In this document: positions 1-64,000 of the stretch, one piece after another
Numbering within the stretch: the first letter of the stretch is position 1
Layout of the letters: each line of letters starts with the position of its first letter
Assembly: GCF_027594745.1 (NCBI RefSeq)
Contig: NZ_CP110854.1
Coordinates: forward strand, 1,052,241-1,116,240
Source: Saprospira grandis
GTDB taxonomy: Bacteria; Bacteroidota; Bacteroidia; Chitinophagales; Saprospiraceae
Direction: 5' to 3'
DNA length: 64,000 nucleotides
The notes under the pieces: generated by a model
The model's input: only the letters and a program-made list of their open reading frames with translations
What the model was told of the DNA's origin: nothing
Database searches by the model: none
Translations under genes and position numbers: made by a program

Positions 1-572
1 AGCACTTTGACCCCAACCGAGACGACGAATGGGTAGCGCTACAGCCCTTGGCCACCGAGGGACAGGGCAATCCCAACCTACCCAATAGAGATCCTTATGA
101 GCTCACGCAGCTCTCTATTCCCATGGGTTTGGGGGTAAAATTTGCCGTTCATAGCCACCTCAATATTGGTTTTGAGATTGGCTTTCGCAAAACATTTACG
201 GATTACCTAGATGATGTTTCTTTGAGTTATCCCTATGATGTGACCACCACTCCCGCCACCGCCCTCTACGATCAAAACCCTTATGATGGGGGCCAATTTG
301 GCAACCTCTCGGAGCAGCAACTGATGTCTGACCGCACTTATGAGTACCTAGTGACCCAAGCTGGGGGCACCTTTGGGGCCGACTTTCCTACCCAAGATGC
401 CTATGATGCAGCAGTAGCCGAAAGAGGGGGCCAAACCACTCGTGGCGATAAGGCCCAAGACTGGTACCTCATTACGGGAATCACTATTTCTTATAACTTT
501 ATTGACAACGGTTTGGTAGGCTCTCGCAAGCGCCGCCGCAAGCGCCAAGGCTGTAAATCAGCTCGTTTCTAA
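1..572 (+). CDS. DUF6089-like outer-membrane beta-barrel protein (3' part; gene starts upstream of window)
   Basis: The frame stays open back to nt 3. The C-terminal motif ...LTQLSIPMGLGVKF...FRKTFTDYLDDVS... is paralogous to the 37404..38360 protein. Stop TAA at 570-572. Confidence 0.6.
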   Translation, partial: HFDPNRDDEWVALQPLATEGQGNPNLPNRDPYELTQLSIPMGLGVKFAVHSHLNIGFEIGFRKTFTDYLDDVSLSYPYDVTTTPATALYDQNPYDGGQFGNLSEQQLMSDRTYEYLVTQAGGTFGADFPTQDAYDAAVAERGGQTTRGDKAQDWYLITGITISYNFIDNGLVGSRKRRRKRQGCKSARF

Positions 573-595
573 GCGCAAATAAAATCTAATCAATC

Positions 596-628
596 AGCCT
601 CCTTCCTTAAGAAGGGGGCTTTTTTTTG
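596..628 (+). terminator. putative intrinsic terminator (short GC stem + T8)
   Basis: Sequence cctccttccttaagaagggggc followed by tttttttt, directly after the stop codon. Confidence 0.45.
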
Positions 629-660
629 CCTAAACTATTCTATGCCTAGCTTGTTCTAAT

Positions 661-905
661 GATCCTTTATTTTTGGGGCGTTACTCCTTTCAGTCGTCGA
701 ACTGCGGCTTGCAGCCTTGTTGTCGCCTCGCTACGCTCGTCGGCGCTACGTTTACTCCCTACGGTCGTCGAACTGGCGCCCCTATAGGGGCTGGTTGTCG
801 CAGCTCGCTCTTCGCTCGGCCCTGCGGCGGCTTTGCCGCCTTGGTCTGGCCTAACGGCCACTGCTGCACATCGCTAGGCCAGCCCGCCCCTATTGGGGTT
901 TTTTC
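661..905 (+). repeat. REP/MITE-like mosaic intergenic repeat, F orientation, long variant (copy R1)
   Basis: Shared modules ttttggggc..., tcgtcgaactgcg, cgcagctcgct(c/a)ttcgctcggccctgcg, ggtctggcct(a/g)acggccac and catcgctaggcc. Closely similar to the copy at 58895..59160. Confidence 0.8.
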
Positions 906-915
906 ACTCCAAAAA

Positions 916-2190
916 ATGCTCAATCTACCAATTATGCCTAAAAGTCGACTCTTAGAAGCGCCCAAAAGCTTGGCTGGCGCCCAATACATTCAGCTCAACA
1001 GCTCCAAAAGCATCAGCAATCGCTTATTGATTATTCAGGCGATTATGGGCCAATTGGCGCCCCCAAAAAGCTTATCTAGGGCCAAAGACAGCCAGAGCTT
1101 GGTCCGACTACTACAGCAAGAAGAGGAAGAAATACTAGATGCCGAAGATGCAGGGACCTGTTTTCGCTTTCTCACGGCCTACCTTTGTCTCAACAACAAA
1201 AAGCAAGTGCTCACGGGTTCGGCTCGGATGCTAGAGCGGCCTATTGGCCCCTTGGTAGAAGCCCTGCGTAGCTTGGGCGCCCAAATTGACTACTTGGGCC
1301 AAGAGGGCTATCCCCCCTTGCAGATTGGGGCCTCTAGTTGGAAGGACACAGAAGAAATGCCTAGCTTGCGCATAGATGGCGGCATCAGCAGCCAGTATAT
1401 TTCGGCCCTCCTGCTTATTGCCCCTGCCCTACCGCAGGGACTAAAACTGCAACTAGAGGGGGAGATCATTTCTATGCCCTACATTCAGATGACCCTAGGC
1501 CTAATGGAGCAGTTTGGCATCGACTATCTGCAGGCGGGAAAAAGCTTTTTAATTGAGCCCCAAAACTACCAAGCTCCCCAAGAAGAATTTATTGTAGAAG
1601 GCGACTGGTCCGCGGCGGCCTACTACTATGCCTTAGTGGCCTTGGCCGAGCCTGGATTTAGCCTAAAGCTAGGGCAATTGCGGGCCAACTCCTTACAGGG
1701 AGATTCCGTCATTACCGAGCTGATGCAAAACTTGGGGGTAGTCAGTACATTTTTGCCCGAGGGACAGCTAAAGCTTCAAAAAACAGCGCAGCCGCTTCCT
1801 AAGGAACTGCGCTATGATTGTCGGCACTATCCCGATTTGGCCCAAACCCTAATGGCCATAGCAGCGGGCTTAGCTATTCCCTGCCAGCTTTTTGGTCTAC
1901 AGAGTTTGCGCATCAAAGAGACCGACCGTTTGGCGGCCATGAAAAACGAGTTAGAAAAGCTAGGGGCCGTAGTAGAAATTGGAGATGACTGGATGCATAT
2001 TAAGTCGGGAGTAAAAAGGGCCCAAAAAAAGCCCTTAATTAGTAGTTACAAAGACCATCGGATGCTCATGTCCTTGGCTCCCTTATCGCTTTTGCTTGGT
2101 CCATTAAAAATGGAGCAGCCCGAAGTTGTGGCCAAATCCTATCCCGATTTTTGGAGAGATTTGGGCCAATTGGGCTTTAAAATTGGCTAA
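916..2190 (+). CDS. aroA: 3-phosphoshikimate 1-carboxyvinyltransferase (EPSP synthase)
   Basis: Motifs KSISNRLLIIQA and DAGTCFRFLTAYL, length about 424 aa. The ORF-track start at 673 lies inside the repeat, so ATG 916 (MLNLPIMPK) was chosen. Confidence 0.85.
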   Translation: MLNLPIMPKSRLLEAPKSLAGAQYIQLNSSKSISNRLLIIQAIMGQLAPPKSLSRAKDSQSLVRLLQQEEEEILDAEDAGTCFRFLTAYLCLNNKKQVLTGSARMLERPIGPLVEALRSLGAQIDYLGQEGYPPLQIGASSWKDTEEMPSLRIDGGISSQYISALLLIAPALPQGLKLQLEGEIISMPYIQMTLGLMEQFGIDYLQAGKSFLIEPQNYQAPQEEFIVEGDWSAAAYYYALVALAEPGFSLKLGQLRANSLQGDSVITELMQNLGVVSTFLPEGQLKLQKTAQPLPKELRYDCRHYPDLAQTLMAIAAGLAIPCQLFGLQSLRIKETDRLAAMKNELEKLGAVVEIGDDWMHIKSGVKRAQKKPLISSYKDHRMLMSLAPLSLLLGPLKMEQPEVVAKSYPDFWRDLGQLGFKIG

Positions 2191-2252
2191 AAGCAGTAAG
2201 TTTTGGCCTTAAACCTCTAGTTTTGGGCCTTGTACCAAGCAGTTTATAAGAG

Positions 2253-3902
2253 ATGGCCATATTTAGTCCTTATGCGGAGCTCCTCCGCAACTTGATTCCC
2301 CAACTACAGAGCAGCCTAGCGAGCTATGCCGAGGCCGAGCGGCCTATTTTGGCAGCTCTCCTTGCGCAATGGGCCAGTTTTAAGGCCCTGCCCTTATTAG
2401 AAGAAGAGGAGATGCAGCTTTTGCGGGCGCAGTGGAAAAAGGGCGCGCAGTGGGGAGAAGAATTTGAGCAACTCTCTAGTTCTCTACAGGCTGTACATCT
2501 GCAACTGGGTTTATTATTGGCCGAGCTACAGCCCTCTTTTGCCCAAAAGCTAGAACTACAAAGCAAGGGGCCGGGGCTCAACCTTTGGCCCATGCAGCTC
2601 TCTTTTTGGGCCGAGCAGCTCCTGATTTACAAAAGAGACGGCAATGCCAAAGGCTTATCGGCCTCGGGGCAACTTTTGCTGGCCTATTTGGAGCAGCCCT
2701 TAAAGCGGCTACCTATTTTTAGGCAAAAAGCCCTCTCCTATATCCTCGATAGTTTTTTGGGGCCAGCGGCTAAGCAAAGCCTACTCTTAGATTTATTTAG
2801 TGAATTGGGGCTAAAGGCCAAGCTGGCCGAAAACTACCCCTTACTATTGGGCCAACTGCTCTTCTTGCCCCTGCTTCGGGAATTATGGGACAAACAATAC
2901 GACAGCCTAGGCAAAGAGCAGATAGATGATTGGGAAGAAAGCCAATTGATTTATCATCGGGAGAAAGAGCGGCCCCTCAACCAGCTCTACTATGGGCCTT
3001 CTGCTTGTGGAAAAACCCGGGCCGCTCGTTTGGAAGCCTTGAGCATTTGCGAGGGGCTGCCTTTGGTCCAAATAGAGCAGTTATCGACGGAAGAGATAGA
3101 GCAGCGTTTGGAAGAACAGCGGCAGGCGGGGCATTTGGCCATGATTGCCTTTCATCCCGCCATGAGCTATGAAGACTTTATGGAAGGGCTAAAGCCTCAG
3201 ATGCAAGGCAAGCAACTTCATTATGTATTAGAGGAAGGCTTATTTAAGCGCTTTGCCAAAGCCGCCTTGGCCCAGCCGCTCAAGCGTTTTGTGCTTATAA
3301 TTGACGAATTGAACAGGGCCGAAGTGGGGGCGGTATTTGGGGAGCTCCTTTCTTTATTGAGTGCAGAAAACCGTTTGGGAGGAAAAGCCCCCATGCGGCT
3401 AGTTCTCCCCTACTCCAAAGCGACTTTTGCCCTGCCCGACAACCTCTATATTCTGGCCAGCATGAATGAGGGCGACCGCAGTCTACAATCCTTAGATTGG
3501 GCCTTGCGGAGGCGTTTTCATGCCATAGCGGTACGGCCAGAGCCGCAACTATTGGGTGATTGCCAAGGTGTTGATTTGGCTCGGCTACTACAGGCCCTCA
3601 ACCAGCGGATTCGTTTGTATTTTTCGGCAGCGCAAGAGATTGGGCATGGCTACCTCTTAGGGATTCGGCAATTGGAGGAATTGAACCTTTGTTTTGCGCA
3701 TCGGATTATTCCCTTATTGGAGAGCTACGCCTATGGCGACCTTCGTCTGTTGGGGCCTATTTTGGGACAAGCCTTTATAGAAAGGCGGCGCTTGGGGCAT
3801 TCCTTGGCCTTTTATGGAGCCGAGCAGCAGGAAGAGCAATTTAGTTATCATCTTCGGTCTTTTCCGCTTGCAGCAAGCGCCTACAAACAACTATATGAGT
3901 AG
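2253..3902 (+). CDS. McrB-like AAA+ GTPase-domain protein with a Leu-rich helical N-terminal domain of unknown function
   Basis: Walker A GPSACGKT, LIIDELNRAEVGAVFGELLSLL, then ILASMNEGDRSLQSLDWALRRRF (McrB signature). No McrC-like ORF is adjacent. Confidence 0.6.
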   Translation: MAIFSPYAELLRNLIPQLQSSLASYAEAERPILAALLAQWASFKALPLLEEEEMQLLRAQWKKGAQWGEEFEQLSSSLQAVHLQLGLLLAELQPSFAQKLELQSKGPGLNLWPMQLSFWAEQLLIYKRDGNAKGLSASGQLLLAYLEQPLKRLPIFRQKALSYILDSFLGPAAKQSLLLDLFSELGLKAKLAENYPLLLGQLLFLPLLRELWDKQYDSLGKEQIDDWEESQLIYHREKERPLNQLYYGPSACGKTRAARLEALSICEGLPLVQIEQLSTEEIEQRLEEQRQAGHLAMIAFHPAMSYEDFMEGLKPQMQGKQLHYVLEEGLFKRFAKAALAQPLKRFVLIIDELNRAEVGAVFGELLSLLSAENRLGGKAPMRLVLPYSKATFALPDNLYILASMNEGDRSLQSLDWALRRRFHAIAVRPEPQLLGDCQGVDLARLLQALNQRIRLYFSAAQEIGHGYLLGIRQLEELNLCFAHRIIPLLESYAYGDLRLLGPILGQAFIERRRLGHSLAFYGAEQQEEQFSYHLRSFPLAASAYKQLYE

Positions 3903-4067
3903 GTTTTAATTGTAGGGACAAGAATGCTAAGCAAAATACCTATAGATAAACATTAGGTTTTATTCGCTATAAAAACCAAAGGAGCTATCTTAAATTTGAA
4001 CTATGACCAAAGTAAATTTGGTTTTCATAGTGATAGTTTTTAGGGTTTAAGCTCTATGATAAGAGCT

Positions 4068-4104
4068 AAAGCATCAAGCTTGGGGGAGTTTGATGCTTTT
4101 TTTA
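4068..4104 (+). terminator. intrinsic terminator
   Basis: Stem aagcatcaa/ttgatgctt followed by ttttttt. Confidence 0.6.
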
Positions 4105-4109
4105 TGCCC

Positions 4110-4270
4110 CTAGGCCAAGGCTCATTAAAGGCCCGAAGGGCCTTTGGCCTAGCGATGTGCAGGGGTGGCCGAAGGCCAGACCGAAGCGCGCAGCGCTGAA
4201 GGGCCGAGCAGACCTGCGAGCCCCGAAACGTAGCGCCTGCCGCAGGCAGGAGGCCCCAAAAAACAAAAAA
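4110..4270 (-). repeat. REP/MITE-like repeat, R orientation (copy R2)
   Basis: Contains ggcctagcgatg, ggccgaaggccagacc, gggccgagcagacctgcgagcccc, ggaggccccaaaaaa. Confidence 0.8.
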
Positions 4271-4311
4271 GCCCCTACTTCATCAGTAGAGGCTATATTA
4301 TTTAGTGTTGT

Positions 4312-6114
4312 TTACTTCAGTTGGAAATCGGTCACCCGATAGCCTGGGCGGAGGGGGGAAGTTTCGATATCGGCGAAACGTTTGTGGATAGCGAAGCAGC
4401 TACTGGGCACACAGAGGAAGAGATAGGGTTGTTCTTCATGGATAATGGCTTGGGCGCGGAAATAGAGCTCCTTACGTTTTTGGGGATCGAGCGTAATGCG
4501 GATACTATCGATAATGCGGTCACATTCTTCATTTCGGAAGCCGATGCGGTTGCTGCCGCCATTTCGGTCTGAGGAAGAGTGCCAAGCCTGCTTAAGCTCG
4601 TCGAGATTGGGGCCTTGGGCCCAGGCCGAGCAGATGAGTTCGAACTCTCGGTTTTGGATATCCTTGACAAAGACGGGAAAATCGGCACTTTTGATTTTGA
4701 TTTCGATACCTAGGGCTCGGGCTTCTCCTTGGAGGAGCAGTCCAATATTTTTGCGGATATCGTTGCCTTGATTATACTTAAACTCAAGGCTTAGCTTTTC
4801 TAGTTTTCCGTTGATGCGTTTATCTAGAATTCCGTCATTATCGGAATCGGTCCAGCCGGCTTCTGTCAAGAGTTCTTTAGCTCTTTCTGGGTCATAGCTA
4901 AAGGGTTTAATCTGGTCATTATAGTGCTCCTTTTGGGGGTTGATCGGGCCGACGGTTTCGGTGGCTAGGCCTTCAAAGAGGACATCAATAATTTCTTGGC
5001 GGTTAATGATATGGGAGAGCGCTTGGCGGAGTTTTTTATCTTTTAGCTTAGGGTTGCGCAGATTGATTCCGATATAATAGTAGCCAAAAACGGGGGGCGA
5101 AGAGAGCTCAAAAAGATTTTGGAACTCTTGATCTTCTTTTAGGGCCTTAAACTTGACGGGTTTGATATTGTGTAGGACATCAATTTCCTCATTTCGGGCC
5201 ACGGTAATAGCGGTACTGGGGTCATTGACCACTTTGTGAATAATTTTTGTGGGATAAGCGACTAGCATGGGGTTTTTGGCCTCATTACCCCACCAATTTT
5301 CTTTGCGTTCGAGGATAATATGTTGGCCGTTGCTCCATTCTACAAAGCGGTAAGGGCCAGATCCGACCACTGTTTCCTTACTAAACTTGGGGCTATTAAA
5401 ATTTTGGGCAAATCGTTCGAGGTTTGCATTTTTGTTGGCGGCTTCATAATCCATCTGGTTGAGTTCGGCCAGGCTTACCTTTTTCATTAGGCCTTCGGGG
5501 TCATAGACATACTCGGGCATAATGTGCATATCGCCGGCAGATTCTTCGGCGATAAAGTAGCGTTGTTTAGAGAAGATAGTAAATTCTCTTTCGTTATTGG
5601 GGGAAATATAGATCGAGTCGATAAACTCATAATAGGGGCGTCGGCTACCCGATTCTACTAGGGGGTTTTTGATTGCTTTGATGGTAAAGAGATAATCATA
5701 GGCCGTAACGGCTTGGCCGTTATCCCATTTGGCGTCGGGTCTAATCTCGAAGTGTAGCGACATACCGCCGGCATAGGGGCCTTCTTCTAGTTCTCTGACA
5801 TCGGGCATTTTGAGGGCGAGTTGGGGCACTAATTTGAGATCTTCGGGGTGAAACTCCAACAAGCGAGAGAATATGTTGTTCTGAATATAAGTAGCTGCGG
5901 CCCCTTGAGAGGTTACAGGATTTAAGCCATCGGGGTCATCTAGTTCCCAGACCGTTACGGAAGGATCCTTCATTTTATTGCTACTTTGGCTTTCCTTTAC
6001 TTCCTGATCGGCTTCTCCGTTTGTTTCGGGAGAGGAAGGCTGGCAACTGCCAAAACATAAACTTAGCCCGAGCAGGCCTAAGATTGTTTTTTTTCTGATA
6101 TTCATATTGGTCAT
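4312..6114 (-). CDS. ABC transporter substrate-binding lipoprotein, family 5 (peptide/nickel type)
   Basis: Lipoprotein signal LGLSLCFGSC. Overall ~600-aa layout is consistent with the family-5 solute-binding proteins (OppA/DppA-like). Confidence 0.75.
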   Translation of the reverse strand: MTNMNIRKKTILGLLGLSLCFGSCQPSSPETNGEADQEVKESQSSNKMKDPSVTVWELDDPDGLNPVTSQGAAATYIQNNIFSRLLEFHPEDLKLVPQLALKMPDVRELEEGPYAGGMSLHFEIRPDAKWDNGQAVTAYDYLFTIKAIKNPLVESGSRRPYYEFIDSIYISPNNEREFTIFSKQRYFIAEESAGDMHIMPEYVYDPEGLMKKVSLAELNQMDYEAANKNANLERFAQNFNSPKFSKETVVGSGPYRFVEWSNGQHIILERKENWWGNEAKNPMLVAYPTKIIHKVVNDPSTAITVARNEEIDVLHNIKPVKFKALKEDQEFQNLFELSSPPVFGYYYIGINLRNPKLKDKKLRQALSHIINRQEIIDVLFEGLATETVGPINPQKEHYNDQIKPFSYDPERAKELLTEAGWTDSDNDGILDKRINGKLEKLSLEFKYNQGNDIRKNIGLLLQGEARALGIEIKIKSADFPVFVKDIQNREFELICSAWAQGPNLDELKQAWHSSSDRNGGSNRIGFRNEECDRIIDSIRITLDPQKRKELYFRAQAIIHEEQPYLFLCVPSSCFAIHKRFADIETSPLRPGYRVTDFQLK

Positions 6115-6174
6115 TATAGTTGTGTAAATTGAAGAAAATTGTTTGTTAACGGGGCGCTTAAAGATATAAAAATA

Positions 6175-7098
6175 ATGAGTAGAATTTTAATAACGGGAGG
6201 CAGCGGTCTCATTGGTCAAGAACTTTGTAAGCTCCTACATCAGCAGGGCTTTGAGCCAATTTTGCTCAGTCGGAATCCGACTAAAATCACGCAATGGACG
6301 GCCTTTGAGTGGGATTTGGATCGGGGCTGGGTAGATCCTCAGCTTTTTGATCAGCCGATTGACTACCTCATTCATTTGGCGGGGGCGGGCATTGCTGATG
6401 CGAGATGGAGTGATCAGCGAAAGCAATTGATCATTGACAGTCGGAGCCAAAGCCTAAAGATATTGGCCCAAGCCTTTAGGGAGGCTAGGCAAGAGCTCAA
6501 AGCCTTTATTTCGGCTTCGGCGGTAGGGATTTATGGAGATCGGGGGAATGAGGTCTTATCGGAAGAGTCGGCCATTCATAAAGAGCGAAAAGACGACTTT
6601 TTGGTGCGGAGTTGTATTGCTTGGGAAGATGCCGCCAAGGCATTTGAGGGATTAACAGCTCGGATCAGTCATCTTCGGATAGGCATTGTGCTTTCGACTC
6701 GGGGGGGCGCATTGGCCAAAATGCTCCCTTCTTATCAGTTTCATTTGGGCGCTTATTTTGGCGATGGCGAGCAATACTACCCTTGGGTACATATCAGCGA
6801 TCTTTGTCGGATGTTCTTGTTCCTCATTCAGCAGGGAAAGGCTGGCGTTTATAATGGGGTGGGGCCAGATCCCGTACAAAATAAGACAATGGCGCATATT
6901 TTAGCTAAGGCAACTGGAAAAAAATCCTTGATTCTGCCTGCTCCTCGCTTTGCGCTGCGTTTGGCCATGGGGGAAATGGCCAATGTGGTCCTTTATTCGG
7001 CCAGGGTGCTTCCTAAGCGGCTAGAAGAAGAAGGCTTTAAGCATCGGTACCGAGATTTGCAAGCGGCCTTAGTAGAGCTGATAGAAAACAAGCGTTAA
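6175..7098 (+). CDS. TIGR01777/YfcH-like NAD-dependent epimerase family protein (DUF1731)
   Basis: Starts MSRILITGGSGLIGQEL (Rossmann GxxGxxG). ATG 6175 chosen over the upstream 6139. Confidence 0.7.
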   Translation: MSRILITGGSGLIGQELCKLLHQQGFEPILLSRNPTKITQWTAFEWDLDRGWVDPQLFDQPIDYLIHLAGAGIADARWSDQRKQLIIDSRSQSLKILAQAFREARQELKAFISASAVGIYGDRGNEVLSEESAIHKERKDDFLVRSCIAWEDAAKAFEGLTARISHLRIGIVLSTRGGALAKMLPSYQFHLGAYFGDGEQYYPWVHISDLCRMFLFLIQQGKAGVYNGVGPDPVQNKTMAHILAKATGKKSLILPAPRFALRLAMGEMANVVLYSARVLPKRLEEEGFKHRYRDLQAALVELIENKR

Positions 7099-7101
7099 AC
7101 A

Positions 7102-7143
7102 AAAAGCGAGCTGTCGATAAATCGACAGCTCGCTTTGCTTTTG
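7102..7143. terminator. bidirectional intrinsic terminator between convergent genes
   Basis: Perfect 15-bp stem aagcgagctgtcgat/atcgacagctcgctt. An A-run precedes it and a T-run follows. Confidence 0.75.
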
Positions 7144-7156
7144 GTCCTTGGCCCAT

Positions 7157-8593
7157 TTACTTACGCACCTGACTGGCGTCAATGGGTAAATCTGGAGAGT
7201 AGACCATAATATCGTTGCATACTCCAGAAGACAAACGCTGGGCAAAACCATTGTACTTATTGCCCTTAAAGAGCTTATGGATACGTACATAAGTTGCTCC
7301 TGGGTTGGCGCTTTTCCCTTTGGGGTCTAGCTTGAAGGTAAAGGTTTTATCCCAGAGCTTACGCTCTTTTCTAGGGAGGTCGGCATAGTTATCTGGCTTA
7401 AACTTAAGGGTCACCACATATTCCTTATAGCCAAATAGGCTTTCCACTTCGGTGGGGCCTTCTTCTACAGAGATGACCTTGATTGTGCCCGAGATTTTCT
7501 CTTCATAGACACAGCTTTCTCTACGGATTTCGTTGGTTACCTGCTCTCGAATAGCGGCCTTACGGGCCTCTAGGGCTGCTTTTTCTGCGGCCAATTTCTC
7601 GGCTAGTTCATCTCGCAGTTCTTCTTCTTTGGCCTTAATTTCCTTACGGCGTTGCTCTTCTAATCTCTTGCGTTCTTTGGCGGCCTGTTTTTCGCGCTTA
7701 ATAGCGTTTTTCTGGTCCAATTCGGCTTGTTTGGCGGCTTCAGCCTTGGCTTTGGCGCGCTCTTCTTTTTCAATTTGCGCCCGCAAAGCGTCTAGATCCA
7801 TTTCGTCGGGGCTTTTTGCAATGCCCTCCTTTTCGCGGAGTTCGGCCTCTACTTTTTTGCGCAATTCTTCTTCAGAAGGCAAATTCAGGTCTACTTCAGG
7901 CTCTTCCTCTTTGGGATCCTCTTCCTCTTTGGGATCCTCTTCTTTTGGTCCTTCTTCCTCTTTGGGCTGTTCTTCTGGAGCAGTTTCTGGGGGACGGTTT
8001 CCGCTGGCCTGAGTGGCTGCTTCTTCGGCCATAGCAATGCCCTTGGCTTCATTTACTTCCTTCTCTTTTTTATAGAGTTTTTCGGCAGCAATTTGAATTT
8101 TATAGGCCTTGATGCTATCCTGTGCCTCAAACAAATCATTAGGGATCCCCATTGACTTATAGGTATATTGTTCACGGCAGGTTTTATCATCGGTCTGCAA
8201 AAATTCCATGGCAAATTTTTGGCCCTTATGCACATAATAGTGCTTAAGGTATTTAGGGCCAACAGGCAGGCGGTCATAGCCACTTCGCAAGAAAAAGTCA
8301 AAGCTATTCTCGCCAAAATCAGCCATTAGTTGCTGCCCTTTTTCCATGGGCGTAAATTTAAATTTCACGCTGTATTCATCATAGCCCAAAGCACTTTCTG
8401 ACTTGCTCCGCGTCTTTTCTACTTCCGTAATTTCCGCCAAGCCTTTTAGCACTTCATACTCGCAACCTTGCACGGTCCGAACTTCATTATTGTTTCTATA
8501 GCTCGCTTTTTTTGCCGACTGCGCCCAAAGTCCAGAGGTCTGAACAAGCAAGAGCAGCAAAAAACTGGCTATCCATAAGGGTGATTTTCTCAT
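7157..8593 (-). CDS. secreted hypothetical protein: two homologous Cys-containing ~110-aa domains flanking a K/E-rich (PKEEE/EEKAR) low-complexity coiled-coil region
   Basis: Signal peptide MRKSPLWIASFLLLLLVQTSGLWAQ. N-domain ...C.YEV...GYDEYSVKFKF... parallels C-domain ...CVYEE...GYKEYVVTLKFKP.... In-frame DNA tandem repeats at about 7890-7980. Confidence 0.6.
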   Translation of the reverse strand: MRKSPLWIASFLLLLLVQTSGLWAQSAKKASYRNNNEVRTVQGCEYEVLKGLAEITEVEKTRSKSESALGYDEYSVKFKFTPMEKGQQLMADFGENSFDFFLRSGYDRLPVGPKYLKHYYVHKGQKFAMEFLQTDDKTCREQYTYKSMGIPNDLFEAQDSIKAYKIQIAAEKLYKKEKEVNEAKGIAMAEEAATQASGNRPPETAPEEQPKEEEGPKEEDPKEEEDPKEEEPEVDLNLPSEEELRKKVEAELREKEGIAKSPDEMDLDALRAQIEKEERAKAKAEAAKQAELDQKNAIKREKQAAKERKRLEEQRRKEIKAKEEELRDELAEKLAAEKAALEARKAAIREQVTNEIRRESCVYEEKISGTIKVISVEEGPTEVESLFGYKEYVVTLKFKPDNYADLPRKERKLWDKTFTFKLDPKGKSANPGATYVRIHKLFKGNKYNGFAQRLSSGVCNDIMVYSPDLPIDASQVRK

Positions 8594-8744
8594 ACCAATA
8601 CATTTTATTATCCAAGTGAATCTAAACTAAAGATGCGCTAAACTTCTTCTATAAGAACAGGATGCACCACTTTTCTTTTTGGTTGTTATCTGATCCCAAA
8701 ATTACTAATTTGTAAGCATTTTATCGGCTTCAGTTATTTTTTTT

Positions 8745-8905
8745 GTTTTTTTGGGGCCTCCGCTGCGGCTTCGCCTTGCGGCGCTATGTTTCGGGGCTCG
8801 CAGGTCTGCTCGGCCCTGCGCCAAATTCGCTACGCTCATTTGGCTGGGTCTGCGGCTTCGCCGCCCCCCTCCACATCGCTAGGCCAATTGGTCCCGCCCT
8901 ACCCT
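8745..8905 (+). repeat. REP/MITE-like repeat, F orientation (copy R3)
   Basis: Modules ttttggggcctccgctgcggcttcgccttgcggcgcta...ggggctcgcaggtctgctcggccctgcg...catcgctaggcc. Confidence 0.8.
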
Positions 8906-8934
8906 ATCTTTTTTAGCTAAAATCTTCTCCGATC

Positions 8935-9702
8935 ATGTCTACTACGCCCAATTTACTTGCCGTTAGCGAATACTTTTACAGCCTTCAGGGAGAGGGCCAA
9001 ACGATGGGAGTGCCAGCCATTTTTCTCCGCCTCTCGGGCTGCAACCTCATTTGTGGGGGCAAAGGGGCCGAAAAAGACGGCCAACTGCATGATGGCGCTA
9101 GCTGGATTTGCGACACGATGGAGGTCTGGATGAAGGGCGAAAGCCTTCCCTTTGCCCAATTGCTGCAGCGCCTAGACGATGAGTTGCAATTTAGCCAGCG
9201 CCTAGCCCAGGGGGTGCATTTGGTCATTACGGGAGGAGAACCGCTCTTGCAAGATAAGCGCATTGCGGCCTTTTTGGCCTTTGTAGAAGCAGAGCGGCAA
9301 GGACTTCGTCCTATTATTGAGGTAGAAACCAATGGTTGTTTTCTGCCCTCTGCTCCCCTATTAGAAAGGGTCAGTTACTGGAATTGTTCCCCAAAACTCC
9401 AAAACTCGGGCATGCCAGCCAAAAAACGCATTGTTCCTAAGGCCCTAAAGGGCTTGGCCCAAGAATCTGGAACCATCTTTAAGTTTGTGATCGCTCAAGC
9501 TAGTGACTTTGAAGAAATACAAAGCGATTTCTTAGACAAAGGCCTCCTCAAAAAGGAGCAATTGGTCCTTATGCCCGCTGCCGATAGCCTAGCCGCCTTG
9601 CTCGAACGCAATAAAATGGTGGCCGAAATTTGTATTCGGGAGCAAATTAGAATGTGTAGCCGCCTACATGTAGAAATTTGGGACCAACTAACAGGCGTTT
9701 AA
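8935..9702 (+). CDS. queE: 7-carboxy-7-deazaguanine synthase (radical SAM)
   Basis: YFYSLQGEGQTMGVPAIFLRLSGCNLICGG matches the QueE N-terminal motif. About 255 aa. Confidence 0.75.
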   Translation: MSTTPNLLAVSEYFYSLQGEGQTMGVPAIFLRLSGCNLICGGKGAEKDGQLHDGASWICDTMEVWMKGESLPFAQLLQRLDDELQFSQRLAQGVHLVITGGEPLLQDKRIAAFLAFVEAERQGLRPIIEVETNGCFLPSAPLLERVSYWNCSPKLQNSGMPAKKRIVPKALKGLAQESGTIFKFVIAQASDFEEIQSDFLDKGLLKKEQLVLMPAADSLAALLERNKMVAEICIREQIRMCSRLHVEIWDQLTGV

Positions 9703-9707
9703 AAAAA

Positions 9708-9880
9708 AATTGGCCCAAGGCGGGTCGGCCCTTTGGCCGAAGGCCAAACGGCCTAGCGATGCGGCGGGGTGGCCGTCAGGCCAGACCAAGGAGCCGAAGG
9801 CGACGCAGGGCCGAGCAGACCTGCGAGCCCCAAAGCGTAGCGCCGCAAGGCGAAGCCGCAGCGGAGGCCCCAAAAAAATA
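9708..9880 (-). repeat. REP/MITE-like repeat, R orientation (copy R4). It is the near-exact reverse complement of R3 and lies on the other side of queE.
   Basis: The reverse complement aligns module by module with 8745..8905. Confidence 0.8.
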
Positions 9881-9918
9881 GCCTCCTAGTCATGATATCT
9901 AGCAGGCTATTTCGGTAA

Positions 9919-10827
9919 CTATTGGCCAACTCCGCCAAAATCATCGTCAAAGGTATCTCCATTGCTGGACTCATCTTGCTGTTCAAACTCTTGGCAGACC
10001 TCTGGTTTTTCGGCCAGCAGCCAGATGTCAATTCCGGCGCCCATACTGGCCCGAGAAGCGGCAGAAGGCGACTGTCGGACCACATAAGCATTCATAGTAT
10101 CGATGATATTTGGGCCATAGCTCACCGTGCCCAAATAAAAAGCATTGCCCTTAATGATAAACTCGGCTTCTGAGAAGGTTTTGCAGCTCAGGTCGGGGAC
10201 CAATTTTTTGCCGCTATCTTTTCCTTTATAGAGCTCTAGGTCTACTTTATCGCCTTGTTTGAGCTGATAGGGTTGCTTGGGTCGGCGTTCTCCCTTACTG
10301 GGGTCGGCCTCCTTAAAGATCAGGGTTTTATCTTTGGTATAAGCGGCGGCCACCGTATTTTCTCCGCCTCCATCTACATACTTCAGTTGGCCAATTTTTA
10401 GGCCGAGCGCCTTAAATTTCTTCTCGACAAAATTGAGCGGGCGGCCAATAATCTCATTATAATAAATATTGACGGGGGGAGCGCTATTGGCGTTTACGGT
10501 CAGGTAGATGCTTCGGTTGGGCTTCACTCGGCTATTGGCCTCAGGCGATTGCTTGAGGATAATGCCAGGATTTCGTTTTGCGTTATAAATCGTATCGGTA
10601 ACCACCAGGCGGAGCTTTCGGCTTTTGAGTTGTCGCTCGGCATTTTTGACCGAAAGGCCTTTAATATCGGGTACTTCAATAGACTCATTATGGCGGGTAT
10701 AAGAGGGGAGAATGAGCCAAAAGAGCAGGACAAAGCTCAGCAGCGCAATGCCAATCATCATCCCCATATTCTTGAGGAAGAGCTTAGAGCTTAGAAAATA
10801 GTATAAAAACTTAAAAAAAGATTTCAT
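9919..10827 (-). CDS. PASTA domain-containing membrane protein
   Basis: N-terminal TM helix (MMIGIALLSFVLLFWLIL). PASTA-like segments IEVPDIKGLSVKNAERQL... Confidence 0.6.
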   Translation of the reverse strand: MKSFFKFLYYFLSSKLFLKNMGMMIGIALLSFVLLFWLILPSYTRHNESIEVPDIKGLSVKNAERQLKSRKLRLVVTDTIYNAKRNPGIILKQSPEANSRVKPNRSIYLTVNANSAPPVNIYYNEIIGRPLNFVEKKFKALGLKIGQLKYVDGGGENTVAAAYTKDKTLIFKEADPSKGERRPKQPYQLKQGDKVDLELYKGKDSGKKLVPDLSCKTFSEAEFIIKGNAFYLGTVSYGPNIIDTMNAYVVRQSPSAASRASMGAGIDIWLLAEKPEVCQEFEQQDESSNGDTFDDDFGGVGQ

Positions 10828-10983
10828 GAGAATGAGGACTTAGAAGGTTTAAATCAGGCTCAAAAATAGAACTTATTTTTGGTCCAGTCCAACTTTTTTC
10901 TTCCTTGTTTATCGGCCCAAAGAATCTGCCGGCCAACCAAAGCCCTACAAAATTGTTTTAGGAAAAATACTTATCTTGGCGGC

Positions 10984-11394
10984 ATGGCAAGAATAATGGC
11001 ATTAGATTACGGAAAAAGACGCTCGGGTTTGGCCACCACCGACCCCCTACAACTGATTGCTTCTCCACTTTGTACAGTGGCCACAGAGGAGCTATATGAC
11101 TACCTTTGCAACTATTTGCAAGAAGAAGAGGTAGAGGCTTTGGTGGTGGGCCAAGTGCTCCAAAAAGATGGGCAGCCTGTCCCGCAAGAGGCCCAAATTT
11201 TGGAATTTATTGCAAAGTTGCAAAAGCGCTTTCCCAACTTAGCGGTACACCGCCAGGATGAACACTTTACCTCTCAGATGGCCAAAGAGGTCATCCGTTT
11301 TTCGGTCAAGAAAAAGAAAAAGCGCCAAGAAAAAGGCCTAGTCGACCAAGTAAGTGCCGCCATTATCTTGCAAGAATATATGGGATTTCTTTAA
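10984..11394 (+). CDS. ruvX: Holliday junction resolvase-like protein RuvX/YqgF
   Basis: MARIMALDYGKRRSGLATTD corresponds to the YqgF N-terminal motif. Internal ATG 10984 chosen (137 aa). Confidence 0.75.
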   Translation: MARIMALDYGKRRSGLATTDPLQLIASPLCTVATEELYDYLCNYLQEEEVEALVVGQVLQKDGQPVPQEAQILEFIAKLQKRFPNLAVHRQDEHFTSQMAKEVIRFSVKKKKKRQEKGLVDQVSAAIILQEYMGFL

Positions 11395-11431
11395 GAGGCT
11401 CGGCCTCCATTTGATTGATGTATACAACAGT

Positions 11432-11989
11432 ATGAAATTAGCAATTTATGCCTACGGGCATCCTGTCTTGCGCAAAGAGTGCCAAGAAATAGAAAACAAC
11501 TCTAAGGGCCTAGAAGAGCTCATCGAAAACATGTGGGAAACCATGTACCATGCAGGTGGCATGGGGATTGCAGCCCCACAGGTGGGCCAAAGCCTTCGCC
11601 TCTTTTTAGTAGATACCCTACAACTAGATGAAGAAAAAAATGGCGAAAAAGGCCTGAAAGAGGTCTTTATCAACCCCATTATTATTGAGGAAGCTGGTAA
11701 GCCTTGGACCTATGAGGAGGGCTGCCTAAGTATTCCCAATATTCACGGAAAAGTGAAGCGAAAAGCCCAAGTTCGCATCGAATACTACGACCAAAACTTT
11801 GAACTCAAAGAAAAGGTATTTGATGGCCTCAATGCTCGGGTTATCCAACATGAGTATGACCATATCGAGGGGGTGCTATTTACCGACTACCTCTCGCCAA
11901 TGAAGAAAAGAATGCTCAAAAAGCGGCTCGATAAAATTCAGACGGGCGATATCCCGCGCCGCTATAAAATGGTTTTTGCCCGCCGCTAA
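11432..11989 (+). CDS. def: peptide deformylase
   Basis: Motifs GIAAPQVG, EGCLSIP, QHEYDHIEG. Start at ATG 11432. Confidence 0.9.
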   Translation: MKLAIYAYGHPVLRKECQEIENNSKGLEELIENMWETMYHAGGMGIAAPQVGQSLRLFLVDTLQLDEEKNGEKGLKEVFINPIIIEEAGKPWTYEEGCLSIPNIHGKVKRKAQVRIEYYDQNFELKEKVFDGLNARVIQHEYDHIEGVLFTDYLSPMKKRMLKKRLDKIQTGDIPRRYKMVFARR

Positions 11990-12008
11990 TCTAAAAAACG
12001 CCTCCCCA

Positions 12009-12722
12009 ATGTTTGTACTCAGAATTGCTTGCTGCTTGTTTTTCTCTGCTCAGCTGATGGCTCAAATGCCTAGAATTACCCTCTCTAAACAGGCGCAAAC
12101 TACACAAGCCAAAGCACAAAATAATCAAGCGACCCTCAAAATGGGCCTGCTCAAATATAAAGGGGGCGGAGATTGGTACGCCAACCCCACGGCACTGCCC
12201 AATCTGGCCAGCTTTTGCAAGCAAAAACTCTATAGCAATTTCGAGCTAGATTATGCCACCGTAGATGTAGCTAGCGCCGAAATCTTTGATTACGCCTTTC
12301 TCCACATGACAGGCCACGGAAATGTCGTTTTCTCAGATGCCGAAGCCGAAAACCTCAGAACGTATCTGATCTCTGGCGGCTTTTTGCATATCGACGATAA
12401 TTATGGCATGGACCCTTTTATCCGCCCAGCCATGAAAAAGGTCTTTCCCGAACTAGATTTTGTGGAGCTGCCCTACGACCACCCTATTTATAATATGAAT
12501 TATAAGTTTAAAGGCGGTATTCCCAAAATCCATAAGCATGACGATAAACCCGCTCAGGGTTTTGCCTTGCTCTGGGAGGGCCGAGTGGTTTGCTACTATA
12601 GCTATGAAACGGATTTAGGCAATGGTTGGGAGGACCAAGAGGTCCATAACGACCCCGAAGAAAAACGCTTGCTTTCTTTGCAAATGGGGGCCAATTTGGT
12701 CCAATACGCTTTTGAGTATTAA
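12009..12722 (+). CDS. DUF4159 domain-containing protein
   Basis: YKGGGDWYANPTALPNL...HMTGHGNVVFSDAEAENLRTYLISGGFLHIDDNYG. Confidence 0.65.
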   Translation: MFVLRIACCLFFSAQLMAQMPRITLSKQAQTTQAKAQNNQATLKMGLLKYKGGGDWYANPTALPNLASFCKQKLYSNFELDYATVDVASAEIFDYAFLHMTGHGNVVFSDAEAENLRTYLISGGFLHIDDNYGMDPFIRPAMKKVFPELDFVELPYDHPIYNMNYKFKGGIPKIHKHDDKPAQGFALLWEGRVVCYYSYETDLGNGWEDQEVHNDPEEKRLLSLQMGANLVQYAFEY

Positions 12723-12732
12723 AGCCATAAAT

Positions 12733-12767
12733 TAGCTACTGGAATCTATTTCAGTAGCTTTTTTATT
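12733..12767 (+). terminator. intrinsic terminator
   Basis: Stem agctactg/cagtagct followed by ttttttatt. Confidence 0.6.
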
Positions 12768-12910
12768 TGGGGCTGCCCCGCCCTGCGGGCGGGTCGGGCT
12801 GTCTCAGGGCTCGCAGGTCTGCTCGGCCCTTCAGCGGCTTTGCCGCTTCGGTCTGGCCTTCGGCCCCCCTTGCCCATCCCTCAGCCGGGGCGCTGCGCGC
12901 CCTCTAGGTC
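12768..12910 (+). repeat. REP/MITE-like repeat, F orientation (copy R5)
   Basis: tttggggctgccccgccctgcgggcgggtcgggctg...gctcgcaggtctgctcggccc...ggtctggccttcggcc. Confidence 0.8.
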
Positions 12911-12960
12911 CAAAAAAGGGCGAGCTAGATGAATCTAGCTCGCCCTTTTGAGTTGCTTTT
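12910..12960. terminator. bidirectional intrinsic terminator (serves the minus-strand TolC-like gene)
   Basis: Stem aagggcgagctagat/tctagctcgccctt flanked by an A-run and a T-rich run. Confidence 0.7.
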
Positions 12961-12968
12961 GCCGCCAC

Positions 12969-14354
12969 TTACCAATTGCTGGCCCACTGCCAAGCTATGC
13001 GGCTCTTGATGTAGTTGTAACGCAACTTTAGGGCCTTCAATTGGGCCTCTACATATTGCTGCTGTCGAGTATTGACAATAAATATATCCGACTCGCCCAG
13101 CATAAATTTTTCTCTTTCCGCTACCACCAATCTGCGGTAATTCTCTACGAGTTCATCGGCCAATTGGGCCTGCTTTACCGCCTGCTGTAGGGCCATAAAA
13201 TAGCTTTTGAGCTTGGTCTGCAAATCTCTTTGCTTAAAGCGAACTTTAAAGTCCAGCTTCTGCTGCTTCAGCCGATTGAGGGCCAAATCACCTCGGGCGC
13301 TGCGCATCAAAATAGGATGCTCGAGCTGTACGCCCAATTTATAATACTCCAAAGGGCTCCCTTGGCCAAATTGCAGACTTTCTCCCGCCAAAAAGTTATA
13401 CTTCAACTTAATTTTGGGCAATAATTTATTGGCCTTTAAGCGCTCTTCTAGCTCCAAACCCTGCTGCTGAAAAGCATAGCTTTGTAGCTCGGGCTGCTCC
13501 TCCAAACGGGCCAAAAGCTCCTCCAAATCACTACTATCTAAGGGCGTTAGGGGCAAGGCCAAAATAGATTGAGCCAAACTGCCCAAGGGCAAACTCTTTT
13601 CTTCTAACTCTTCGCCCCAAAGATGCCGCTCTACCTTTAAGGCCGCTTGCTCACTAGCCAAACGCGCCTCCAATTGCTTGAGGCCAGCATCCTGCCACTG
13701 AATAAAGCCCTTTAAGGTGTCTATGGCCGCAATGTCTCCCTGCAAAAAACGGTCGCGCAACTGCGACAATTGTCTAGCCTGAATTTCTCGGTTTTCTTCA
13801 TAAACAGCCAAACAGGCCTGCTTGTAGGACCAGCCCCAATAGTCTGCAGAAATATCATAGAGCAATTGGTTAATTTGGGCCAATTGCTCGGCCTGATTCT
13901 GCGATTGAAGCAATTTTGCCTGCCGAATTGCATTGCGGCGCTCGTTCTGTATCAATCCATTGAGAATAGGGACCTCTACACCCAAAAAAGCCTGCCCCGC
14001 CGCTGGCAACTGATCGGCCGGATTGAGGTAGTAGCCCTCGGCCAAACGATAACCCGCCTGAAGGTTAATCCCCCAAATGCTAGGCAGTTGCAAGTAGCTT
14101 TCAAAAATATCATAATATTCCTTGCTCTTAAATTGCTTTTGGTCCCATTTGGCCATCAACTTAGGGTCTAGCCCTCCCCTAGCCTTACGCAACTCCGCCT
14201 CAGCCGTCTGCTCCAAAAGCTGAATTTGTCGACTCAAGGGATGGTAAAGCTTTGCATTTTCTATCAGGCTTTGATAACTCAGGCTGTCTTGCGCCCGAAG
14301 CGGAAAAAGCAGCAGCAAAAGGGCGGCCGCTAAAAAAAAGGATTTCAACGACAT
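12969..14354 (-). CDS. TolC-family outer-membrane efflux protein
   Basis: Signal peptide. Highly helical, Q/L-rich and about 460 aa, consistent with the two TolC repeats. Confidence 0.65.
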   Translation of the reverse strand: MSLKSFFLAAALLLLLFPLRAQDSLSYQSLIENAKLYHPLSRQIQLLEQTAEAELRKARGGLDPKLMAKWDQKQFKSKEYYDIFESYLQLPSIWGINLQAGYRLAEGYYLNPADQLPAAGQAFLGVEVPILNGLIQNERRNAIRQAKLLQSQNQAEQLAQINQLLYDISADYWGWSYKQACLAVYEENREIQARQLSQLRDRFLQGDIAAIDTLKGFIQWQDAGLKQLEARLASEQAALKVERHLWGEELEEKSLPLGSLAQSILALPLTPLDSSDLEELLARLEEQPELQSYAFQQQGLELEERLKANKLLPKIKLKYNFLAGESLQFGQGSPLEYYKLGVQLEHPILMRSARGDLALNRLKQQKLDFKVRFKQRDLQTKLKSYFMALQQAVKQAQLADELVENYRRLVVAEREKFMLGESDIFIVNTRQQQYVEAQLKALKLRYNYIKSRIAWQWASNW

Positions 14355-14356
14355 GC

Positions 14357-15760
14357 TTATTTTTTGAGCTGATTGACAGGAGCTTTCATTTTTACTTTTT
14401 CATAGTTGATTTCGTAATAATCTGGCGGGAAACCATTGAGCTGCCGCCAAACTTCATAGCCCAAATAAACATCTTTGAGCAAAATCCGAGCTTCTGCCGC
14501 TGCGCCAACCCGCAAGCCATTCGGCCAATCTTTGGCCGCATAGGGGTCCGGAATCACCAAGGCTCTAAACATAGAGTTATCACTTACGGCATTATCTACC
14601 GCATAGACCTTTCCTTTAAAGGTACCTACCGACTGGTTGGGCCAGCCCGCAAAAACAAAGGCCGGCCAACCATCAAAGGTAAAGATGACTGTTTCCCCTT
14701 TCTGAAGTAGGGGGTAATCCATTGGCCGCACATATATTTCTACAGCAGGGGGAGGCGAAAGTGGCGCCACCGCAAGCAATTGCTCCGTTTCTTTCAAGGT
14801 CTCGCCAATTCCCTTTTTATAAATCTTAGAAACAAAGCCATCCTGAGGGGCCAAGATGTAGTAAAACTGCTGCCGATTCTGATAATTGGCCTTGGTGTTT
14901 TTCAACTTGGCCACCTTTTCTTGGCTGTCAAAACCCGCCGTCAAAGCCGAAAGACGATCCGACTCCGCCTTGGCCAATTTATCGCCATAATCTGCCCGAA
15001 TGCTATTGAGCGCAATTTTAGCATTGAGGTATTCATTTTTTGATAGCTCTAGCTTATTTTCTGCCGCATTCAGCTTGGCCTCCGTTTCTTGCATTTTGTT
15101 GCGCTTAGCCTCCAGTTCGGTCAATGATTTTAGCCCCTTCTGATAAAGCGTATCGGTCCGAAAAAACTGCTTTTCTGCAATGTTTTGGGCCATTTTGGCC
15201 GCCTCCAACTTTGCACTATCCGAGGCAATCTTAAATTTGGCCTGCTTGAGCTTGTTCTCCGCCTGCTCCAACTTGAAGCCCCTCGACTCCCGCAACAAGC
15301 GAATACGCTGCGCCAAAGCCTCCGCCTTCTGCTGATAAGATACCACAGAAGAAGATTTAGCGACCAACTGCTCATCAGTCCGCTGTACTAACTCAGGGTC
15401 CATATAGGCTACCTTAATTTCCGATAAACGCACCAGCGTATCTCCCGCATGCACCGTATCGCCTTCCTGTACATACCATTGCTCAATCCGCCCCGGAATA
15501 ATAGGGTAAACCGACTGAGGCCGATCTTCTGGCCGCAAAGAAGTTACTTTTCCCTTGGCCCGTATGTTCTGCGTCCAAGGCAAAAAAGCCATAGAAAACA
15601 AGAGAATAAAGAGCGATAGTAAGGTATAGAGCAACCAACGCCTACTCTTGGGCGTACTCACCTTCTTAAAGGCAGGATATTGCTTAATCCGCTGAATAGG
15701 CAGCGAATCGCTAGGAGAAATATTGAGCATATAAGGGTTATTCTTTTTTGTAGATGGCAA
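14357..15760 (-). CDS. HlyD-family membrane fusion / type I secretion adaptor protein
   Basis: N-terminal TM helix, long coiled-coil, and a C-terminal beta domain (...VRLSEIKVAYMDPELVQ...). Stop lies 3 nt from the tolC-like start. Confidence 0.7.
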   Translation of the reverse strand: MPSTKKNNPYMLNISPSDSLPIQRIKQYPAFKKVSTPKSRRWLLYTLLSLFILLFSMAFLPWTQNIRAKGKVTSLRPEDRPQSVYPIIPGRIEQWYVQEGDTVHAGDTLVRLSEIKVAYMDPELVQRTDEQLVAKSSSVVSYQQKAEALAQRIRLLRESRGFKLEQAENKLKQAKFKIASDSAKLEAAKMAQNIAEKQFFRTDTLYQKGLKSLTELEAKRNKMQETEAKLNAAENKLELSKNEYLNAKIALNSIRADYGDKLAKAESDRLSALTAGFDSQEKVAKLKNTKANYQNRQQFYYILAPQDGFVSKIYKKGIGETLKETEQLLAVAPLSPPPAVEIYVRPMDYPLLQKGETVIFTFDGWPAFVFAGWPNQSVGTFKGKVYAVDNAVSDNSMFRALVIPDPYAAKDWPNGLRVGAAAEARILLKDVYLGYEVWRQLNGFPPDYYEINYEKVKMKAPVNQLKK

Positions 15761-15938
15761 TTGTTTGCAAACTAACTATAAATACAAAATAAGGTTGAAT
15801 TTCTATGTGGATATTAGTTTTTTTTAACAGCCTTTTCTCTGCCCGATGGCCTTAGGCTAAATTTGTGGCTTCCGCAAAAAGGCCCTATCTTTGGCAGCGA
15901 TAATTTTGATCAAAAAATCGAGAATTGCGCATTCAGCT

Positions 15939-16568
15939 ATGAAAAAACCTTATGTTATAGGGATTACCGGGGGAAGTGGCTCGGGCAAAACCACTTTTTT
16001 ATCTGCTTTAGAACAAGAATTTGGCAAAGAGCAAATTTGTATCCTTTCTGCGGACCACTACTACCGCCCCAGAGAAGAACAAAAAGCCGATGAACAGGGA
16101 GTCCTCAATTTTGACCTCCCCTCTTCTATTAATGCCGAAGAACTAGAGCGAGATGTCCGCCAGCTGATTGCAGGCCAAGATATAGAACGAGAGGAATATA
16201 CCTTCAATAATCCTTTGGTCCAACCCAAAATGCTTAAATTTAAGGCGGCGCCCATCCTTATTTTAGAGGGTATTTTTGTCTTTCATTATCCTCAAGTCGC
16301 CGACCTGATCGACCTCAAGGTCTTTCTCTACACCAGCGAGTCTACGGCCCTTTCTCGCCGAATCAAGCGGGACCGCATTGAGCGCAATTATCCCCTAGAA
16401 GATGTGCTTTACCGCTATGAGCATCATGTGATGCCCACTTACCGACAGTATATTGCGCCCATTAAGGAGCAGGCCGATTTACTCATCAATAATAACCATA
16501 AGTTTGATGCGGGTCTTCAGGTCTTTAAGGGCTTTATCAATAATTATCTGCAAGAAGTAGAGGATTAA
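15939..16568 (+). CDS. udk: uridine kinase
   Basis: MKKPYVIGITGGSGSGKTTF P-loop. Start at ATG 15939. Confidence 0.85.
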   Translation: MKKPYVIGITGGSGSGKTTFLSALEQEFGKEQICILSADHYYRPREEQKADEQGVLNFDLPSSINAEELERDVRQLIAGQDIEREEYTFNNPLVQPKMLKFKAAPILILEGIFVFHYPQVADLIDLKVFLYTSESTALSRRIKRDRIERNYPLEDVLYRYEHHVMPTYRQYIAPIKEQADLLINNNHKFDAGLQVFKGFINNYLQEVED

Positions 16569-16569
16569 G

Positions 16570-16735
16570 TTTTTTTGGGGCCTGCGGGCCCCTTTTGCCT
16601 TGCTGCGCTGCGGCAAGGGCCCGCCGGGCTGTTGCGGGGCTCGCAGGTCTGCTCGGCCCTGCAGCCGCCTGCGGCGGCTTGGGTCTGGCCTGCGGCCCCC
16701 CCTACACATCCCTAGGCCGGGGCCATTTTTTTCAG
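16570..16735 (+). repeat. REP/MITE-like repeat, F orientation (copy R6)
   Basis: ttttttggggcctgcgggcc...ggggctcgcaggtctgctcggccctgcagcc...ggtctggcctgcggcc...catccctaggcc. Confidence 0.8.
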
Positions 16736-16764
16736 GCTGCTCTTTACTCCCCAACCCTTTGCCC

Positions 16765-17979
16765 ATGTTTTCACGCCTTTTTTCTGCTCCGCCCTCGGCC
16801 TTTTCGGCTGTTAGTACCTTGATTGTCAAAGTGACTTATCGTTGCAATTTAGATTGTTTGTATTGCTATGAGAAAGTAAGCAAAACGGGCCAAGATATGT
16901 CTATTGAGCAGTTTAAAGAGCTGGTAGATTTGAGTTTGGGCCAAACTTCTTCTCCTCAACTCACTTTTCTTTTTCATGGGGGCGAGCCTACCCTCTTGCC
17001 CATTCCTTGGTATGAGGAGGGCCTAGATTATGCCTTGGCCCAGGCCAAAAAATGGGGAAAAACGGTTCATTTTGCCATGCAAAGCAATTTGGTCCGTCTA
17101 AAAGAGGAGTATATTCAGTTATTTCAGCGCTATAAGATAGCCTTGGGGGTCAGTTTGGACCAGCCCGTTTTCCTGCTAGACGACAGCCAGCGAGGAGGCG
17201 AGACCAAGGTCTTTAAGAACTTTAAACGCCTACAGGCCGCCAAGGTCAAAGCGGGGGTTTTGGCCACCATCAACAGCAGCAACTACCCCAACTTTTATAC
17301 CCTTTGCGAATGGCTGTGGAGCGAGGCCAAGCAGCGCTCTTTTAAGGCCAATGTGGTCACGCCAGTGGGGGCTGCCCATGGGCAGCCCCCACTGCAGGCC
17401 GAGCAAATTTTTATGGCCCAAAAAGCCATTATTGACTATATGATAGCGACCCAAGGACAGGCCCTCATAGAGAGTAATATTGCCTTGGAGTTGGGGCGTT
17501 ATTTTGAGCCAGAGCAGGCGCAAAGCACCCTTTGCCATGAAAAAACCTGTGGGGCGGGCCGTTCGGCCTTGGGGATTACGCCAGAGGGGCATTTATTGCC
17601 TTGTGGGCGCTTTGCTTGGAACGAGCCTGCTTACTATTTGGGCCATCTTTCTGAGCAGCGGCAAGCCAGCCGAAAAGAGAAAAAGCAATTGGCCCAAAAA
17701 ATTGCCGACTTTCATGCGCAAAAGCCAGAAAACTGGTACGATTGCGAAAGTTGTCCCGCCCAAAAAGTCTGCGGTTATGGCTGTCAGGCCTTCATTCTCC
17801 GCTCTGAGGAGCAAGCCAATCTAGACTGCCTGCCGACCAAAATGCGTTTTGCTTATTATCAGGAAAAAGAAGTGGCTTTAAAGGCTGTTTTTGACAACAT
17901 CCAAAAGCGGCAGGCGGGTCCCAGTCGCCAATTTCGGATTAAGGACCAAAACGGGCAATGGAAAAGCTACAAACTTTAG
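16765..17979 (+). CDS. radical SAM / SPASM-domain protein (anSME-like maturase family)
   Basis: YRCNLDCLYCYE (CxxxCxxC). C-terminal Cys clusters CHEKTCGAGRS...LLPCGRF and CESCPAQKVCGYGCQA. The ORF-track N-terminus lies in a repeat, so ATG 16765 was chosen. Confidence 0.7.
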   Translation: MFSRLFSAPPSAFSAVSTLIVKVTYRCNLDCLYCYEKVSKTGQDMSIEQFKELVDLSLGQTSSPQLTFLFHGGEPTLLPIPWYEEGLDYALAQAKKWGKTVHFAMQSNLVRLKEEYIQLFQRYKIALGVSLDQPVFLLDDSQRGGETKVFKNFKRLQAAKVKAGVLATINSSNYPNFYTLCEWLWSEAKQRSFKANVVTPVGAAHGQPPLQAEQIFMAQKAIIDYMIATQGQALIESNIALELGRYFEPEQAQSTLCHEKTCGAGRSALGITPEGHLLPCGRFAWNEPAYYLGHLSEQRQASRKEKKQLAQKIADFHAQKPENWYDCESCPAQKVCGYGCQAFILRSEEQANLDCLPTKMRFAYYQEKEVALKAVFDNIQKRQAGPSRQFRIKDQNGQWKSYKL

Positions 17980-17989
17980 GGGCCGAAGA

Positions 17990-18145
17990 ACAGCCTTTAG
18001 CCTGAAAAGGGGAGATGAGCGGCCCAGCGCTGCGCAGCGGTGGCCGCAGGCCAGACCCAGCGGGCGAAGCCCGCGCAGGGCCGAGCAGACCTGCGAGCCG
18101 CGGAGCATAGCGGCGGCCAGCGAAGCTGGCCGCGGGCCCCAAAAC
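17990..18145 (-). repeat. REP/MITE-like repeat, R orientation (copy R7)
   Basis: gggccgagcagacctgcgagccgcgg...gcgggccccaaaaccc. Confidence 0.8.
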
Positions 18146-18163
18146 CCACTGATTATAAAAAAA

Positions 18164-18901
18164 TTAAGCTAAGGTTAGCAAGCGTTGCTCCACAGATTTG
18201 AGCAGGCCAAAAAGCGACTGAAAATTGTCTAGATAATAATAGACCGACTGCATTTCGTGCTTATGAAAATGGTGTTTCAAAACGCTTTCGAGTACAAAGG
18301 GGCGGAACTCACAATTTTGGCCTTTATGGACCTGAATACTTTCGCCGAAAGAGGACAAAATGCCTGCCCCATAAATGGCTTGGCCCTGAGCATTTTTGCA
18401 AACGCCAAACTCGATAGTAAACCAATAGAGGCGTTCGAGAGCGGCCACGGCATCGGGCAGATGAGCGACTTGCAGGCCGATGCGGCCGAACTCCTGCATA
18501 AAGTCGGCATATTGGGCATTAAAGAGGAGCGGAATGTGGCCAAAAGTATCGTGAAACATATCGGGTTCCTCCAGATAATCGAGTTCCTCCATTTTTCGGA
18601 GCCAGGTAGAAGAGGGGAATCGGCGTTGGGCCAGCAGGGCAAAAAACTCCTCTACGGGAATCAGGCCGGGCACCAGCTCGATACTAAAATTCTGTTCTTT
18701 TTGGAGCAGGGGCGAAAGCTCTTTAAAATTGGGAATAGCTTGGCCATTTAGGGCCGATTGGGCGGCCTTTAGAGCGGGCCAGAGTTCGGGCACCGCCTTA
18801 TCTTCTAGATTTTCCCATTGGCGTTTGAACAAAAGTTGCCAAACGGCTTGATCTTCGGCTTGATAAGCCTCATAATTTTGCTGCATCATGATTTTGCGCA
18901 T
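18164..18901 (-). CDS. phhA: phenylalanine 4-monooxygenase (aromatic amino-acid hydroxylase)
   Basis: HEPDMFHDTFGHIPLL iron-binding motif. About 245 aa, typical of bacterial PhhA. Confidence 0.85.
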   Translation of the reverse strand: MRKIMMQQNYEAYQAEDQAVWQLLFKRQWENLEDKAVPELWPALKAAQSALNGQAIPNFKELSPLLQKEQNFSIELVPGLIPVEEFFALLAQRRFPSSTWLRKMEELDYLEEPDMFHDTFGHIPLLFNAQYADFMQEFGRIGLQVAHLPDAVAALERLYWFTIEFGVCKNAQGQAIYGAGILSSFGESIQVHKGQNCEFRPFVLESVLKHHFHKHEMQSVYYYLDNFQSLFGLLKSVEQRLLTLA

Positions 18902-18934
18902 AAAAAAACCCGCTTTCTGCTTAGAGAAAGCGGG
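18902..18934 (-). terminator. intrinsic terminator/attenuator hairpin ending 4 nt before the phhA start codon
   Basis: On the minus strand: cccgcuuucu-cuaagc-agaaagcggg (perfect 10-bp stem) followed by U7, then AUG of phhA. Confidence 0.6.
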
Positions 18935-18978
18935 CCGAATTAAAGTATAAATGTATCTTTAGACAGGCAATAGAACGC

Positions 18979-19035
18979 TTACTCTAGCGGAGGCAGAGCA
19001 GCATAATAATAGCGCTGTAATTGAGTTTGTTTCAT
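18979..19035 (-). promoter_or_regulatory. candidate leader peptide ORF (MKQTQLQRYYYAALPPLE, 18 aa) with three consecutive Tyr codons
   Basis: Translated by hand from the minus strand. ATG at 19035..19033 and TAA at 18981..18979. It lies 45 nt upstream of the terminator hairpin. Confidence 0.35.
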
Positions 19036-19155
19036 CTTTGATTATCTTAAGCGCTCTAAATCAAGCGTTTTAAGGAATAAGGGCAAAGAAAGCAGGCCTT
19101 TTGCGAAAATCCAAGTTTTTTATTAGTTTTTTGTCATTGAACTCAAATTAATCCT

Positions 19156-20160
19156 ATGCACACACATTATCACATTCGACTTTCACAGGATGGGCAACTT
19201 TGGGCAGAATTTTCATTGCCCGAGGAGGCGGAGGCTAGTCTTTTGCTCAACTCATTAGAAACGATCTTGGACCTTTATCGGGAAGAGGACATTCATTTTT
19301 TGTTTAATGAGCGAAAAATCACGGCGGGGCCTGCGCAAAGAGAGCAGGAGCAATCCATTTTAGAATTGAGTCTAGCAGAACTTTGGGGAGATTTGGATGA
19401 GGCCTTATTGGTTTTGAACGGGCAAATTTGGAAGCTCTACCTTTTGGACAGGGCCTTAGAAGGGCCTGCCGAGCCGCAGCTTTTGGAGTTAGGGCCACAA
19501 CTGCAGGAAGTTTGGCAGGAGCCTGCTTCTTTATTGGAAGAATTGACTAATATGTTGGAAATGGCGCCTTTGCCATTGGAGGAAGAGGAAGACGACAACC
19601 CTTATACCGTTCAGGAATTGGCTCTTTTTCAGACCCAGATGGAATTTAAGAAAATCCAGTTTCGTCAGTACAAAGCCTTGGGCGAAAGAGCCATGCAGCA
19701 GCTGCCCGAGGCCGAGTTATTTCGGCAATTTTCTGCTGATCAAAACAGCATAGCCATTATTGTGCAGCATCTTTGGGGCAACATGCGTTCTCGTTGGACC
19801 GACTTTTTGAACACGGATGGCGAGAAAGACTGGCGAAACAGAGACAATGAATTTGAGCTATACCTCAAGGACCGTAAAGCGGTGATGGACTATTGGGAAG
19901 AGGGCTGGTTATTTCTTTTCAATGCGCTAGACCAATTGGAGGCCAAAGACTGGGACCGCAACATCTACATTCGGGGCGAGGAGCATTATGTTTGGCAGGC
20001 GATCGATCGGCAACTGGCTCATTATAGTTATCATATTGGCCAGATTGTACTTTTTGCTCGCATCTTTAAACAAGATCCTTGGGAAAGTCTTTCTATTCCC
20101 AGAGGCAAATCGGCGGAATACAACCAAATGATGCGAGAGGAAAACGAAAGAGAAGACTAG
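19156..20160 (+). CDS. hypothetical protein with a C-terminal DinB/YfiT-like (DUF1572-like) four-helix domain and an acidic N-terminal extension
   Basis: C-terminal half reads QNSIAIIVQHLWGNMRSRWTDFL...WRNRDNEFE...HYSYHIGQIVLFARIFK. Confidence 0.45.
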   Translation: MHTHYHIRLSQDGQLWAEFSLPEEAEASLLLNSLETILDLYREEDIHFLFNERKITAGPAQREQEQSILELSLAELWGDLDEALLVLNGQIWKLYLLDRALEGPAEPQLLELGPQLQEVWQEPASLLEELTNMLEMAPLPLEEEEDDNPYTVQELALFQTQMEFKKIQFRQYKALGERAMQQLPEAELFRQFSADQNSIAIIVQHLWGNMRSRWTDFLNTDGEKDWRNRDNEFELYLKDRKAVMDYWEEGWLFLFNALDQLEAKDWDRNIYIRGEEHYVWQAIDRQLAHYSYHIGQIVLFARIFKQDPWESLSIPRGKSAEYNQMMREENERED

Positions 20161-20164
20161 CGTT

Positions 20165-20217
20165 TGGGCGGGCTTATTCTGAGGAAGAAAAGGCCCGCTT
20201 TGCTATGATTTTTTTTG
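20165..20217 (+). terminator. intrinsic terminator
   Basis: gggcgggc...gcccgc stem followed by tttgctatgatttttttt. Confidence 0.5.
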
Positions 20218-20359
20218 AAAAAGCTGGATATTGAGCAGTTGTAAATGAAACTAGGCTGGAGGTGGAGACTTGAGCCTAGGCCATTTTAATTAAAATGAGT
20301 GCAGTAGTTCTCTATAAATGATAAATAAAGCCTCTCTTTTACCGTAAAAAGACAGCGAA

Positions 20360-21988
20360 ATGATCGATCTGCTGAATAAACTATTGTCGCTTACTACCGA
20401 AAATGAAGTAGTAGAATTTAAGGAAGCAAGAAGGCAGTATGATAAAAACAAACTGGGAAAATACTTCTCTGCCCTAAGTAACGAAGCCAACCTAAGTGGC
20501 AAGTCTCAGGCCTGGTTAGTCTTTGGTGTAAAGAACGATAAAACTGTTATTGGTACAATAATAAACGATCATCAAATCAATGATTATAAAGCAGAAATAG
20601 CGAACCACAGTAGCCCCAATCTATCCTTTGTAAATGTACATCGGGTAAATTACCAGGGACGAGATGTTTTAATGTTTGAAATTCCTGCTGCCCCAGAAGG
20701 TACCCCAGTTTCATGGAAGGGCTTTTGGTATGGAAGAGATGGAGAAAGTTTGGGCGCTTTAAATTTAAATGAGCTGGAAAATATTCGGAATCAAAACAAA
20801 AGTTATGATTGGTCTGCCCAGATTATTGAGCAAGCGACTTTAGATGATTTGGATCCGGCAGCAATTAAGAAGGCGAGGGAAATGTTTGCGATAAAAAACC
20901 CTAAACTAAAAGAACAGATACCGACTTGGAGTGATCGCACTTTTTTAAATAAAGCCAAACTTACGATTAAAGGTCAATTAACCCATGCCGCTATTTTATT
21001 ATTGGCTAAGCCGGAGTCGGAGCACTTCATTTCTCCTGCAACAGCTAAGATATCATGGATATTAAAAGACAAAGATAATTTAGAAAAGGACTACCAACAC
21101 TTTTCTTGTCCACTCTTATTAGAAGTAGAGAACGTAAAGTCAAAGATTCGGAACTTAAAATACCGTTACATAAAAGACGGTTCCTTATTCCCTGATGAAG
21201 TTGATCAATACGACCCTTATATTATAAGAGAGGCATTAAATAATTGTATTGCGCATCAGGACTACAGCTTAGGTGGAAAAATAAACATTGTAGAAAATGA
21301 GGCAGGTGAACTCATATTCTCTAATATGGGATCATTTATTCCTGTTTCTGTAGAACAAGTAATTAAGGCAGATGCCCCTGAATCTAGATATCGCAATTCC
21401 TTTTTAGCTAATGCCATGGTTAATCTAAATATGATTGACACCATTGGTAGCGGTATTAAGCGAATGTTTGTCATTCAGAAAAACAAATACTTTCCCTTGC
21501 CTGACTATGATCTTAGCAACAATCAGGTGAAGGTAAAAATTACGGCTAAGGTGCTTGATATAAAATATGCGCGAAAAATTGCCCAGCTCCCCGAACTATC
21601 ATTAGAGGAAATTATTCTGCTAGATAAGGTAGCCAAGCAAAAACTATTAACGGATGAGGAAATTAAATCGTTAAAAGCCAAGAAACTAATCGAGGGAAGA
21701 AAGCCCAACTTTCATATTTCCTCAGAAGTAGCTAAAGCATCGGGAGATAAAGCAAGGTATATAAAGCAGAGAGGGATTGACGATAAGTTTTATGAACAAT
21801 TAATTATTCAATATTTGAATAAATTTCAAGCAGCTAGTAGCGCTGACCTTAAAAAACTACTACTCGATAAATTACCTGAAATTTTAGCTCCCAAACAGAA
21901 AGAAAATAAAATCAGAAATATGTTGCAAAAGATGAAGCGCAACTCACTAATAAAGCTAAATGAAAACCGAGAATGGCAACTCGTTTAA
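20360..21988 (+). CDS. AlbA_2 (Schlafen-like putative DNA-binding) + HATPase_c_4-like C-terminal domain protein, often annotated ATP-binding protein or transcriptional regulator
   Basis: N-terminus MIDLLNKLLSLTTENEVVEFKEARRQYDKN...FSALSNEANLSG. C-terminal GSGIKRM motif. Lies in a low-GC stretch. Confidence 0.6.
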   Translation: MIDLLNKLLSLTTENEVVEFKEARRQYDKNKLGKYFSALSNEANLSGKSQAWLVFGVKNDKTVIGTIINDHQINDYKAEIANHSSPNLSFVNVHRVNYQGRDVLMFEIPAAPEGTPVSWKGFWYGRDGESLGALNLNELENIRNQNKSYDWSAQIIEQATLDDLDPAAIKKAREMFAIKNPKLKEQIPTWSDRTFLNKAKLTIKGQLTHAAILLLAKPESEHFISPATAKISWILKDKDNLEKDYQHFSCPLLLEVENVKSKIRNLKYRYIKDGSLFPDEVDQYDPYIIREALNNCIAHQDYSLGGKINIVENEAGELIFSNMGSFIPVSVEQVIKADAPESRYRNSFLANAMVNLNMIDTIGSGIKRMFVIQKNKYFPLPDYDLSNNQVKVKITAKVLDIKYARKIAQLPELSLEEIILLDKVAKQKLLTDEEIKSLKAKKLIEGRKPNFHISSEVAKASGDKARYIKQRGIDDKFYEQLIIQYLNKFQAASSADLKKLLLDKLPEILAPKQKENKIRNMLQKMKRNSLIKLNENREWQLV

Positions 21989-22075
21989 TTTAAACGGGAT
22001 TTAAACGGGATTTAAACGGGATTTAAACGGGATTTAAACGGGATTTAAACGGGATTTAAACGGGATTTAAACGGG
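21988..22075 (+). repeat. perfect tandem direct repeat, 8 x 11 bp (ATTTAAACGGG)
   Basis: Counted directly. It begins at the last base of the preceding stop codon and is followed by about 240 bp of AT-rich DNA. Confidence 0.95.
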
Positions 22076-22323
22076 AGACTAACGTAAATACCTGAAAATC
22101 AAAAATATAAGCCTCGTTTAATTTGGTTTAAAAAAATTTAATTTAATCGAATTAGCTATTTTTAAATGGTAAAAATTTAAGCCTCAGGAATCGACTAATT
22201 AGTCAACTAATCAAAACATTTTTACACAAAGCGCTGCATTTTACTAGAAAATTAGGGTATAATCATCCGATATTTTCATATATAGGCAAAGCAAAAATCA
22301 GAACCACCAAATATCAATGATAA

Positions 22324-23130
22324 ATGTCTACTAAAAAGAAACTACATATTCCCATCTTGGCCGATATGGCTGCTGCGGGCCAAGAGCCCGAGGTCCTTTT
22401 TTGGGTAGGTTGCGCAGGCAGCTTTGACGATAGAGCCAAAAAAGTAACTGTGGCCTTTAGCAAGCTGCTTTCGGCGGCGGGGGTAGAATTTGCCATTTTG
22501 GGCAAAGAAGAAAGTTGTACTGGAGACCCCGCTCGCCGAGCTGGAAACGAGTTCATCTTTCAGATGCAAGCCATGCAAAACATCGAAACGCTCAAGATGT
22601 ATAATGTGAAGAAGATCGTGACGACTTGTCCGCACTGCTTCAACATTCTAAAAAATGAGTATCCTGTTTTGGGTCTAGAAGGGGTTGAGGTCTTGCACCA
22701 CACCCAGCTCATTCAAAGTCTATTGGCGGAGGGTAAATTGACTGTAGAAGGCGGCAGCTTTGCAGGCAAGACCCTGACTTACCATGACTCTTGCTACTTA
22801 GGTCGAGCCAATGATATTTATGAAGCGCCTAGAGCTATTTTGGAGAAAATTGATGGGCAATTGACTGAAATGCAGCGTTCTCGCTCTAAGGGACTTTGCT
22901 GCGGAGCGGGTGGAGCCCAGATGTTTAAGGAAAATGAGCCTGGTGATAAGCGAATCAATATGGAGCGGGCTGAGGAAGTCATTGCTACAGGGGCCGACTA
23001 TGTTACGGCCAACTGTCCTTTCTGCATTACTATGCTTCAGGATGGACTCAAAGCAGAAAATGACAAGCGCCAAAGTCCTATTATGGTCCTTGACCTTTCT
23101 GAAATGATTGTAGAAGCCAATAAACTGTAA
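22324..23130 (+). CDS. (Fe-S)-binding protein with two CCG (cysteine-rich) domains, heterodisulfide-reductase/LutA-like
   Basis: Motifs TCPHCFNILKNEYP, CCGAGGAQMF, ANCPFCITMLQDG. Confidence 0.65.
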   Translation: MSTKKKLHIPILADMAAAGQEPEVLFWVGCAGSFDDRAKKVTVAFSKLLSAAGVEFAILGKEESCTGDPARRAGNEFIFQMQAMQNIETLKMYNVKKIVTTCPHCFNILKNEYPVLGLEGVEVLHHTQLIQSLLAEGKLTVEGGSFAGKTLTYHDSCYLGRANDIYEAPRAILEKIDGQLTEMQRSRSKGLCCGAGGAQMFKENEPGDKRINMERAEEVIATGADYVTANCPFCITMLQDGLKAENDKRQSPIMVLDLSEMIVEANKL

Positions 23131-23135
23131 GCCTT

Positions 23136-23618
23136 ATGGCCAATTTTGATGCCTTTTCGCCCAATAGCCGACTTTGGATTTATCAGGGCCAGCGCCCTTT
23201 TACTGCAGAAGAACAGGCAGAATGGAACCCCAAACTACAAGCCTTTGCCAGTTCTTGGTTGAGCCACCAAAGACAACTTAAAGCTTGGGGCGGAATTTTG
23301 CAAGACTACTTTGTGGTCCTGATGGTTGATGAAGAGCAAGCCGATGCTAGTGGCTGTTCTATTGATAAATCTGTTGCTTTTATTAAGGAGATGGGCCAAG
23401 CTACTGGCCAAGACCTTTTTGAGCGGATGTTCTTTTTGTACCGCAATGAAGAGGGCCAAATTGAAGGCCTTCCTTCTACTGATTTTGCCGCAGCCTTTGC
23501 TGAAGGTAAAATCAAAGCGGATAGCCCCGTCTTCAATAATTTGGTCCAGACCAAGGCCGAACTAGAAAGCAAATGGGAAATTCCTCTAGAAGAGAGTTGG
23601 CATAAGAACTTTGTTTAG
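23136..23618 (+). CDS. conserved hypothetical protein, co-operonic with the CCG-domain protein
   Basis: ATG lies 6 nt after the upstream stop. No recognisable catalytic motif. Confidence 0.45.
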   Translation: MANFDAFSPNSRLWIYQGQRPFTAEEQAEWNPKLQAFASSWLSHQRQLKAWGGILQDYFVVLMVDEEQADASGCSIDKSVAFIKEMGQATGQDLFERMFFLYRNEEGQIEGLPSTDFAAAFAEGKIKADSPVFNNLVQTKAELESKWEIPLEESWHKNFV

Positions 23619-23725
23619 GGTTTGTTTAATCTTTATCTCCTAAACAAATGTGGCCTCCTCCTCTTTTAATAGAGAAGAACATTTAGAACCGAAGTGGAGC
23701 TCACTCCCTTCACAAAAAAAGAATT

Positions 23726-24283
23726 ATGGCACTTACGCCCTCCAATATGCTGCCCCTAGGCACTTCCGCTCCAGCTTTTCAACTGCCTGATACCGTTTCG
23801 GGCCAAAGAAAAAGCCTAAGCGAGCTGCAATCTGATCAAGGCACCCTCGTCTTTTTTATTTGTAATCACTGCCCTTATGTCATCCATATCTTGCCTGAGC
23901 TCAAACGCCTAGCCCAAGATTATCAGGCAAAAGGAATTAGCTTTATCGCCATTAGCTCCAATGACGTAGAGAACTATCCCGATGATTCTCCCGAAAAGAT
24001 GAAGGAACTGGCCCAAGAAGAAGGCTGGGACTTTCCCTACCTCTATGATGAGGACCAAAGCGTAGCCAAAGCCTATGATGCCGCCTGTACGCCCGATTTC
24101 TACCTCTTTGATGGGGAAGCAAAACTGGCCTACCGTGGTCGTCTAGATGACTCTCGTCCCAATAGCGGAACGCCACTAACTGGCGCAGATTTAAGAGCCG
24201 CCCTAGATGCTGTACTCGCTAAACAAGCCGTTAGCGAAACGCAATATCCTAGCGCCGGCTGTGGTATTAAATGGAAAAAATAA
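23726..24283 (+). CDS. thioredoxin-fold protein (AhpC/TSA-like thiol-disulfide oxidoreductase)
   Basis: FFICNHCPYVIHI (CxxC) within a ~185-aa thioredoxin-like fold. Confidence 0.65.
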   Translation: MALTPSNMLPLGTSAPAFQLPDTVSGQRKSLSELQSDQGTLVFFICNHCPYVIHILPELKRLAQDYQAKGISFIAISSNDVENYPDDSPEKMKELAQEEGWDFPYLYDEDQSVAKAYDAACTPDFYLFDGEAKLAYRGRLDDSRPNSGTPLTGADLRAALDAVLAKQAVSETQYPSAGCGIKWKK

Positions 24284-24287
24284 CCCT

Positions 24288-25088
24288 ATGCATCAAGCAT
24301 TTTTATGGGAAATAAAGCAGGGAGGCCAAGCGCCTCCCTCTTTTGTCTTGGGCAGTATGCACAGTACCGACCAAAGAGTATTTGGCGGGCTAGACCAATT
24401 AACTGCTTTGCTTAAAGAGGTAGAATACTTTGCCCTAGAGTTTGATAGCCAAACCCTAAATGAAGAACAACAGCTTCAACTGCATTTGGCCCAACAACTT
24501 CCCCAAGGACAACAACTCTCCGACTTGGTTTCGCCTAGTATTTGGCGCAAGCTCCAACAACTCTTTGCTCAAGAATTGGGCATGCCCTTTTTGCTGGACC
24601 AATTGGTCCATAGCCGCCCTATGCTCATTCCCCAATTCTATAACCAATGGAAAAGCGCTAAGGATTATCCTATGGCCCTAGACCATTATCTCCTGCAGTT
24701 GGCCCAAGCAGAAGAATTGCAAATTGAAAATCTAGAGACCTTTGAGGAAATGCTCTCGGTCTTTGAAAACCTGCCCCTCCCCCCTCAAATCTGGGCCCTC
24801 AAAAAATTTGTCTGTCAAAGAGGCAAGCAATGGAAGAAGTTTCAGCAAAGTCTAGACGCTTATGCCGCAGGCAATCTGCCCTACCTGCTCAAGCAACAAC
24901 AAAAGGTTTCGGGCAAAAGCAGAAGAGTCATCCTCCTCCAACGCAACCAAGCCATTTTGCCCCGTATGCAAAAACTCATAGAAAAAGGCCCCAACCTAAT
25001 GGTCCTTGGCCTCTATCATCTGATTGGCAGCCAGGGCTTGTTGCGCAGCCTCAAACAAAAAGGCTATTTAGTACGCCCTTTGTTTTAA
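24288..25088 (+). CDS. TraB/GumN family protein
   Basis: MHQAFLWEIKQGGQAPPSFVLGSMHSTD. The ORF-track start at 24207 overlaps the previous gene, so ATG 24288 was chosen. Confidence 0.6.
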   Translation: MHQAFLWEIKQGGQAPPSFVLGSMHSTDQRVFGGLDQLTALLKEVEYFALEFDSQTLNEEQQLQLHLAQQLPQGQQLSDLVSPSIWRKLQQLFAQELGMPFLLDQLVHSRPMLIPQFYNQWKSAKDYPMALDHYLLQLAQAEELQIENLETFEEMLSVFENLPLPPQIWALKKFVCQRGKQWKKFQQSLDAYAAGNLPYLLKQQQKVSGKSRRVILLQRNQAILPRMQKLIEKGPNLMVLGLYHLIGSQGLLRSLKQKGYLVRPLF

Positions 25089-25310
25089 CGCTTAAGGTAA
25101 ATTAATTTGTATATCCCAAAAGATAATATTAGTTTTGTATAAGCAGTAGTTAGTCTGCTGCCAGAAAGATCAACTTTCTTCTAAGACGAGATGAAACAAA
25201 CGATTAAGATGTGCTTTTTACTTAAAACCGTGCACAGCAGAAATCATTACTCATTAACTACCTCTAGATTATGACCATATTTTACAATTGGTAGTTTTAG
25301 CCAGAAACAG

Positions 25311-25877
25311 ATGTGTTTTATAAGTCTTGAAAAAGTTTTAAGCGGCCAGGAAAGAACCTTTTACAGCTTTAAAATCTATGAGCAGGAAGAAGTGGAAACT
25401 GATGTTGAGCAAACAGAGTTTGATAAATTTAACGAGGCTTTCGAATACTACCAGCAAGATTCTCCCCAAGAAAATAAAAAGATAAAGGAAGAGCATCAAA
25501 TCATAATTGGTACAATAGCTAAATTGGTCAACTATAAAACTTCGGCTCTATGCTCTACTTTTTTCAGGGCAGAAAGACGAGCTTCAGCGCTCCCCCCGCC
25601 CCTTAATAAAAATAAAGTCAGCAATATTTTAGTCGCCCCCAATAGTAAACTAAGACTATATTGCTATATTCTTAATGATCATATCATCATTCTCTGTGGA
25701 GGAGGAATCAAATCGGAACAACAAGCCGAAAGATGCCCTAATGTTCAGGCACATTTTTTCCTAGCCAATAGAATCGCAGAGTTTTTTGATGCAGAAAAGA
25801 AAAACCTAGGTATAGATCAGCAGAGCAAGCAATTGCCCGATGAGTGCCTCGGATATAATCAGGGTTTTACTATCTAA
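25311..25877 (+). CDS. hypothetical protein with a C-terminal RelE/HigB (Gp49-like) toxin-like region
   Basis: C-terminal ...KLRLYCYILNDHIIILCGGGIKSEQQAE... resembles the HigB/Gp49 pattern RIhYhh....hhLLHGFhKKTQKT. Low-GC context. Confidence 0.45.
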   Translation: MCFISLEKVLSGQERTFYSFKIYEQEEVETDVEQTEFDKFNEAFEYYQQDSPQENKKIKEEHQIIIGTIAKLVNYKTSALCSTFFRAERRASALPPPLNKNKVSNILVAPNSKLRLYCYILNDHIIILCGGGIKSEQQAERCPNVQAHFFLANRIAEFFDAEKKNLGIDQQSKQLPDECLGYNQGFTI

Positions 25878-25887
25878 AAAAATTATT

Positions 25888-26283
25888 ATGAGTTCCGTTT
25901 TTGATAGATATGAGAAGAATGCCCCAGCTAATGTAAAACGCTTCTTAGACCACTCTTTTTCTTTTCATACTAGGGTCTTTAGCCTATTAGAAGCTAAAGA
26001 ATGGGACCTAAATCAGTTTGCCCAAGTGCTCGGATGGTCCTTAGAAGAACTAGAAGAGGTCCTTTCCTCTCCCAATAATAATGTGGACCTAATGACTATC
26101 TCTAAATTTGAAGCCGCCCTAGATGCCGATATTATTAAGGTGCAAACAGAAAAGGAGCCTAAAATTGAGATCACAATAAAACGAACAGATCAACTCGATA
26201 AAAATGTAGTGTCTACCAAAAGAGATTTCAAAAAATATATTCTCGACAGAGACAAAACTTGTAAAAGCACGCTAATCAAATGA
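25888..26283 (+). CDS. HTH (XRE-like) domain protein, putative HigA-like antitoxin/regulator
   Basis: FSLLEAKEWDLNQFAQVLGWSLEELEEVL is HTH-like. Internal ATG 25888 chosen to remove overlap with the upstream gene. Confidence 0.45.
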   Translation: MSSVFDRYEKNAPANVKRFLDHSFSFHTRVFSLLEAKEWDLNQFAQVLGWSLEELEEVLSSPNNNVDLMTISKFEAALDADIIKVQTEKEPKIEITIKRTDQLDKNVVSTKRDFKKYILDRDKTCKSTLIK

Positions 26284-26741
26284 GCAACGCAATTATAAAC
26301 TCCTTTACCGAAGTGAATCTCGAAGCGATCAATATTGATTTTCATGATCCCCAATTAGATAGTAAGGCAATTCTGGTCGAACTAGGATTTACCCCTACTG
26401 TTAAGACGGCTACAACGGTAGAGCTTTTTATTCATATTCGATATTATATCGTCGAGGATGAAAAAAATATTAGTATCCTCCATGCCGATTTTATCAGTGA
26501 CCTCCTCTTCAATAATGAGCAACTTGATTTCCAAAAGGAGGCCTTTGTCGCCAAAGAAGATTTTGCCCCAGCTCTTCAACGAATTATTGAATTGACTAAA
26601 GGCTATTTAATGGCAAAAAACCCCTCTAAAGTACTCAATAATAGCTACCTGAAATATATTGATGGGAATGAGCTCATCCAAGATTCAGACTTTTTTATTC
26701 CCCATAAAAAACTAATTCAACTACAAAAAGACGTTGATTAA
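26280..26741 (+). CDS. hypothetical protein (third gene of the low-GC operon; ATGA start/stop overlap with the HTH gene)
   Basis: Translationally coupled 153-aa ORF with no recognisable motif. Confidence 0.45.
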   Translation: MSNAIINSFTEVNLEAINIDFHDPQLDSKAILVELGFTPTVKTATTVELFIHIRYYIVEDEKNISILHADFISDLLFNNEQLDFQKEAFVAKEDFAPALQRIIELTKGYLMAKNPSKVLNNSYLKYIDGNELIQDSDFFIPHKKLIQLQKDVD

Positions 26742-26747
26742 CGCTCC

Positions 26748-26776
26748 CCAAAGCGGCCGAAGGCCGCTTTTTTTGC
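26748..26776 (+). terminator. intrinsic terminator
   Basis: gcggccgaaggccgc hairpin followed by ttttttt. Confidence 0.7.
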
Positions 26777-26780
26777 CCCC

Positions 26781-27914
26781 CTACTCTAGCTTTTCTAAGC
26801 CCCCAAATTCTGCCTGCCCCTGGGCCAACATGGCTTTGCGAGCCGATAATTCTACTTTCTCCGATTTTTGCAAACAAGAGAAGTCCGCCGCCAAAATAGC
26901 TTGGAGCTCCGCCAAAACTTCTTCCCGACTCAACCAGTAGTGCTCCGTCAAAAAGATGTCGTCCAATAGCTTTTGCTTAAAGGGATCTAAGGCTTGATCT
27001 AAATTCAAATCGCTCTGATAAAGCGCATCCAGCCGCTCAAAAAGGGCCAAATGCTGCCCCCGACCCAATAGGCTGTATTCCCGATTTTCTTCCAACAAAG
27101 CTATGCTCCAACTCCCCAGAGAATAACCCAAACTATCCAAAGGATAGGCCGCATAAAAAAGCTCCACCAATTGATCATCTAAGCTGTCTGCCGTCTGCTC
27201 GGCCAACTTCCCCCAATATCTATAATCTCGATACAGCTGATATTCGGTTTTTGGGGCTGGCAAATAGACCAAATAACCGGGCAGTACATGCTGCAACCAA
27301 AAGAAATTGGCCAAACTATCTGCCGAACTTAAGGCCAAGGCCGCATTCACTCGCTCCTCCAAGGCCAATTCTAGGTTTTCGCCCTTTTTATACAACATCC
27401 GAAAAGCGGGTAAACTCTGAATCTCTGCCGCTTCTCGCTGATATTGCTTGACCTCCGCAGCCAACTCATCGCCAAAAAAGAAGTATAAACGCCGATCTAA
27501 CCAAAGCCGCTGCAAATCCTCCGAGGGCAGGCTGTCAAAGCTCAAACTCCCCCCAAATAACCAGCCCTTATAGCCATCCGCCGCCTCTACTTCTAGCCAG
27601 GGCTCCCTATGGTCCACCCCCTCCAAACGGATCAAACTTTCGGCCTTGCTCATCCGCCCCAAATACCGAAAACTACTGCCTTTGTGGTAGCTCCGCAAAC
27701 TTTTTGCCCCCCAATCTGGCGCCGCTTTCAACTCCCCTTCCCGGCTGCTTAGGCTCAGGCTGGCTCCTTGCCCATCCGTTGATATATACAGGCTGCTGTC
27801 TGCGGTTTTGGGCGCTTTTTCTGGCCCTTCTACCAGCGGTTTTTGGGCTTGCTCTTCGGCACAAGAAAATAACAAAAAACAGATAATCAAGGATATAGCA
27901 AAATGTATTTTCAT
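26781..27914 (-). CDS. hypothetical lipoprotein
   Basis: MKIHFAISLIICFLLFSCAEEQ lipobox. The ORF-track N-terminus lies in a repeat, so ATG at 27914 was chosen. Confidence 0.55.
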   Translation of the reverse strand: MKIHFAISLIICFLLFSCAEEQAQKPLVEGPEKAPKTADSSLYISTDGQGASLSLSSREGELKAAPDWGAKSLRSYHKGSSFRYLGRMSKAESLIRLEGVDHREPWLEVEAADGYKGWLFGGSLSFDSLPSEDLQRLWLDRRLYFFFGDELAAEVKQYQREAAEIQSLPAFRMLYKKGENLELALEERVNAALALSSADSLANFFWLQHVLPGYLVYLPAPKTEYQLYRDYRYWGKLAEQTADSLDDQLVELFYAAYPLDSLGYSLGSWSIALLEENREYSLLGRGQHLALFERLDALYQSDLNLDQALDPFKQKLLDDIFLTEHYWLSREEVLAELQAILAADFSCLQKSEKVELSARKAMLAQGQAEFGGLEKLE

Positions 27915-27916
27915 CT

Positions 27917-28085
27917 TTTTTTTATTTTGGGGCTGCCCCGCCCTGCGGGCGGGTCGGGCTGTTTCGCAGCTCGCTATTCGCTCGGCCCTGCGCAAAATTT
28001 CGCTGCGCTCATTTTGCTGGGTCTGCGGCTTCGCCGCCCTGCTGTCCATCCCTCAGCCGAGGGCCAGCCGCCAAGCGCTTTAGCC
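27917..28085 (+). repeat. REP/MITE-like repeat, F orientation, ctattcgct variant (copy R8)
   Basis: ttttggggctgccccgccctgcgggcgggtcgggctgtttcgcagctcgctattcgctcggccctgcg. Confidence 0.8.
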
Positions 28086-28139
28086 TAAATTTTTCATCAA
28101 AGAATGGCCAAACAATTAATTAGATCATTGCGAAGCAAT

Positions 28140-28275
28140 ACCATTTTGGCCTAGCGATGCGAAAGGGGGCGGCGAAGCCGCAGACCAAGGCCGTCAGGCC
28201 GCAGGGCCAAGCAGACCTGCGAGCCCTGAAGCGTAGCGCCGCAAGGCGAAGCCGAAGCGGAGGCCCCAAAACATC
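28140..28275 (-). repeat. REP/MITE-like repeat, R orientation (copy R9). With R8 it forms an inverted pair and a roughly 360 bp quasi-palindrome.
   Basis: ttggcctagcgatgcg...gggccaagcagacctgcgagccc...ggaggccccaaaac. Confidence 0.8.
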
Positions 28276-30984
28276 CTAATCCTCCTGAGAAGAAGACAAC
28301 AAACTGCTTTGCGCTTGTCGCTCTTGGCCAAAAGTCAGAATCTGCCGAATAAAATCGAAGGGCTGATACCCATTGATGGCCGTTTGGTGGAAGATGCAGG
28401 TGGCAGGCGTCATGCCGGGCAAAGAATTGACCTCAATGACCAGGGTTTCGGCTCGACCATCGGCATAAATGCGGACAAAAGCATCGATTCGGGCATAGCC
28501 CGTAACCCCCAAAATGCGGGCCGCCTGCTCTAAATCGGCCTTAATTTGGGCCGCCAAGGGCGCATATTCAAGTTCGCCAACAGCCAGACGGGCAGGGGTG
28601 ATATTTTGTCCCTCTCCTGCCAAAAACTTCTCTTCCAGCGATAAAATCTCGCCAGAAGCCAAAGTTTCAGAAGGCTCAAAAACCTCATAGCGGATGCTTC
28701 CATCGGCCTCATGATGGCAAAGTAGGCCCACCGTCACCTCCAGAAAATGCAAGGCATCTTTTTGCTCCACCAACTGCTCCAAAAGGGCATATTGCTTTTT
28801 GGGAAACTCCTCTTTGGGCAAAATGGCTAGGCGCTCTTGGGCAATTTTTGGCAAAATATCCTCTTCACGGAAAAGGGCCGCCAAAAAGGCCTCCAATTCC
28901 GCCTCATTTTTGATCTTTTTCACGGCAGAGCTACAGCCATCATCTACTGGCTTGGCAATCAGGGGCCAGCCTAGTTTTTCGCCTGCTTGCTGCAGACTTT
29001 GTTCAGGCTGGGCCAAATAATCGCTTTTGCTCAAAAGGATTTGCTCGGTCACGGGCAGGCCAGCAGCTTTCAGCTTTTGGAGACTCTGATACTTATCAAT
29101 CGTCAAAGCGGCAGAATCGGCCTCCGAACCATTAAAGGCGATGCCTCTCTTGGCCAACTCTCTTTGGAGCGCGCCATCCTCTCCGGGGCGGCCATGCAAA
29201 GCGATAAAGGCCAAGCGGGTCTCCTCGCTTAGTTCATCAAAAGAAAGCGGGCGGGGATCTAGGCGGCTGCTTCGGCCAGAAAACTGATTAGCAATATGAG
29301 CCGTTTCTTGGCGAATCTTTTGGATAATAGGATGTACCTTATAATTTAATAATTTATCGCGAATATCGTCGGCATTATCCTTTAGCAAAAGGTTGATGGG
29401 TAGCTCATAGAGCTGTTGGTCCTCGGCCTTACCCGTCAGGAAAACGGGAAAAGGCAGATAATCAGCAGAGCTGGCCAACTTCTCATAAATATTGCGGCCA
29501 CTTTCTACCGAAATATGGCGTTCGGAAGAATAACCGCCCAGAATAACCGCCACCTTTTGGAGTTCGGCAACCTCTCCTTCTAGGCGTTGCATCTCGCTTT
29601 CCAATCGGGCCAATAATTGGCCGTAATTATTGGGGCGCAAGCATTTTCGGCTGCGGGCCAAAAGCGAGCGATGAATAATAAAACTGAGAAAATGCGAGGG
29701 ATTAAGGCCAATTTCGGCCGCTTGATGGAAAAAGAAAGAAGAAGGCAGCATGCCCGAAGTCGTATTCGGGTCATTGAGAATAATGCGGCCATCGGCTTGA
29801 ATAAAGCCATCAATTCGGGCATAAACATCAAACTCCAAAAAGCGAAACAGCCGTTCGCACTCTTGGCGGATCGCTTGGATTTGGGCCTCAGGCAAATCAA
29901 TAGGCGTCAGTTTGCGAGAGAGTCCAGCCAAATACTTAGACCGATAATCAAAAAGCTCTTTACCCTTAATAATTTCTGTGGGGGGCAAAGCAATGGCTTG
30001 GCCATCCTCATCTTGAATCACGACACAGGAAAACTCTCGGCCCTCAATAAAGCCCTCTAACAAAACGCTTTCCTCTCGGTATTGGCTTTGGAGTCGGAGC
30101 TTGGGGCTATGTCCCTGCCCCAATTCCTTATCGAGTAGGGCCAATAATTGCTCGGGATGATAGAGCAACTGTTTATCTTTTTTGGGGCCTTCCACCTCTA
30201 GCGGAAAGCCGAGACCAGATCGAATATCGAGCAATTTCCGCATCCATTGAATCTGCTCCTCTCGGCTCATTTGCTGCCAGTCCTCAGCGCTAATTTCCAG
30301 GCCAAAAAAGGCATTTTCTAGGGCATCGAGAAGGTCTTCAGCCTGCTCGACAATACGCACACCGATAGAAGAACCTTGATTGGAAGGGCGGACCACCAGC
30401 GGGAACCCCATCTCTTTTTTGAGCTGCTCCAGATTGGGCAATTCGCCGCTCCAGTCTTTGGCCCAAATTTGTTGGATGGGAGGACTTTCAAAGCCGCCTG
30501 CCTGCATCATTTTCTTCTGGAAACTTTTGTCCATACCCAGGCTACTCGCTCGGATGCCAGAGCCACTATAGGGAATCCCCAAAGCTTCTAACATCCCTTG
30601 AAGTTGGCCATCTTCGCCCCATTCGCCATGCAGGCTCAGAAAAGCAAAATCGATCAATTCGGGCAATTCGCTAAAGCTAATTGGGCGGCCAATTTGGGCC
30701 AGCAACTCCTTAGACGCCTGCTTAGAAAGGCCTAGACTTTCCACATAAATCTGAAACTGATGCGGGCTAGGCGGCAAAGCCTCTACAGGGGGGTAAAAAT
30801 CTCGGATACTTCCCTTGTAGAGATATTCCCAATCGAGCAGGCAGAGTTGGCCAAAACTATCCACAAAAATAGGGATGGGCCGAAAAAGTTGTTTATTTAA
30901 ATTATCGTAGACGGTCCGGCCACCGGCAAAGGCGATTTCGCGTTCTCGAGAGGGGCCAGCCAGAAATATTCCAATGTTCAACAT
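28276..30984 (-). CDS. tandem double D-alanine--D-alanine-ligase-like ATP-grasp protein (two complete Ddl-like N+C modules in one 902-aa polypeptide)
   Basis: Module 1: MLNIGIFLAGPSREREIAFAGG... to ...ARIDGFIQADGRIILNDPNTTSGM. Module 2: VAVILGGYSSERHISVESG... to ...ARIDAFVRIYADGRAETLVIEVNSLPGMT. Confidence 0.6.
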   Translation of the reverse strand: MLNIGIFLAGPSREREIAFAGGRTVYDNLNKQLFRPIPIFVDSFGQLCLLDWEYLYKGSIRDFYPPVEALPPSPHQFQIYVESLGLSKQASKELLAQIGRPISFSELPELIDFAFLSLHGEWGEDGQLQGMLEALGIPYSGSGIRASSLGMDKSFQKKMMQAGGFESPPIQQIWAKDWSGELPNLEQLKKEMGFPLVVRPSNQGSSIGVRIVEQAEDLLDALENAFFGLEISAEDWQQMSREEQIQWMRKLLDIRSGLGFPLEVEGPKKDKQLLYHPEQLLALLDKELGQGHSPKLRLQSQYREESVLLEGFIEGREFSCVVIQDEDGQAIALPPTEIIKGKELFDYRSKYLAGLSRKLTPIDLPEAQIQAIRQECERLFRFLEFDVYARIDGFIQADGRIILNDPNTTSGMLPSSFFFHQAAEIGLNPSHFLSFIIHRSLLARSRKCLRPNNYGQLLARLESEMQRLEGEVAELQKVAVILGGYSSERHISVESGRNIYEKLASSADYLPFPVFLTGKAEDQQLYELPINLLLKDNADDIRDKLLNYKVHPIIQKIRQETAHIANQFSGRSSRLDPRPLSFDELSEETRLAFIALHGRPGEDGALQRELAKRGIAFNGSEADSAALTIDKYQSLQKLKAAGLPVTEQILLSKSDYLAQPEQSLQQAGEKLGWPLIAKPVDDGCSSAVKKIKNEAELEAFLAALFREEDILPKIAQERLAILPKEEFPKKQYALLEQLVEQKDALHFLEVTVGLLCHHEADGSIRYEVFEPSETLASGEILSLEEKFLAGEGQNITPARLAVGELEYAPLAAQIKADLEQAARILGVTGYARIDAFVRIYADGRAETLVIEVNSLPGMTPATCIFHQTAINGYQPFDFIRQILTFGQERQAQSSLLSSSQED

Positions 30985-31087
30985 AGGTGCAAGGCAGATT
31001 TATAATGATGGGCGCAAAGGTAGCAGATTTTTTAGAGAGTTGGGGTTTTAGCGAATAGAGAGTAAGCACAGGGGAGTATTTCGCCCT

Positions 31088-31122
31088 AAAATAAAAGGCC
31101 CCGACAAAATTGTCGAGGCCTA
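31088..31122 (-). terminator. intrinsic terminator for the Big_2 gene
   Basis: aggccccgacaaaattgtcgaggcct hairpin. The plus-strand A-run becomes a U-run on the minus strand. Confidence 0.6.
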
Positions 31123-31147
31123 GAACAAGCAGTTAGTTAGCTCAATA

Positions 31148-32632
31148 TTATTGTACCGTTACCGTAATAGTTTGGCTAAAGTTGCCATGACAAACAGTAA
31201 TATTTGCGGTTCCGCCGCTGAAAGAAGTGGCAGAAATTTCTCCGTTGAAATCAACATCTGCTACTTGGATATTATCTGAGCAGTAAACGATTGGCGCACC
31301 AACAATAGCGGTAGCGCCAGCATCTACTACCTCCGCAGAAATCTGGGCCGTTTGGCCAAAGCTAAGTGTCACATTAGAAGAACTATTGAGATTGAGGCCT
31401 GCCGCATTGGGGTCGGCTGTACCACAATTACAAGAAGAACCTACAGCCACAGAGAGAATACTTACGCCAGGAAACACCTCAGGATCATTAGCGTCAGCAG
31501 CAATCACAAAAGTAGACATACCAGGATTGGCTGAAGATTTTACGGTAGCCAAACCATTGTTGTCAATAGTAGCTACATCAAAAATGGGAAAGCCAAAAGT
31601 AGGAATTTGCCAGCTGACATTAGTAGTTGCTTGGGGGTTGTTAAGCACCAACTCGCCATTGCTACGCACTACATCATATTTGGTAGCGCTATATTGCTGT
31701 GTATTGCCAGCAGCTACAGAAGCATTTAGCGGATCAAGCGTAATTACTTTATTGGGGCTAACTTCTAGTTGAGCTTCGCCAACTACACCTTGGGCCATAG
31801 CATAGACCTTAGTACTTCCGATAGTTTGGGGGCTGATGTTTCCATTAGCATCAATTGTTGCAATAGAAGGATCAGCTACCGTCCAGTCAAAAGTGACTGT
31901 TTTTTCATTGCCATCCATATCATAAGCCTTGGCGGTATACTGAGCAGTTTCTGTTTTAAGGATGACTTGGCTAGCGGGACTAACCACCACACGCTGTACA
32001 GGCAACTCAATCACAGGAGGAGCCAAGACAGTAACGGGCACCTCTACAACAGGGTTACCGTCAATGCCCGAAGCCGTAACTGTAATGATACAGTTTCCAG
32101 CCCCAACAAAACTCAACTCTCCAGAAGCATTTACCGTAGCTACGGTATTATCGCTAGACTGATAGCTATAAGTGGGTGAAGAGGTCCCTAGATAAACGGC
32201 CTCCATCTGAATATTCGGGAAATCACTATCGACTAAAACAGCTGCAGGAGCCACGGCAAAAAGTGCGGGTGTTTGTATAGCCAAAGGCGCAGAACTAGTT
32301 AAGGTCGTTCCACCAACCGTTACCGAAGCCTGAATAGTGGTTGTTCCAGCTGCAGCCACTGTAACCGCCCCATTGCTAGCAATAGTGGCTACATCAGTAT
32401 TTGCACTCGACCAGCTGACATTGCTAGCTGCCGTGCGATTGCCTTCAGTATCTAGCAAAACAGCCGTATAAGTTAGGCTGCCATCCATAAGCATGGTCTG
32501 AGCACCATTTTCAATTACAAGCATTTGATTGCTAGCATCCTGATTGTCTCCATTGTTGTCTTCATCCTTCTTACAGGAGGTCAAGGCTAAAAAAAGTAGA
32601 CTAAAAAGTCCTAAATAATTTAAAATTTTCAT
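31148..32632 (-). CDS. surface lipoprotein with several bacterial Ig-like (Big_2) domains
   Basis: MKILNYLGLFSLLFLALTSCKKDED lipobox, then T/V/S-rich repeated beta domains. Confidence 0.6.
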   Translation of the reverse strand: MKILNYLGLFSLLFLALTSCKKDEDNNGDNQDASNQMLVIENGAQTMLMDGSLTYTAVLLDTEGNRTAASNVSWSSANTDVATIASNGAVTVAAAGTTTIQASVTVGGTTLTSSAPLAIQTPALFAVAPAAVLVDSDFPNIQMEAVYLGTSSPTYSYQSSDNTVATVNASGELSFVGAGNCIITVTASGIDGNPVVEVPVTVLAPPVIELPVQRVVVSPASQVILKTETAQYTAKAYDMDGNEKTVTFDWTVADPSIATIDANGNISPQTIGSTKVYAMAQGVVGEAQLEVSPNKVITLDPLNASVAAGNTQQYSATKYDVVRSNGELVLNNPQATTNVSWQIPTFGFPIFDVATIDNNGLATVKSSANPGMSTFVIAADANDPEVFPGVSILSVAVGSSCNCGTADPNAAGLNLNSSSNVTLSFGQTAQISAEVVDAGATAIVGAPIVYCSDNIQVADVDFNGEISATSFSGGTANITVCHGNFSQTITVTVQ

Positions 32633-32826
32633 CTTAAAATGTTGAATGTTAATTAAGTTGCTTGTTCCAGCCGCTGCCAAAGCCTAAAAACATGCCAAGA
32701 TGAGATTAAACAAGCATTCAAACAACAAACCAACAATTGCAAAAATTTGAAAATCAATTATATATAAAACATGAAAATTAGTTCCTTTTTCAGGAAGATT
32801 TCTTTCCTTCTTCTAAGGGTCTATTT

Positions 32827-35286
32827 CTACTTCAGCCCCAATTGCCAGCCCAAACTCAACTGAATAGAGCGCCCTTCTGCGGGTAAAATACCTGGACCAG
32901 GATAAGCCGAAGCTCTACGGCTGAAATAAGCTTTGTTCAATAGATTATTTACATTTAATCCCAAGCGCAGGGCTTTGTACTGATAACTAAAACTAGCATC
33001 CCAAACGCCATAGGCTGGAATACGGCCCAAAACCGCATTAGCCACCAGTTCCGCATTGCTGGCATCGCTAAAATGGCTGCCCGTATAAGCATATTGCAGA
33101 CTAGCTTTGTAGTTTCCTAGGTAAGCCTGTAGACCCAAGCGCCAACTAATGGGCGGCACCAGCTCCAATAGTTTGCCCTGAGCAAAGGTATTGGCCGTTT
33201 TGGTATAGCGGCCATCCAAAATGGAAAAGTTGTTAAAGAACAACAGGCCCTTATCCTCTTTGATGCTTTTAAATAAGCGCAGAATATCCCATTCTATAAG
33301 GCTTTCTAGGCCCAAAACACGAGCATTTCCAATATTAGAGCGATAAGAAATGAGCTGAATTAAGTCGGGATTTTCGGGATCGGACCGACTCGTTGAAATA
33401 TTCCCAATTCGATCTTGATAGGCCAAATAGAACAAAGAAAAATCAAAGCGGAGATGCCGCCCCCAACGGCCCCGAAAGCCTAAATCGGCATTAAAGCCAC
33501 TTTCATCCTGCAAATCGGGATCAATGACTTGATTGGGATTGACCAAACGCAAATCATTAAAGTTGATGGCCCGATAGTTCTGTGAAATATTACTGTAAAT
33601 TTCTAATTGGTCCTTGGGCCGATAACTCAAGCCAATCCCCAGCAGAAAAACAGAGCGATTGCGGCCCCGCTGCTCATAAATGGCTTCATTGCGCAAGGTA
33701 TCGGCCCCCTCCGCGCTAGGCTGTACCAGCAAGTCTTGATAATAACCATCGGCTTGGGTTTGAATATATTCATAGCGCAAACCTGGCGTAATGCTCCAGC
33801 CCTTGCCCAAACTAAAGAAGTTTTCGGCAAAAGCAGCAAAGTTAAAACTAGGAAAATTATAGTCTGAATTGAGAATGCCTTTGGCAGGCTCCAAAAAGGT
33901 AAAATCGGCTCGGCTGCCTGTGCTATCGGCATTGGCTAGGCCTTGAGCTTGGGTAGTAAAGCCTTTGTAGAGGCGAAGGCCCCCCAAAAGAACGCCCATT
34001 TTTTTGGCCCCAATCTTATAGCGGTGCATGATCCGACTTTCTTGCCCAAAGTTTTGGTATTGGCCCTTAATCAGCTGTCTTGGCCCCCCATAATCTACTC
34101 GATTGATGGCTTCTAAATTGCCCAAAGATTGACGACCTGCAAAAAGCGCAAACTGCCGAAAATTAAGCTTGGTATTTTTGGCCAATCGATAATTGATATC
34201 TAAAGCCGTAATGGCCCAATCTACCCGAAACCAATTGCGGGGACGCTTAGCTTGTCGGGGATTTTGCCGAAACTCTAAATCGGTCAAGCCGCCAGGCTGC
34301 TGTGCCAGATAAGACATATAGGTTTGCTCCAAAGACAAGCTTAGCTTTTCGGTCCACTGATAATGCAAACCCAAATAGGCCGTATGCTGCTCAAAAGCAG
34401 AGTTTGGCCGCCAGCCATCGCCTCTTTTATATTGATGAAAAGCATAATAACGCAGCTTCCCTTTTTGGCCCTCCAAGCTATTAAAGCTAGCATAAAAGCC
34501 AAAAGAACCGCCCGTTTGTTGGCCCCTCCAAAGCAATTTATAATCCTTATTTCCCCGCTTCATTCTAAAGTTGAGCAAGCCGCCAAACTGCGTTCCATAC
34601 TGCAAGGAAGCGGCGCCCCGAATCAACTCAATCCCTTCTAGGGCCAAAACAGGAGGCGTATAATAAGACTCTGGATAACCCAAAGCATCGGCACTAATAT
34701 CATAGCCATTTTGGCGAGTGTTGAAGTTGGAACTGCGGTTGGGGCTTAGGCCGCGGCCGCCAATATTGAGCTGAATCCCCGAATTGTCATTCTCCCAAAT
34801 GTTTAAGCCTGCAATTTTTGCATAGACCTGCCGGCTGTTATTGGCGGCCAAATTGCCCTGCAACTTACTCGCCTTGATGATAGAGGACTTTTTGGCGGCC
34901 CCGATCAGCATTTTGTCCCAATCTACGGCCCGAAATTGCTGCAAGCCATAATTCCCCTCTTCGGCCTGCACATAAACCGTGGGGCCCTGCCCGCCCAAAG
35001 GCTGCAAAACCACTTGCAAAACCGTATCTATAGGCAGTTGCAGCACTAAAGAGCGGCCCTGAAACCCCTCTGCATAAACATCCAGTTGATAGGGGCCAGC
35101 GGCCAAACTATCAAAGCGAAAAAAGCCCTGGGCATCGCTTTTGCTCAGGGTCGTTTTTTGGACCAAAAACAGCTCGGCCCCAGCAATGGCTTGGCCCAAA
35201 CTATCTGTTAATTGGCCCTGAAGAGCCGATTGCGCTCCCGCCAAAACAGGGAGCAAAAAGAAAAAGAGATAGCCATAAAGTCGCAT
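32827..35286 (-). CDS. TonB-dependent outer-membrane receptor with an N-terminal carboxypeptidase-regulatory-like domain
   Basis: Signal peptide, CarbopepD_reg-like N-terminus, and a ~820-aa barrel with an aromatic C-terminus. Confidence 0.8.
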   Translation of the reverse strand: MRLYGYLFFFLLPVLAGAQSALQGQLTDSLGQAIAGAELFLVQKTTLSKSDAQGFFRFDSLAAGPYQLDVYAEGFQGRSLVLQLPIDTVLQVVLQPLGGQGPTVYVQAEEGNYGLQQFRAVDWDKMLIGAAKKSSIIKASKLQGNLAANNSRQVYAKIAGLNIWENDNSGIQLNIGGRGLSPNRSSNFNTRQNGYDISADALGYPESYYTPPVLALEGIELIRGAASLQYGTQFGGLLNFRMKRGNKDYKLLWRGQQTGGSFGFYASFNSLEGQKGKLRYYAFHQYKRGDGWRPNSAFEQHTAYLGLHYQWTEKLSLSLEQTYMSYLAQQPGGLTDLEFRQNPRQAKRPRNWFRVDWAITALDINYRLAKNTKLNFRQFALFAGRQSLGNLEAINRVDYGGPRQLIKGQYQNFGQESRIMHRYKIGAKKMGVLLGGLRLYKGFTTQAQGLANADSTGSRADFTFLEPAKGILNSDYNFPSFNFAAFAENFFSLGKGWSITPGLRYEYIQTQADGYYQDLLVQPSAEGADTLRNEAIYEQRGRNRSVFLLGIGLSYRPKDQLEIYSNISQNYRAINFNDLRLVNPNQVIDPDLQDESGFNADLGFRGRWGRHLRFDFSLFYLAYQDRIGNISTSRSDPENPDLIQLISYRSNIGNARVLGLESLIEWDILRLFKSIKEDKGLLFFNNFSILDGRYTKTANTFAQGKLLELVPPISWRLGLQAYLGNYKASLQYAYTGSHFSDASNAELVANAVLGRIPAYGVWDASFSYQYKALRLGLNVNNLLNKAYFSRRASAYPGPGILPAEGRSIQLSLGWQLGLK

Positions 35287-35349
35287 AAACTCCTTTTGTT
35301 TTAAATTAAACGTACTGAAGTAATAAATAGAAGTCTGCCTAGGATGTTG

Positions 35350-35510
35350 ATTTTTTGGGGCTGCCCCTGCGGCCTACGGCCTTGGGTCGGGCTGTGTCGC
35401 AGCTCGCTATTCGCTCGGCCCTGCGCTTTTTCACTACGTTCAAAAGCTGGGTCTGGCCTTCGGCCACTGCTGTCCATCCCTCAGCCTGCGGGCCTTCGGC
35501 CCTTTTTGGC
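35350..35510 (+). repeat. REP/MITE-like repeat, F orientation, ctattcgct variant (copy R10)
   Basis: gtgtcgcagctcgctattcgctcggccctgcg...ggtctggccttcggccac. Confidence 0.8.
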
Positions 35511-35589
35511 TGCAGGTTTAAACCTACAGCCACAATGGTATTGCTCCGCAATGCTAGATGAATGAGGGCTAAAGCCCTCTTAAAATTAA

Positions 35590-35758
35590 GGGCCGAAGAA
35601 AATGGCCAAAAGAGAAAAAGACCGTTGAGCGGCTTAGCGCTGCGGAGCGGGTGGCCCGAAGGGCCAGACCAAGGCGGCTTGCCGCCGCAGGGCCGAGCAG
35701 ACCTGCGAGCCCCGCAGCATAGCGCCCCGCCGCCTGCGGCGGCGGGGAAGCCCCAAAT
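35590..35758 (-). repeat. REP/MITE-like repeat, R orientation (copy R11). Forms an inverted pair with R10.
   Basis: gggccgagcagacctgcgagccccgcagcatagcgcc...gaagccccaaattag. Confidence 0.8.
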
Positions 35759-37122
35759 TAGTCCCTATTAAAAGGAAGCAACCAACTGGGACTACTAAAA
35801 AGATCAGCTTTTTCTTGGGCCAAATTGACCTGAGGATCTACCAAGCGCTGGCTAGGGCGGCCATTGAGGCTAACCTGAGCGTCTAGATAAACCTCTGGGT
35901 TTTGATAGCCTTCTTCTGTTTGGTAATAATTGGCCAAATAATGGGCAAACTGCAAAAGCATATCAGGTTGATAGGCCATCATCAGCTCCTGTTTTTCATT
36001 GAGATGGTCCAGATTATTGACCCAGCTCATTTTGCCCGTTTGGCCATCGACTACCTTAAATTGGGCGTAGCCCCTTTTCTCGACCAGCATGACCATCCAA
36101 GAAAAGCGGAAGCCCTGTTCCTGCCAAAGGACATTACCTGCATAGAGATGATGTCGCAGCGGAAAAAGCGCCTGAAAAAGCAGAAAAGACAGCAAAAAAT
36201 AGCGTTGAAAAGGGGGAAGAACGAGCTCTAGTTTTAATTTAGACAAAGTCAAATTAAAATTTTTAGCAAAGGTAGTAATTATTTTTTCATGAAAACGGCT
36301 AGAGAAAAAAATTGTCGTGCAGGCCATCATCAGGTAGGGAAAAATGCCGATATAGAAGAGGGCGGCGGTGGCTAGGTGGAAGCAAATGACAAAAAAGTAG
36401 GCATATTTTCGGCTTTTGGACCAAAGGAGAAAAAAGCCAATACTGAGATCGAAGGCGGCGCCAAAATAGGCAAAAATGGGGGGCAGCCAGCTCTTGCAGA
36501 GGAGAGGGCCAAAGATTGGAAAATCGGATAGTTGGCCCAGCCAGATGCGCAGAGGTTGGGCTAAAACGAGCCAATCGCTTTGCAACTTGGCCAAGCCGGC
36601 AAAAAAATAGACCAGCACAAAAAGCAGTCGGGGCGTCCAGATATATAGAGCGGGAACCTTGACCAAAGCCACCGAGATCGGATAATCTAGAGAAAAGGCG
36701 CGATGAGCGGGCAGGATCCAAAGCAGCAGGGCCAGCAAAGCGACCAGGTAGTAATGATTGAGATAATGCGTCAGGTCCAAAAGCTCTACATAAGTAAAGC
36801 AAGCAAAAAAAGTCCCGGCAGAAAGTTTATATTTATAGCCTAGGGCGATACCAAGGCCCGCGGCGGCCATCAAAAAAAAGCAGGCATAAAGGGCTGTTGC
36901 GGGCAATTCGGGCAGCCAATGCGTACCCCAAAGGCGGAAGGCAAACTGGGGTTGGATATAGAACTTATCGACCCAGCCGAGCAGCAGCATCCGGAGAGAG
37001 AGCCAGCAAGCGATCAGGCCAAAAATGATTCTGAGGCTAATGAGGGGGGCGATACTTTTGGGTTGGTCTAAAGCGAGCATAAGGATGAATTTTATGGGCG
37101 CAAAGGTAGACAATAGGAGCAA
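35758..37122 (-). CDS. HTTM (vitamin K-dependent gamma-carboxylase-like) domain integral membrane protein
   Basis: N-terminal ...LRIIFGLIACWLSLRML...YIQPQFAFRLWG...ELLDLTHYLNHYYLVALLALLL...FSLD matches HTTM signature positions. Multi-pass TM. Confidence 0.6.
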   Translation of the reverse strand: MLLLSTFAPIKFILMLALDQPKSIAPLISLRIIFGLIACWLSLRMLLLGWVDKFYIQPQFAFRLWGTHWLPELPATALYACFFLMAAAGLGIALGYKYKLSAGTFFACFTYVELLDLTHYLNHYYLVALLALLLWILPAHRAFSLDYPISVALVKVPALYIWTPRLLFVLVYFFAGLAKLQSDWLVLAQPLRIWLGQLSDFPIFGPLLCKSWLPPIFAYFGAAFDLSIGFFLLWSKSRKYAYFFVICFHLATAALFYIGIFPYLMMACTTIFFSSRFHEKIITTFAKNFNLTLSKLKLELVLPPFQRYFLLSFLLFQALFPLRHHLYAGNVLWQEQGFRFSWMVMLVEKRGYAQFKVVDGQTGKMSWVNNLDHLNEKQELMMAYQPDMLLQFAHYLANYYQTEEGYQNPEVYLDAQVSLNGRPSQRLVDPQVNLAQEKADLFSSPSWLLPFNRD

Positions 37123-37403
37123 AAAAATGCTTGGGCCTAAAAAAAGAGAAAGAAAGCTCTATCTTATCTACTGAAAATAGAGAAAGCGCAATATTTCGCA
37201 ATCCGTGAAATACTAGGAGCGCTTTTATTGGCGTTTTCCATAAGATCGAGGGCATCTCCCTCAGATCTTTAAGATAAAATTAACATATTTGATTTTTTCT
37301 TTTTAAAGTCAAGAGAGCCGACAAAAGTTGGTATCTTGAGCCGTACAGATGAACCACAAGACAAAACATTACCATTTCTTCACCTCTACATACTGTTAGT
37401 AGC

Positions 37404-38360
37404 ATGCGCATAGGACTACTTAGCTTTTGTTTGCTGTTTAGCTTTGGGCTATTAAAAGCTCAAGCTGGTTATCAGCCCCCTTTTCCTTATGAAATTGGTC
37501 TTCAGATTGGGACCTCTCAATTTTTGGGTGACCTTGGTGGGCAAAGTGAGGCTGGTCGCCCATTTATTCGGGACACCGATCTCAAGGCGATTCGCCCTTT
37601 AATTGGCGCTTTTGGGCGTTGGAATATTGGCCCTTATTTTTCTGCACGTGCAGATTTGAACTACCTTCAATTGGCGGGAGATGATGCGCTTGCGGGTAGT
37701 GGATTTAGTGGCGAGACACGTTCAGAGGACCAAGCTTGGTATCGTTACTACCGTAACTTGAGTTTCCGTTCGCATGTATTTGAGGCCTCTATTGCGGGGG
37801 AATTGATTCCCTACAACTTTGAGTTGGGTGGAGGTTACCAGAGCTATAGTGTGATTTCTCCTTATGGATTTATTGGGGTAGGAATTTTCCACTTTAATCC
37901 TCAGGCGCAGTATGATGGGCAGTGGGTAGACCTACAGCCTTTGTCTACAGAGGGCCAAGGTTTGGTAGATGGTCGCACGCCTTATAGTCTTACTCAATTT
38001 AATGTGCCTTTGGGCTTTGGCGTAAAATGGAATTACAACGATCAGTGGGCGCTTTCTTTTGAGGTAAACCACCGATTGACCTTTACGGATTACATTGATG
38101 ATGTTTCTGTAGACTATGTTGATCCGCAGGTCTTTTATGATAACTTTGCGCCTGAGCAAGCGGCCCTATCTGCTGCTATGGCTCGCCGCTCTGTAGAGAT
38201 TGATCCGGGTATGGTCAATGGCTATGTATCGGCTCCGGGTGAGCAAAGAGGAGACCCCAAAGATAATGACTCTTATTATACGATTACCCTTCGTTTTAGC
38301 TACTTCTTTGATGCTAACTCTTTGGGTGGTGGTCGTCGTTATGGTTGTCCCGTTTGGTAG
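37404..38360 (+). CDS. DUF6089-like outer-membrane beta-barrel protein (paralog of the gene at 1..572)
   Basis: Signal peptide MRIGLLSFCLLFSFGLLKAQ. Shares ...LTQFNVPLGFGVKWNY...HRLTFTDYIDDVSVDYVDPQ... with gene 1. Confidence 0.6.
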   Translation: MRIGLLSFCLLFSFGLLKAQAGYQPPFPYEIGLQIGTSQFLGDLGGQSEAGRPFIRDTDLKAIRPLIGAFGRWNIGPYFSARADLNYLQLAGDDALAGSGFSGETRSEDQAWYRYYRNLSFRSHVFEASIAGELIPYNFELGGGYQSYSVISPYGFIGVGIFHFNPQAQYDGQWVDLQPLSTEGQGLVDGRTPYSLTQFNVPLGFGVKWNYNDQWALSFEVNHRLTFTDYIDDVSVDYVDPQVFYDNFAPEQAALSAAMARRSVEIDPGMVNGYVSAPGEQRGDPKDNDSYYTITLRFSYFFDANSLGGGRRYGCPVW

Positions 38361-38390
38361 ACTAAAGCCAACGATGAATTGAAATAGAAA

Positions 38391-38430
38391 AGCTGAGTAG
38401 GTGAACGCCTGCTCGGCTTTTTTTGTGCTC
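38391..38430 (+). terminator. putative intrinsic terminator
   Basis: gctgagtagg...cctgctcggc imperfect stem followed by ttttttt. Confidence 0.45.
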
Positions 38431-38533
38431 AACTCGGTATAACTTTTCCTAAAAACAAAGCAAATTTGGGCCTTTTTCCGAGAGCGCAGTAATGCGCAAA
38501 AATGGCGGATAAGTCCTTAATAGATAGGCTAAA

Positions 38534-38566
38534 ACAAAAAAAGCAGCTAGTTTTCACTAGCTGCTT
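38534..38566 (-). terminator. intrinsic terminator immediately 3' of tRNA-Arg
   Basis: gcagctagt/actagctgc stem. The plus-strand A7 run becomes U7 on the minus strand. Confidence 0.6.
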
Positions 38567-38569
38567 TTG

Positions 38570-38643
38570 TGACCCCAGCAGGACTCGAACCTGCAACCGT
38601 CTGCTTAGAAGGCAGATGCTCTATCCAGTTGAGCTATGGAGCC
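38570..38643 (-). tRNA. tRNA-Arg (anticodon TCT)
   Basis: Folded by hand into a cloverleaf: acceptor ggctcca/tggggtc (two G-U pairs), D-arm gctc-aactggata-gagc, anticodon arm tctgc-cuUCUaa-gcaga, T-arm gcagg-ttcgagt-cctgc, discriminator A. CCA is not encoded. Confidence 0.8.
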
Positions 38644-38704
38644 AACTGCAGCGCAAATATGGCAACTTTTAATCAATTGGCCAAATATTTCACCTATTTT
38701 TTTG

Positions 38705-38872
38705 AGCAAAGCCCCTCCCCCAGGCCCTATTGGCCCAGCGCTGCGGAGGGGTGGCCGAAGGCCAGACCAAAGCCGCCAAAGGCGGCTGCAGGGCCGAACA
38801 GCCCTGTGAGCCCCGCAGCATAGCGGCGGCCGACCGAGGCGAAGCCGAGCCGGCCGCGGGCCCCAAAATAAT
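38705..38872 (-). repeat. REP/MITE-like repeat, R orientation (copy R12)
   Basis: gggccgaacagccctgtgagccccgcagcatagcggcggcc...gcgggccccaaaataatt. Confidence 0.75.
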
Positions 38873-39417
38873 TATCGAACAGAAGAACGAAATACCTGCT
38901 GACCGTACTCCCAGAGAAATTTGAAGACCAAGAAAAAAAGGAAAAACGAAAGCCCAATTTGCCAAAGCTTTTGAAAAGGAAGGACCATTTTGTGCATGAG
39001 CAAAAGGAGGAGCCCCAGAGCCAAAGCAGCCGTGATGAGCAGTTCGTAGAGCTCGCCAAACCAAGGCAAGGCCTTCATTTTTAGGCCTTTTTTTCGGAGA
39101 ATCATAAATACAATGACCGCCGAAATTAAGGGTAAATAATAGACGCTAAAACTTAGTTCTAATAGATTTTTTTGGTTCATCATGATGCTGTAGAGCCAAA
39201 AAACCCCAGAAATAAGGGCCGGAATAGCCGTCCCATAAACCAGCAAAGAATACATATAACCATAGGCGCTAGAAGCTGGCGATGGCCCCGAAATAATATT
39301 GAGCAATAAAGCCATAAATGGCAACAGCAAAAAGTAAAAGAAAAGGGCCACGGGGTCCTGATGAAGCAAGGCAATGAGTTCTTCGATCTGCATAATTTTG
39401 GGAATGGATTTTGGCAA
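38872..39417 (-). CDS. hypothetical integral membrane protein (about 4 TM helices)
   Basis: Hydrophobic segments FYFLLLPFMALLLNII, LLVYGTAIPALISGVFWLY, LISAVIVFMIL, LITAALALGLLLLL. An alternative ATG at 39393 is possible. Confidence 0.5.
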   Translation of the reverse strand: MPKSIPKIMQIEELIALLHQDPVALFFYFLLLPFMALLLNIISGPSPASSAYGYMYSLLVYGTAIPALISGVFWLYSIMMNQKNLLELSFSVYYLPLISAVIVFMILRKKGLKMKALPWFGELYELLITAALALGLLLLLMHKMVLPFQKLWQIGLSFFLFFLVFKFLWEYGQQVFRSSVR

Positions 39418-39496
39418 TACAATACTGGATTTTAAATCTAGGAATAAATCATTACTTTTGTAAACTTCCGCAGACGGAACTTAAAACTACTACAAA

Positions 39497-39952
39497 ATGA
39501 AATCCTTAGCACTAGTATTCAGCTTTCTACTCGCAGGCTTAGGCAGCGGCCTTTTGGCCCAAAACCCTTCTGATGGCCTCCACTTTTGGAAAGTCCTGAG
39601 CAAAGTGAAGTATAAATCAAAAATTGATATCGAAAGCGGGACCCTGATCTATACGCCAGTTTTTAATAGAAGCATCAAAAAACTAGATGGCAAAGAGATC
39701 GTCCTCAAAGGTTATGTGATTCCCGCCGACCTTAGCGGAGGCCGCATGACCCTCTCGGCCTTCCCCTATAGCTCTTGCTTTTTTTGTGGAGGCGCCGGCC
39801 CCGAATCCGTTATCGAAATCGATGCAAAAACGCCCATTATCTATCGGATAGATAAACCAATCACGCTCAAAGGAAAACTCAAACTCAATAGCGAAGACCC
39901 CCTCCGCCTGATGTATATCCTCAAGGAAGCTGATTACTACGAAGGCAGTTAA
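39497..39952 (+). CDS. secreted hypothetical protein
   Basis: Signal peptide MKSLALVFSFLLAGLGSGLLAQ. 151 aa. Confidence 0.5.
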   Translation: MKSLALVFSFLLAGLGSGLLAQNPSDGLHFWKVLSKVKYKSKIDIESGTLIYTPVFNRSIKKLDGKEIVLKGYVIPADLSGGRMTLSAFPYSSCFFCGGAGPESVIEIDAKTPIIYRIDKPITLKGKLKLNSEDPLRLMYILKEADYYEGS

Positions 39953-39975
39953 TGCCCGAAAAATATTAGATTGTT

Positions 39976-40977
39976 ATGACTCAAATTTCGCGCATTCTGG
40001 GCGAACGCAGCGGCTCTGAAAAAGGGCCGCTCTTGCTTATTCTCACCCAGGTCCATGGCAACGAACCCGCCGGCTATTACGCAGTTCAAGAACTCTTTCA
40101 ACGCATTGACCAAGAGTACCAAAATAAAGCAGATTTTGACTACCGAGGCCGAATTGTCGCCCTGCGGGGGAATCTGGCCGCTATTGCCTCCGGCCAACGA
40201 TTTATCGATGAAGATTTTAACCGCATCTGGACCGATGAACGGGTGAAACAAATCCAAAATAGCCCCCTAGACCAACTCAAATCTCAGGAGGAAAGAGAGC
40301 TCAAAGGACTACTGGAAACTATTCAGGCCCTAATGGACCAACATCCAGATGAACAGGTCGTTTTACTCGACCTGCATACCACCACGGCCAAGGGCGGCAT
40401 GTTCCTCATCCCCTCTACCGACGATAATTCTAGGGCCCTGGGCCTCAATATCCACGCCCCGCTCCTACACGGTTTTCTCGATGGCCTAGAAGGGACTATC
40501 CTGCACTATTTTCGCCAGAAAAATTTTCCCAAACATCAACTCACCTCAATCTGCTTCGAGGCCGGCCAACACGATAGCCTCTCTTCTGTAGGCCATGCCG
40601 TTTCCGCCATCATCCAATGCTTTACCGCTATGGGGGGCTTCTATGCCGCAGATATCGAAATGAAACACGAACTCCGCCTGAGCGAAGAAAATCAAGGACT
40701 GCCCAAAGAAGGCCGCCTAGCCTACTGCCACCGCATCCATCAAGGCGATAACTTTAAAATGCGCAGCGATAAAATTTATCGCAATTTTGACCCCATTTAT
40801 AAAGGAGAATTGCTGGCCGAAGATAAAAATGGCCCCATCTACTCCCCCCTCGATGGCCTCATCCTCATGCCGCTCTACCAAAAACAAGGCAATGACGGCT
40901 TCTTTATCATTGAAGACCTAGACCTCTCTGCCCCCAAATTGGGCCGAAAAATTCCAAAAACTATTCTCAACGCCTAA
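39976..40977 (+). CDS. succinylglutamate desuccinylase/aspartoacylase (AstE/AspA) family zinc hydrolase
   Basis: LLLILTQVHGNEPAGYYAV metal-binding H-x-x-E motif with later conserved His/Glu. Confidence 0.55.
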   Translation: MTQISRILGERSGSEKGPLLLILTQVHGNEPAGYYAVQELFQRIDQEYQNKADFDYRGRIVALRGNLAAIASGQRFIDEDFNRIWTDERVKQIQNSPLDQLKSQEERELKGLLETIQALMDQHPDEQVVLLDLHTTTAKGGMFLIPSTDDNSRALGLNIHAPLLHGFLDGLEGTILHYFRQKNFPKHQLTSICFEAGQHDSLSSVGHAVSAIIQCFTAMGGFYAADIEMKHELRLSEENQGLPKEGRLAYCHRIHQGDNFKMRSDKIYRNFDPIYKGELLAEDKNGPIYSPLDGLILMPLYQKQGNDGFFIIEDLDLSAPKLGRKIPKTILNA

Positions 40978-41064
40978 CTGCCGCAAGTTTAACCCCAGAA
41001 AAGAACTATTTTGATTTAGTCTTGTTAACTTTGCGCCTCTAAGAGGAAAAAACTAATCCTGCCG

Positions 41065-41230
41065 ATCTTTTGGGGCCTCAGCTGCGCTGCGCTTGCTGCG
41101 CTACGTTTCGGGGCTCGCAAGCCTGCTCGGCCCTGCGCTGCCAAAGGCAGCTTGGTCTGGCCTGACGGCCACCCCTACACATCGCTAGGCCATCTGGCCT
41201 GACGGCCAAGGCGGCTGCGCCGCCTATCCA
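41065..41230 (+). repeat. REP/MITE-like repeat, F orientation (copy R13)
   Basis: ttttggggcctcagctgcgctgcg...ggggctcgcaagcctgctcggccctgcg...ggtctggcctgacggccac...catcgctaggcc. Confidence 0.8.
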
Positions 41231-41264
41231 TTCATACCACAAAAAATATTTGATCCGCTACAAT

Positions 41265-41603
41265 ATGGCTATCGTAAAATTTATTTTTGAAGATCCCAAT
41301 ATTCCCCCCAAGGAACTAGAAGCCAGCCTAGGCGATAATATCTCCGAATTGGCTGATGATAACGACATTCATATCAACCATAACTGTGGCCGCGTCTGCG
41401 CCTGTAGTACCTGCCACGTCTATATTGAAGAAGGCGAAGATAGCCTTCCCGAAATCTCGGACCGAGAAGAGGACTTTATTGATAGAGCCCTAGATCCACG
41501 CATCGAGTCTAGACTCGCCTGCCAGTGCATTATCCAAGAAGATGATGCCGTTATCGAGGTCTTGGTCCCCGACCAAGCCCGCATTATTGGACATGAACAC
41601 TAA
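41265..41603 (+). CDS. fdx: 2Fe-2S ferredoxin, adrenodoxin/ISC Fdx type
   Basis: Motifs CGRVCACSTCHV and ACQC (four Cys ligands). Start at ATG 41265. Confidence 0.75.
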   Translation: MAIVKFIFEDPNIPPKELEASLGDNISELADDNDIHINHNCGRVCACSTCHVYIEEGEDSLPEISDREEDFIDRALDPRIESRLACQCIIQEDDAVIEVLVPDQARIIGHEH

Positions 41604-41614
41604 ATTGAGATATC

Positions 41615-41854
41615 ATGAGTTTTGAACTTGACCTTCCTATCCATTGGACCGATTATGAAGATATCGCCATGGGCCTTTATGATAAATTTGGAGACGATTT
41701 TACCGAGTCTAAAATTTATCGCATCCGCTTTACAGACCTCATCGAATGGGTGCTGGACCTGCCCAACTTTGTGGGCAAACGCGAAGATTGTAATGAGGGC
41801 CACCTCGAGCAAATTCAAGCAAAATGGGTCTACGAATGGAGAGATAACCAATAA
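41615..41854 (+). CDS. iscX: Fe-S cluster assembly protein IscX (YfhJ-like)
   Basis: WTDYEDIAMGLYDKFGDDFTESKIYRIRFTDLIEWVLDLPNF is the IscX signature. It sits directly after fdx. Confidence 0.7.
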   Translation: MSFELDLPIHWTDYEDIAMGLYDKFGDDFTESKIYRIRFTDLIEWVLDLPNFVGKREDCNEGHLEQIQAKWVYEWRDNQ

Positions 41855-41931
41855 AATAAAAAAGGCTACAGCTATTCGCTGTGGCCTTTTCTGCCCATTT
41901 AGCACTCCTCTGATTGATAAAAAATACAATT

Positions 41932-42930
41932 ATGGATAAACGCATTCCAGTAACTATTATTACGGGCTTTTTGGGCAGCGGAAAAACGACCCTGCTCAAC
42001 GAACTCATCCAACGCTATCCCGAGAAAAAGCTCGCCATTATTGAAAATGAATTTGGCGAATTAGGCATCGACCAAGATTTGGTGGTCCGTGGAGAAGACC
42101 AAATCTTTGAACTCTCTAATGGCTGTATTTGCTGCAGCCTCAATGATGAATTGGTCGATACCCTGGCCAAACTCCTCAATGGAAATTACGAATTTGACCA
42201 GCTCGTTATTGAAACCACTGGCATAGCCGAACCCGATGCTATCGCCGCCGCCTTTGTGGCCGATGCCTCGGTCCAAGCCTATTTTCAACTAGATGCGGTC
42301 ATCTGCCTAGCCGATGCCCAATATACCCTAGACAGCCTAGCAGAAAGAGAAGAAGCCAAACGCCAACTCGCCTTTGCCGACCTCATTTTGCTCAATAAAA
42401 AGTCTAGCGTTTCCGCAGAACAATTGGAACAAACCAAAGCAGGCCTCAAAAAGCTCAACCCCCTAGCCGAAATCATTGAGGCCGATTATGGCAAAACAGA
42501 ACGCAATCTTTTGGACCTACAAGCCTATGCTTTTGCTACGGTAGAAGAAAAACTCAAGGCCCAACATCAACCCAAAGCTTGCAGCCATGGCAGCCATCAT
42601 CACCATCATCATGAGCAAGGCGAATTAGTGACGCATAGCTTTATTTTTGACCAGCCCTTTGACCTGCTCAAGCTTCGGCATTGGCTGCAAGTACTGCTCA
42701 TGCTACAAGGAGAAGGCATTTATCGAGTGAAGGGCGTCCTTTGGGTGCAATGGCAGGATAAAAAAATGGTCCTGCAATCGGTCCGAAAATCTTTTGCCCT
42801 CCAATTGGGCGAGGACTGGCCCGAAGGCAAACCCCGCCAAAGCCGAATTGTCTTTATTGGCAAAAATCTACGCAAGGATATTCTAGAGAAAAGCCTCAAA
42901 CAATTGCTGGCCCTAGAAACTAGCTTTTAA
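41932..42930 (+). CDS. COG0523 (CobW/ZigA-like) GTPase metallochaperone with an internal poly-His tract
   Basis: P-loop GFLGSGKTTLLNEL, GCICCS metal motif, ETTGIAEP, and SHGSHHHHHHEQG. An alternative start at 41914 is possible. Confidence 0.75.
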   Translation: MDKRIPVTIITGFLGSGKTTLLNELIQRYPEKKLAIIENEFGELGIDQDLVVRGEDQIFELSNGCICCSLNDELVDTLAKLLNGNYEFDQLVIETTGIAEPDAIAAAFVADASVQAYFQLDAVICLADAQYTLDSLAEREEAKRQLAFADLILLNKKSSVSAEQLEQTKAGLKKLNPLAEIIEADYGKTERNLLDLQAYAFATVEEKLKAQHQPKACSHGSHHHHHHEQGELVTHSFIFDQPFDLLKLRHWLQVLLMLQGEGIYRVKGVLWVQWQDKKMVLQSVRKSFALQLGEDWPEGKPRQSRIVFIGKNLRKDILEKSLKQLLALETSF

Positions 42931-42954
42931 ATAGAAAAGGCCCAGAACTCGATG

Positions 42955-43200
42955 TTCTGGGCCTTTCTTTTGGATGGAGCAGGGCGCGAAGCGCCCGCAG
43001 GCTGAGCTGCCGAAGCAGGGCCGCCGAAGGCGGCAGACCAAAGCGCTGAAAGCGCTGCAGGGCCGAGCAAACCTGCGAGCTGCGAAGGGAGCGACCCGAC
43101 CGATAATTCATGAGGGTTTTAACCCTCATTTTGTAGCGCTTCGCAAAGCGATACCGCTTTGCGCTGGGTTTCAAGCCGGCGGAGGGGCAGCCCCAAAAAA
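42955..43200 (-). repeat. composite repeat: REP-like module (R orientation) plus a hairpin-rich PAL module (copy R14)
   Basis: gggccgagcaaacctgcgagctgcg followed by atgagggttttaaccctcat and cgcaaagcgataccgctttgcg palindromes, ending ggcagccccaaaaaaag. Confidence 0.8.
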
Positions 43201-43205
43201 AGATC

Positions 43206-44594
43206 CTAAGCCTCCTTCATCGCACGGAAATGCTCATAGAAATAAGGCAAGGTTTCGATCCCTTTGAAGTAATTAAATACCCCAAAATGCTCATTGGGCG
43301 AGTGAATGGCGTCGGTGTCTAGACCAAAGCCCATCATGACCGTTTTGGCGCCTAAAATCTCCTCAAAAAGAGCCACAATCGGAATACTTCCGCCCGCTCT
43401 GAGGGGAATGGGCCGCTTGCCAAAGGTTTGCTCATAGGCCTTGGCCGCCGCCTGAAACTCAATGCCATCGGTGGGCGTCAAAACAGGCTCTCCACCATGA
43501 TGAGGAGTCACCACCACCTTGACCGAAGCAGGCGCAAGGGCCTCAAAATGCTTTTTAAATAGGGCCGTGATTTGCTCAGAACTTTGGTTGGGCACCAAAC
43601 GCATAGAAATTTTGGCATAGGCTTTTGAAGGCAAAACCGTTTTGGCTCCTTCACCAATATAACCGCCCCAAATACCGTTCACATCAAGGGTTGGGCGAAT
43701 AGAAGCCCGCTCCATAGTCGAGAATCCAGCCTCTCCAGCCACCTCATCAATGCCCAATTTAGCCTTATAATCAGCCAAATCGAAAGGCGCCTTGGCCATA
43801 GCCTCCCGCTCTTCCGCAGAGACCTCCAAAACATCATCATAAAAGCCCTCTACCGTAATTCGGCCCTCCTCATCTTGCAAAGAAGCAATCATTTTAGCCA
43901 AAATATTGATAGGATTAGCCACAGCGCCCCCATAAGTGCCCGAATGCAAATCGCGATTTGGACCCGTCACTTCCACTTCCACATAGCTCAATCCACGCAA
44001 ACCAGAAGTCATAGAAGGACTCTCATTGCCCAACATAGAAGTATCGGAAATCAGGATGACATCACAGGCCAAACGCTCCTGATTTTCACGCATAAAAGGA
44101 CCCAAATTTGGCGAACCAACTTCCTCTTCGCCCTCTAGCATAAACTTGATATTGCAATACATTTTTTGCTCCCGCATCATGTACTCAAACGCCTTGACAT
44201 GCATGTACATCTGCCCCTTATCATCACAGGCTCCACGGGCAAAAATAGCCCCCTCAGGATGACGGTCAGTGGTCTTAATAATGGGCTCAAAAGGTCCAGA
44301 TTCCCAAAGCTCAATGGGGTCGGGCGGCTGCACATCATAATGGCCATAGACCAAAACCGTAGGCCAGCTGGGGTCCATAATTTTCTCGGCATAAACAATG
44401 GGATGGCCCGCTGTGGGACAAATTTCCACGCTATCCACTCCCGCCTCTAAGAGCTTGATTTTCAAAAACTCCGCAGCCGAAAGCATATCTTTTTTATATG
44501 CAGAATCGGCACTCACTGAAGGAATCCGCAAAAGAGCCATCAACTCCTCTAACAAACGGTCCTTATCCTTTTCAATAAATTGTTTTACAGACAT
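43206..44594 (-). CDS. M20-family metallopeptidase (dipeptidase, PepV/Sapep-like)
   Basis: Motifs HYDVQP, GACDDKGQ and EGEEEVGS. The N-terminal extension in the ORF track lies inside a repeat, so ATG 44594 was chosen. Confidence 0.75.
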   Translation of the reverse strand: MSVKQFIEKDKDRLLEELMALLRIPSVSADSAYKKDMLSAAEFLKIKLLEAGVDSVEICPTAGHPIVYAEKIMDPSWPTVLVYGHYDVQPPDPIELWESGPFEPIIKTTDRHPEGAIFARGACDDKGQMYMHVKAFEYMMREQKMYCNIKFMLEGEEEVGSPNLGPFMRENQERLACDVILISDTSMLGNESPSMTSGLRGLSYVEVEVTGPNRDLHSGTYGGAVANPINILAKMIASLQDEEGRITVEGFYDDVLEVSAEEREAMAKAPFDLADYKAKLGIDEVAGEAGFSTMERASIRPTLDVNGIWGGYIGEGAKTVLPSKAYAKISMRLVPNQSSEQITALFKKHFEALAPASVKVVVTPHHGGEPVLTPTDGIEFQAAAKAYEQTFGKRPIPLRAGGSIPIVALFEEILGAKTVMMGFGLDTDAIHSPNEHFGVFNYFKGIETLPYFYEHFRAMKEA

Positions 44595-44614
44595 AAGTTG
44601 TTGTTGTTTTTCTA

Positions 44615-44870
44615 TTTTTTTTGGGGCTGCCCCTTCCGCCGGGTTAAAACCCAGCGCAAAGCGGTATCGCTTTGCGAAGCAATACAAAATGAGGGTTAAA
44701 ACCCTCATGAATTATCGGTCGGGTCGGGCTGTGTCGCAGCTCGCTGATCGCTCGGCCCTGCGCTTTTTCGCTACGCTCAAAAGCTAGGTCTGGCCTTCGG
44801 CCACTGCTGTCCATCCCTCAGCCTGCGGGCGCTTCGCGCCCTGTCCCCTGCAATTGGACCAATTAGGCCT
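44615..44870 (+). repeat. composite repeat: PAL module plus REP-like module, F orientation (copy R15). It is an inverted copy of R14 on the other side of the M20 gene.
   Basis: cccagcgcaaagcggtatcgctttgcgaagc...aatgagggttaaaaccctcatgaattatcggtcgggtcgggctgtgtcgcagctcgctgatcgctcggccctgcg. Confidence 0.8.
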
Positions 44871-45762
44871 TCACAAAGACAATATTATCCGAGTCTTCCC
44901 CCTTCCGCTGAAGGTAATCTTCTACCGAGCTATTTAGCCGCTCCAAATGGCCCGACGAGCAGATAATATGGGGAAAATAAGCCAGCTCCGCCAAAAGTGA
45001 TTGGGCCGCCAAATGCGGAGCATTATCGCGGCTAGCGGCCAAATACTCCATAGCAATTTTGGGCGAATGAGCGCTCAAAAACGCCTTGGCCCCAGCCAAA
45101 ACCTCATATTCGGCCCCTTCCACATCAATTTTAATTAATTTGGGCCGAAAAGCGCTGGGCTGCAGGTAATCATCTAGGCAAACGGCCTCAATATCGTGCA
45201 CCTTGGGCGGGTCTTGGGCAAACCAATCTTCGCCTTCAAACTGCTCTAAATGTAGGCTGTTATACTCAGAATGTTTGTTGCTAAACTCATAAAATTTTAG
45301 GATAGCCGCTTTTTGGGCCACTGCCTTATTATTCGGCTTCAGTTGAGGAAGCTCGGTGGCATTTTGGGCCAAAATTCTAAAGGTGGTCGAGGCCGCCTCA
45401 AAGGCTTGTACCTGGCCCTTGGGCCCCACCAAATGAGCGGCCAGCAGACTAAAGTAGCCATAATGCGCCCCTATATCCAAAAACTGATCTTCGGCCTTTA
45501 GCTCTTGGATGAGCCAACGAGCTAGGCGAATTTCAGAATCATGCGTTTTTCCTCCCGTCAGATAAATATCCAAACTAGCGGGCAGCAGCAACTGCATCTT
45601 TTGGCCCCAGAAGGTATCGGCTTGCACCGCCCATTCTCCCTTTGGAAAAAGCCGTCTGCGCAATTGGGCCAAAATATAGCCCAAAGGACGTTTTTGCAGG
45701 CGTTTCCATTTGCTAGCTTGGGCCAAATTGGCCACTTCTTGCAATTGTTCTAGAATGTTCAT
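44863..45762 (-). CDS. FkbM-family methyltransferase
   Basis: DIGAHYGYFSLLAAHLVGPKGQVQAFE is a SAM-MTase FkbM motif. Start at ATG 45762. Confidence 0.65.
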   Translation of the reverse strand: MNILEQLQEVANLAQASKWKRLQKRPLGYILAQLRRRLFPKGEWAVQADTFWGQKMQLLLPASLDIYLTGGKTHDSEIRLARWLIQELKAEDQFLDIGAHYGYFSLLAAHLVGPKGQVQAFEAASTTFRILAQNATELPQLKPNNKAVAQKAAILKFYEFSNKHSEYNSLHLEQFEGEDWFAQDPPKVHDIEAVCLDDYLQPSAFRPKLIKIDVEGAEYEVLAGAKAFLSAHSPKIAMEYLAASRDNAPHLAAQSLLAELAYFPHIICSSGHLERLNSSVEDYLQRKGEDSDNIVFVKA

Positions 45763-45766
45763 TGCG

Positions 45767-46162
45767 CTATTTCTCTTGGGGGTAAGCAGCAAAGGCAGAA
45801 ATCTCGACCCGTACATCCTTGGGCAGACGGCTCACTTGCACGGCCTCTCTAGCCGGAGGCGCAATGCCTTCAAAATAGCTAGCATAAACCTCATTGATGG
45901 CCGCATAATCATTCATATCCTTCATGAAGATGCTACATTTTACGAGCTGTTCTGGACCAAGACCAGCTTCGGCCAGTACCGCCAGCATATTATTCATTAC
46001 CTGTTTGGTCTCCTCTTGGATCGTTCCATGCACCTTAAGTTCTTGAGTAGCGGGATCAATCGCAATTTGGCCAGAAAGAAACAAAAAGCCATTGGCCGCA
46101 ACGGCTTGGCTATAGGGGCCCACTGCCGCAGGCGCTTGATCGGTATGGATAATTTTTTTCAT
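45767..46162 (-). CDS. RidA/YjgF family reactive-intermediate deaminase
   Basis: MKKIIHTDQAPAAVGPYSQAVAANGFLFLSGQI. Start at ATG 46162. Confidence 0.8.
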   Translation of the reverse strand: MKKIIHTDQAPAAVGPYSQAVAANGFLFLSGQIAIDPATQELKVHGTIQEETKQVMNNMLAVLAEAGLGPEQLVKCSIFMKDMNDYAAINEVYASYFEGIAPPAREAVQVSRLPKDVRVEISAFAAYPQEK

Positions 46163-46274
46163 TTTCTTAGTTATCATTGGTAGAAGCGAAAGATAAGGAA
46201 GTTGAGGCAAGCTGCAAAAGTTTTTGGTCCAGATAGGCGGCAAAGCCGCCTGCGAGCGAAGACTTGGCTCAATA

Positions 46275-46395
46275 GGCTTTTTTCGCTAGGTTAAAACCCA
46301 GCGCAACAAAGGTATCGCTTTGCGATGACTTATAAATGAGGGTTGAAACCCTCATGAATTTAGCGGCCGCCCCAAATTGAAGGGCGGCCGCGGGC
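46275..46395 (+). repeat. PAL-module repeat copy with a short REP tail (copy R16)
   Basis: cccagcgcaacaaaggtatcgctttgcgatgac...aatgagggttgaaaccctcatgaatt...gcgggccccaaagc. Confidence 0.7.
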
Positions 46396-46403
46396 CCCAA
46401 AGC

Positions 46404-46436
46404 AAAAAAAAGAGGACCGTAGTCCTCCCTTTTCTT
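46404..46436. terminator. bidirectional intrinsic terminator
   Basis: A8 run, then gaggaccgtagtcctc hairpin, then ccttttctt. Confidence 0.65.
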
Positions 46437-48306
46437 ATCTAATTTGTGGTTCGAGCCAGCGTTTGAAACGCTTTTCCTGTTCCTCCGTCATCTTCTCTTT
46501 AATCTTGAAGACATGTTTTTTCATCATTTTGATTTTGGCGATTTCGGTCTCCAAAGTCATTTCCTTGTAATTGCCTTCGCCATCGGGGCGGAGAATGCGA
46601 ATTTCTAGCGGGTCGCCTACTTTGAGGCCCTGCATATAGGCAAATAGGATAGCCGAAGCAGTTTTGGGCGTAAAGCTTTTATCGTTCCAAGACAGGATCA
46701 CATCGCCATTTTTGAGGCCCATATATTTGCTCCCAAACTCATCGAGTTTTTCGGCTTTGGCCATATAAAAACGGCCAAGTGTATCGGTGCGGAGAGCGCC
46801 ATTTTCTAGCCCGCCTAGGGGAGACATTTCTAGCACAGGGGCCTCCTTAAAGTACTCTACGCCATAAGGCTCTAGAAACTTATTATAATCCAGCATTTCA
46901 GTACCTTCCACATACTTATCAAAGAACTTTTGGAGCTGCGGAAAGCCTGTAATTTCGATAATTTTATCGTAGAGCTCTACATCTTGGAAAGGATTATCTT
47001 GGCCATAATAGGCAGAGAGATCGCGAAGGAGCATCGTTAGATCGTATTGTCCTTCCGAGAGGCGAATCAGTTCTAGGTCAAAGCACATAGCCGTTAGTGC
47101 CCCCTTATAATAGATATTATTGTATTGGCTATTAAAGCCTTTTTCGAGGCACTTCTTACTCATTTCGGCTAGGGGAATACCCGCCTTATAGCGAGTAGAA
47201 GTTTGCACCTTTTCGCAGAGTTTGTCCATAAACTCCTCCTGTGTTTTCAGGCCATAGCGGCACTGCATATGGTGGGCCATATACTCCACCACCCCTTCAT
47301 ACAGCCAAAGATGCTTAGACATTTTGGGGTTCATATAATTAAAATTGTAAATCTCCTCTGATTGGATATAGAGAGGCGTTACAATATGGAAAAACTCATG
47401 AGAGGCAATGTTTACCACCAGCTCGCCAATGCGATCTACTTTTTCCTCGGCTAGGCAGAACATAGAAGAGCGGGGATGCTCTAGGGCACCAATAGAGCCC
47501 GAGGGGTAGCCATTGGGCGAAAGGTAGATCAGAAAATGGTAGCGATCTACGGGAAGCATATTGCCCAAATATTTATTTTGGGCCTCTAGCATAGGGCGGA
47601 TTTTATCGGCAATATCTTTAGCCGTTGCCTTTTTATTGGGCGAGTAGACCGAAATTTGGATATCTCCATAGCCCAATTTAAAATTGACCGTATCGGGATT
47701 ACTGTAGAGAATGGGCGCATCGACTAGGTCGCCATAATCAGATGCGCGAAAAATATCGGTATCAAAATCGCCACCCGTTCTGCGCAAAGACGTACTGGCA
47801 TAAAAATCATTGGGGCGATTGAAGGTCAGTTCAAACTTAAGTTTCTCTTTATCCTCAAAAAAGCCAAAGAGTCCGTTATTATTGATAAAAAAGACCTTAC
47901 CTGCCTCAAAGTTGGTACAGGCGGGCTCAAAGAGGGGCTCTTTTAGTTTGGCATCCCAGATATCTTCTACCAGATAGGTAATTTTTTCTAGGCGTTTGGC
48001 TTTTTTGATTTTCCAGGTATTCTTATCAATACGATTCACCTTGAGTTTTTTGCCTCGGCTATCAAAGGCTTCTAGGTTATTGATAAACTGGCCGTAATCA
48101 TGAATTTCGTAAGTTCCGGGAATGATTCGGGGAAAGTAGAAAGTCACCTCATCTTTGGGGACCGAACTAGGCACCTGCAGGCTTACCTTTACTTGGTCCG
48201 CAATGACTTCATTGAGGTCTACTTCGTACTTATAAATATCATCATCTTGCGCCATTAGGCCCAGACTCCCAAAAAAGAGCAATAGGGCAGTAAAGAGCTT
48301 GTTCAT
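46435..48306 (-). CDS. M61-family glycyl aminopeptidase with a C-terminal PDZ domain
   Basis: Signal peptide. HEFFHIVTP (HExxH) with EGVVEYMAH. PDZ-like region GLKNGDVILSWNDKSF. Confidence 0.75.
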   Translation of the reverse strand: MNKLFTALLLFFGSLGLMAQDDDIYKYEVDLNEVIADQVKVSLQVPSSVPKDEVTFYFPRIIPGTYEIHDYGQFINNLEAFDSRGKKLKVNRIDKNTWKIKKAKRLEKITYLVEDIWDAKLKEPLFEPACTNFEAGKVFFINNNGLFGFFEDKEKLKFELTFNRPNDFYASTSLRRTGGDFDTDIFRASDYGDLVDAPILYSNPDTVNFKLGYGDIQISVYSPNKKATAKDIADKIRPMLEAQNKYLGNMLPVDRYHFLIYLSPNGYPSGSIGALEHPRSSMFCLAEEKVDRIGELVVNIASHEFFHIVTPLYIQSEEIYNFNYMNPKMSKHLWLYEGVVEYMAHHMQCRYGLKTQEEFMDKLCEKVQTSTRYKAGIPLAEMSKKCLEKGFNSQYNNIYYKGALTAMCFDLELIRLSEGQYDLTMLLRDLSAYYGQDNPFQDVELYDKIIEITGFPQLQKFFDKYVEGTEMLDYNKFLEPYGVEYFKEAPVLEMSPLGGLENGALRTDTLGRFYMAKAEKLDEFGSKYMGLKNGDVILSWNDKSFTPKTASAILFAYMQGLKVGDPLEIRILRPDGEGNYKEMTLETEIAKIKMMKKHVFKIKEKMTEEQEKRFKRWLEPQIR

Positions 48307-48511
48307 AAAAATTTGTTTTTAGTGAATGGAGCATCCATTCAGACAAAATTAGGTATGTTATAGGTCTGTTAATAGAGGAGATAAGAAGTCAAATAAAATA
48401 CTAAAACTGGGCTATATCTCTTGGCTTTTTCGCCTAAAGCTTTAGTTTTTTAGACTGAGTTAGGTTCCTCTTCTTTTAGCTAGGCAATTAATAAACCAAA
48501 ATTAACCGCAT

Positions 48512-49315
48512 TTAGGACAAAAGCGCCAAGCGTTTAAAGAGGAAGTAGAGGTTGAGGTTGAGTTCGGCCTGAACGTCAAAGACTTGCCCATTAATGTATA
48601 AAATCTGTTTTTTCAGTTGCAGCTCGGCTTGTAGGCTAAAGCGGGCGCTACGGCCTTGGCTCATTGATTGCCGCCAATATAGGCCTTTGGGCGTAAGAAT
48701 AAACCCTCTGCGGCCCAATTGTCGCATAGAGGGGTCTAAAAAGAAGAGAAGTTCTTCTTGGCCTAGGGCCGAAAAGAATTTTCGGCCAGCTGTTTTCAGT
48801 TTTTTGGGCCAATCTATGGCCTGCCAACTATGAGCATAGGGCAATTTATCGCTTTGTAGGTAATTGGCGATTAATGTCCTGAGGTTACAGCTTTCGCCTC
48901 TTTGCATTTGTTGGTAGCTCTGTAGGCTTTGAGGCAGGGCTTGGGGCAGCTGCTCTCGACCTTCTTGCAAAAAGTAGGCTTCGGCCCAAGTTCTAAACTG
49001 CCAATCTATTTCTTCACTAATGGCCCGAAGTTCTTCTTGCTGGCTGGGGTCTTGTTGCTCTATCCAGTAGGCCAATTGCAAGAGGCGCTCTTCTAAATAG
49101 CGTAGCCGAAAGCCATCTTCTTGGCCCAAATCCACGGCCTTTAGGCCCAAATCCCGCCCTTCTTGCTGCATATATAAGAAAAAGGCCCCTTTGAGCTGCT
49201 GAGGCAGCCGGGCCAAATCTCTAAAATCTATGGGCCATTGCATGCCCCCGCAGAGTGAACAAAAACGACTGCGGGCGGGCAATTCGGCCTGACAATGTAT
49301 GCAGCTTTGCGCCAT
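48512..49315 (-). CDS. hypothetical protein with an N-terminal zinc-ribbon (CxxC...CxxC)
   Basis: MAQSCIHCQAELPARSRFCSLCGG. Last gene of a three-gene minus-strand operon. Confidence 0.5.
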   Translation of the reverse strand: MAQSCIHCQAELPARSRFCSLCGGMQWPIDFRDLARLPQQLKGAFFLYMQQEGRDLGLKAVDLGQEDGFRLRYLEERLLQLAYWIEQQDPSQQEELRAISEEIDWQFRTWAEAYFLQEGREQLPQALPQSLQSYQQMQRGESCNLRTLIANYLQSDKLPYAHSWQAIDWPKKLKTAGRKFFSALGQEELLFFLDPSMRQLGRRGFILTPKGLYWRQSMSQGRSARFSLQAELQLKKQILYINGQVFDVQAELNLNLYFLFKRLALLS

Positions 49316-49323
49316 AATTCTCT

Positions 49324-49887
49324 TTAGGGCATTTTAGCAATAGCCTGCTGTAGGTCCTCATATCCTTTTTTGAGGTGCAGGTCTTCGGTTAAATGTTCGG
49401 CCAAAAATTGGGCGTATTCTTCGGCCTTGGGTTTTTCGCCTCGATAATAAGCAATATGGGCCAAATTGAGGTAAGACATGGCTTTTTCGGCCTTTCTGCG
49501 CATCCCCAAATCAATGGCTTGCAACAATTGCTGCTCGCCTTTTTCCAAAAGCGCAAAGCGCTCTTTTTGGTCCAGCCCTTTTTCTTGGCTCTTATAAATG
49601 GCGATTAGGCCCTGACAAAAAAAGTAGTAGGCCCGATGAGAAGCCAATAACCAATCAACTTTATGCGTGGCCGCCAAGTACTTTTCTGCCTGCTCTATTT
49701 TGCCCGCTTTCAAAGCAAAAAGCGCCCCATTGATATGACCAAATAGAAAATAACCCAAAAGCAGCAAAATGGCAAATCCCCAACTCAAAATACTCACAGT
49801 AGGCCCAAAATCTAATAGCATGGCCACAATCCCCGCCGCAAATAGCGAGAAGATGAGGATAAAACGCAATCTCGGATTAAAAAACAT
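49324..49887 (-). CDS. small membrane protein (2 TM) with a TPR-like soluble domain
   Basis: Two N-terminal hydrophobic helices followed by helical repeats. Paralogous to the next gene upstream. Confidence 0.5.
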   Translation of the reverse strand: MFFNPRLRFILIFSLFAAGIVAMLLDFGPTVSILSWGFAILLLLGYFLFGHINGALFALKAGKIEQAEKYLAATHKVDWLLASHRAYYFFCQGLIAIYKSQEKGLDQKERFALLEKGEQQLLQAIDLGMRRKAEKAMSYLNLAHIAYYRGEKPKAEEYAQFLAEHLTEDLHLKKGYEDLQQAIAKMP

Positions 49888-49897
49888 ATACTTTATT

Positions 49898-50554
49898 TTA
49901 TCGGCGTTTTCCTCCTCTTTTCATATAGCCTTGCATCTGCCCTTTCATGCCACCACGTCCGCCTTTCATGGCCTGCCGCTGCATCTGATGCTGCCCTTTC
50001 AACATCAAATCAATCTCTTTGATGTTCTCTTTGACCTGCGGATTGTTGATGTTCAATTTCTTGGCCGTCTCCAAGTACTCTTTCATTTTCATCACATAAG
50101 GGCGACGTTGCGTTTCCGTGGTCATTTTTTGCGCATACATGCCCTGCACATTAATGAGCTGTAAATAAAGCATCCCCCGAATATCATCAGGTAGGTCCAA
50201 TTTCATGGCCTTATTGGCCAATTTTTCACACTTTTTGGTCTCGCCTTTCTGCAATGCCAAACCCGAACGAATGAAGTAGTACATCCCATGATAACCAAAT
50301 TGCAACCACTCTGGCTTAAACGTATAGGCCAACACTTTTTCGGCCCCCTCGGTATCGCCAATCTGCATTTTCATGGCCGCCGCATTTACGGTACCAATCA
50401 AAAAGTGCTTGACCAACAAAACAATAACGACCAACAAAGGCATCCAAGCCCAGGCAAAACCCACTGTCGGCCAAAGCCCTAGGGTCAAGGCCAAACAGGC
50501 AAAAAACAAAATTAGCTGTCGCTGAAAAGTGAAAAATTGAATGAAGGATAACAT
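49898..50554 (-). CDS. small membrane protein (2 TM) with a TPR-like domain and a G/K/M-rich tail (paralog of 49324..49887)
   Basis: ...WMPLLVVIVLLVKHFLIGTVNAAAMKMQIGDTEGAEKVLAYTFKPEWL... aligns with ...FAILLLLGYFLFGHINGALFALKAGKIEQAEKYLAATHKVDWL.... Start at ATG 50554. Confidence 0.5.
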   Translation of the reverse strand: MLSFIQFFTFQRQLILFFACLALTLGLWPTVGFAWAWMPLLVVIVLLVKHFLIGTVNAAAMKMQIGDTEGAEKVLAYTFKPEWLQFGYHGMYYFIRSGLALQKGETKKCEKLANKAMKLDLPDDIRGMLYLQLINVQGMYAQKMTTETQRRPYVMKMKEYLETAKKLNINNPQVKENIKEIDLMLKGQHQMQRQAMKGGRGGMKGQMQGYMKRGGKRR

Positions 50555-50654
50555 ATTTCTCGTTTTACTATTTTCGTTAAGTGCCGCAAAGATACGAAAG
50601 CTTGGGCGCAGGACTGCTTTTTTTTTATTTTTTTGTCTGCTCCCCATTTTATAA

Positions 50655-50905
50655 CTTTATTTTGATCTAGTTTTGGGGCTGCCCCTTCCGCTAGGTTGAA
50701 ACCCAGCGCAAAGCGGTATCGCTTTGCGAAGCTACACAAAATGAGGGTTGAAACCCTCATGAATTATCGGTCGGGTCGGGCTGTGTCGTGGCTCGCAGGT
50801 CTGCTCGGCCCTGCAGTTTTTTCGCTACGCTCAAAAACTTGGGTCTGCGGCTGCGCCGCACCACTTTCCATCCCTCAGCCTGCGGGCGCTTCGCGCCCTG
50901 CTAAA
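50655..50905 (+). repeat. composite PAL + REP repeat, F orientation (copy R17)
   Basis: Near-identical to R15. Includes ggctcgcaggtctgctcggccctgcag. Confidence 0.8.
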
Positions 50906-50940
50906 CGCAAATTATCTCCTTTTGGACCAAATTTCCATTT

Positions 50941-51657
50941 ATGCTCAAACAAATTGAAGGCCTAGTGCTGCGCACGGTAGATTATAGCGAGAGTAGCGTC
51001 ATCTGCGATCTATTTAGCCGAGAACTGGGCCGCCGCTCTTATATGGTGCATGGCGTCCGCAAGCCCAAAGCCAAAATTACCAAGGCCCTTTTGCGGCCCA
51101 TGTCTTGGGTAGAATTAGTGGTTTACCATAATGAGGAGCGAGACCTCAATAAGGTTAAGGAGATTCGGCCTAGTTACATCTACCAAATCATTCCCTTTGA
51201 TATTGCCCGCTCTAATATGGCCCTTTTTATGGTGGAGCTGGCCCAAAGAGGCCTACAAGAAGAGGGACCACAAGAGGAGCTTTATAATTTTTTGTGGGTT
51301 TACTTTAATCAGTTGGACCAAAAAGAGAGTCCCGCCTGGGCCAATTTACATCTGCATTTTATGGTCCATTTTGCGGCAGAATTGGGCTTTTGCCCCAGCC
51401 CTAGCTCCGCCCCCATTTTTGATTATAAAGAGGGAGAATTTGTACAAGAAAAACCCTTGCACCCCTATCATTTTGATGAAGAAAGCAGCCAGATTTTGGA
51501 CCAACTCCTGCGTTTGAGTCGGCATCAATTGGCAGCGCTAAAGCTCAACCGCATCAAGCGGCAACATTTTATTGAGCAAATGATTTTATTTTATCGCTAT
51601 CATTTGCCCAATTTTCAGCTCAAAAGTTGGGAGGTCCTCAAACAGATTATGGGCTAA
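50941..51657 (+). CDS. recO: DNA repair protein RecO
   Basis: MLKQIEGLVLRTVDYSESSVICDLFSRELGRRSYMVHGVRKPK is the RecO N-terminal OB-fold signature. Confidence 0.8.
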   Translation: MLKQIEGLVLRTVDYSESSVICDLFSRELGRRSYMVHGVRKPKAKITKALLRPMSWVELVVYHNEERDLNKVKEIRPSYIYQIIPFDIARSNMALFMVELAQRGLQEEGPQEELYNFLWVYFNQLDQKESPAWANLHLHFMVHFAAELGFCPSPSSAPIFDYKEGEFVQEKPLHPYHFDEESSQILDQLLRLSRHQLAALKLNRIKRQHFIEQMILFYRYHLPNFQLKSWEVLKQIMG

Positions 51658-51669
51658 ATTGCGTTTTAG

Positions 51670-51818
51670 CTCGAGGCCCGAAGGGCCTCTTTTTTGGCCT
51701 AGCGATGCGGCGGGGTGGCCCGAAGGGCCAGACCAAGGAGCCGCAGGCGACGAAGGGCCGAGCAAGCCTGCGAGCCCCAAAGCGTAGCGCCCGCCGAAGG
51801 CGGGAGGCCCCAAAACAG
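51670..51818 (-). repeat. REP/MITE-like repeat, R orientation (copy R18)
   Basis: ggcctagcgatgcggcggggtggcccgaagggccagacc...gggccgagcaagcctgcgagcccc...gggaggccccaaaac. Confidence 0.8.
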
Positions 51819-52574
51819 TTAATGTCCCCTTTTTTCCATAAGGATCACATAGCGCATAAATACGCCCCAGGCCAGTAATTTGCAGACGATAAAGCCCACT
51901 TTGCCGTCGCGGAAACCCTGTTGAATGATGTAGTGCTTGAAGAAGCGGAAAGCGGGTTTGAGGTAGAGGTGGAAAAAGCCCACTTTGGGGGTTTTGCTAG
52001 CATAATCGCCGGCGGACCAATGGGCGTAGCGCTCCATTTTGGCCATAAAATGGCGCATACTTTTGAAGGTATAGTGCAAAAGGCGGCCCTTTAGCCAAGC
52101 GACTTTTCCCTTAGTGATAATTTCGGCATGCACCTCTTTTTCTTCATAGCGGCAAAGGTCGCGTTTAAAAAAGCGGATGACGGCATCATTTTGCCAGCCT
52201 GAAAAGCGGACCGCCTGTCCCATAAAATGGTTATCGCGGCCCATCCAGTAGGCAATAGGTCCTTGGGGGTCTTCGGCTTGGCTCATAATGGCCTTAATTT
52301 CGGCGACTAGATTTTCGCTAGGGCGTTCATCGGCATCTAGCAGCAGGATCCATTCATTTTTGGCTTGGGGAATCGCCCAATTTTTCTGGCTAGCCGAATT
52401 GCCATATTCTCTTTGAATAATTCGGGCGCCGGCTTTTTGGGCCAGGGCCAGGGTATCGTCCGTACTAAAAGAATCGACGACCAGCAGCTCATCGGCCCAG
52501 CTGACCAAAGGCAATAACTCTCGGAGATTATCGGCTTCGTTGAAAGTGGGAATCAGTACAGTAAGCGGGCGCAT
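51819..52574 (-). CDS. glycosyltransferase family 2 protein
   Basis: VLIPTFNEADNLRELL...VVDSFSTDDT...LLDADE (DxD). Confidence 0.75.
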   Translation of the reverse strand: MRPLTVLIPTFNEADNLRELLPLVSWADELLVVDSFSTDDTLALAQKAGARIIQREYGNSASQKNWAIPQAKNEWILLLDADERPSENLVAEIKAIMSQAEDPQGPIAYWMGRDNHFMGQAVRFSGWQNDAVIRFFKRDLCRYEEKEVHAEIITKGKVAWLKGRLLHYTFKSMRHFMAKMERYAHWSAGDYASKTPKVGFFHLYLKPAFRFFKHYIIQQGFRDGKVGFIVCKLLAWGVFMRYVILMEKRGH

Positions 52575-52576
52575 AA

Positions 52577-53449
52577 TTAGATGATTTTATAATTTTGGTA
52601 CTCGCCTACTCTTTTTCCCGTCATATTTTCGATTGTTCTAGAGAGGCGTTCTTTGAGAGAGAGTTTTGGGGGATTGGGCGAGAACTCCCAATTTAGGCGT
52701 TTGAGGCGTTGCTCCATCACTTTGGGGGCGGTCCCTTCAAAGCGTTTTACCGAATCAATTTCGGAATAATCGTATTCTCCTTCCTTTTGCATATTCTTCT
52801 CGATCCATTCATCGGAATGCCAGAATCGGTTAGAAGAAAGGCGTTTTTGGACCTGTTTTTCGGGGGGGCGCACCCAGCCGTAGTGATAAATATCGGCGGG
52901 GATGAGTTTGACCTTTAGCTTTTCGTCCTCTTTGGTTCTGAAGCCTTGAGCATCTTTATAGGAGCGAATATTTTTATCATTTCGGACCACTCGGATTTCT
53001 CGGCGGTACCATTTTCGGGAGTCGGCCACATAATCGTAGGAGCCCCAAAAATGTTGATAATTGAAGAGTAGGCCTTGCACCTCTTTATCGTTTAGGTATT
53101 GTTCCATGGCTTGGCGGACCGTAGGGATAAACTTTTCGTGAAGCACCTCATCGCCTTGGAGGTAGAACACCCAATCGCTATCGGGGCTAACGGCATCTAG
53201 GGCTTTATTGGTTTCTACGGCTAGGACCTTCCCGCCTTCGCGCAGGCTATCATCCCAGACCGAGGGAATAATTTTGAGTTTGGGGTCCTTAATTTGGGCC
53301 AAGAGCTCCTCGGTCCCATCTTCTGAGTTGCCAAAGAGAAGGATAAACTCATCGCAGAGCGGGAGGATGGATTGGATAGCTTCGAGGATGGGGTAATCAA
53401 ATTTAACCGCATTTCTGACGAAGCTGATGCCAGTAACTTTCATAAACAT
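52577..53449 (-). CDS. glycosyltransferase family 2-like protein
   Basis: GISFVRNAVKFDYPILEAIQSILPLCDEFILLFGNSEDGTEELL. Tail-to-head with the preceding GT2 gene. Confidence 0.6.
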   Translation of the reverse strand: MFMKVTGISFVRNAVKFDYPILEAIQSILPLCDEFILLFGNSEDGTEELLAQIKDPKLKIIPSVWDDSLREGGKVLAVETNKALDAVSPDSDWVFYLQGDEVLHEKFIPTVRQAMEQYLNDKEVQGLLFNYQHFWGSYDYVADSRKWYRREIRVVRNDKNIRSYKDAQGFRTKEDEKLKVKLIPADIYHYGWVRPPEKQVQKRLSSNRFWHSDEWIEKNMQKEGEYDYSEIDSVKRFEGTAPKVMEQRLKRLNWEFSPNPPKLSLKERLSRTIENMTGKRVGEYQNYKII

Positions 53450-53484
53450 TAGGATTAGATGGGTCCTTTAATGGGGCAAAGGTA

Positions 53485-53532
53485 CAAAAAAAAGACCTCT
53501 AATAGCAGTTGCTAGAAGAGGTCTTTTGTATT
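53485..53532. terminator. bidirectional intrinsic terminator (ends the infB operon)
   Basis: A8 run, then agacctct...agaggtct hairpin, then tttgtatt. Confidence 0.7.
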
Positions 53533-53547
53533 ATTGAGTCAAGCGGC

Positions 53548-56500
53548 TTAGAGCGTTTGCTTCACTTCTTTGATTTCGTAAACTTCGATTTCGTCGCCTT
53601 CACGGATACCGTCGAAATTGCGGATGGTTAGACCACATTCGAAGCCATTTTTAACTTCGGGGACACTATCCTTAAAGCGTTTGAGTGAGCTGAGTTCGCC
53701 ATGTTGTCCTTCCTTTTTGGGGAAGATCACGATACCGTCGCGGATCACTCGGATATAGCTATTGCGGGTTACTTTACCAGATTGCACCATACAACCGGCA
53801 ACTTTACCCACCTTAGAAATGCTAAATACGGTTTGGATAGCTACAGAACCAATAGTTTCTTCTACTTGCTTGGGTTCTAGCATACCTTCTAGGGCAGACT
53901 TTACTTCCTCGATAGCATCGTAGATAATAGAATAGGTCTTAATTTCCACTCCTTCTTGTTCAGATAGGCGGCGAGCAGATGGGTTGGGGCGCACTTGGAA
54001 GCCGATAATAATGGCATCTGAAGCGGCGGCAAGGTTTACATCAGACTCTGTAATTTGACCTACAGCTTTATAGATAATATTGGTTTGAATTTGCTCGGTA
54101 GAAAGTTTGAGCAAAGAATCAGAAAGTGCTTCTACAGAACCGTCCATATCTCCTTTCACGATCAAGTTCAACTCTTGGAAGTTACCCACTTTGAGTCGGC
54201 GCGTAATATCGTCTAGAGTAATACGGCGGGTAGCACGAATCTGTTGCTGGCGGATAATTTGGCCGCGTTTGTTGGCCAATTCTTTCACCTTACGTTCAGA
54301 CTCTAGTACCTGAAGCTTCTCCCCTGCTTGAGGGGCGCCATCGAGGCCAAGAACGAGAACGGGAGTAGAAGGTCCGGCCTTTTTCACTCGTTTACCTCTT
54401 TCGTCGAACATGGCTTTCACACGGCCATGATATTGGCCCGCGATAATAGGATCTCCGATAGCGAGTGTACCAGTTTGCACCAATACTTTGGCTACATATC
54501 CGCGGCCTTTTTCTAGAGAGGCTTCGAGGATAGCACCAATAGCTCGGCGGCTAGGATTAGCTTTAAGTTCTAGCATTTCAGACTCCAACAAGATTTTCTC
54601 TAGGAGTAAATCTACATTGAGGCCTTTTTTGGCTGAGATATCTTGACTTTGGTAAGTACCGCCCCATTCTTCAACGAGGAGGTTCATAGAGGCCAATTCT
54701 TGTTTAATTTTCTCGGGTTGTGCGCCTTCCTTATCAATCTTGTTAATAGCGAAGATGATAGGTACTTCGGCAGCTTGGGCGTGACTAATCGCCTCTTTAG
54801 TTTGAGGCATGATGTTATCATCTGCGGCGATGATAATTACAGCCACATCGGTTACTTTTGCACCACGGGCACGCATAGCGGTAAAGGCTTCGTGACCAGG
54901 AGTATCAAGGAAAGTAATGCTTCCCATATCCTTCACCTTCACTTCATAGGCACCAATATGCTGAGTAATACCTCCGGCCTCACCTTCGGCAACATTAGCC
55001 TTACGGATGCGGTCCAAGAGTGATGTTTTACCGTGGTCTACGTGACCCATTACGGTAACGATTGGAGAGCGGGGTTTGAGATCTGCGGGATCGTCTTCTT
55101 CCTCCTCCTCTTCGATATCGACTTGATCTTCGGCAGAGATAAACTCTACTTCATAGTCATATTCTGTAGCGATCAGTTCGATAATTTCTGCATCTAGACG
55201 TTGGTTAATCGAAACGAACTGTCCAATTTGCATACACATCATGATGATATCGGCGGGAGTGACATTGAGCAGGCCGGCCAATTCAGATACAGAGATAAAC
55301 TCTGTCACCTGTAGTACCTGGGGCTCTTCCATCTCTTCTTCCATACGTTGACGCATGGCTTCCTTCTTCTCATCACGAGAGGCACGAGTAGAACGGCGTC
55401 CTCCTTTTTTGCCTCCACCATGCAGGCGTTGCATGGTTTGTTTTAGTTTATCGTCTACCTCCTTATCAGAGATTTCGCGGCGTTTACCTTTCTTCTTCCG
55501 CTTCTTATTGCTATTAGACGATTGGCGATCATTAGATCCTCCACGATTGTCGTTAGATTTACCACGATTATCGTTTTGGGCTTGATTGGTTGAGATCTTG
55601 GTGCGCTTACGTTTTGTTCTATCGTTATTGGCATCCTTTTTCTCCTCCTTCTTCTCTCCGCCTTTTTTGGCCTCTTGTTTTTCCTGAGGCTTTTTATCGT
55701 CGGTACCGCCAATTTTCTTGCGGTTACGTTTCTTTTTGCGTTTGCGGCGTGGGTCTTCAATATTGATCTTACCTAAGATCTTGAGCCCTTTAAGTTGGGG
55801 AGCCTCCATTTTGATATCGACTCCTTCCTTTTTCTTTTCAGTAGTTGCTTCTGGCTGTTCTTTGGTTTTCTGTTCCGTTTTCTCAGCCACAACTTGTTTT
55901 TCTTCTACCACTTTTGGTGATTTGGTTTCTTCCTTTTTAGGCGTCTCCTGCTTAGGCTCTTCCTTAGCTTTGGGGGCTTCTTCCTTTTTGGGAGTTTCTT
56001 TCACCTCCTGTTTGGTTTGTTCCTCCTGCTTAGGTTTAGGCTCTTCTTTTTTGGGCGCCTCTTCTTTCTTGGCAGTAGTTTTCTTGCCTCCTTTACGGCG
56101 GCCAGAGCGAGACTGCTCATCTAAGTTGATTTTGCCCAAAATTTTCGGCCCTTTAGGCATATTAGAAACCACTTCATCATCTTTGGTTTCCTCCTTTTTC
56201 TCAGAAAGCTCGCTTTGCTTTACAACGGGAGTCTCTTCTTTGGGTGTAGTAATTTCAACTTTCTTAACCGGCTTTGCTTCTTGCTTAGCCTTGGCCAATT
56301 GGCGCTCTTTTTCCTTCTTTCTTTTCTCCTCCTCCTTCTTTTCCTTCTCTAAGCGGCTGCCAATAGTAATCTTGTCCGCCTCTTCCTTAATGGCGGCAGA
56401 TTTGTTGAAACGGGCCAACAACTTATCGTACATTTCGTCTGAAACCTTGGCTGTGGGGCGGTTGACCACCTCATATCCATTATCGTTCAGATACTCAACG

Positions 56501-56556
56501 ATAGTGTTTGTTCCAATATTTAGCTCGGCAGCTACTTTTACTAACCTTTTTGACAT
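53548..56556 (-). CDS. infB: translation initiation factor IF-2
   Basis: N-terminus [25 protein letters not shown]-rich linker, G-domain [16 protein letters not shown] and DTPGHEAF. Confidence 0.95.
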
Positions 56557-56779
56557 TCCGTGTATTTAGCTAATTGCGTAAAAATCGTGATTTTAAAAAA
56601 TCGGTACAAATATAGTCAATATATTTGAGAGCATTCCCATAACATTAGGAAAAATGCCTTTTGGCCCCTTCTTTATTCATAGAAAAGCCTAGGGCCCTTG
56701 CTTTTCTTATCTTGAATTTCGTCTTCTGATACCTGCTTTTTCTCTAGCGAGAAGGGGCGATATGGGCTAGCTTTCAGCT

Positions 56780-56827
56780 AAAAAAGGCCTAAGTACAAGA
56801 TGTTTTTTATTACGCCCCTACTTAGGC
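56780..56827 (-). terminator. hairpin + U-run between nusA and infB (possible internal attenuator or partial terminator)
   Basis: ggcctaagta/tacttaggcc 10-bp stem with a 22-nt loop, followed by U6 on the minus strand. Confidence 0.4.
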
Positions 56828-56846
56828 CCCTAAACGTTAGCAGTAA

Positions 56847-58163
56847 TTATTCTGCGCTATCTTCCTCACTACTCTCCTCTTCGGCTTCTTCTTCAACAGG
56901 ATCGGGCAAATCTTTGCCTCCATCGTCAAATTCTGCTTTGAGGACCACAATGATTTCCTTAATGGTCTCCTCTTCCAAGTCTGTCCGACGCAAGAGCTCA
57001 TCCAAACTTAGATTGAGTACATTTCTGGCGGTATCACAACCAATATTCTTCAGTTCATCAATGACCCAATCTTCAATCTCATCTCTAAACTCGTCGAGCT
57101 CTACATCAAAGTCGGCATCTGTATCAAAGGCGCCTTCTCTAAAGACGTCAATGTTGTAATCTACTAAACGGCTAGCCAATTTGATATTGACGCCCTTCTT
57201 ACCAATCGCCTTAGAAATTTCAGCCGCTTCCAAAAAGACAGAAGCTTTGCGATTATCCAAGTCCAATTCTACCGAACTGATCCGCGCTGGCGTCAATGCC
57301 CGCTGAATCAATAAGGCTTCATTGCTAGTATAATTGATAATGTCTATGTTTTCGTTCCGCAATTCCCGAACAATTCCGTGAATTCTAGAACCTTTCATCC
57401 CTACACAGGCCCCAACAGGGTCAATTCGCTCGTCATAAGACTCTACCGCTACCTTGGCTCTATCGCCAGGCGCACGAACAATCTTACGCACTGTAATCAA
57501 TCCATCCTCAATCTCAGGTACCTCCTGCTCGAGCAAACGCTCCAAAAAGCTGCTGGCCGTACGAGAAAGAATGACCATGGGGTTGTTGTTTTTGTTCTCT
57601 ACTCGGTCCACTACAGCCCGAACCATATCTCCCTTACGGAAATAATCGCCGCGAATAGTTTCCGATTTAGGCAACATCAACTCCGCTCCAGTAGCCTCAT
57701 CCACAATCACAAATTCCCGCTTCAAGGTCTGTGCTACTTCTCCAAAAATAAGGTCCCCAATCCGGTCGGCATACATCTGATATACCTTGTCCTTCTCTAG
57801 TTCCAAAATTCTTGAAATTAAGGTCTGACGAGCCGCCATGATCGCACGACGACCAAAATCAGCTACGCCCACTTTTTCATAACACTCTTCGCCTACCTCA
57901 TAGTCCTCCTCAATCTTTACCGCATCGCTAATCGCAATATGATAACGATCATCCTCTACCTCGCCATCGGGAACGATCTCGCGCTTGCGCCAAATCTCTA
58001 AATCCCCCTCAATGGTGCTCACAATGATGTCAAAGTTATCATCGGCCCCATACTTTTTGCGAATAAGGGTTCTGAATACATCCTCGAGCACCCGCACCAT
58101 AGTTGGGCGATCAATGCTCTTCATATTTTTAAACTCCGAAAAGGAATCAATCAAATTGATCAT
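56847..58163 (-). CDS. nusA: transcription termination/antitermination factor NusA
   Basis: N-terminus MINLIDSFSEFKNMKSIDRPTMVRVLEDVF, then S1/KH regions and an acidic C-terminus. Confidence 0.9.
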   Translation of the reverse strand: MINLIDSFSEFKNMKSIDRPTMVRVLEDVFRTLIRKKYGADDNFDIIVSTIEGDLEIWRKREIVPDGEVEDDRYHIAISDAVKIEEDYEVGEECYEKVGVADFGRRAIMAARQTLISRILELEKDKVYQMYADRIGDLIFGEVAQTLKREFVIVDEATGAELMLPKSETIRGDYFRKGDMVRAVVDRVENKNNNPMVILSRTASSFLERLLEQEVPEIEDGLITVRKIVRAPGDRAKVAVESYDERIDPVGACVGMKGSRIHGIVRELRNENIDIINYTSNEALLIQRALTPARISSVELDLDNRKASVFLEAAEISKAIGKKGVNIKLASRLVDYNIDVFREGAFDTDADFDVELDEFRDEIEDWVIDELKNIGCDTARNVLNLSLDELLRRTDLEEETIKEIIVVLKAEFDDGGKDLPDPVEEEAEEESSEEDSAE

Positions 58164-58179
58164 ACCTTGTGTATAATTT

Positions 58180-58668
58180 TTAAAATGTAATCTTAACTAG
58201 CGCTTTCTTAATACACTCAAAGGGAATCTCCTGACGCATCTCGACCAACTCTTTCTTTTTCCGCCCCTCCAATTTCACTTTCTCACTATAAGTCAATACA
58301 ATATGCTCCTCCGTCACTTCTTCTAACTTCCCCTTCGCATGCTTGTGCTCTCCCTCAATCTCTACCGATAACTCCCGCCCTATGTTCTTCACATACTGAC
58401 GATGTAGCTTCAACGGACGATCTAGGCCCGGAGAGGACACATCCAAGGTGTATTTCTCTCCCAACCAACCATTCTCCTCTATCTGAGCTTCCAAATGACG
58501 ACTCAATCGCGCACAATCTCCAAAATTGACCCCATTGTCGCTGTCAATAAAAACCTGCACTTTGTTCTCGCCCTTATACTCAATCTCTACCAGAAATAAA
58601 GCCTCTCGACCCTCTTCTGCAAAATAAGCCGTTATCAAATCGGCTAGCTTTTCCGTAATTGTTGGCAT
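58180..58668 (-). CDS. rimP: ribosome maturation factor RimP
   Basis: Conserved position upstream of nusA-infB. About 160 aa, with a YVKNIGRELSVE-type motif. Confidence 0.8.
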   Translation of the reverse strand: MPTITEKLADLITAYFAEEGREALFLVEIEYKGENKVQVFIDSDNGVNFGDCARLSRHLEAQIEENGWLGEKYTLDVSSPGLDRPLKLHRQYVKNIGRELSVEIEGEHKHAKGKLEEVTEEHIVLTYSEKVKLEGRKKKELVEMRQEIPFECIKKALVKITF

Positions 58669-58894
58669 CTGACTTCTTTATAATAAAAAGAGGGAACGTT
58701 TTCACGGTTCCCTCGCTCAATGCGTTTTGCTGCCACAAATATAAGCATTTATCTTTAGCTTTTTGGACTTTCTCCAGATTTGTTAGCCCAGCCCCCATTT
58801 TTTCCAGCTCCTCTCCCCTCTTTTCTGCTGCCTCAATTTCTACTGTTTTGGGGCCGAGCAGCAAAGATGATCTAAAGGTTTTCTTCTCTTTATA

Positions 58895-59160
58895 TTGCTT
58901 ACTGTTTTTTTGGGGCCTCCCGCCTGCGGCGGGCGGTTACTCCCTTCGGTCGTCGAACTGCGAACTAAAGTTCTTGTTGTCGTTCCGCAGCTCGCTGCTA
59001 TTTTGGGGCCTCCGCCTCCCTTCGGTCGTCGGCGCTACGTTCCGCAGCTCGCTATTCGCTCGGCCCTTCGCCAGCTTCGCTGGCTCGGTCTGGCCTGACG
59101 GCCACTGCTGCACATCGCTAGGCCTGCGGCCCTTCGGGCCTGTAGGACGAAAAAGTTCTA
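58895..59160 (+). repeat. REP/MITE-like repeat, F orientation, long variant (copy R19, similar to R1)
   Basis: tcggtcgtcgaactgcgaact..., cgcagctcgctattcgctcggccc, ggtctggcctgacggccactgctgcacatcgctaggcc. Confidence 0.8.
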
Positions 59161-59166
59161 TTGTCT

Positions 59167-59754
59167 TCAAAAGAAAGAAGGACTTTCACCTTTTGTTTCT
59201 TTCCTTTTTAGGCCATTATCTCCCCCACTCCCCCCATAACAGAGGCAATTTTCATGCTCTGGATAGTCTTTTAGCTTAGGGTGCTTAAACTCCCCCAACT
59301 TTTGTAGGCCAATTTTTTTCATGACTTGCTCGGACTTTTGGTTGTCTAGGGTGCAAACGGCAATGAGCTGCTCTATTTCTAGCTCCTCAAAGGCAAATTC
59401 CAGACATTTTTTGGCCCCTTCTGTCGCAAAGCCCTGCCCCCAGGCCGCTTTTTTCAAGCGCCAGCCAATATCTACCGCAGGCGTGTAGGCGCTCTCATAA
59501 TCCTGATAGGCCAAGCCGATGAAGCCTATAAATTCTCCGCTCTCTAAAATGTCAGTGGCAAAATAGCAGTAGCCATATTTCTCCTGATGCGCCTGTAGCC
59601 GCCGCAGAAAGGCCGCCGTTTCTTCTTCTGTTAGTGGACTAGGAAAATGTTCCATGACCTCTATATCGGCATTCATTTTTGCAAATTCAGGCAGGTCGAC
59701 GGCGGTCCAAGCACGAAAGCCCAAGCGGGCAGAGCGAAAAAGGTAGTTTTTCAT
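59167..59754 (-). CDS. GNAT family N-acetyltransferase (RimJ/RimL-like)
   Basis: GFRAWTAVDLPEFAKMNADIEVMEHF...IGWRLKKAAWGQGFATEGAKKCLEFAFEEL. Start at ATG 59754. Confidence 0.7.
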   Translation of the reverse strand: MKNYLFRSARLGFRAWTAVDLPEFAKMNADIEVMEHFPSPLTEEETAAFLRRLQAHQEKYGYCYFATDILESGEFIGFIGLAYQDYESAYTPAVDIGWRLKKAAWGQGFATEGAKKCLEFAFEELEIEQLIAVCTLDNQKSEQVMKKIGLQKLGEFKHPKLKDYPEHENCLCYGGSGGDNGLKRKETKGESPSFF

Positions 59755-60083
59755 GTTGACTGTTTTTGTTGGTCCAAGATAGGGTTTATAATTTTGTGTC
59801 GGCCCCCTTTTCTGCGCCATAGGGGCTTCTAAATTTTATGGTAAATATATAGTTATAGTCGGGAGAAAGCTGGTTATAGCCATGGGCTAAAGCCCATGGT
59901 TGCTGGGCTATGCAAAGAGCGGGCTAAAGCCCTTCTTTGCTGCTGGGGCTTGGGCTCATTTTATTGTTTAGTGAATAGCGTTAGGAGTAGAAAAGCGAAC
60001 AAGGACTTTAGTCCGTCAGTTCGCTCAGTCAATAACCCTGGGCTTCAGCCTAGGGCGCTAAGGAAGGGGGACTGTTTAAAATT

Positions 60084-60527
60084 TTGTGTATGCGCCTTTC
60101 TTGCGGCCTAGGGACAAGCCCTGAACAGTTTCGTGAACTGGTTCGGTGCGGAGGTGAACCAGTTCGGTCTGGAGGTGAACTAGTTCGGTCTGGAGGTGAA
60201 CCAGTTCGGTCTGGAGGTGAACCAGTTCGGTCTGGAGGTGAACCAGTTCAGTCTGGAGGTGAACCAGTTCGGTCTGGAGGTGAACCAGTTCAGTCTGGAG
60301 GTGAACCAGTTCGGTCTGGAGGTGAACCAGTTCGGTCTGGAGGTGAACCAGTTCAGTCTGGAGGTGAACTGGTTCGGTGCGGAGGTGAACCAGTTCGGTC
60401 TGGAGGTGAATCAGTTCGGTCTGGAGGTGAACCAGTTCGGTCTGGAGGTGAACTAGTTCGGTCTGGAGGTGAACCAGTTCGGTCTGGAGGTGAACCAGTT
60501 CAGTCTGGAGGTGAACCAGTTCGGTAA
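60084..60527 (+). CDS. possible repeat-protein ORF (about 19 x GGEPVRS heptads). Coding status uncertain.
   Basis: ATG-initiated, stop TAA at 60525-60527 inside a terminator-like hairpin. Two of three forward frames stay open trivially because the unit is 21 bp. Confidence 0.25.
   Translation: MCMRLSCGLGTSPEQFRELVRCGGEPVRSGGELVRSGGEPVRSGGEPVRSGGEPVQSGGEPVRSGGEPVQSGGEPVRSGGEPVRSGGEPVQSGGELVRCGGEPVRSGGESVRSGGEPVRSGGELVRSGGEPVRSGGEPVQSGGEPVR
60121..60527 (+). repeat. tandem direct repeat, about 19 x 21 bp (GGAGGTGAACCAGTTCGGTCT) with point variants (cag/cgg, tct/tgc, cca/cta/tca)
   Basis: Read directly. The period is constant at 21 bp throughout. Confidence 0.9.
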
Positions 60528-60558
60528 AATACCGAACTTTTGCCCTTTTTGATTTTAT
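60518..60558 (+). terminator. intrinsic terminator-like hairpin at the end of the 21-bp repeat tract
   Basis: agttcggta-aaa-taccgaact followed by tttgccctttttgatttt. Confidence 0.55.
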
Positions 60559-60889
60559 TACATTATTTTCATTTTTAACAACTCCCTAACATTTGGGGGC
60601 AAAATTCTATTCCTGCAGCCTAAAAGCCCCTACTTTAGACAAAGGAGCTATTTGGTTTTTTAGGTCCTGCAGCTTTTAAGGGGCAGTATTATCCATAGTT
60701 TACCCCATAGCAAGAAGGGAGGCATACTAAACCCAATAAAATGGGCCGAAGGTTAAAACCTTCGGCCCATAACTAGAGGAAAACAGAGCGATTTAAGGCT
60801 AAAAGCCTTAACTCAATGCGGGTTTTACCCCTCATTTTATAAAAACATTGCGGAGCAATACCCTATTTGCTGCGGGTTTCAGCCCGCAG

Positions 60890-61030
60890 TTATGGCCGAA
60901 GGCCAAACGGCCTAGCGATGCGGCGGGGTGGCCGAAGGCCAGACCGAGGCGGCAAAGCCGCCGAAGGGCCGAGCAGACCTGCGAGCCCCAAAGCGTAGCG
61001 CCCGCCGAAGGCGGGAGGCCCCAAAAAAAA
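60890..61030 (-). repeat. REP/MITE-like repeat, R orientation (copy R20)
   Basis: ggcctagcgatgcggcggggtggccgaaggccagacc...gggccgagcagacctgcgagcccc...gggaggccccaaaaaaaa. Confidence 0.8.
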
Positions 61031-61088
61031 CAAAAAAGGAGCAGTAAAAAATTACTCCTCCTTTTGCTATGCTATTGTGCCCAAGCCA

Positions 61089-61910
61089 TTAGATAAAGAG
61101 GTCGGGCATAGGTTTTTGGTTGTTATCTACAGCATATTGGCTAAGGTCCTGGATGCCTTCAAACATCAAGACTTCATCATCGAGGAAGAAGTTGCCCGTG
61201 CATTCTGCGGCGGGGCGTTGCAAGATAAAATAAGCGGCATCGGCCACCACTTTGGGCGTACGGCTCTGTTGTACCATAGCCTCTCCGCCTAAAAGATTGC
61301 GCACGGCAGCCGTGGCAATAGTGGTTCTGGGCCAAAGGGCATTCACGCCAATTTTGTAATCCTTAAACTCCTCCGACATGCCCAAAACGCACATACTCAT
61401 GCCGTATTTGGTCATGGTATAGGCCACATGATTAGCGAACCATTTGGGGTCCATATTCAAGGGTGGCGAAAGGTTGAGGATATGGCCATTTTCTGACTTT
61501 TTGAGATGGGGCAAGCAAGTTTTGCTGACCAAAAAGGTCCCTCTCACATTTACAGAGTGCATCAAATCATAGCGCTTGAGGCTAGTGTGCTCCGTGGGCG
61601 TAAGGCTAATTGCGCTAGCGTTGTTGATAAGGATATCGATGCCACCAAACTCGGCCACCGCCTTATCTACGGCTTCTTGGACCAGCTCCTCGCTGCGTAC
61701 ATCTAGGAAAACCGCCAGGCCTTTTCCGCCAGCAGCCGTCATTTCTTCGGCGGCGGTATAAATGGTTCCCTCTAATTTGGGATGGGGTTCTGTGGTTTTG
61801 GCTGCCACCACAATATTGGCGCCCTCTTGGGCCAATCGAAGGCCAATTGCTTTGCCGATTCCGCGGCTACCGCCTGTAATAAAGACAGTTTTATTCTTAA
61901 AATAACTCAT
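61089..61910 (-). CDS. SDR-family short-chain dehydrogenase/reductase
   Basis: TVFITGGSRGIGKAIGLRLAQEGANIVVAAKT, with Y/K catalytic residues (YTMTKYG). Start at ATG 61910. Confidence 0.8.
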   Translation of the reverse strand: MSYFKNKTVFITGGSRGIGKAIGLRLAQEGANIVVAAKTTEPHPKLEGTIYTAAEEMTAAGGKGLAVFLDVRSEELVQEAVDKAVAEFGGIDILINNASAISLTPTEHTSLKRYDLMHSVNVRGTFLVSKTCLPHLKKSENGHILNLSPPLNMDPKWFANHVAYTMTKYGMSMCVLGMSEEFKDYKIGVNALWPRTTIATAAVRNLLGGEAMVQQSRTPKVVADAAYFILQRPAAECTGNFFLDDEVLMFEGIQDLSQYAVDNNQKPMPDLFI

Positions 61911-61945
61911 CAGGATTGATTTTTTGGTGTTGCTCTTAGCGAGCG

Positions 61946-61960
61946 GCTTGAAATTGACCA
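61946..61960 (-). promoter_or_regulatory. weak candidate sigma-54 (-24/-12) promoter upstream of the SDR gene
   Basis: Minus strand reads tGGtcaatttcaaGCc (GG-N10-GC spacing) about 40 nt upstream of the ATG. It lies next to a sigma-54 activator gene. Only a partial match to TGGCAC-N5-TTGC. Confidence 0.2.
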
Positions 61961-62004
61961 TTTTTTGTCAGTTCACAAAATATTAGTTGGCCTTTTTCTC
62001 TGCG

Positions 62005-63547
62005 CTAAGACAAGTCCAAATACTTGCGTATGGTGTTAATGGCCACCCCTAGCACCCGAGCCGTTGCCGTTTGGTTGCCCTGCATGCGTTCATAGACCAT
62101 TTTGATATGCTGCGCCTTGACATCCTCTAGGCGAAGGCTATCGAGAAAAAGCTGCTGCATCAGGTGCAATCTTTTGGGGAAATCTTGGCGAGTCACCTCC
62201 TCTAGGCCCAAAACATAGAAGCGTTCCACCAGACTTTCTAGCTCTCGGATATTTCCGGGAAAGCGATAATTGAGCAGCTCCTTATAGGCTTTCTTTTCAA
62301 ACTGAATTGGTTTTTGGCGGCAATAAAGCTGTCGTTTTTGCTCTACAAAATGCTTGAGGTAGAGCTCCTTGGCGGCTTGTCCCTGCTCGTCTAGGCTGGG
62401 CAGTTCGAGCTCAGCAATGGCGAGGCGATAATAGAGGTCCCAGCGAAATTTACCGGCCTGACAAAGCTGCACCAAATCCTGATTGGTGGCCACAATAATG
62501 CGCACATCTACCTTTCTAATTTGCTGCCCAATGGGGGCAATTTCTCCAGACTGCAAAACCCTCAAGAGCGTTTGCTGCATCTGGGGGGAAATATCGCCAA
62601 TTTCATCTAGGAAAATGCTGCCCTTATCGGCCTGCTCAAAATAGCCTTTATGCTCTTGGCTGGCGCCAGTAAAAGAGCCTTTGGCATGGCCAAAGAGGCG
62701 AGACTCCAGCAGAGAGTCGGAAAAAGCGGCACAATTGACCGCAATAAATGGCTGCTTGGATCGGGGTGATTTATTATGGATAAACTGGGCCAATAATTCT
62801 TTGCCACTTCCACTAGCCCCCTGAATAATAATCGTTCCTCTTTCGGCCTGCGCCACCTTAAAGGCCTGATTATAGACCCGCTCTAGGGCGGGGCTCAGCA
62901 GCACATGATCTTCGGGCAATTGGCTGCGGCTCATCTCTTGGCGGCTGCGGCCTTCTTTTAAGATGAAAGAGCCCAGCTCGGTGGCCCGTTCAATATTGAG
63001 AAACTTTCGACGGGGTTGTTGTTCGGGACTATCTTGGCTTTTGGTGGTTTGCAACAGGCAGGTCCGTAGACCCAGTTGCTGATGCAGCATAAACCAAACC
63101 ACCGACATGGCGGAGGTGCCCGGAGAGAAAAAGAGATCAATTTGATAATCCCTATGCTCAAACAATACCGGCTCTACCTTGGCCTTAATGGGGGCAAAAT
63201 CTATAATTTCCTCTTCGCTTAGGCCCATATATCGGCCCTCAATTTGATGGCTGGGAAAATCTCGTCTCAGCGTATTGAGCAGAAACTCAAAGGCCGTATT
63301 TTCTTGGGCCTTAGAACAGAGGATGATGTGCTTTTCATAGCCCTCACTTTCCGAAAAAAAGTATTGGTGGAGCTCATAGTTGGGCCCAAACTTATTGATT
63401 TGTGAACGTTTTTCTTCTCGCTCAAAATCAGAAAGGGGGGCCCACCAAGAAATAACGACCTTGGGTTGCATACCGCAGTGTTTAAACAATTGAATGGGTT
63501 GAAATTGATGGTTCAGATAGCTGATGAACCGGCTGTTTTCTGTCATT
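62005..63547 (-). CDS. sigma-54-dependent transcriptional activator (bEBP) with a non-receiver N-terminal domain and a C-terminal Fis-type HTH
   Basis: IIIQGASGSGKELLAQFIH (Walker A), ESRLFGHAKGSFTGA (GAFTGA-like), C-terminal ARVLGVAINTIRKYL. Start taken as ATG (MTENSRF) near 63545-63547. The ORF-track upstream extension uses TTG, and its boundary is off by 1 nt by my count. Confidence 0.75.
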
Positions 63548-63678
63548 TGTGTTGGTTTTGCTTTAGGAGGGGCAAAACGAACTAAAAAACAGACCAAGCT
63601 ATAATTCCCTGATAAACAAGCTCCTTTAAAACAGAAGCTTCATCAAAAAATGATGGCAGCTATCAAAAACTGATGACT

Positions 63679-64000
63679 TTATTCTCTAATGATACGGAAT
63701 TTCATCCAAATATCTTCCTGAGGGCGGCCATATTGGTCTTTGGCTTGGGCCGCAATACTATCAATAATATCGAGGCCTTCATAAACCCGCCCAAAAACGG
63801 AGTAATTCATATCGAGCTGCGGGCTGCCCCCTAAATACTTATAGCGCATTCTGTTTTCGGGACTATAGACCATATTGTACTTGCGCTCATTTTGGTCCAA
63901 TTGCTCCATTCGAACTTGGCTACCCTGTACAATATAAAACTGGCTAGCGGAGGACTTTTTTTCGGGGTTGAGCTCATCACTTTGTCGAGCGGCAGCCAAA
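63679..64000 (-). CDS. cyclophilin-type peptidyl-prolyl cis-trans isomerase (3' part; start lies beyond the window end)
   Basis: SQFYIVQGSQ...YSVFGRVYEGLDIIDSIA are cyclophilin C-terminal motifs. The ORF is open to the window edge. Confidence 0.65.
   Translation of the reverse strand, partial: LAAARQSDELNPEKKSSASQFYIVQGSQVRMEQLDQNERKYNMVYSPENRMRYKYLGGSPQLDMNYSVFGRVYEGLDIIDSIAAQAKDQYGRPQEDIWMKFRIIRE

What the first reader, a model, noticed from the sequence alone, without database searches (positions are those of the whole stretch)
661..61030. Dense family of mosaic REP/MITE-like intergenic repeats (at least 20 copies, about 5% of the window)
At least 20 copies of a 130-260 bp GC-rich element lie exclusively between genes, in both orientations. 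Coordinates: 661, 4110, 8745, 9708, 12768, 16570, 17990, 27917, 28140, 35350, 35590, 38705, 41065, 42955, 44615, 46275, 50655, 51670, 58895, 60890. Shared modules are ttttggggc(c/t)gcc..., gggctcgcaggtctgctcggccctgcg (or the cgcagctcgct(a)ttcgctcggccc variant), ggtctggcct(t/g)(c/a)ggcc(ac) and catc(g/c)ctaggcc. An optional PAL module carries two perfect hairpins (cgcaaagcg-gtat-cgctttgcg and gagggtt-gaaa-ccctc). Copies differ by module presence, which is the classic signature of BIME/REP-type mosaic elements or non-autonomous MITEs. They create many false ORFs and false N-terminal extensions (aroA, the rSAM gene, the M20 peptidase, lipoprotein 26781). No cognate transposase (RAYT/IS200-like) is in the window.
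Basis: seen in the sequence. Interest (0 to 1): 0.6.

Follow-up and report, generated by a model that had tools for sequence, protein, structure and literature searches.

The report
Abundant structured intergenic repeats in Saprospira
This stretch of a Saprospira grandis chromosome carries 19-20 copies of a 120-140-base non-coding repeat that probably occurs about a thousand times per genome, keeps a fixed multi-hairpin fold while its stems are swapped between copies, and looks like an undescribed Bacteroidota counterpart of the REP/BIME/REPIN repeats of proteobacteria.

Summary
The 22-nt core occurs 14 times against 0 in shuffles.

The window comes from a Saprospira grandis strain. The same family fills S. 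grandis DSM 2844: 289 copies in 848 kb sampled across the chromosome and a 56-kb scaffold. Variants occur in Saprospira sp. CCB-QB6 and in Saprospiraceae and Lewinellaceae MAGs. None was found in 20 kb of Aureispira.

Each unit is an invariant scaffold carrying hypervariable, perfectly Watson-Crick hairpins (H1-H3) and two covarying long-range helices (P1 at the termini, P2). 95.5% of cells are paired against 73.5% in shuffles, with almost no G:U.

The elements sit at orthologous sites in all 19 strain or species comparisons. They differ by block replacement of hairpin cassettes and by nested modules (PAL, TACTCC). There is no orientation bias relative to genes or to chromosome position, no Rfam match and no transposase in the window.

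Best reading: a REP/BIME/REPIN-like structured DNA repeat family, probably folding as bottom-strand ssDNA (G(N)NA loops), inherited vertically and shuffled by gene conversion. The "recently mobile MITE" reading is not supported. The enzyme and the function remain unknown.

The parts
661..883 (+). Compound copy. It has a T-run/GGGGC 5' end, two TACTCC modules (682-704 and 753-775) and the core 796-880 with the GCAG/CTGC form of P2.
   Evidence: The DSM 2844 orthologue lacks the two TACTCC modules.
4110..4271 (-). Core copy 4146-4261 plus a 3' hairpin (AAAGGCCC-TTC-GGGCCTTT). Its 5' T-run abuts the terminator-like hairpin of the gene 4312-6114(-).
   Evidence: In the DSM 2844 orthologue the H1 hairpin is replaced.
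8745..8885 (+). Core copy upstream of queE, lying between divergent genes.
   Evidence: It is orthologous in DSM 2844, which has an extra 42-nt TACTCC module, and in metagenome contig L126, where H2 and H3 are swapped.
9708..9885 (-). Core copy 9750-9875 plus 3' hairpins.
   Evidence: The DSM 2844 orthologue has about 100 nt of the interior replaced, including both sides of P2, and carries an extra half-element.
12765..12886 (+). Core copy of the type B ends (GGGGCTG.../...CAGCC).
   Evidence: It is 121/122 identical to the DSM 2844 orthologue.
16570..16718 (+). Core copy that starts 2 nt after the stop codon of 15891-16568.
   Evidence: The H2 cassette is swapped in DSM 2844 while the rest is identical.
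18021..18144 (-). Core copy with the GCGG/CCGC form of P2.
27924..28271 (.). Tail-to-tail doublet made of 27924-28058(+) and 28148-28271(-).
   Evidence: The right arm is orthologous in CCB-QB6.
35353..35759 (.). Tail-to-tail doublet made of 35353-35486(+) and 35631-35759(-), with a 144-nt spacer carrying further hairpins.
   Evidence: The whole doublet is orthologous in CCB-QB6.
38732..38869 (-). Core copy next to tRNA-Arg(TCT). Its 5' end lies 3 nt from a stop codon, and its core mini-hairpin covaries (ACAG..CTGT).
41068..41191 (+). Core copy.
   Evidence: It is orthologous in DSM 2844 and in CCB-QB6, where P2, H1 and H2 are swapped.
43012..43190 (-). Core copy with a PAL module (43102-43182) nested in H1.
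   Evidence: PAL is absent from the DSM 2844 orthologue.
44615..44823 (+). Core copy with a PAL module (44635-44712) nested in H1.
46275..46393 (.). Remnant consisting of a degenerate PAL module fused to a truncated (-) 5' end and H1. It has no core.
   Evidence: It differs in length from the DSM 2844 orthologue.
50671..50880 (+). Core copy with a PAL module (50690-50768) nested in H1 and the GTGG/CCAC form of P2.
51696..51815 (-). Core copy whose 5' end lies 4 nt from the stop codon of 51819-52574(-).
58906..59124 (+). Compound copy. A 5' half-element with a TACTCC module (58906-58999) is followed by the full unit 59000-59124.
60909..61040 (-). Core copy whose T-run follows a terminator-like hairpin.

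Best explanation
This is a previously undescribed family of REP/BIME/REPIN-like structured DNA repeats of Saprospira.

Anatomy. A unit is about 120-140 nt and consists of:
- a T-run followed by GGGGCNN;
- variable hairpin H1;
- an invariant core, (CGCTAYG or GGGTCGGGCTG)..NNNG-CTCGC-(mini-hairpin)-CTCGGCCCTKC;
- variable hairpin H2;
- the linker TNGGTCTG;
- variable hairpin H3;
- C(A/C)-CNNN..CATCSCT-NNGCC.
The termini pair (P1). The four bases before CTCGC pair with the four bases after H3 (P2). A single strand therefore folds into a closed multi-branch structure.

Shown here:
- the copy number and genome-wide dispersal;
- the strictly intergenic location in either orientation;
- the helices, and their purely Watson-Crick covariation;
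- vertical inheritance at fixed sites across strains and across a sister species;
- evolution by block replacement of hairpin cassettes and by gain or loss of nested modules.

Inferred:
(i) The folded form is single-stranded DNA of the bottom strand (5'-GGCC..CCCCAAAA). Its loops are G(N)NA closed by C:G, which is the extraordinarily stable DNA mini-hairpin motif. The rare transition mismatches are of the type that is G:T on that strand.
(ii) The invariant scaffold is the recognition surface of a trans-acting protein encoded elsewhere. A single-strand-specific HUH/Y1 enzyme of the RAYT kind is the leading candidate. This protein once dispersed the units, often as tail-to-tail pairs with the T-run ends outward.
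(iii) Today the copies are kept intact and mosaic by frequent ectopic gene conversion between the roughly one thousand copies. Hairpin arms are kept perfect because whole hairpins are transferred as units, and possibly also by quasipalindrome template-switch correction.
(iv) Any host role, such as hairpin-forming punctuation at gene ends, is secondary and unproven.
For: Family and dispersal. There are 19 copies in the window, and the core occurs 14 times against 0 expected. More than 120 8-kb blocks match genome-wide, 106 of them from S. grandis DSM 2844 and spread over 0-4.4 Mb plus a 56-kb scaffold. These blocks hold 289 copies in 848 kb.

Fold, measured on 100 distinct copies. 95.5% of 2139 cells are paired, against 73.5% in shuffles (0/500) and <=55% for slid partners. 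458 cells are changed on both sides, against 135 expected. P1 uses four complementary pair combinations at the two variable positions: CT/AG, TG/CA, TT/AA and CC/GG. P2 uses at least seven: GGGG/CCCC, GCAG/CTGC, GTGG/CCAC, AGGG/CCCT, GCGG/CCGC, GCCG/CGGC and CTAG/CTAG. H2 has 194 distinct sequences among 290 copies, and all its stems are perfect.

DNA rather than RNA. Only 3 of 2139 cells are wobble pairs. There is no orientation preference in tandem gene pairs (58 same, 57 opposite). No Rfam hit appears even at E<=1.

Bottom strand. H3 loops are TTC, TGC, TAC, TGAC or TAAC in 231 of 278 copies. On the bottom strand these read GAA, GCA, GTA, GTCA and GTTA, closed by C:G. They match the GCGNAGC/GCGNNAGC mini-hairpin DNA motif (PMC13037366). 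A:C-type mismatches number about 32, against about 2-6 of G:T type. The bottom strand has the lower DNA MFE in 7 of 8 copies.

Persistence. 14 of 14 window copies have orthologues in DSM 2844, and 5 of 5 have orthologues in CCB-QB6, where third-codon identity is only 70%.

Gene conversion. Orthologues are either about 99% identical (third-codon identity 86%) or differ by replaced blocks. Some replaced blocks include both sides of P2 at once.

Doublets. 32 close pairs are tail-to-tail, against 1 head-to-head and 2 tandem.

Precedent. Bacteroidetes carry a TnpA_Y1/RAYT subclass (2.6) flanked by 'atypical secondary structures' that recur in the genome (PMC6006769). REPINs are likewise inherited vertically and persist for a long time (abstracts). 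Quasipalindrome template-switching is an established mutational route (PMC7202029).
Against: - No candidate enzyme was found. There is no transposase domain in the window. There is no HUH...Y motif ORF in about 1 Mb of held Saprospira DNA, although this was a crude regex over roughly a quarter of the genome.
- Orientation shows no bias along the chromosome (150+ versus 134-, about 50:50 in every 400-kb bin). IS200/IS605-type ssDNA elements usually show a replication-strand bias.
- No whole-element presence/absence polymorphism was seen, so transposition itself is not demonstrated.
- Doublet arms are heterotypic and their spacers are unrelated, so doublets do not form the long hairpin of a classical REPIN.
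- Thermodynamic z-scores of single copies are weak, from 0 to -3.4.
- The strand assignment rests on loop identity and about 35 mismatch cells that are not independent.
- A four-helix junction with long-range pairs is more typical of functional RNAs than of known transposase DNA substrates.
Confidence: 0.5

Rival explanations
1. The units are cis-acting structured RNA elements. They would be transcribed as part of neighbouring mRNAs, or as small RNAs, and fold into the P1/P2/H1-H3 structure. They would act as 3'-end stabilisers, processing or termination signals, or protein-binding RNA motifs.
For: - The multi-helix fold has strong covariation in long-range helices and conserved unpaired linkers, which is the usual signature of a functional RNA.
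- The 5' end often lies 2-20 nt after a stop codon. The median is 19.5 nt when a stop codon is on that side.
- Many copies directly follow a terminator-like hairpin and T-run.
- Copies are enriched in convergent intergenic regions (0.65 per region, against 0.31 for tandem regions).
- Point-substitution rates are very low in unconverted orthologues.
Against: - Orientation relative to flanking genes is random (58 same, 57 opposite in tandem pairs). Stop codons occur equally often on either side (84 versus 80).
- G:U pairs are essentially absent, at 3 of 2139 cells.
- The loops are not stable RNA loops on either strand, but they are the stable DNA G(N)NA loops on the bottom strand.
- Copies also sit in divergent promoter regions.
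- No Rfam family matches at E<=1.
- No consistent promoter, and no U-tract after the fold, was seen (by inspection).
Confidence: 0.2
2. The units are classical MITEs. They would be non-autonomous deletion derivatives of a DDE-type insertion sequence, mobilised through their short terminal inverted repeats, and recently or currently transposing.
For: - The termini are inverted repeats of 5-7 bp (GGGGCCT...AGGCC) that covary between subfamilies.
- The size is in the MITE range, the copy number is high and the location is intergenic.
- Tail-to-tail doublets have (T)nGGGGCC outward ends and could represent a full-length element.
- Nested modules (PAL, TACTCC) are polymorphic between strains.
Against: - None of 19 orthologous comparisons shows an empty site, even against a species with 70% third-codon identity.
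- No target-site duplication is evident in the flanks.
- No IS carrying these ends occurs in the window or in about 1 Mb of related DNA.
- The internal helices (P2, H1-H3) are conserved as structure, which a DDE transposase would not require.
- Doublet spacers are unrelated.
Confidence: 0.12
3. The units are double-stranded DNA architectural sites. The invariant scaffold would be a binding site for a nucleoid-associated protein, gyrase or a similar factor, as proposed for E. coli BIMEs. The palindromes would promote cruciform extrusion or supercoil management, and the family would be maintained by host selection alone.
For: - Orientation is independent of both transcription and replication.
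- Perfect Watson-Crick palindromes form equally on both strands.
- The spacing is regular and genome-wide, about one unit per 3 kb, including on the 56-kb scaffold.
- The invariant 22-40-nt core is conserved as far as Lewinellaceae.
- Positions are conserved.
Against: - Covariation in the 4-5-bp long-range helices P1 and P2, which are separated by 60-110 nt, is hard to explain without a single-stranded folded state.
- The strand-asymmetric loops and mismatch classes argue for one strand.
- No binding protein is known.
- This reading is not exclusive of the best explanation.
Confidence: 0.1

Closest known systems
REP / BIME elements of Enterobacteria and Pseudomonas (palindromic units plus conserved linker motifs)
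   Same: Both are strictly extragenic and present in hundreds to thousands of copies in either orientation. Both are mosaics of palindromic units separated by conserved non-palindromic motifs, with optional modules. Both are often found at gene 3' ends, are enriched between convergent genes, and keep their positions between strains.
   Different: - The unit here is 120-140 nt, with three to four hairpins and two covarying long-range helices closing a junction. It is not a single 20-40-bp imperfect palindrome.
- The stems are perfect and hypervariable, while the linkers are invariant.
- No GTAG/CGTC-tagged head has been shown to be functional.
- No RAYT has been identified.
- The host is a Bacteroidota (Saprospiraceae), and no description was found in the searched literature.
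REPINs with their RAYT (Bertels and Rainey)
   Same: Inverted doublets are a preferred arrangement (32 tail-to-tail against 1 head-to-head). Inheritance is vertical, with long persistence at orthologous sites. The population consists of related sequence variants within one genome.
   Different: - Only about 21% of copies are in doublets.
- The doublet arms are of different subtypes and the spacers (50-370 nt) are unrelated, so no long REPIN hairpin forms.
- No RAYT was found in the DNA available.
Modular pneumococcal BOX elements, the Neisseria Correia element (CREE) and enterobacterial ERIC/IRU
   Same: All are 100-200-nt structured intergenic repeats with a modular (boxA/B/C-like) composition. 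Their length varies through module presence or absence, their predicted folds are stable, and their mobilising enzyme is unknown or uncertain.
   Different: - These families show terminal inverted repeats with target duplications (Correia: TA) or simple long hairpins.
- None is known for an invariant scaffold with hypervariable perfect stems and covarying long-range helices.
- None is known for G(N)NA-looped hairpins on one strand.
The comparison with these families rests on general knowledge and was not tested here.
Chromosomal integron attC sites (for example Vibrio VCRs, about 125 nt)
   Same: The size is similar. The structure is conserved and recognised as a folded single (bottom) strand. 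The sites lie immediately after genes, and the interior is variable with conserved ends.
   Different: attC sites lie in one array, all in the same orientation, and flank promoterless cassettes next to an intI gene. Here the units are dispersed among housekeeping genes in both orientations over the whole chromosome. There are no R/L box consensus sequences.

Membership tests
REP/BIME | High-copy, strictly extragenic repeat occurring in both orientations | tested here: met
   There are 19 copies in 64 kb and 289 in 848 kb of DSM 2844. All are intergenic, and the strand split is 150+ to 134-.
REP/BIME | Mosaic of palindromic units alternating with conserved non-palindromic linker motifs | tested here: met
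   Invariant linkers (core, TNGGTCTG, the 3' CATCSCT..GCC) alternate with the H1, H2 and H3 palindromes. The optional modules are PAL and TACTCC.
REP/BIME | Basic unit is a single 20-40-bp imperfect palindrome with a conserved GTAG or CGTC head | tested here: not met
   The unit is 120-140 nt with several perfect hairpins and long-range helices P1 and P2. CTAC and CGTC strings occur in linkers (GCGCTACG, GGTCGTCGAAC), but not as hairpin heads.
REP/BIME and REPIN | Cognate RAYT (HUH/Y1 transposase) gene flanked by the repeats | tested here: inconclusive
   None is in the window (Pfam). No HUH...Y motif ORF occurs in about 1 Mb of held DNA. Only about a quarter of one genome could be examined, and the test was a regular expression.
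REPIN | Two inverted REPs a short distance apart that together form one long hairpin and are the replicating unit | tested here: not met
   Inverted pairs are strongly preferred (32:1:2). However, they include only 64 of 308 copies, their arms are of different subtypes, and their spacers of 50-370 nt are unrelated.
REPIN | Vertical inheritance with long-term persistence at orthologous positions | tested here: met
   14 of 14 window copies have orthologues in DSM 2844. 5 of 5 have orthologues in CCB-QB6, where third-codon identity is 70%.
MITE | Terminal inverted repeats | tested here: met
   The termini GGGGCNN and NNGCC are complementary in 98% of cells and covary (CT/AG, TG/CA, TT/AA, CC/GG). 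They are only 5-7 bp long.
MITE | Target-site duplication flanking each copy | tested here: inconclusive
   No duplicated flank is visible in 19 copies. No empty site was available to fix the exact ends.
MITE | Insertion polymorphism between close relatives (recent mobility) | tested here: not met
   None of 19 whole-unit sites is polymorphic. Only the nested modules PAL and TACTCC differ.
MITE | Autonomous parent IS with the same ends | tested here: inconclusive
   None was seen in the window or in the held loci. The whole genome could not be searched.
Known structured RNA families (Rfam 15) | Match to a curated covariance model | tested here: not met
   Only tRNA-Arg passes the gathering threshold. 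At E<=1, no hit overlaps any unit.
Integron attC array | Same-orientation array of sites after promoterless cassettes next to intI | tested here: not met
   The units are dispersed in both orientations among housekeeping genes. No integrase is present.

The most novel reading that the evidence does not exclude
The units may not be selfish repeats at all. They could be a genome-wide set of about a thousand individually maintained copies of a new structured nucleic-acid motif. This motif would be a closed four-helix junction with an invariant 40-nt core conserved across Saprospiraceae and Lewinellaceae. It would be read in single-stranded form by a dedicated, still unidentified protein. That could be a new kind of domesticated single-strand DNA enzyme, or an RNA-binding or ribozyme-like system. 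The motif would punctuate nearly every third intergenic region, and its hairpin cassettes would be actively diversified and exchanged.
Probability: 0.15. Interest if true: 0.8.

Novelty: new variant of a known kind. Interest (0 to 1): 0.55.

Why it matters
Interspersed palindromic repeats are well studied in proteobacteria (REP, BIME, REPIN-RAYT) but hardly at all in Bacteroidota.

This family makes up about 4-5% of a Saprospira genome. It breaks short-read assemblies and creates false ORFs and false N-terminal extensions in annotation.

It also offers an unusually clean natural experiment. About a thousand paralogous copies have an invariant scaffold, hypervariable but always perfect helices, covarying long-range pairs and conserved genomic positions. 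Together these properties make three things directly measurable:
- ectopic gene conversion between copies;
- the maintenance of palindromes;
- the strand and form (ssDNA or RNA) in which such repeats are read.

If a cognate enzyme exists, it would define a new repeat-enzyme partnership outside the proteobacterial RAYT systems.

Tried and rejected
- Rfam at gathering and at E<=1 gave nothing on the units.
- The automatic RNAalifold consensus on the MAFFT alignment found H2 and H3. However, it paired the 5' GGGGC with the core without any covariation and missed P1 and P2. I therefore tested a hand-derived structure explicitly.
- Thermodynamic z-scores of single units are weak (0 to -3.4), because GC-rich shuffles also fold well. 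I did not use them as evidence for structure.
- Replication-strand bias: none. Orientation relative to genes: none.
- 'Insertion inside genes', as in Rickettsia RPEs, is rejected. All 16 cases are spurious ORFs or false N-terminal extensions.
- 'Doublets form one long hairpin or carry a conserved central region' is rejected. The arms are heterotypic and the spacers unrelated.
- A RAYT motif search by regular expression in six-frame translations of all held DNA gave no hit, but coverage and sensitivity were low.
- Literature and supplement searches for Saprospira repeats or RAYTs found nothing.
- The viral contig scan for the core gave 0 hits.
- An apparent empty site at 38732 in CCB-QB6 was an artefact. 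I had cut the alignment at a gene call that runs over the element, and the element is in fact present at L130 3725-3847.
- Whole-element identity between species (81%) is not much above other intergenic DNA (77.5%). The meaningful signal is the bimodality between ~99% identical copies and block-replaced copies, so I do not claim uniform hyper-conservation.
- The integron attC, uptake-sequence and own-promoter small-RNA readings were considered and dropped, on distribution, orientation and lack of a promoter motif.

Full report

Yes. Reading 8650-9950 shows two copies in opposite orientation flanking a radical-SAM gene.

A direct-repeat search returns several overlapping families built from the same modules. 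Iterative nhmmer seeded with 8745-8905 converges on 19 core copies, with E-values from 1.5e-10 to 3e-31. The 20th, 46275, is a PAL fragment fused to a truncated 5' end.

The 22-nt core GCTCGCAGGTCTGCTCGGCCCT occurs 14 times at <=3 mismatches, against none in 100 shuffles. Cores add up to 2.3 kb. With 3' hairpins and nested modules the family covers about 5% of the window.

**2. Source of the window and spread of the family.**

Their origin was:
- 106 blocks from Saprospira grandis DSM 2844, spread from 0 to 4.4 Mb of the chromosome scaffold plus a 56-kb scaffold;
- 12 blocks from two Lewinellaceae MAGs;
- 2 blocks from Saprospiraceae MAGs.

The window's QueE is 98% identical to that of DSM 2844. 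The window is syntenic with DSM 2844 at about 93-95% nucleotide identity, so it comes from another S. grandis strain.

The HMM finds 289 copies in the 848 kb of DSM 2844 blocks. That sample is biased because the blocks were selected for containing a copy. The unbiased window density is 19 per 64 kb. Both figures point to the order of 1,000-1,500 copies per 4.4-Mb genome.

Other distribution results:
- Saprospira sp. CCB-QB6 carries the family at the same density, with 7 copies in 21.5 kb.
- The Lewinellaceae MAGs carry a shorter variant with the same 5' half and central core.
- Twenty kb of Aureispira anguillae and 20 kb of another Saprospiraceae MAG have none.
- No viral contig has the core.
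- Short-read assemblies of Saprospira break at the units.

**3. Anatomy.**

Oriented with the T-run first, a unit reads as follows:
- (T)n GGGGC-NN;
- H1, a variable hairpin;
- CGCTAYG... or GGGTCGGGCTG...;
- four variable bases followed by CTCGC;
- a short mini-hairpin (GCAGGTCTGC or a variant);
- CTCGGCCCT(G/T)C;
- H2, a variable hairpin;
- T(N)GGTCTG;
- H3, a variable hairpin;
- C(A/C), then four variable bases;
- ...CATC(G/C)CT-NN-GCC.
One or two further hairpins usually follow.

H2 has 194 distinct sequences among 290 copies. Each is a perfect palindrome of 4-11 bp, set between a conserved C...T mismatch. H3 has 40 distinct forms among 278 copies.

Two long-range helices emerged from inspection:
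- P1 joins the termini (GGCNN with NNGCC). Four complementary combinations occur at the two variable pairs.
- P2 joins the four bases before CTCGC to the four bases after H3. At least seven complementary combinations occur.

I tested this explicit structure of 22 pairs on 100 distinct copies:
- 95.5% of 2139 cells form a standard pair, against 73.5% in column shuffles (0 of 500 reach it) and at most 55% when partners are slid.
- 458 cells are changed on both sides, against 135 expected.
- Only 3 cells are wobble pairs.

The relatedness of copies inflates shuffle statistics. It cannot, however, create complementarity, and the slid controls share the same relatedness.

**4. DNA or RNA, and which strand?**

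Three observations argue against an RNA that works in cis on neighbouring genes:
- Orientation is random in tandem gene pairs (58 same, 57 opposite). Stop codons occur equally on either side of the unit (84 versus 80).
- G:U pairs are virtually absent.
- No Rfam model matches even at E<=1.

Orientation is also about 50:50 in every 400-kb bin of the chromosome.

The element is nevertheless not strand-symmetric:
- H3 loops are TTC, TGC, TAC, TGAC or TAAC in 231 of 278 copies, and never the complements. On the bottom strand these read GAA, GCA, GTA, GTCA and GTTA, closed by C:G. That is the GCGNAGC/GCGNNAGC 'mini-hairpin DNA' motif known for extraordinary stability (PMC13037366).
- The rare transition mismatches in H2, H3 and P2 are about 32 of A:C type, against about 2-6 of G:T type. 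They are therefore G:T wobbles on the bottom strand.
- The bottom strand has the lower DNA folding energy in 7 of 8 copies. Single-copy z-scores are weak, from 0 to -3.4.

I therefore infer, but have not shown, that the fold matters as bottom-strand single-stranded DNA. Long-range 4-5-bp helices are hard to reconcile with a purely duplex role.

**5. Evolutionary behaviour.**

I obtained three orthologous regions:
- DSM 2844 for window 1-19.6 kb;
- DSM 2844 for window 40.6-58.9 kb;
- Saprospira sp. CCB-QB6 for window 28-41 kb.

Third-codon identity is 86% to DSM 2844 and 70% to CCB-QB6. Every window unit in these regions has an orthologue at the same site, 14 of 14 and 5 of 5. A metagenome contig with an 89%-identical QueE also has the unit upstream of queE.

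Orthologous units are bimodal. Some are almost identical, with about 1 difference per 100 nt, far below the third-codon divergence. The others differ by replaced blocks:
- H2 alone, with its flanking bases, in an otherwise identical unit (16570);
- H1 alone (4146);
- about 100 nt including H3, H2, the mini-hairpin and both sides of P2 (9750).

This is the pattern expected from ectopic gene conversion among paralogous copies. It explains the mosaicism, and it explains why helices stay complementary: whole hairpins move as units.

The origin of the stem diversity itself is not explained by conversion. Quasipalindrome template-switch correction is a known process that would keep arms perfect (PMC7202029). 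I offer it as an inference.

Whole-element identity between species (81%) is only slightly above that of other intergenic DNA (77.5%). The claim is therefore 'scaffold conserved, cassettes replaced', not uniform hyper-conservation.

**6. Nested modules.**

It is present in three window units within 8 kb (43.1, 44.7 and 50.7 kb), with a remnant at 46.3 kb. It is absent from the orthologous DSM 2844 units, which have a simple H1. It is rare elsewhere, with 3 copies in 848 kb of DSM 2844.

A second module is GGTTACTCCCTTYGGTCGTCGAACTG-hairpin-CTTGTTGTCG, about 42 nt long. It replaces the CGCTAYG linker, is common (56 copies in the DSM 2844 blocks) and is also polymorphic between strains.

So the currently dynamic layer is the modules and cassettes, not the positions of the units.

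**7. Arrangement.**

Units closer than 500 bp are almost always tail-to-tail, with the T-run/GGGGCC ends outward: 32 cases, against 1 head-to-head and 2 tandem. The arms are of mixed subtypes and the spacers (50-370 nt) are unrelated. These pairs are therefore not classical REPIN hairpins.

In single units, the 5' end is nearer to the flanking gene than the 3' end in 104 of 149 cases. It is often 2-20 nt from a stop codon, or directly after a terminator-like hairpin whose T-tract merges with the unit's T-run. Part of this polarity is explained by the extra 3' hairpins, which the HMM does not cover.

Units are most frequent between convergent genes (0.65 per region). They also occur between divergent genes (0.40) and tandem genes (0.31). 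All apparent in-gene cases are spurious ORFs or false N-terminal extensions.

**8. Context and enzyme.**

The window is ordinary chromosome. It holds aroA, queE, def, ruvX, rimP-nusA-infB, recO, peptidases, a TonB receptor and others. No transposase, integrase or HUH domain is present.

A crude HUH...Y motif search of all held DNA, about 1 Mb, found nothing. This covers only about a quarter of one genome.

The literature held here does not mention repeats or RAYTs in Saprospira. It does report a TnpA_Y1 subclass (2.6), mostly in Bacteroidetes, flanked by 'atypical secondary structures' that recur in the genome (PMC6006769). That is the most concrete lead.

**9. Verdict.**

The finding is real. 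It is best described as a new, structurally elaborate variant of the REP/BIME/REPIN kind of bacterial interspersed repeat. The units are vertically inherited, conserved in position, folded as a single strand (probably DNA, bottom strand) and shuffled by gene conversion.

'MITE' in the sense of a recently mobile element is not supported. Membership in REP/BIME proper fails on the unit definition and is untested for the RAYT. Membership in REPIN fails on the doublet hairpin. 'Works like' these systems remains the best-supported reading, with confidence about 0.5.

The main rival is a cis-acting structured RNA, at about 0.2. The enzyme, the strand and any host function are open questions and can be tested directly with complete genomes and strand-specific sequencing.

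Noticed in passing
window 60133-60525 (+), inside ORF 60084-60527: There is a perfect-phase 21-nt tandem repeat, GTGAACCAGTTCGGTCTGGAG, in 18.7 copies at 93% matches. It encodes a 7-residue protein repeat in a 147-aa ORF with no Pfam match. The repeat lies just upstream of the unit at 60909 and contains the string GGTCTGG, which is also found in the unit's linker.
   Followed up: partly
window 21988-22076: There is a perfect 11-nt tandem repeat, ATTTAAACGGG, in 8.1 copies at 100% identity. It starts at the stop codon of the Schlafen/AlbA_2-HATPase_c_4 gene (20360-21988). This region has the lowest G+C of the window (0.37, against about 0.47), so it may be an acquired or defence-related gene.
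   Followed up: partly
window 8594-8744 (with L123 9618-9770 and L126 420-570): The non-repeat part of the divergent intergenic region upstream of queE is about 90-95% conserved, even in a contig whose QueE is only 89% identical. This is much more conserved than other intergenic DNA. It may be a regulatory region or an unannotated small RNA or leader. Rfam finds nothing there.
   Followed up: no
window 43102-43182, 44635-44712, 50690-50768, 46275-46393: The PAL module occurs in three neighbouring units, plus one remnant, within 8 kb of this strain. It is absent from the orthologous units of DSM 2844 and rare elsewhere in that genome. This suggests local spread between nearby units, by short-range gene conversion or local hopping.
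   Followed up: partly
L121, L122, L124, L125, L127-L129 (Logan assemblies): Short-read assemblies of Saprospira-containing runs yield ~0.9-1.1-kb contigs that hold a single gene, and at least one (L121) runs into a unit. The family fragments assemblies of these organisms and probably depresses MAG quality.
   Followed up: no
L130 3184-3852 and L123/L133 gene calls; window ORFs 673-2190, 16600-17979, 26781-28049, 43206-44708: Public gene calls and mechanical ORFs run over the units. For example, the CCB-QB6 gene 3184-3852 includes the unit at 3725-3847. The result is false C- or N-terminal extensions in annotated proteins.
   Followed up: partly
L130 14345-15603 versus window 28049-28276 and 9919: There is a synteny breakpoint between S. 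grandis and Saprospira sp. CCB-QB6. In CCB-QB6 the Ddl-like 902-aa gene is followed by the PASTA gene, which lies 18 kb away in the window. The breakpoint lies exactly at an intergenic region carrying units on both sides, so the units may mediate rearrangements.
   Followed up: no
window 7899-7976: A short 18/33-nt imperfect tandem repeat (CTCTTCCTCTTTGGGATC) lies inside the 478-aa gene 7157-8593(-). It is likely a low-complexity protein repeat.
   Followed up: no

What the first reader, a model, noticed from the sequence alone, without database searches (positions are those of the whole stretch)
18902..19040. Candidate Tyr-codon leader-peptide attenuator controlling phenylalanine hydroxylase (phhA)
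On the minus strand, read 5' to 3': an 18-codon ORF MKQTQLQRYYYAALPPLE with three consecutive Tyr codons. Then about 45 nt, then a perfect 10-bp GC-rich hairpin (cccgcuuucu/agaaagcggg) followed by U7. The phhA AUG begins only 4 nt after the U-run. A strong intrinsic terminator abutting a start codon, preceded by a short ORF enriched in one amino acid, is the architecture of ribosome-mediated attenuation. The controlling residue would be Tyr, the product of PhhA. That would make Phe-to-Tyr conversion Tyr-repressible, a logic not commonly described for phhA and rarely for Bacteroidota.
Basis: partly seen in the sequence, partly recalled or inferred. Interest (0 to 1): 0.65.

Follow-up and report, generated by a model that had tools for sequence, protein, structure and literature searches.

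The report
Tyrosine leader-peptide attenuator of phhA
A tiny upstream mini-gene with three tyrosine codons, followed by a terminator hairpin, looks like a classic ribosome-sensing switch that turns on a phenylalanine-to-tyrosine enzyme when tyrosine runs short. The same design recurs before this gene in over fifty related Bacteroidota genomes, and I found it in no catalogue.

Summary
On the minus strand lie an 18-codon ORF (19035..18979, MKQTQLQRYYYAALPPLE), a 10-12 bp GC-rich hairpin (18936..18907) and U7 (18908..18902), directly before phhA. One detail is wrong: the first in-frame ATG (18901) touches the U-run, and the likely start (18889/18886) is 12-15 nt downstream, not 4 nt.

Among 86 phhA loci from Bacteroidota, 40 carry an upstream 10-30 codon ORF with at least three consecutive Tyr codons; shuffles predict 0.18. 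Fifty-three loci combine a Tyr leader with a terminator.

The end of the leader ORF, over its stop codon, can pair with the terminator's 5' arm as an antiterminator. It fits its own terminator better than other loci's (0/2000 permutations). Ribosome-masked folding gives the classical outcome: a stall at Tyr codons sequesters the 5' arm in 53/53 loci.

Similar Tyr-rich leaders precede prephenate dehydrogenase (tyrA) in other metagenomic contigs. Rfam, Pfam, NCBIfam and the searchable literature hold no match.

Verdict: a new, tyrosine-specific member of the classical leader-peptide attenuator kind, widespread in Flavobacteriales and Saprospiraceae. There is no experimental proof.

The parts
19084..19091 (-). 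Weak candidate promoter element TTTCTTTG. It resembles the Bacteroidota -7 motif TAnnTTTG but is not an exact match. It lies 48 nt upstream of the leader ATG.
   Evidence: an exact TAnnTTTG lies within 70 nt upstream of the leader ATG in 33/53 related loci, in most of them 3-9 nt upstream, against 3.6% of random windows. The window and its close relatives L081/L082 have only this TTTG-containing variant. This is inference only.
18979..19035 (-). Leader ORF of 18 codons plus stop: MKQTQLQRYYYAALPPLE*.
   Evidence: The peptide is identical in L081, with one synonymous CCT>CCC change. In L082 it is MQLTTLQRYYYAALPWLE. Tyr-run leaders occur in 40/86 phhA loci, against 0.18 expected.
19003..19011 (-). 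Three consecutive Tyr codons (TAT TAT TAT). This is the proposed stall site that senses charged tRNA-Tyr.
   Evidence: The family uses TAT 165 times and TAC 39 times, so the codon identity is kept while the third base varies.
19012..19018 (-). P0 5' strand (ACAGCGC). It pairs with 18968..18963.
   Evidence: P0 plus P1 fold at -17.7 kcal/mol. Family-wide, own partners beat permuted partners, -8.8 against -6.1 kcal/mol, 0/2000.
18993..19004 (-). Region 1 (AUGCUGCUCUGC), the 5' strand of the 1:2 anti-antiterminator hairpin. It lies within the footprint of a ribosome stalled on the Tyr codons.
   Evidence: the 1:2 hairpin folds at -11.3 kcal/mol. Substitutions in L081/L082 fall in its loop (18992..18989).
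18975..18988 (-). Region 2 (GCUAGAGUAAGCGU). It covers the last leader codons, the stop codon and 4 nt beyond. It pairs either with region 1 or with the terminator 5' arm, where it acts as the antiterminator strand.
   Evidence: the 2:3 duplex is -14.1 kcal/mol. In the family, the partner positions cluster at -20..+5 relative to the end of the leader stop codon.
18963..18968 (-). P0 3' strand (GCCUGU).
18919..18936 (-). Region 3: terminator 5' arm GGCCCGCUUUCU (18936..18925) plus loop CUAAGC (18924..18919). The antiterminator sequesters 18932..18919.
   Evidence: Twelve arm nucleotides are sequestered in the Tyr-stall state, 0 in free RNA and 2 with a ribosome at the stop codon.
18907..18918 (-). 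Region 4: terminator 3' arm AGAAAGCGGGUU.
   Evidence: the terminator hairpin folds at -18.2 kcal/mol. Family covariation: 88% of cells paired, 12/12 pairs with changes on both sides, 0/500 shuffles.
18902..18908 (-). U7 tract of the intrinsic terminator.
18164..18901 (-). phhA ORF (Biopterin_H, phenylalanine 4-monooxygenase-like). The probable true start is 18889 or 18886.
   Evidence: PF00351, E = 6e-39. NF008877 scores 244.8 bits against a cut-off of 247; homologues align from residue 5-6.

Best explanation
This is a ribosome-mediated, leader-peptide transcription attenuator that senses charged tRNA-Tyr and controls phhA.

Transcription starts upstream of the 18-codon leader ORF. What happens next depends on where the ribosome sits.

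- Tyr plentiful. The ribosome runs to the leader stop codon (18981-18979) and covers region 2 (18988..18975). The terminator (18936..18907 plus U7) then forms and transcription stops just before phhA.
- No ribosome loaded. Regions 1 and 2 pair, closed by helix P0, and the terminator again forms.
- Tyr-tRNA scarce. The ribosome stalls on the three Tyr codons (19011..19003) and covers region 1 (19004..18993). Region 2 is free while the terminator's 5' arm emerges. The two pair as an antiterminator (18988..18976 with 18932..18919). RNA polymerase reads through and PhhA is made. PhhA converts Phe to Tyr.

Shown from sequence and comparison: the anatomy, its conservation, the co-variation of the pairing partners, and the association with phhA or phhAB.

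Inferred: translation of the leader, the stall, kinetic coupling with the polymerase, the response to Tyr, and the promoter position in this genome.
For: Anatomy.
- All parts are present in the window. Energies are 1:2 = -11.3, 2:3 = -14.1 (duplex) to -16.4 (span), and 3:4 = -18.2 kcal/mol.

Conservation of the leader.
- Close relatives keep the leader, and their substitutions are confined to synonymous sites and hairpin loops.
- 40/86 phhA upstream regions hold a mini-ORF with a run of at least three Tyr. Dinucleotide shuffles give 0.18 and other 250-nt windows of the same loci give 4/3812. No other amino acid is enriched.
- 53 loci have a leader with at least two consecutive Tyr plus a terminator. 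The geometry is stereotyped: leader 14-25 codons, stop to terminator 20-42 nt, U-run to phhA start median 17 nt.

Alternative pairings.
- Antiterminator: own leader end with own terminator 5' arm averages -12.9 kcal/mol, against -9.5 +/- 0.34 for permuted partners (0/2000). The window scores -14.7, z = -2.05.
- P0 and P1 pairings are likewise locus-specific, 0/2000 each.
- The transcript was folded up to the terminator loop with a ribosome mask. At least 6 nt of the 5' arm are sequestered in 53/53 loci with a Tyr stall, in 21/53 as free RNA, and in 19/53 with a ribosome at the stop codon. The window gives 12, 0 and 2 nt.
- Terminator helix: 88% of cells paired, all 12 pairs with double changes, 0/500 shuffles.
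- Antiterminator on a sequence-only alignment: 70% paired at register 0 and 63% at +1, against 20-49% at other slides. Cells with double changes number 33 against 15 +/- 3.3.

Promoter.
- The motif TAnnTTTG lies upstream of the leader ATG in 33/53 loci, against 3.6% of random windows.

Functional logic.
- Similar Tyr-rich leaders (MN.SFSTYYYFYY...) with a terminator precede prephenate dehydrogenase in five metagenomic contigs.
- phhB (Pterin_4a) lies next to phhA in 22/56 leader-bearing loci and 0/30 leaderless loci. The homogentisate-pathway genes hppD and FAH are next to phhA only in one leaderless locus.
- Published fitness data show that PAH supplies Tyr in Dyella and contributes in the Bacteroidota member Echinicola (PMC7311316).
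Against: - There is no transcript, ribosome or reporter data for any member.
- Once the 3' arm is transcribed, the terminator is the thermodynamic winner in every ribosome state. The switch therefore depends on unproven kinetic coupling. From memory, the same is true of E. coli trp.
- The window has only three Tyr codons and no exact Bacteroidota promoter motif upstream of the leader.
- In a fixed-register alignment, support for the antiterminator is modest. The count of pairs with double changes is not above shuffles (141/500), because the register shifts by 1 nt among loci.
- PhhA scores just under the NCBIfam equivalog cut-offs (244.8 against 247), so its substrate is inferred.
- I could not tell whether this genome also has tyrA. 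None lies in the window.
- About 30 of 86 phhA loci lack the element.
Confidence: 0.85

Rival explanations
1. Translational rather than transcriptional control. The hairpin, 0-15 nt before the phhA start codon, mainly blocks ribosome loading on phhA in an SD-less Bacteroidota mRNA. Leader translation remodels that structure, and the U-run is incidental or secondary.
For: The hairpin ends 0-12 nt from the start codon in the window and a median of 17 nt from it in the family. In the antiterminated fold the A/G-rich 3' arm and the U-run are single-stranded just upstream of the AUG.
Against: In 53 of the 58 records with a candidate leader ORF and a terminator-type hairpin, a leader with at least two consecutive Tyr codons comes with a stem followed by a U-rich tail, the signature of an intrinsic terminator. 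Canonical terminators are otherwise very rare in this window, 2 in 64 kb. The distance to phhA ranges from 2 to 84 nt, which fits termination better than occlusion of the start site. The two effects could coexist.
Confidence: 0.07
2. An independent small gene. The mini-ORF or small RNA with its own terminator is a separate transcription unit, and phhA has its own promoter. The juxtaposition carries no regulatory meaning.
For: Attenuated leader transcripts can exist as stable small RNAs. No promoter has been mapped in this genome.
Against: Only 0-15 nt separate the U-run from the phhA start, which leaves no room for a promoter. The leader-terminator-phhA arrangement is kept across orders while the peptide varies outside the Tyr run. 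The leader's 3' end co-varies with the terminator's 5' arm. No protein family matches the peptides.
Confidence: 0.04
3. An attenuator driven by a trans-acting factor, such as an RNA-binding protein or a T-box-like tRNA contact, rather than by the translating ribosome.
For: The weak Rfam similarities are all to terminator-containing leaders: PyrR, PyrG leader, Trp leader.
Against: All those hits are far below the gathering scores, for example Trp_leader 18.1 against 41 and PyrR 18.9 against 54. There is no T-box hit. The conserved feature is an in-frame run of Tyr codons with synonymous TAT/TAC variation inside an ORF of conserved length whose stop codon overlaps the antiterminator strand. That points to decoding, not to a protein or tRNA binding site.
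Confidence: 0.03
4. Chance co-occurrence of an AT-rich TATTATTAT repeat and a hairpin.
For: TAT repeats are low-complexity sequence in a 47% GC genome.
Against: Shuffles predict 0.18 regions with a YYY mini-ORF, and 40 are observed. Control windows give 4/3812.
Confidence: 0.01

Closest known systems
Classical leader-peptide attenuators of Proteobacteria: trpL, pheL, hisL, thrL, leuL, ilvL. Rfam examples are Trp_leader RF00513 and Phe_leader.
   Same: The layout has four regions. A short ORF carries tandem codons for the regulatory amino acid. A 1:2 hairpin and a 2:3 antiterminator are mutually exclusive with a 3:4 intrinsic terminator. The stop codon is positioned so that a terminating ribosome masks region 2. 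From memory, the energies resemble those of E. coli trp, about -11, -12 and -20 kcal/mol. Here they are -11.3, -14.1 and -18.2.
   Different: The sensed amino acid is Tyr, for which I know of no catalogued leader. The target is an amino-acid hydroxylase, not a chorismate-pathway operon. There is no sequence or covariance-model similarity: Trp_leader scores 18.1 bits against a gathering score of 41. The host is a different phylum, with SD-less translation and a TAnnTTTG promoter that often lies only 3-9 nt from the leader ATG.
Bacteroidota leader peptides: the Bacteroid-trp motif (Weinberg 2010) and the trpE, pheA, hisG and ilvE leaders of Flavobacterium psychrophilum (PMC9723704, supplement D9).
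   Same: Same phylum and the same style of leader. Compare M..NNT-WWW-N... for trpE with M..NT-YYYY-... here. Leaders are 18-27 codons, followed by a CCCG-rich terminator and a U-run just before the gene.
   Different: Those control Trp, Phe(/Tyr), His and branched-chain biosynthetic operons. The pheA leader mixes F, Y and W. The phhA leader has a pure Tyr run. In F. psychrophilum, phhA is a long 584-aa form with a transcription start site 20 nt upstream and no leader. No Rfam family hits the window region or 20 related loci.
Tyr-specific T-box leaders of Firmicutes (tyrS and related genes).
   Same: Same physiological signal, the charging level of tRNA-Tyr. Same output, a choice between terminator and antiterminator.
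   Different: A T-box binds uncharged tRNA directly and needs no translation. No T-box match was found here. Here the sensor is a translating ribosome.
PhhR/TyrR and Lrp/AsnC-type control of phhAB(C) in Proteobacteria (PMC1173090).
   Same: Same regulated enzyme pair, phenylalanine hydroxylase and in many loci pterin-4a-carbinolamine dehydratase.
   Different: There a DNA-binding protein drives phhABC as part of a Phe/Tyr catabolic pathway; PhhR is an activator acting at a sigma-54 promoter (PMC1173090). Here the control is repressed by Tyr sufficiency, which is biosynthetic logic. Leader-bearing loci have no catabolic neighbours.

Membership tests
Ribosome-mediated (leader-peptide) transcription attenuators | A short translatable ORF lies upstream of the regulated gene, on the same strand. 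| tested here: met
   ORF 19035..18979 of 18 codons with an ATG and an A-rich context. Family leaders are 14-25 codons.
Ribosome-mediated (leader-peptide) transcription attenuators | Tandem or enriched codons of the regulatory amino acid, conserved as codons and not only as nucleotides. | tested here: met
   YYY in the window. 40/86 loci have a run of at least three Tyr, against 0.18 expected. TAT 165 and TAC 39 are interchanged.
Ribosome-mediated (leader-peptide) transcription attenuators | An intrinsic terminator lies between the leader ORF and the structural gene. | tested here: met
   A 12-bp stem plus U7 at 18936..18902. Family helix: 88% paired, 12/12 pairs with double changes, 0/500 shuffles.
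Ribosome-mediated (leader-peptide) transcription attenuators | An antiterminator is mutually exclusive with the terminator. It is formed by the terminator 5' arm and a segment at the leader's 3' end that a terminating ribosome would cover. | tested here: met
   18988..18976 pairs with 18932..18919, -14.1 kcal/mol. Own against permuted partners 0/2000. Partner positions fall at -20..+5 from the end of the stop codon. A fixed-register alignment gives only moderate covariation.
Ribosome-mediated (leader-peptide) transcription attenuators | An anti-antiterminator (1:2) pairing has its 5' strand inside the footprint of a ribosome stalled at the regulatory codons. | tested here: met
   19004..18993 pairs with 18988..18975, -11.3 kcal/mol. 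Region 1 overlaps the last two bases of the final Tyr codon (19005..19003) and continues downstream. Family P1 own against permuted 0/2000.
Ribosome-mediated (leader-peptide) transcription attenuators | The promoter lies upstream of the leader, with none between the terminator and the gene. | tested here: inconclusive
   No room for a promoter after the hairpin, 0-15 nt. The family has TAnnTTTG upstream of the leader in 33/53 loci. The window has only the imperfect TTTCTTTG at 19091..19084. No transcription start site data exist.
Ribosome-mediated (leader-peptide) transcription attenuators | The regulated gene supplies the amino acid that is sensed. | tested here: met
   The downstream gene is Biopterin_H / phenylalanine 4-monooxygenase-like, whose product is Tyr. 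Similar Tyr-rich leaders precede prephenate dehydrogenase. PAH is needed for Tyr supply in published fitness data (PMC7311316). NCBIfam scores are just below the cut-off, so the enzyme's specificity is inferred.
Ribosome-mediated (leader-peptide) transcription attenuators | The leader is translated, and read-through rises when the cognate tRNA is undercharged. | not testable with these tools
   Needs ribosome profiling, Term-seq or reporter fusions with and without Tyr.
Curated Rfam leader families (Trp_leader, PyrR, PyrG_leader, T-box and others) | A covariance-model score at or above the family's gathering threshold. | tested here: not met
   Best hits are 18-20 bits against gathering scores of 41-65. 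No gathering-level hit in 20 related loci.
Curated leader-peptide protein families (NCBIfam, Pfam) | A profile-HMM match of the leader peptide. | tested here: not met
   Seven family leader peptides of 20-25 aa gave no hit at E <= 10. The 18-aa window peptide is below the tool's length limit.

The most novel reading that the evidence does not exclude
Bacteroidota, at least Flavobacteriales and Saprospiraceae, carry a so far uncatalogued tyrosine-specific class of leader-peptide attenuators, a 'tyrL'. It gates either of the two alternative last steps to tyrosine, phhA(B) or tyrA. If so, the small bacterial phenylalanine hydroxylase in these lineages is primarily a Tyr-biosynthetic enzyme, induced when tRNA-Tyr is undercharged, and not a catabolic one.
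Probability: 0.6. Interest if true: 0.6.

Novelty: new member of a known kind. Interest (0 to 1): 0.5.

Why it matters
As far as I know, Tyr has no catalogued leader-peptide attenuator, unlike Trp, Phe, His, Thr, Leu and Ile/Val; I found none in Rfam, NCBIfam, Pfam or the searchable literature. This element would fill that gap with more than 50 natural variants, enough for an Rfam-type family.

It also gives a regulatory argument, independent of sequence homology, that PhhA in these Bacteroidota serves tyrosine supply. That agrees with, and extends, the fitness data for Echinicola and Dyella (PMC7311316). It should improve pathway-gap annotation in genomes that seem to lack tyrA.

The many leaders whose ATG lies 3-9 nt from a TAnnTTTG promoter motif offer a test case. 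They could show how ribosome-polymerase coupling works on nearly leaderless, SD-less mRNAs.

Tried and rejected
- Rfam E-value scan of 18700-19400 and gathering scan of 20 related loci found only sub-threshold, terminator-driven hits.
- MFE folding of the complete leader with ribosome masks was uninformative. The terminator wins in every state once its 3' arm is present. I replaced it with folding of the nascent transcript up to the terminator loop.
- RNAalifold on the MAFFT alignment recovered only the terminator. The upstream helices are not in register in MAFFT or in the sequence-only HMM alignment. I therefore tested them without an alignment, by own-versus-permuted duplex energies. The fixed-register count for the antiterminator is only moderately supportive. 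I did not build a structure-fitted covariance model, because counts made on it would be biased towards the structure.
- The metagenome pattern scan returned mostly chance matches, 109 of 120. After filtering for a mini-ORF plus a terminator, 11 remained. Five of these precede phhA, five precede tyrA and one is cut off by the contig end.
- A bulk Pfam scan of all neighbouring ORFs was abandoned as impractical. I replaced it with targeted tblastn for HPPD, FAH, PDH and PCD.
- tblastn for tyrA and phhB in the window found nothing meaningful. This says nothing about the rest of the genome.
- Ten literature searches found no description of a Tyr leader or of phhA attenuation. Lopatovskaya et al. 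2010 (Mol Biol 44:128), a survey of attenuators that includes Bacteroidetes, is not held and could not be checked.
- I considered and rejected a RiPP or functional small-protein reading of the mini-ORF. Only the Tyr run and the RNA-pairing segments are conserved.

Full report
**1. What is in the sequence**

Read on the minus strand, the 254-nt gap between phhA and the divergent DUF1572/DinB gene (19156..20160, + strand) contains the following.
- An 18-codon ORF, ATG 19035 to TAA 18981-18979, translating to MKQTQLQRYYYAALPPLE. Three TAT codons lie at 19011..19003.
- A 42-44 nt spacer.
- A hairpin with a perfect 10-bp core, CCCGCUUUCU/AGAAAGCGGG, that extends to 12 pairs (18936..18907), with loop CUAAGC.
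- Seven U at 18908..18902.

The first in-frame ATG of the phhA ORF (18901) touches the U-run. Homologues align only from residue 5-6, and the four intervening codons change non-synonymously in close relatives. The real start is probably 18889 or 18886.

The downstream protein is Biopterin_H (E = 6e-39). Its best NCBIfam match is phenylalanine 4-monooxygenase, just under the curated cut-off (244.8 against 247 bits).

The hairpin is one of only two canonical strong terminators in the whole 64-kb window. The mini-ORF is the only intergenic one of 579 that has YYY. Because the upstream gene is divergent, the hairpin does not end another gene.

**2. Conservation**

A scan of one genome per species returned 80 phhA loci at 44-51% protein identity. 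They come from Saprospiraceae, Flavobacteriaceae, Crocinitomicaceae, Fluviicola, Vicingaceae, Schleiferiaceae, Balneolaceae and others. Forty-eight have a strong terminator-like hairpin just upstream of phhA, often with arms GCCCGGUUC/GAAYCGGGC. Most of those have a 14-25 codon ORF with YYY to YYYYY about 120-150 nt upstream, with consensus M..(N)T-YYYY.

Closer relatives were fetched through the protein database.
- L081 (96% identity) has the identical leader peptide with one synonymous change.
- L082 (87%) reads MQLTTLQRYYYAALPWLE. Its substitutions are confined to the N-terminal codons, the loop of the 1:2 hairpin and the terminator loop.
- L083-L086 (60-65%) read MNIATTYYYYYRTDG... and MNFSATYYNYYYWAI..., with compensatory changes in the terminator (CCCCCCUUUCU/AGAAAGGGGG and CCCCCUCUUCC/GGAAGAGGGG).

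The statistics are clear. Forty of 86 upstream regions carry an ATG mini-ORF of 10-30 codons with at least three consecutive Tyr. Dinucleotide shuffles give 0.18 (maximum 3), and other windows of the same loci give 4 of 3812. No other amino acid shows such runs.

Fifty-three loci combine a leader containing YY or longer with a terminator. Leader length is 14-25 codons, median 19. Stop to terminator is 20-42 nt. U-run to phhA start has a median of 17 nt. TAT and TAC are interchanged (165 and 39), which indicates selection on the codon rather than on the nucleotide string.

**3. Alternative structures**

In nearly every locus the segment most complementary to the terminator's 5' arm lies in the last codons of the leader and over its stop codon. 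It changes together with the arm. Examples, written as arm and leader segment:
- AACCGGUUUCC with AGGGGGCCGA
- GAACCGUUCCCGAA with CCGGGAAC
- AAACCUCUG with GCAGAGGA

Duplex energies were compared between a locus's own partner and permuted partners.
- Antiterminator: -12.9 against -9.5 +/- 0.34 kcal/mol, 0/2000 permutations. The window scores -14.7, z = -2.05.
- Hairpin between the segment just after the Tyr run and the leader's 3' end (regions 1:2): 0/2000.
- Closing helix P0, between the codons around the Tyr run and the spacer after the stop codon: 0/2000.

I folded the nascent transcript up to the terminator loop with a 30-nt ribosome mask. At least 6 nt of the 5' arm are sequestered in 53/53 loci when the ribosome sits on the Tyr codons. 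The figure is 21/53 without a ribosome and 19/53 with the ribosome at the stop codon. The window gives the cleanest pattern: 12, 0 and 2 nt.

Window coordinates and energies:
- 1:2 pairing, 19004..18993 with 18988..18975, -11.3 kcal/mol.
- 2:3 pairing, 18988..18976 with 18932..18919, -14.1 (duplex) or -16.4 (span).
- 3:4 pairing, 18936..18925 with 18918..18907, -18.2.

Once the 3' arm exists, the terminator is always the most stable fold. The decision must therefore be kinetic, as in the classical model.

Formal pair counts were made on a sequence-only HMM alignment, which is not fitted to any structure.
- Terminator: 88% of cells paired, 12/12 pairs with double changes, 0/500 shuffles, and a sharp peak against slid controls.
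- Antiterminator: 70% paired at register 0 and 63% at +1, because loci differ by one nucleotide in register. Other slides give 20-49%. Cells with double changes number 33 against 15 +/- 3.3. The count of pairs with double changes is not significant.

**4. Promoter**

An exact Bacteroidota -7 motif, TAnnTTTG, lies within 70 nt upstream of the leader ATG in 33/53 loci, against 3.6% of random windows. It mostly ends 3-9 nt before the ATG. This suggests nearly leaderless leader mRNAs. The window and its nearest relatives have only TTTCTTTG, 48 nt upstream (19091..19084), so the promoter here is unresolved. The 0-15 nt between the U-run and the phhA start leave no room for a promoter downstream of the hairpin.

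**5. Functional logic**

A metagenome pattern scan gave mostly chance hits. After filtering, eleven elements remained.
- Five precede PhhA homologues.
- Five carry a Tyr-rich leader (MN.SFSTYYYFYYPVITSRNCSNMF), a matching antiterminator (UCGGAACNG with CGGUUCCGA) and a terminator upstream of a prephenate dehydrogenase gene with PDH_N and PDH_C domains.
- One further copy of that leader (L104) is cut off by the contig end, so its downstream gene is unseen.

The same device therefore gates both alternative last steps to Tyr.

Neighbouring genes point the same way.
- phhB (Pterin_4a) lies beside phhA in 22/56 leader-bearing loci and 0/30 leaderless loci.
- The catabolic genes hppD and FAH flank phhA only in one leaderless locus (L054).
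- tyrA flanks phhA only in leaderless L088 and L089.

Published fitness data show that PAH is the Tyr source in Dyella and contributes in the Bacteroidota member Echinicola vietnamensis (PMC7311316).

**6. Comparison with what is known**

Mechanistically this is a textbook leader-peptide attenuator. Leader peptides for trpE (MNTFLNNTWWWNNLRQTS), pheA, hisG and ilvE are reported for Flavobacterium psychrophilum. In that organism phhA is a long form without a leader (PMC9723704 supplement).

I found no record of a Tyr leader or of phhA attenuation.
- No Rfam family reaches its threshold on the window or on 20 related loci.
- No NCBIfam or Pfam model matches the leader peptides.
- Ten full-text searches found nothing.
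- One relevant non-open paper, Lopatovskaya et al. 2010, could not be read.

In Proteobacteria, protein regulators (PhhR, and possibly Lrp/AsnC-type proteins) control phhA as part of Phe/Tyr catabolism (PMC1173090). That is the opposite logic.

**7. Verdict**

The best explanation is a Tyr-tRNA-sensing, ribosome-mediated transcription attenuator (confidence about 0.85, all in silico). It is a new member, defined by a new amino-acid specificity and a new target gene, of a well-known kind. It is widespread in Flavobacteriales and Saprospiraceae and absent from the Balneolaceae and Schleiferiaceae loci sampled.

Noticed in passing
window 17991..18151, with further copies at 799-880, 4146-4261, 8749-8821, 9749-9875, 12808-12887, 16621-16719, 28200-28272, 35626-35724, 38732-38868, 41068-41191, 51696-51816, 59001-59124 and 60908-61026: A dispersed repeat of about 125 nt and 70-80% GC, in a 46.9% GC window. 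There are at least 14 copies at 72-82% identity, in both orientations. I did not check where the copies lie relative to genes; one begins 13 nt downstream of the phhA stop codon. There is no Rfam match. The 96%-identical relative L081 has a different gene downstream of phhA, so the element may be mobile.
   Followed up: partly
L156:2462-2601(-), L165:258-394(+), L173:2980-3116(-), L183:2687-2823(-), L199:448-587(+); L104 is cut off: A 25-codon Tyr/Phe-rich leader (MN.SFSTYYYFYYPVITSRNCSNMF), with an antiterminator and a terminator, lies upstream of prephenate dehydrogenase (tyrA) in metagenomic contigs. It is a sister of the phhA Tyr leader.
   Followed up: partly
Related loci, for example L013, L027, L033, L065, L070 and L080: 3-9 nt upstream of the leader ATG: The Bacteroidota promoter motif TAnnTTTG ends only 3-9 nt before the leader start codon in most loci. 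The leader mRNAs would then be leaderless or nearly so. That is an unusual setting for ribosome-polymerase coupling.
   Followed up: no
L008, L012, L017, L020, L026, L027, L029, L031, L033, L037, L038, L040, L045, L059, L062, L063, L065, L066, L069-L072: A pterin-4a-carbinolamine dehydratase gene (phhB, PF01329) lies within 3 kb of phhA in 22 of 56 leader-bearing loci and in none of 30 leaderless loci. In about a dozen of them an ORF of 75-85 aa overlaps or directly follows the phhA stop codon; four such ORFs were confirmed as Pterin_4a by Pfam. The window has no phhB.
   Followed up: partly
L088:3778-4635(-), L089:863-1720(-), L054: Leaderless phhA genes sit in different contexts. In L088 and L089, the 58-59% identity relatives, phhA is convergent with tyrA (PDH). 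In L054 it lies next to hppD and fumarylacetoacetase. This suggests two regulatory or physiological classes of small PhhA.
   Followed up: partly
window 18902..18886 and many related loci, immediately after the terminator: The sequence UUUUUUUAUGC..AAAA recurs straight after the terminator in distant taxa, including the window, L013, L014, L020, L041, L049, L059, L062 and L075. The ATG is not consistently in frame with phhA. Its meaning is unknown. It could be part of the A/U-rich translation initiation region.
   Followed up: no
window 556..626 (+) and window 38568..38539 (-): Two other intrinsic-terminator-like hairpins. AGCCTCCTTCCTTAAGAAGGGGGCTTTTTTT was a partial hit of the sequence model. 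AAAAGCAGCTAGTGAAAACTAGCTGCTTTT plus a T-run is the only other strong canonical terminator in the window.
   Followed up: no
window 19156..20160 (+); L081-L085: A DUF1572/DinB-family gene is divergently transcribed from the phhA leader in the window and in the relatives L081-L085, down to about 63% PhhA identity. This is conserved synteny of unknown significance.
   Followed up: no

What the first reader, a model, noticed from the sequence alone, without database searches (positions are those of the whole stretch)
28276..30984. 902-aa protein made of two complete D-Ala-D-Ala ligase-like (ATP-grasp) modules in tandem
Both halves contain an N-terminal Ddl domain (…GG.S.E...S..SG…) and a C-terminal ATP-grasp domain, with the conserved catalytic C-terminal block (ARIDGF…LNDPNTTSGM and ARIDAF…IEVNSLPGMT). 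Canonical Ddl is about 300-360 aa and acts as a homodimer. A covalently fused pseudo-dimer with divergent halves could make an asymmetric, hetero-specific ligase, for example a D-Ala-D-X or other dipeptide ligase, rather than housekeeping Ddl.
Basis: partly seen in the sequence, partly recalled or inferred. Interest (0 to 1): 0.55.

Follow-up and report, generated by a model that had tools for sequence, protein, structure and literature searches.

The report
Two-module D-Ala-D-Ala ligase with unequal halves
This Saprospira gene encodes a cell-wall D-alanine–D-alanine ligase built from two old, differently specialised ligase modules joined in one chain; the same design occurs in hundreds of bacterial species and is reported for plant chloroplast DDL, but nobody has explained why two modules are needed.

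Summary
ORF 28276..30984 (−) encodes a 902-aa protein with two complete Ddl modules, each with a Ddl N-domain and an ATP-grasp C-domain. It is not a recent or decaying duplication. Full-length relatives occur in at least 571 species-representative Bacteroidota genomes, in CPR/Peregrinibacteria (~800 aa) and in Dependentiae (~740 aa). All half-1s group together and all half-2s group together. Both halves keep the ATP, Mg2+ and catalytic residues and are equally constrained (28.4% invariant columns each). Each also has its own fixed signature. Half 1 keeps the Glu-Ser-Tyr triad but has Asp for Glu270. Half 2 has Cys for Ser150 and Phe for Tyr216. Relatives tie the family to the peptidoglycan D-Ala branch: a tandem-Ddl–MurF fusion, a neighbouring gene with MurF-like and alanine-racemase domains, and a split half-1 gene beside ftsZ. 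So this is most likely the lineage's housekeeping Ddl, not an accessory dipeptide ligase. Plant DDL is reported as the same two-module fusion, but I could not compare sequences. In 55 of 72 informative loci the gene is linked or fused to a membrane PASTA-repeat protein. Whether Saprospira has a second, canonical ddl is untested.

The parts
28276..30984 (-). Tandem Ddl gene, 902 aa plus stop codon
   Evidence: ORF list. Pfam and NCBIfam Ddl hits. 95% identical to a Saprospira sp. CCB-QB6 protein that NCBI names D-alanine--D-alanine ligase.
29644..30984 (-). Module 1 (aa 1-447). Ddl N-domain plus ATP-grasp domain with the canonical-type triad Glu14-Ser205-Tyr351. Arg199 stands for Lys144, Asp405 for Glu270, Ser410 for Pro275, Phe417 for Leu282 (DdlB numbering).
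   Evidence: Alignment to E. coli DdlB. These residues are invariant in 118 homologs and conserved in the CPR and Dependentiae classes. Pfam hits for the half alone.
30670..30858 (-). Insert in the N-domain of module 1 (aa 43-105) relative to DdlB
   Evidence: Alignment. 19% invariant columns. Modelled with pLDDT around 78-92.
30076..30306 (-). 77-aa insert in the central domain of module 1 (aa 227-303). It folds as a small alpha/beta subdomain. The ~800-aa and ~740-aa classes are too short to hold all the inserts.
   Evidence: Alignment. Secondary structure and pLDDT 83-94. Invariant residues W236, D253, I254, R255, G259, P261, P277. Length classes.
29902..29952 (-). Omega-loop of module 1, FDYRSKYLAGLSRKLTP, holding Lys350 and Tyr351 (equivalent to Lys215 and Tyr216)
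   Evidence: Alignment. Residues 345-354 are a low-confidence segment of the model, as expected for a mobile lid.
29734..29820 (-). Catalytic block of module 1: ARIDGF (Arg390, Asp392) through LNDPNTTSGMLPSSF (Asp405, Asn407, Gly411, Ser416, Phe417)
   Evidence: DPNTTSGM and PSSFFFHQ were specific enough to retrieve 571 confirmed relatives.
29563..29643 (-). Linker between the modules (aa 448-474), predicted helical. It is the least conserved part of the protein.
   Evidence: DSSP helices 429-447 and 454-474. No invariant columns, entropy 2.56 bits.
28279..29562 (-). Module 2 (aa 475-902). Ddl N-domain plus ATP-grasp domain with full ATP/Mg2+ ligands (Lys631, Lys678, Glu749, Lys786, Arg832, Asp834, Glu851, Asn853, Gly857). 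The triad is broken: Glu488-Cys684-Phe787. Thr862 stands for Ser281 and Cys863 for Leu282.
   Evidence: Its best PDB sequence match is 1IOW, the DdlB Y216F mutant.
28588..28647 (-). Omega-loop of module 2, ILSLEEKFLAGEGQNITPAR, almost entirely invariant in the family. It holds Lys786 and Phe787.
   Evidence: List of invariant columns. Residues 776-792 are low-confidence in the model.
28396..28494 (-). Catalytic block of module 2: ARIDAF (Arg832, Asp834) through IEVNSLPGMTPATC (Glu851, Asn853, Gly857, Thr862, Cys863)
31015..31022 (-). Bacteroidota-type -7 promoter element TACCTTTG (TAnnTTTG), about 31 nt upstream of the ATG. Inferred own promoter.
   Evidence: Sequence read and pattern match. 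The meaning of the consensus rests on established knowledge of Bacteroidota promoters. Not tested experimentally.
31096..31121 (-). Strong hairpin plus T-run that ends the upstream Big_2 gene. It marks the tandem ddl as a separate transcription unit.
   Evidence: Terminator scan: 11 pairs, 7 of them G-C. The upstream gene is a Big_2 protein.
9919..10827 (-). Unlinked homolog of the family's usual genetic partner: a 302-aa single-pass membrane protein with PASTA repeats (TM helix at about aa 20-49)
   Evidence: tblastn with partner proteins from other loci, up to 43% identity and 1e-65. Pfam PASTA 80.9 bits. Hydropathy. Linked or fused to tandem ddl in 55 of 72 informative loci.

Best explanation
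This is the peptidoglycan-pathway D-alanine--D-alanine ligase of Saprospira. It is built as one polypeptide from two anciently diverged Ddl paralogues, and both are catalytically competent. Shown: each module has the full Ddl domain set and fold. Each keeps the residues that bind ATP and two Mg2+, that stabilise the acyl-phosphate and tetrahedral intermediates, and that hold the C-terminal carboxylate. The two modules are equally constrained, and the pairing is older than the split between the Bacteroidota, CPR and Dependentiae versions. Inferred: module 1 has the intact Glu-Ser-Tyr triad and acts as a conventional D-Ala-D-Ala synthetase. Module 2 lacks the triad (Cys for Ser150, Phe for Tyr216) and is a second active site with altered lid chemistry, so probably different kinetics or a more relaxed second-substrate choice. 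The two modules probably pack against each other as a fixed intramolecular pair, replacing the usual homodimer. The dipeptide is passed to MurF. In most relatives the enzyme is genetically coupled, and sometimes fused through a transmembrane helix, to an extracytoplasmic PASTA-repeat protein. That suggests membrane tethering, or control of D-Ala-D-Ala supply by the state of the wall. In this genome the PASTA gene is unlinked, about 18 kb away.
For: Architecture and fold. Catalytic residues: present in both halves and invariant in 118 homologs, and kept at 33-40% identity in the CPR and Dependentiae classes. Constraint: 28.4% invariant columns in each half, entropy 1.12 against 1.11 bits. Age of the pairing: half-1s and half-2s form separate groups across all classes, and half 1 against half 2 is only about 23-25% identical. 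A low-GC lineage appears to have split the gene yet kept both modules, found in the same sequencing run on contigs with trinucleotide r = 0.97. Pathway link: P0260 is tandem Ddl plus MurF (TIGR01143 319.7 bits, cut-off 288.6). The tandem ddl of P0253 lies beside an 834-aa gene with Mur-ligase and alanine-racemase Pfam domains. The split half-1 gene P0227 lies directly upstream of ftsZ. Distribution typical of a housekeeping gene: at least 571 species-representative genomes, exactly one Ddl-like ORF in each of 80 loci with 10-kb flanks, and retention in Dependentiae on 1.1-1.6 Mb contigs. The whole protein passes NCBIfam Ddl subfamily cut-offs and NCBI names it Ddl. [quoted passage not shown] PASTA coupling.
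Against: No biochemical data exist for any bacterial member. I could not search the whole Saprospira genome, so a separate canonical ddl is not excluded, and in that case this protein might be accessory. Each half alone fails the curated Ddl cut-offs. Module 2 departs from Ddl at exactly the residues whose mutation changes product specificity in DdlB (from memory: Park, Lin & Walsh 1996; Fan et al. 1997). In this window the gene has no peptidoglycan neighbours. The pathway evidence comes from relatives at 33-56% identity, not from this gene. The packing of the two modules was not verified, since only pTM 0.87 and no coordinates were available. Homology to plant DDL was not tested by sequence.
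Confidence: 0.62

Rival explanations
1. Hetero-specific two-product ligase. Module 1 makes D-Ala-D-Ala. Module 2, lacking the triad, makes a different D-Ala-D-X product such as D-Ala-D-lactate, D-Ala-D-Ser or another D-amino or hydroxy acid. The cell would then produce two kinds of precursor termini or a second dipeptide for another use.
For: Module 2 has Phe at the Tyr216 position and Cys at the Ser150 position, invariant in three phyla. Its best PDB sequence match is the DdlB Y216F mutant 1IOW. From memory (Park, Lin & Walsh 1996; Park & Walsh 1997; Healy et al. 1998): Y216F and S150A in DdlB gain D-Ala-D-lactate synthesis; Leuconostoc D-Ala-D-Lac ligase has Phe261 at this position; VanC2 specificity maps to Phe250 and Arg322, which correspond to Tyr216 and Leu282. 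Position 282 also differs between the modules: Phe in module 1, Cys/Val/Ala in module 2. Stand-alone half-2-type genes exist.
Against: Module 2 is not related to known D-Ala-D-Lac or D-Ala-D-Ser ligases beyond the general family: NF000206 72.8 bits against a cut-off of 550, VanG 87.9 against 495, 1EHI 24 bits. The immediate neighbours in this window are not vanH, vanX or vanT. DdlB Y216F still makes D-Ala-D-Ala (from memory), so Phe alone does not establish a new product. Retention of both modules in minimal CPR and Dependentiae genomes is easier to explain by one essential product.
Confidence: 0.22
2. One catalytic module plus one non-catalytic partner. Only one module turns over. The other serves as the obligatory 'second subunit' of a Ddl dimer, or as a regulatory nucleotide- or D-Ala-binding module.
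For: Canonical Ddl is dimeric (established knowledge), and a fusion fixes the partner. Catalytically dead tandem-Ddl-TM-PASTA paralogues exist in the same clade, so the fold can be used non-catalytically. Each half alone scores below the Ddl cut-offs. PMC9954125 suggests that the C-terminal half of AtDDL alone might suffice in Arabidopsis mutants.
Against: Every ATP, Mg2+ and catalytic ligand is invariant in both modules across three phyla. Constraint is equal in both halves and strongest in both catalytic C-domains. The truly dead paralogues show what relaxation looks like, since most catalytic positions have changed, and this protein looks nothing like them.
Confidence: 0.1
3. Not a cell-wall enzyme: an ATP-grasp dipeptide ligase for a secondary metabolite or a storage or osmolyte peptide that only resembles Ddl.
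For: No peptidoglycan genes flank it in this window. Both halves are diverged from canonical Ddl.
Against: There is no biosynthetic cluster around it in the window or in 80 related loci, where the recurrent neighbours are a PASTA protein and a T9SS-tail protein. The distribution is near-universal and single-copy. Relatives show a MurF fusion, a neighbour with MurF-like and alanine-racemase domains, and an ftsZ neighbour. The D-Ala1 ligand Glu15 and the carboxylate-binding Ser/Thr281 are kept in both modules.
Confidence: 0.04

Closest known systems
Plant and moss plastid DDL (Arabidopsis At-DDL, Physcomitrella PpDDL BAE45860, rice OsDDL BAF22630)
   Same: One polypeptide made of two complete DDL modules (PMC9954125 main text and supplement Fig. 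S3). Similar size, from memory about 940 aa with the transit peptide. Linked to peptidoglycan D-Ala-D-Ala supply (PMC7432710). Moss Ddl is reported as closest to FCB-group bacterial homologs, the group that includes Bacteroidota (PMC9434261).
   Different: The plant protein is eukaryotic, nucleus-encoded and plastid-related. I could not obtain a plant sequence, so half-to-half orthology and the Cys150/Phe216 signature are untested. No plant-like protein appeared among the 150 best representatives, so the relationship is either distant or outside that library. No PASTA partner is known in plants.
Canonical single-module Ddl (E. coli DdlB, PDB 2DLN/1IOV; DdlA; Thermus Ddl)
   Same: Same domains, fold and catalytic residues. 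Module 1 keeps the Glu15-Ser150-Tyr216 triad.
   Different: There are two modules in one chain, about 23-25% identical to each other. Inserts of 63, 77 and 30 aa are present. Module 1 has Asp for Glu270, Arg for Lys144 and Phe for Leu282. Module 2 has Cys150, Phe216 and Thr281. Each module alone falls below the curated family cut-offs.
DdlB Y216F mutant (PDB 1IOW) and Phe-type D-Ala-D-Lac or D-Ala-D-Ser ligases (Leuconostoc LmDdl2 1EHI, VanC/VanG)
   Same: Module 2 carries Phe at the Tyr216 position, and 1IOW is its top PDB sequence match.
   Different: Overall similarity to LmDdl2 and the Van ligases is low: 24-50 bits to the PDB chains (1EHI, VanA) and 50-88 bits on the NCBIfam Van models, whose cut-offs are 495-775. 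The immediate neighbours in the window are not vanH, vanX or vanT. Module 2 additionally has Cys for Ser150.
Other fused forms of Ddl: chlamydial MurC-Ddl (NF011171)
   Same: Ddl is fused to another enzyme module of the same pathway. JGI even mislabels several family members as MurC.
   Different: This protein has no Mur-ligase domain: 149.5 bits against a cut-off of 1015. The partner of Ddl here is a second Ddl. A tandem-Ddl-MurF fusion does exist among relatives (P0260).
PASTA-sensor membrane proteins (PknB/StkP kinases, PBP2x)
   Same: Fused relatives have a cytoplasmic catalytic part, a single TM helix and extracytoplasmic PASTA repeats.
   Different: The cytoplasmic part is a ligase, not a kinase. 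In this genome the PASTA protein is separate and unlinked. No ligand or signalling has been shown.

Membership tests
D-alanine--D-alanine ligase family (Pfam PF01820 + PF07478; EC 6.3.2.4) | Ddl N-terminal domain followed by an ATP-grasp (Ddl C) domain | tested here: met
   Present twice. Each half hits both models on its own, with E-values from 1.6e-17 to 6.8e-35.
D-alanine--D-alanine ligase family (Pfam PF01820 + PF07478; EC 6.3.2.4) | ATP, Mg2+ and catalytic residues (DdlB Lys97, Lys144, Glu187, Lys215, Arg255, Asp257, Glu270, Asn272, Gly276) | tested here: met
   All are present in both halves. Half 1 has conservative Lys144->Arg and Glu270->Asp. They are invariant in 118 homologs and conserved in distant classes. 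My recalled DdlB sequence agrees with the PDB alignment printed.
D-alanine--D-alanine ligase family (Pfam PF01820 + PF07478; EC 6.3.2.4) | Glu15-Ser150-Tyr216 hydrogen-bond triad of D-Ala-D-Ala-specific enzymes | tested here: inconclusive
   Met in module 1 (Glu14, Ser205, Tyr351). Not met in module 2 (Glu488, Cys684, Phe787)..
D-alanine--D-alanine ligase family (Pfam PF01820 + PF07478; EC 6.3.2.4) | Score above the curated NCBIfam cut-offs (NF002378 243 bits, TIGR01205 245.65 bits) | tested here: inconclusive
   The whole protein scores 353.8 and 332.3 bits and passes. Half 1 alone scores 216 and 205.3, half 2 alone 145.2 and 133.5, and both fail.
D-alanine--D-alanine ligase family (Pfam PF01820 + PF07478; EC 6.3.2.4) | Three-domain Ddl fold | tested here: met
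   AF2 model with pLDDT 86.4. Foldseek to Ddl chains gives TMt 0.78-0.88 and E-values down to 3.5e-25. The hit table does not say which half aligned.
D-alanine--D-alanine ligase family (Pfam PF01820 + PF07478; EC 6.3.2.4) | [quoted passage not shown] | not testable with these tools
   Only indirect evidence from relatives: a MurF fusion, a neighbour with Mur-ligase and alanine-racemase domains, and an ftsZ neighbour.
Plant-type two-module DDL (AtDDL, PpDDL, OsDDL) | Two complete DDL modules in one polypeptide | tested here: met
   for this protein. PMC9954125 for the plant proteins.
Plant-type two-module DDL (AtDDL, PpDDL, OsDDL) | Half-to-half sequence orthology with the plant proteins (N module to N module, C module to C module) | not testable with these tools
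   No plant sequence could be obtained. AFDB50 was unavailable, the supplement figure is an image, and Hirano 2016, Machida 2006 and Sato & Takano 2017 are not held.
D-Ala-D-Lac / D-Ala-D-Ser ligases (VanA/B/D, LmDdl2, VanC/E/G) | Non-Tyr residue at the Tyr216-equivalent position (Phe in LmDdl2 and VanC types) | tested here: met
   Met for module 2 only: Phe787, invariant. The specificity rule itself is recalled from the literature.
D-Ala-D-Lac / D-Ala-D-Ser ligases (VanA/B/D, LmDdl2, VanC/E/G) | Score above the curated model cut-offs for these ligases | tested here: not met
   For module 2: NF000206 72.8 against 550, VanG 87.9 against 495, NF000207 79 against 520. PDB 1EHI 24 bits, VanA 48 bits.
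D-Ala-D-Lac / D-Ala-D-Ser ligases (VanA/B/D, LmDdl2, VanC/E/G) | Companion genes (vanH/vanX or vanT/vanXY) nearby | tested here: not met
   The window neighbours are Big_2, a TonB receptor, HTTM and proteins of unknown function. Recurrent neighbours in 80 loci are PASTA and Por_Secre_tail proteins. The flanks were not scanned exhaustively with Van models.
Bifunctional MurC-Ddl (NF011171) | Mur-ligase domains fused to Ddl; score of at least 1015 bits | tested here: not met
   149.5 bits and no Mur-ligase Pfam hit.
Enzyme-TM-PASTA sensor architecture | Transmembrane helix and PASTA repeats C-terminal to the catalytic part | tested here: not met
   This protein has no TM-like segment and no PASTA hit. 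The architecture is present in fused relatives. Here the PASTA protein is a separate gene at 9919..10827.

The most novel reading that the evidence does not exclude
The tandem Ddl is an obligately asymmetric two-site enzyme that predates the divergence of Bacteroidota, CPR and Dependentiae and is the direct ancestor type of plant DDL, meaning the fusion was acquired ready-made by the green lineage. Its triad-less module 2 (Cys150/Phe216) does chemistry that a canonical Ddl site does not, such as a different D-Ala-D-X product or a differently regulated D-Ala-D-Ala site. Through its PASTA partner, the enzyme's output is tuned to the state of the wall outside the membrane.
Probability: 0.15. Interest if true: 0.75.

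Novelty: new variant of a known kind. Interest (0 to 1): 0.5.

Why it matters
Ddl is a textbook antibiotic target (D-cycloserine), and its product is what vancomycin binds. It is normally described as a homodimer of identical active sites. Here a large, old family fixes two non-identical active sites in one chain. It occurs in at least 571 Bacteroidota species-representative genomes and also in CPR and Dependentiae. One site carries, as its natural state, the changes that in E. coli DdlB loosen second-substrate specificity. Plant biologists have an open problem: why plant DDL is a double enzyme, whether both halves work, and where it came from (PMC9954125, PMC9434261). Cultivable bacteria such as Saprospira, Aureispira and Solirubrum that carry the same architecture would make these questions directly testable by expression, single-site mutants and complementation. 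The frequent linkage or fusion to a membrane PASTA protein also hints at an undescribed connection in Gram-negative bacteria between sensing of wall fragments and supply of the D-Ala-D-Ala precursor.

Tried and rejected
1. Foldseek against AFDB50, intended to retrieve plant DDL models, could not run because the library is not installed.
2. Plant DDL sequence from papers: the supplement of PMC9954125 shows it only as an image. Hirano 2016, Machida 2006 and Sato & Takano 2017 are not held. A full-text search for family peptide motifs found nothing relevant.
3. P0253 as a possible algal homolog, because of its Ala/Arg-rich N-terminal extension: rejected. Its contig is bacterial, with a neighbouring gene carrying Mur-ligase and alanine-racemase domains.
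4. My first reading of the neighbour clustering, that a second and degenerate Ddl sits downstream in 33 loci: rejected. The downstream ORFs are small PASTA proteins, joined to the Ddl cluster only through the fused forms.
5. Split halves as an adjacent two-gene operon: not found. The stand-alone half-2 genes have no half-1 neighbour. The halves appear to be unlinked in one low-GC lineage.
6. A whole-genome check for a separate canonical ddl in Saprospira was not possible, because only 10-kb flanks of public contigs can be read and the single genome-contig scan went to the family survey.
7. Literature searches for bacterial tandem Ddl or a Ddl-PASTA association found nothing. PMC4814524 does not treat the Tyr/Phe position.
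8. The geometry between the modules could not be examined, because structure prediction returns no coordinates or PAE.

Full report
**Observation.** The ORF at 28276..30984 on the minus strand exists exactly as described: ATG start, 902 aa. The whole protein hits Pfam Dala_Dala_lig_N and Dala_Dala_lig_C, in 2 and 4 stretches. When the halves are scanned separately, each hits both domains. Half 1 scores 6.8e-35 (C) and 2.1e-19 (N); half 2 scores 7.4e-21 and 1.6e-17. The quoted catalytic motifs sit at aa 389-394 and 403-412 in half 1 and at aa 831-836 and 850-859 in half 2. An AlphaFold2 model built on 66 homologs is confident, with pLDDT 86.4 and pTM 0.87. Its only poorly defined stretches are 345-354 and 776-792, where the mobile omega-loop lids of the two modules lie. 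Foldseek matches the model to solved Ddl chains with target-normalised TM-scores of 0.78-0.88. One qualification applies. Each half alone scores below NCBI's curated Ddl cut-offs of 243 and 245.65 bits: half 1 gets 216 and 205 bits, half 2 gets 145 and 134. The whole protein passes with 354 and 332 bits only by addition.

**Not a local oddity.** The closest relative, at 95% identity, is from Saprospira sp. CCB-QB6. More than 120 clusters of ~890-930-aa proteins at 55-64% identity come from Aureispira, Phaeodactylibacter and Saprospiraceae MAGs. The best 80 are Saprospiraceae, Lewinellaceae and Chitinophagales-type Bacteroidota, plus the isolate Solirubrum puertoriconensis. An exhaustive HMMER search of 1.84 billion representatives showed co-linear, full-length two-module proteins down to about 30% identity. 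These fall into further length classes. One class of ~800 aa is named mostly Candidatus Peregrinibacteria or Patescibacteria. A compact class of ~740 aa comes from Candidatus Dependentiae/Babeliales, several on contigs of 1.1-1.6 Mb.

**Both halves are alive, and they differ.** I aligned each half to E. coli DdlB. I recalled that sequence from memory, and it agrees with the PDB alignment printed. I then read the DdlB functional positions across 118 homologs. In both halves the ligands for ATP, the two Mg2+ ions and the reaction intermediates are invariant: Lys97, Lys144, Glu187, Lys215, Arg255, Asp257, Glu270, Asn272 and Gly276. Half 1 has the conservative changes Lys144->Arg and Glu270->Asp.
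- **Half 1** keeps the Glu15-Ser150-Tyr216 triad. It has Asp for Glu270, Ser for Pro275 and Phe for Leu282.
- **Half 2** has Cys for Ser150, Leu for Tyr210, Phe for Tyr216 and Thr for Ser281. Position 282 holds a small residue (Cys, Val or Ala).

The same two signatures recur in the CPR class at 33-36% identity and in the Dependentiae class. As an internal control, the best PDB sequence match of half 2 is 1IOW, the Y216F mutant of DdlB. Constraint is equal in the two halves: 28.4% invariant columns in each, and mean entropy of 1.12 against 1.11 bits. It is highest in the two catalytic C-domains and lowest in the linker. A bit-score matrix and a neighbour-joining tree put all half-1s together and all half-2s together, whatever the phylum. 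Half 1 against half 2 is only about 23-25% identical. The protein is therefore a pairing of two old paralogues, not a recent duplication.

**What relaxation looks like.** Most of the weakly similar (29-39% identity) ~1200-aa relatives, such as P0171, P0174-P0176, P0179, P0218 and P0257, have lost most catalytic residues in both halves. The P0257 cluster is named 'PASTA domain-containing protein [Phaeodactylibacter sp.]'. The protein in this window looks nothing like these.

**Both modules seem to be needed.** Stand-alone half-1-type proteins (P0224, P0227) and half-2-type proteins (P0240, P0247) exist. Both kinds nest next to the same tandem representative in the tree, which points to gene fission in one low-GC lineage. 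P0224 and P0240 come from the same sequencing run, on contigs with 31-32% GC and a trinucleotide correlation of 0.97. That is compatible with a single organism keeping both modules as unlinked genes. Two phyla with minimal genomes also retain a 740-800-aa double enzyme, which points the same way.

**Pathway assignment.** In this window the gene stands alone. Upstream is a Big_2 protein ending in a strong terminator (31121..31096). A Bacteroidota-type -7 box, TACCTTTG, lies at 31022..31015. Downstream is a protein with no Pfam hit. Relatives are more informative:
- P0260 is a tandem Ddl fused to MurF (TIGR01143 319.7 bits, cut-off 288.6).
- The tandem ddl of P0253 lies beside an 834-aa gene with Mur-ligase and alanine-racemase Pfam domains, and beside an MR_MLE-family (enolase superfamily) gene.
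- The split half-1 gene P0227 lies directly upstream of ftsZ.
- A split half-2 gene lies beside a Mur-ligase-family gene.
- The Dependentiae and Peregrinibacteria loci hold a Mur ligase, a Na+/alanine symporter, a phosphoglucomutase-family gene and a PBP within 10 kb.
- In all 80 Bacteroidota loci the tandem gene is the only Ddl-like ORF within 10 kb on each side.

Together with NCBI's own naming, this supports a role as the D-Ala-D-Ala supplier of peptidoglycan synthesis. It does not support an accessory dipeptide ligase.

**Comparison with what is known.** Plant DDL is the obvious counterpart. [quoted passage not shown] Moss Ddl is said to be closest to homologs from the Fibrobacteres-Chlorobi-Bacteroidetes group (PMC9434261). 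The same paper that describes the fusion says it is still open whether the C-terminal half alone, or even the whole AtDDL, is a functional ligase. I could not get a plant sequence, so orthology is an inference. No plant-like protein was among the 150 best representatives, so any relationship is not close.

Against the D-Ala-D-Lac and D-Ala-D-Ser ligases, module 2 shares the Phe at position 216 and little else. It scores 50-88 bits on models whose cut-offs are 495-775, and 24 bits to Leuconostoc LmDdl2. No van companion genes flank it. It is not a MurC-Ddl fusion.

**Mechanism.** Shown: there are two complete and equally conserved Ddl active sites in one chain, with fixed and different residues at the positions that close the lid over the second substrate. 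Inferred: module 1 behaves as a normal D-Ala-D-Ala synthetase. Module 2 is also catalytic, but it lacks the Ser-Tyr hydrogen-bond latch. From memory of the DdlB literature (Park, Lin & Walsh 1996; Fan et al. 1997; Healy et al. 1998), Y216F and S150A keep D-Ala-D-Ala synthesis and gain D-Ala-D-lactate synthesis, and position 282 contributes to D-Ser selection in VanC2. So altered kinetics or relaxed second-substrate choice in module 2 is plausible but unproven. I give 0.62 to 'housekeeping two-site Ddl', 0.22 to 'two different products', 0.10 to 'one catalytic module and one scaffold module', and 0.04 to 'not a cell-wall enzyme'. The high pTM suggests a fixed arrangement of the two modules. I could not check whether it copies the canonical homodimer.

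**A finding outside the brief.** In 55 of 72 loci with enough downstream sequence, the tandem ddl is followed by, or fused to, a small protein. That protein has one transmembrane helix, a conserved 'YT(R/K)HGES' motif and two or three PASTA repeats. The counts are 41 adjacent, 6 fused and 8 nearby, and 4 of the nearby ones actually overlap the ddl stop codon. The fused forms (1233-1285 aa) read as cytoplasmic tandem Ddl, a low-complexity linker, a TM helix and extracytoplasmic PASTA. That layout resembles PknB/StkP kinases. In this window the PASTA gene is present but unlinked, at 9919..10827 on the minus strand. I found no paper describing a Ddl-PASTA association.

**Verdict.** What is added here is the ancient and conserved asymmetry of the two active sites, the breadth of the family across three phyla, and the PASTA coupling. 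Main gaps: no whole-genome check for a second ddl, no plant sequence comparison, no coordinates, and no biochemistry.

Noticed in passing
window 9919..10827 (-); L006-L085 directly downstream of the tandem ddl; P0112, P0116, P0121, P0122, P0126: The tandem ddl is linked to, or fused through a TM helix with, a small PASTA-repeat membrane protein in 55 of 72 informative Bacteroidota loci. In this window the PASTA gene is present but about 18 kb away. I found no literature on a Ddl-PASTA association.
   Followed up: partly
P0171, P0174, P0175, P0176, P0179, P0218, P0257 (relatives, about 1190-1220 aa): These are paralogues with the layout tandem-Ddl, TM helix, PASTA, in which most catalytic residues of both Ddl modules are lost. 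They look like pseudo-enzymes. One cluster is named 'PASTA domain-containing protein [Phaeodactylibacter sp.]'.
   Followed up: partly
P0260 (1262 aa); P0228 (987 aa): Further fusions of the tandem Ddl. P0260 has a C-terminal MurF that passes TIGR01143. P0228 has an N-terminal GNAT acetyltransferase domain.
   Followed up: partly
L005:3204-5708 (-): An 834-aa gene with Mur-ligase and alanine-racemase Pfam domains (a likely MurF-alanine racemase fusion) lies convergent with a high-GC tandem ddl (P0253). It is followed by an MR_MLE-family (enolase superfamily) gene.
   Followed up: no
L004, L087 (run SRR23603175); L001-L003; L086: A low-GC lineage (26-32% GC) carries half-1-type and half-2-type Ddl as separate, unlinked genes. 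One half-1-type gene sits directly upstream of ftsZ.
   Followed up: partly
P0184, P0188, P0190, P0199, P0200, P0209 (604-634 aa): These proteins consist of an intact half-1-type module followed by what aligns to only the N-domain of half 2, with its key residues lost. They may be truncated or remodelled tandems. Not examined further.
   Followed up: no
L026, L044, L078, L079 (record titles): Contigs carrying a Saprospiraceae-type tandem ddl at 54-56% identity are titled as MAGs of Maribacter, Flavobacteriaceae, Synechococcus and Akkermansia. These are probably mis-binned or mislabelled records.
   Followed up: no
window 35758..37122 (-): A 454-aa protein with HTTM and vitamin-K-dependent gamma-carboxylase lumenal-domain hits (1.7e-67 and 6e-52), which is an unusual family to see in a bacterium.
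   Followed up: no
window 20001..22000: A local GC dip to 0.371, against about 0.45-0.51 elsewhere in the window. Not examined.
   Followed up: no
window 26781..28049 (-): The 422-aa ORF directly downstream of the tandem ddl has no Pfam hit. It is not the PASTA partner seen at this position in other genomes.
   Followed up: partly
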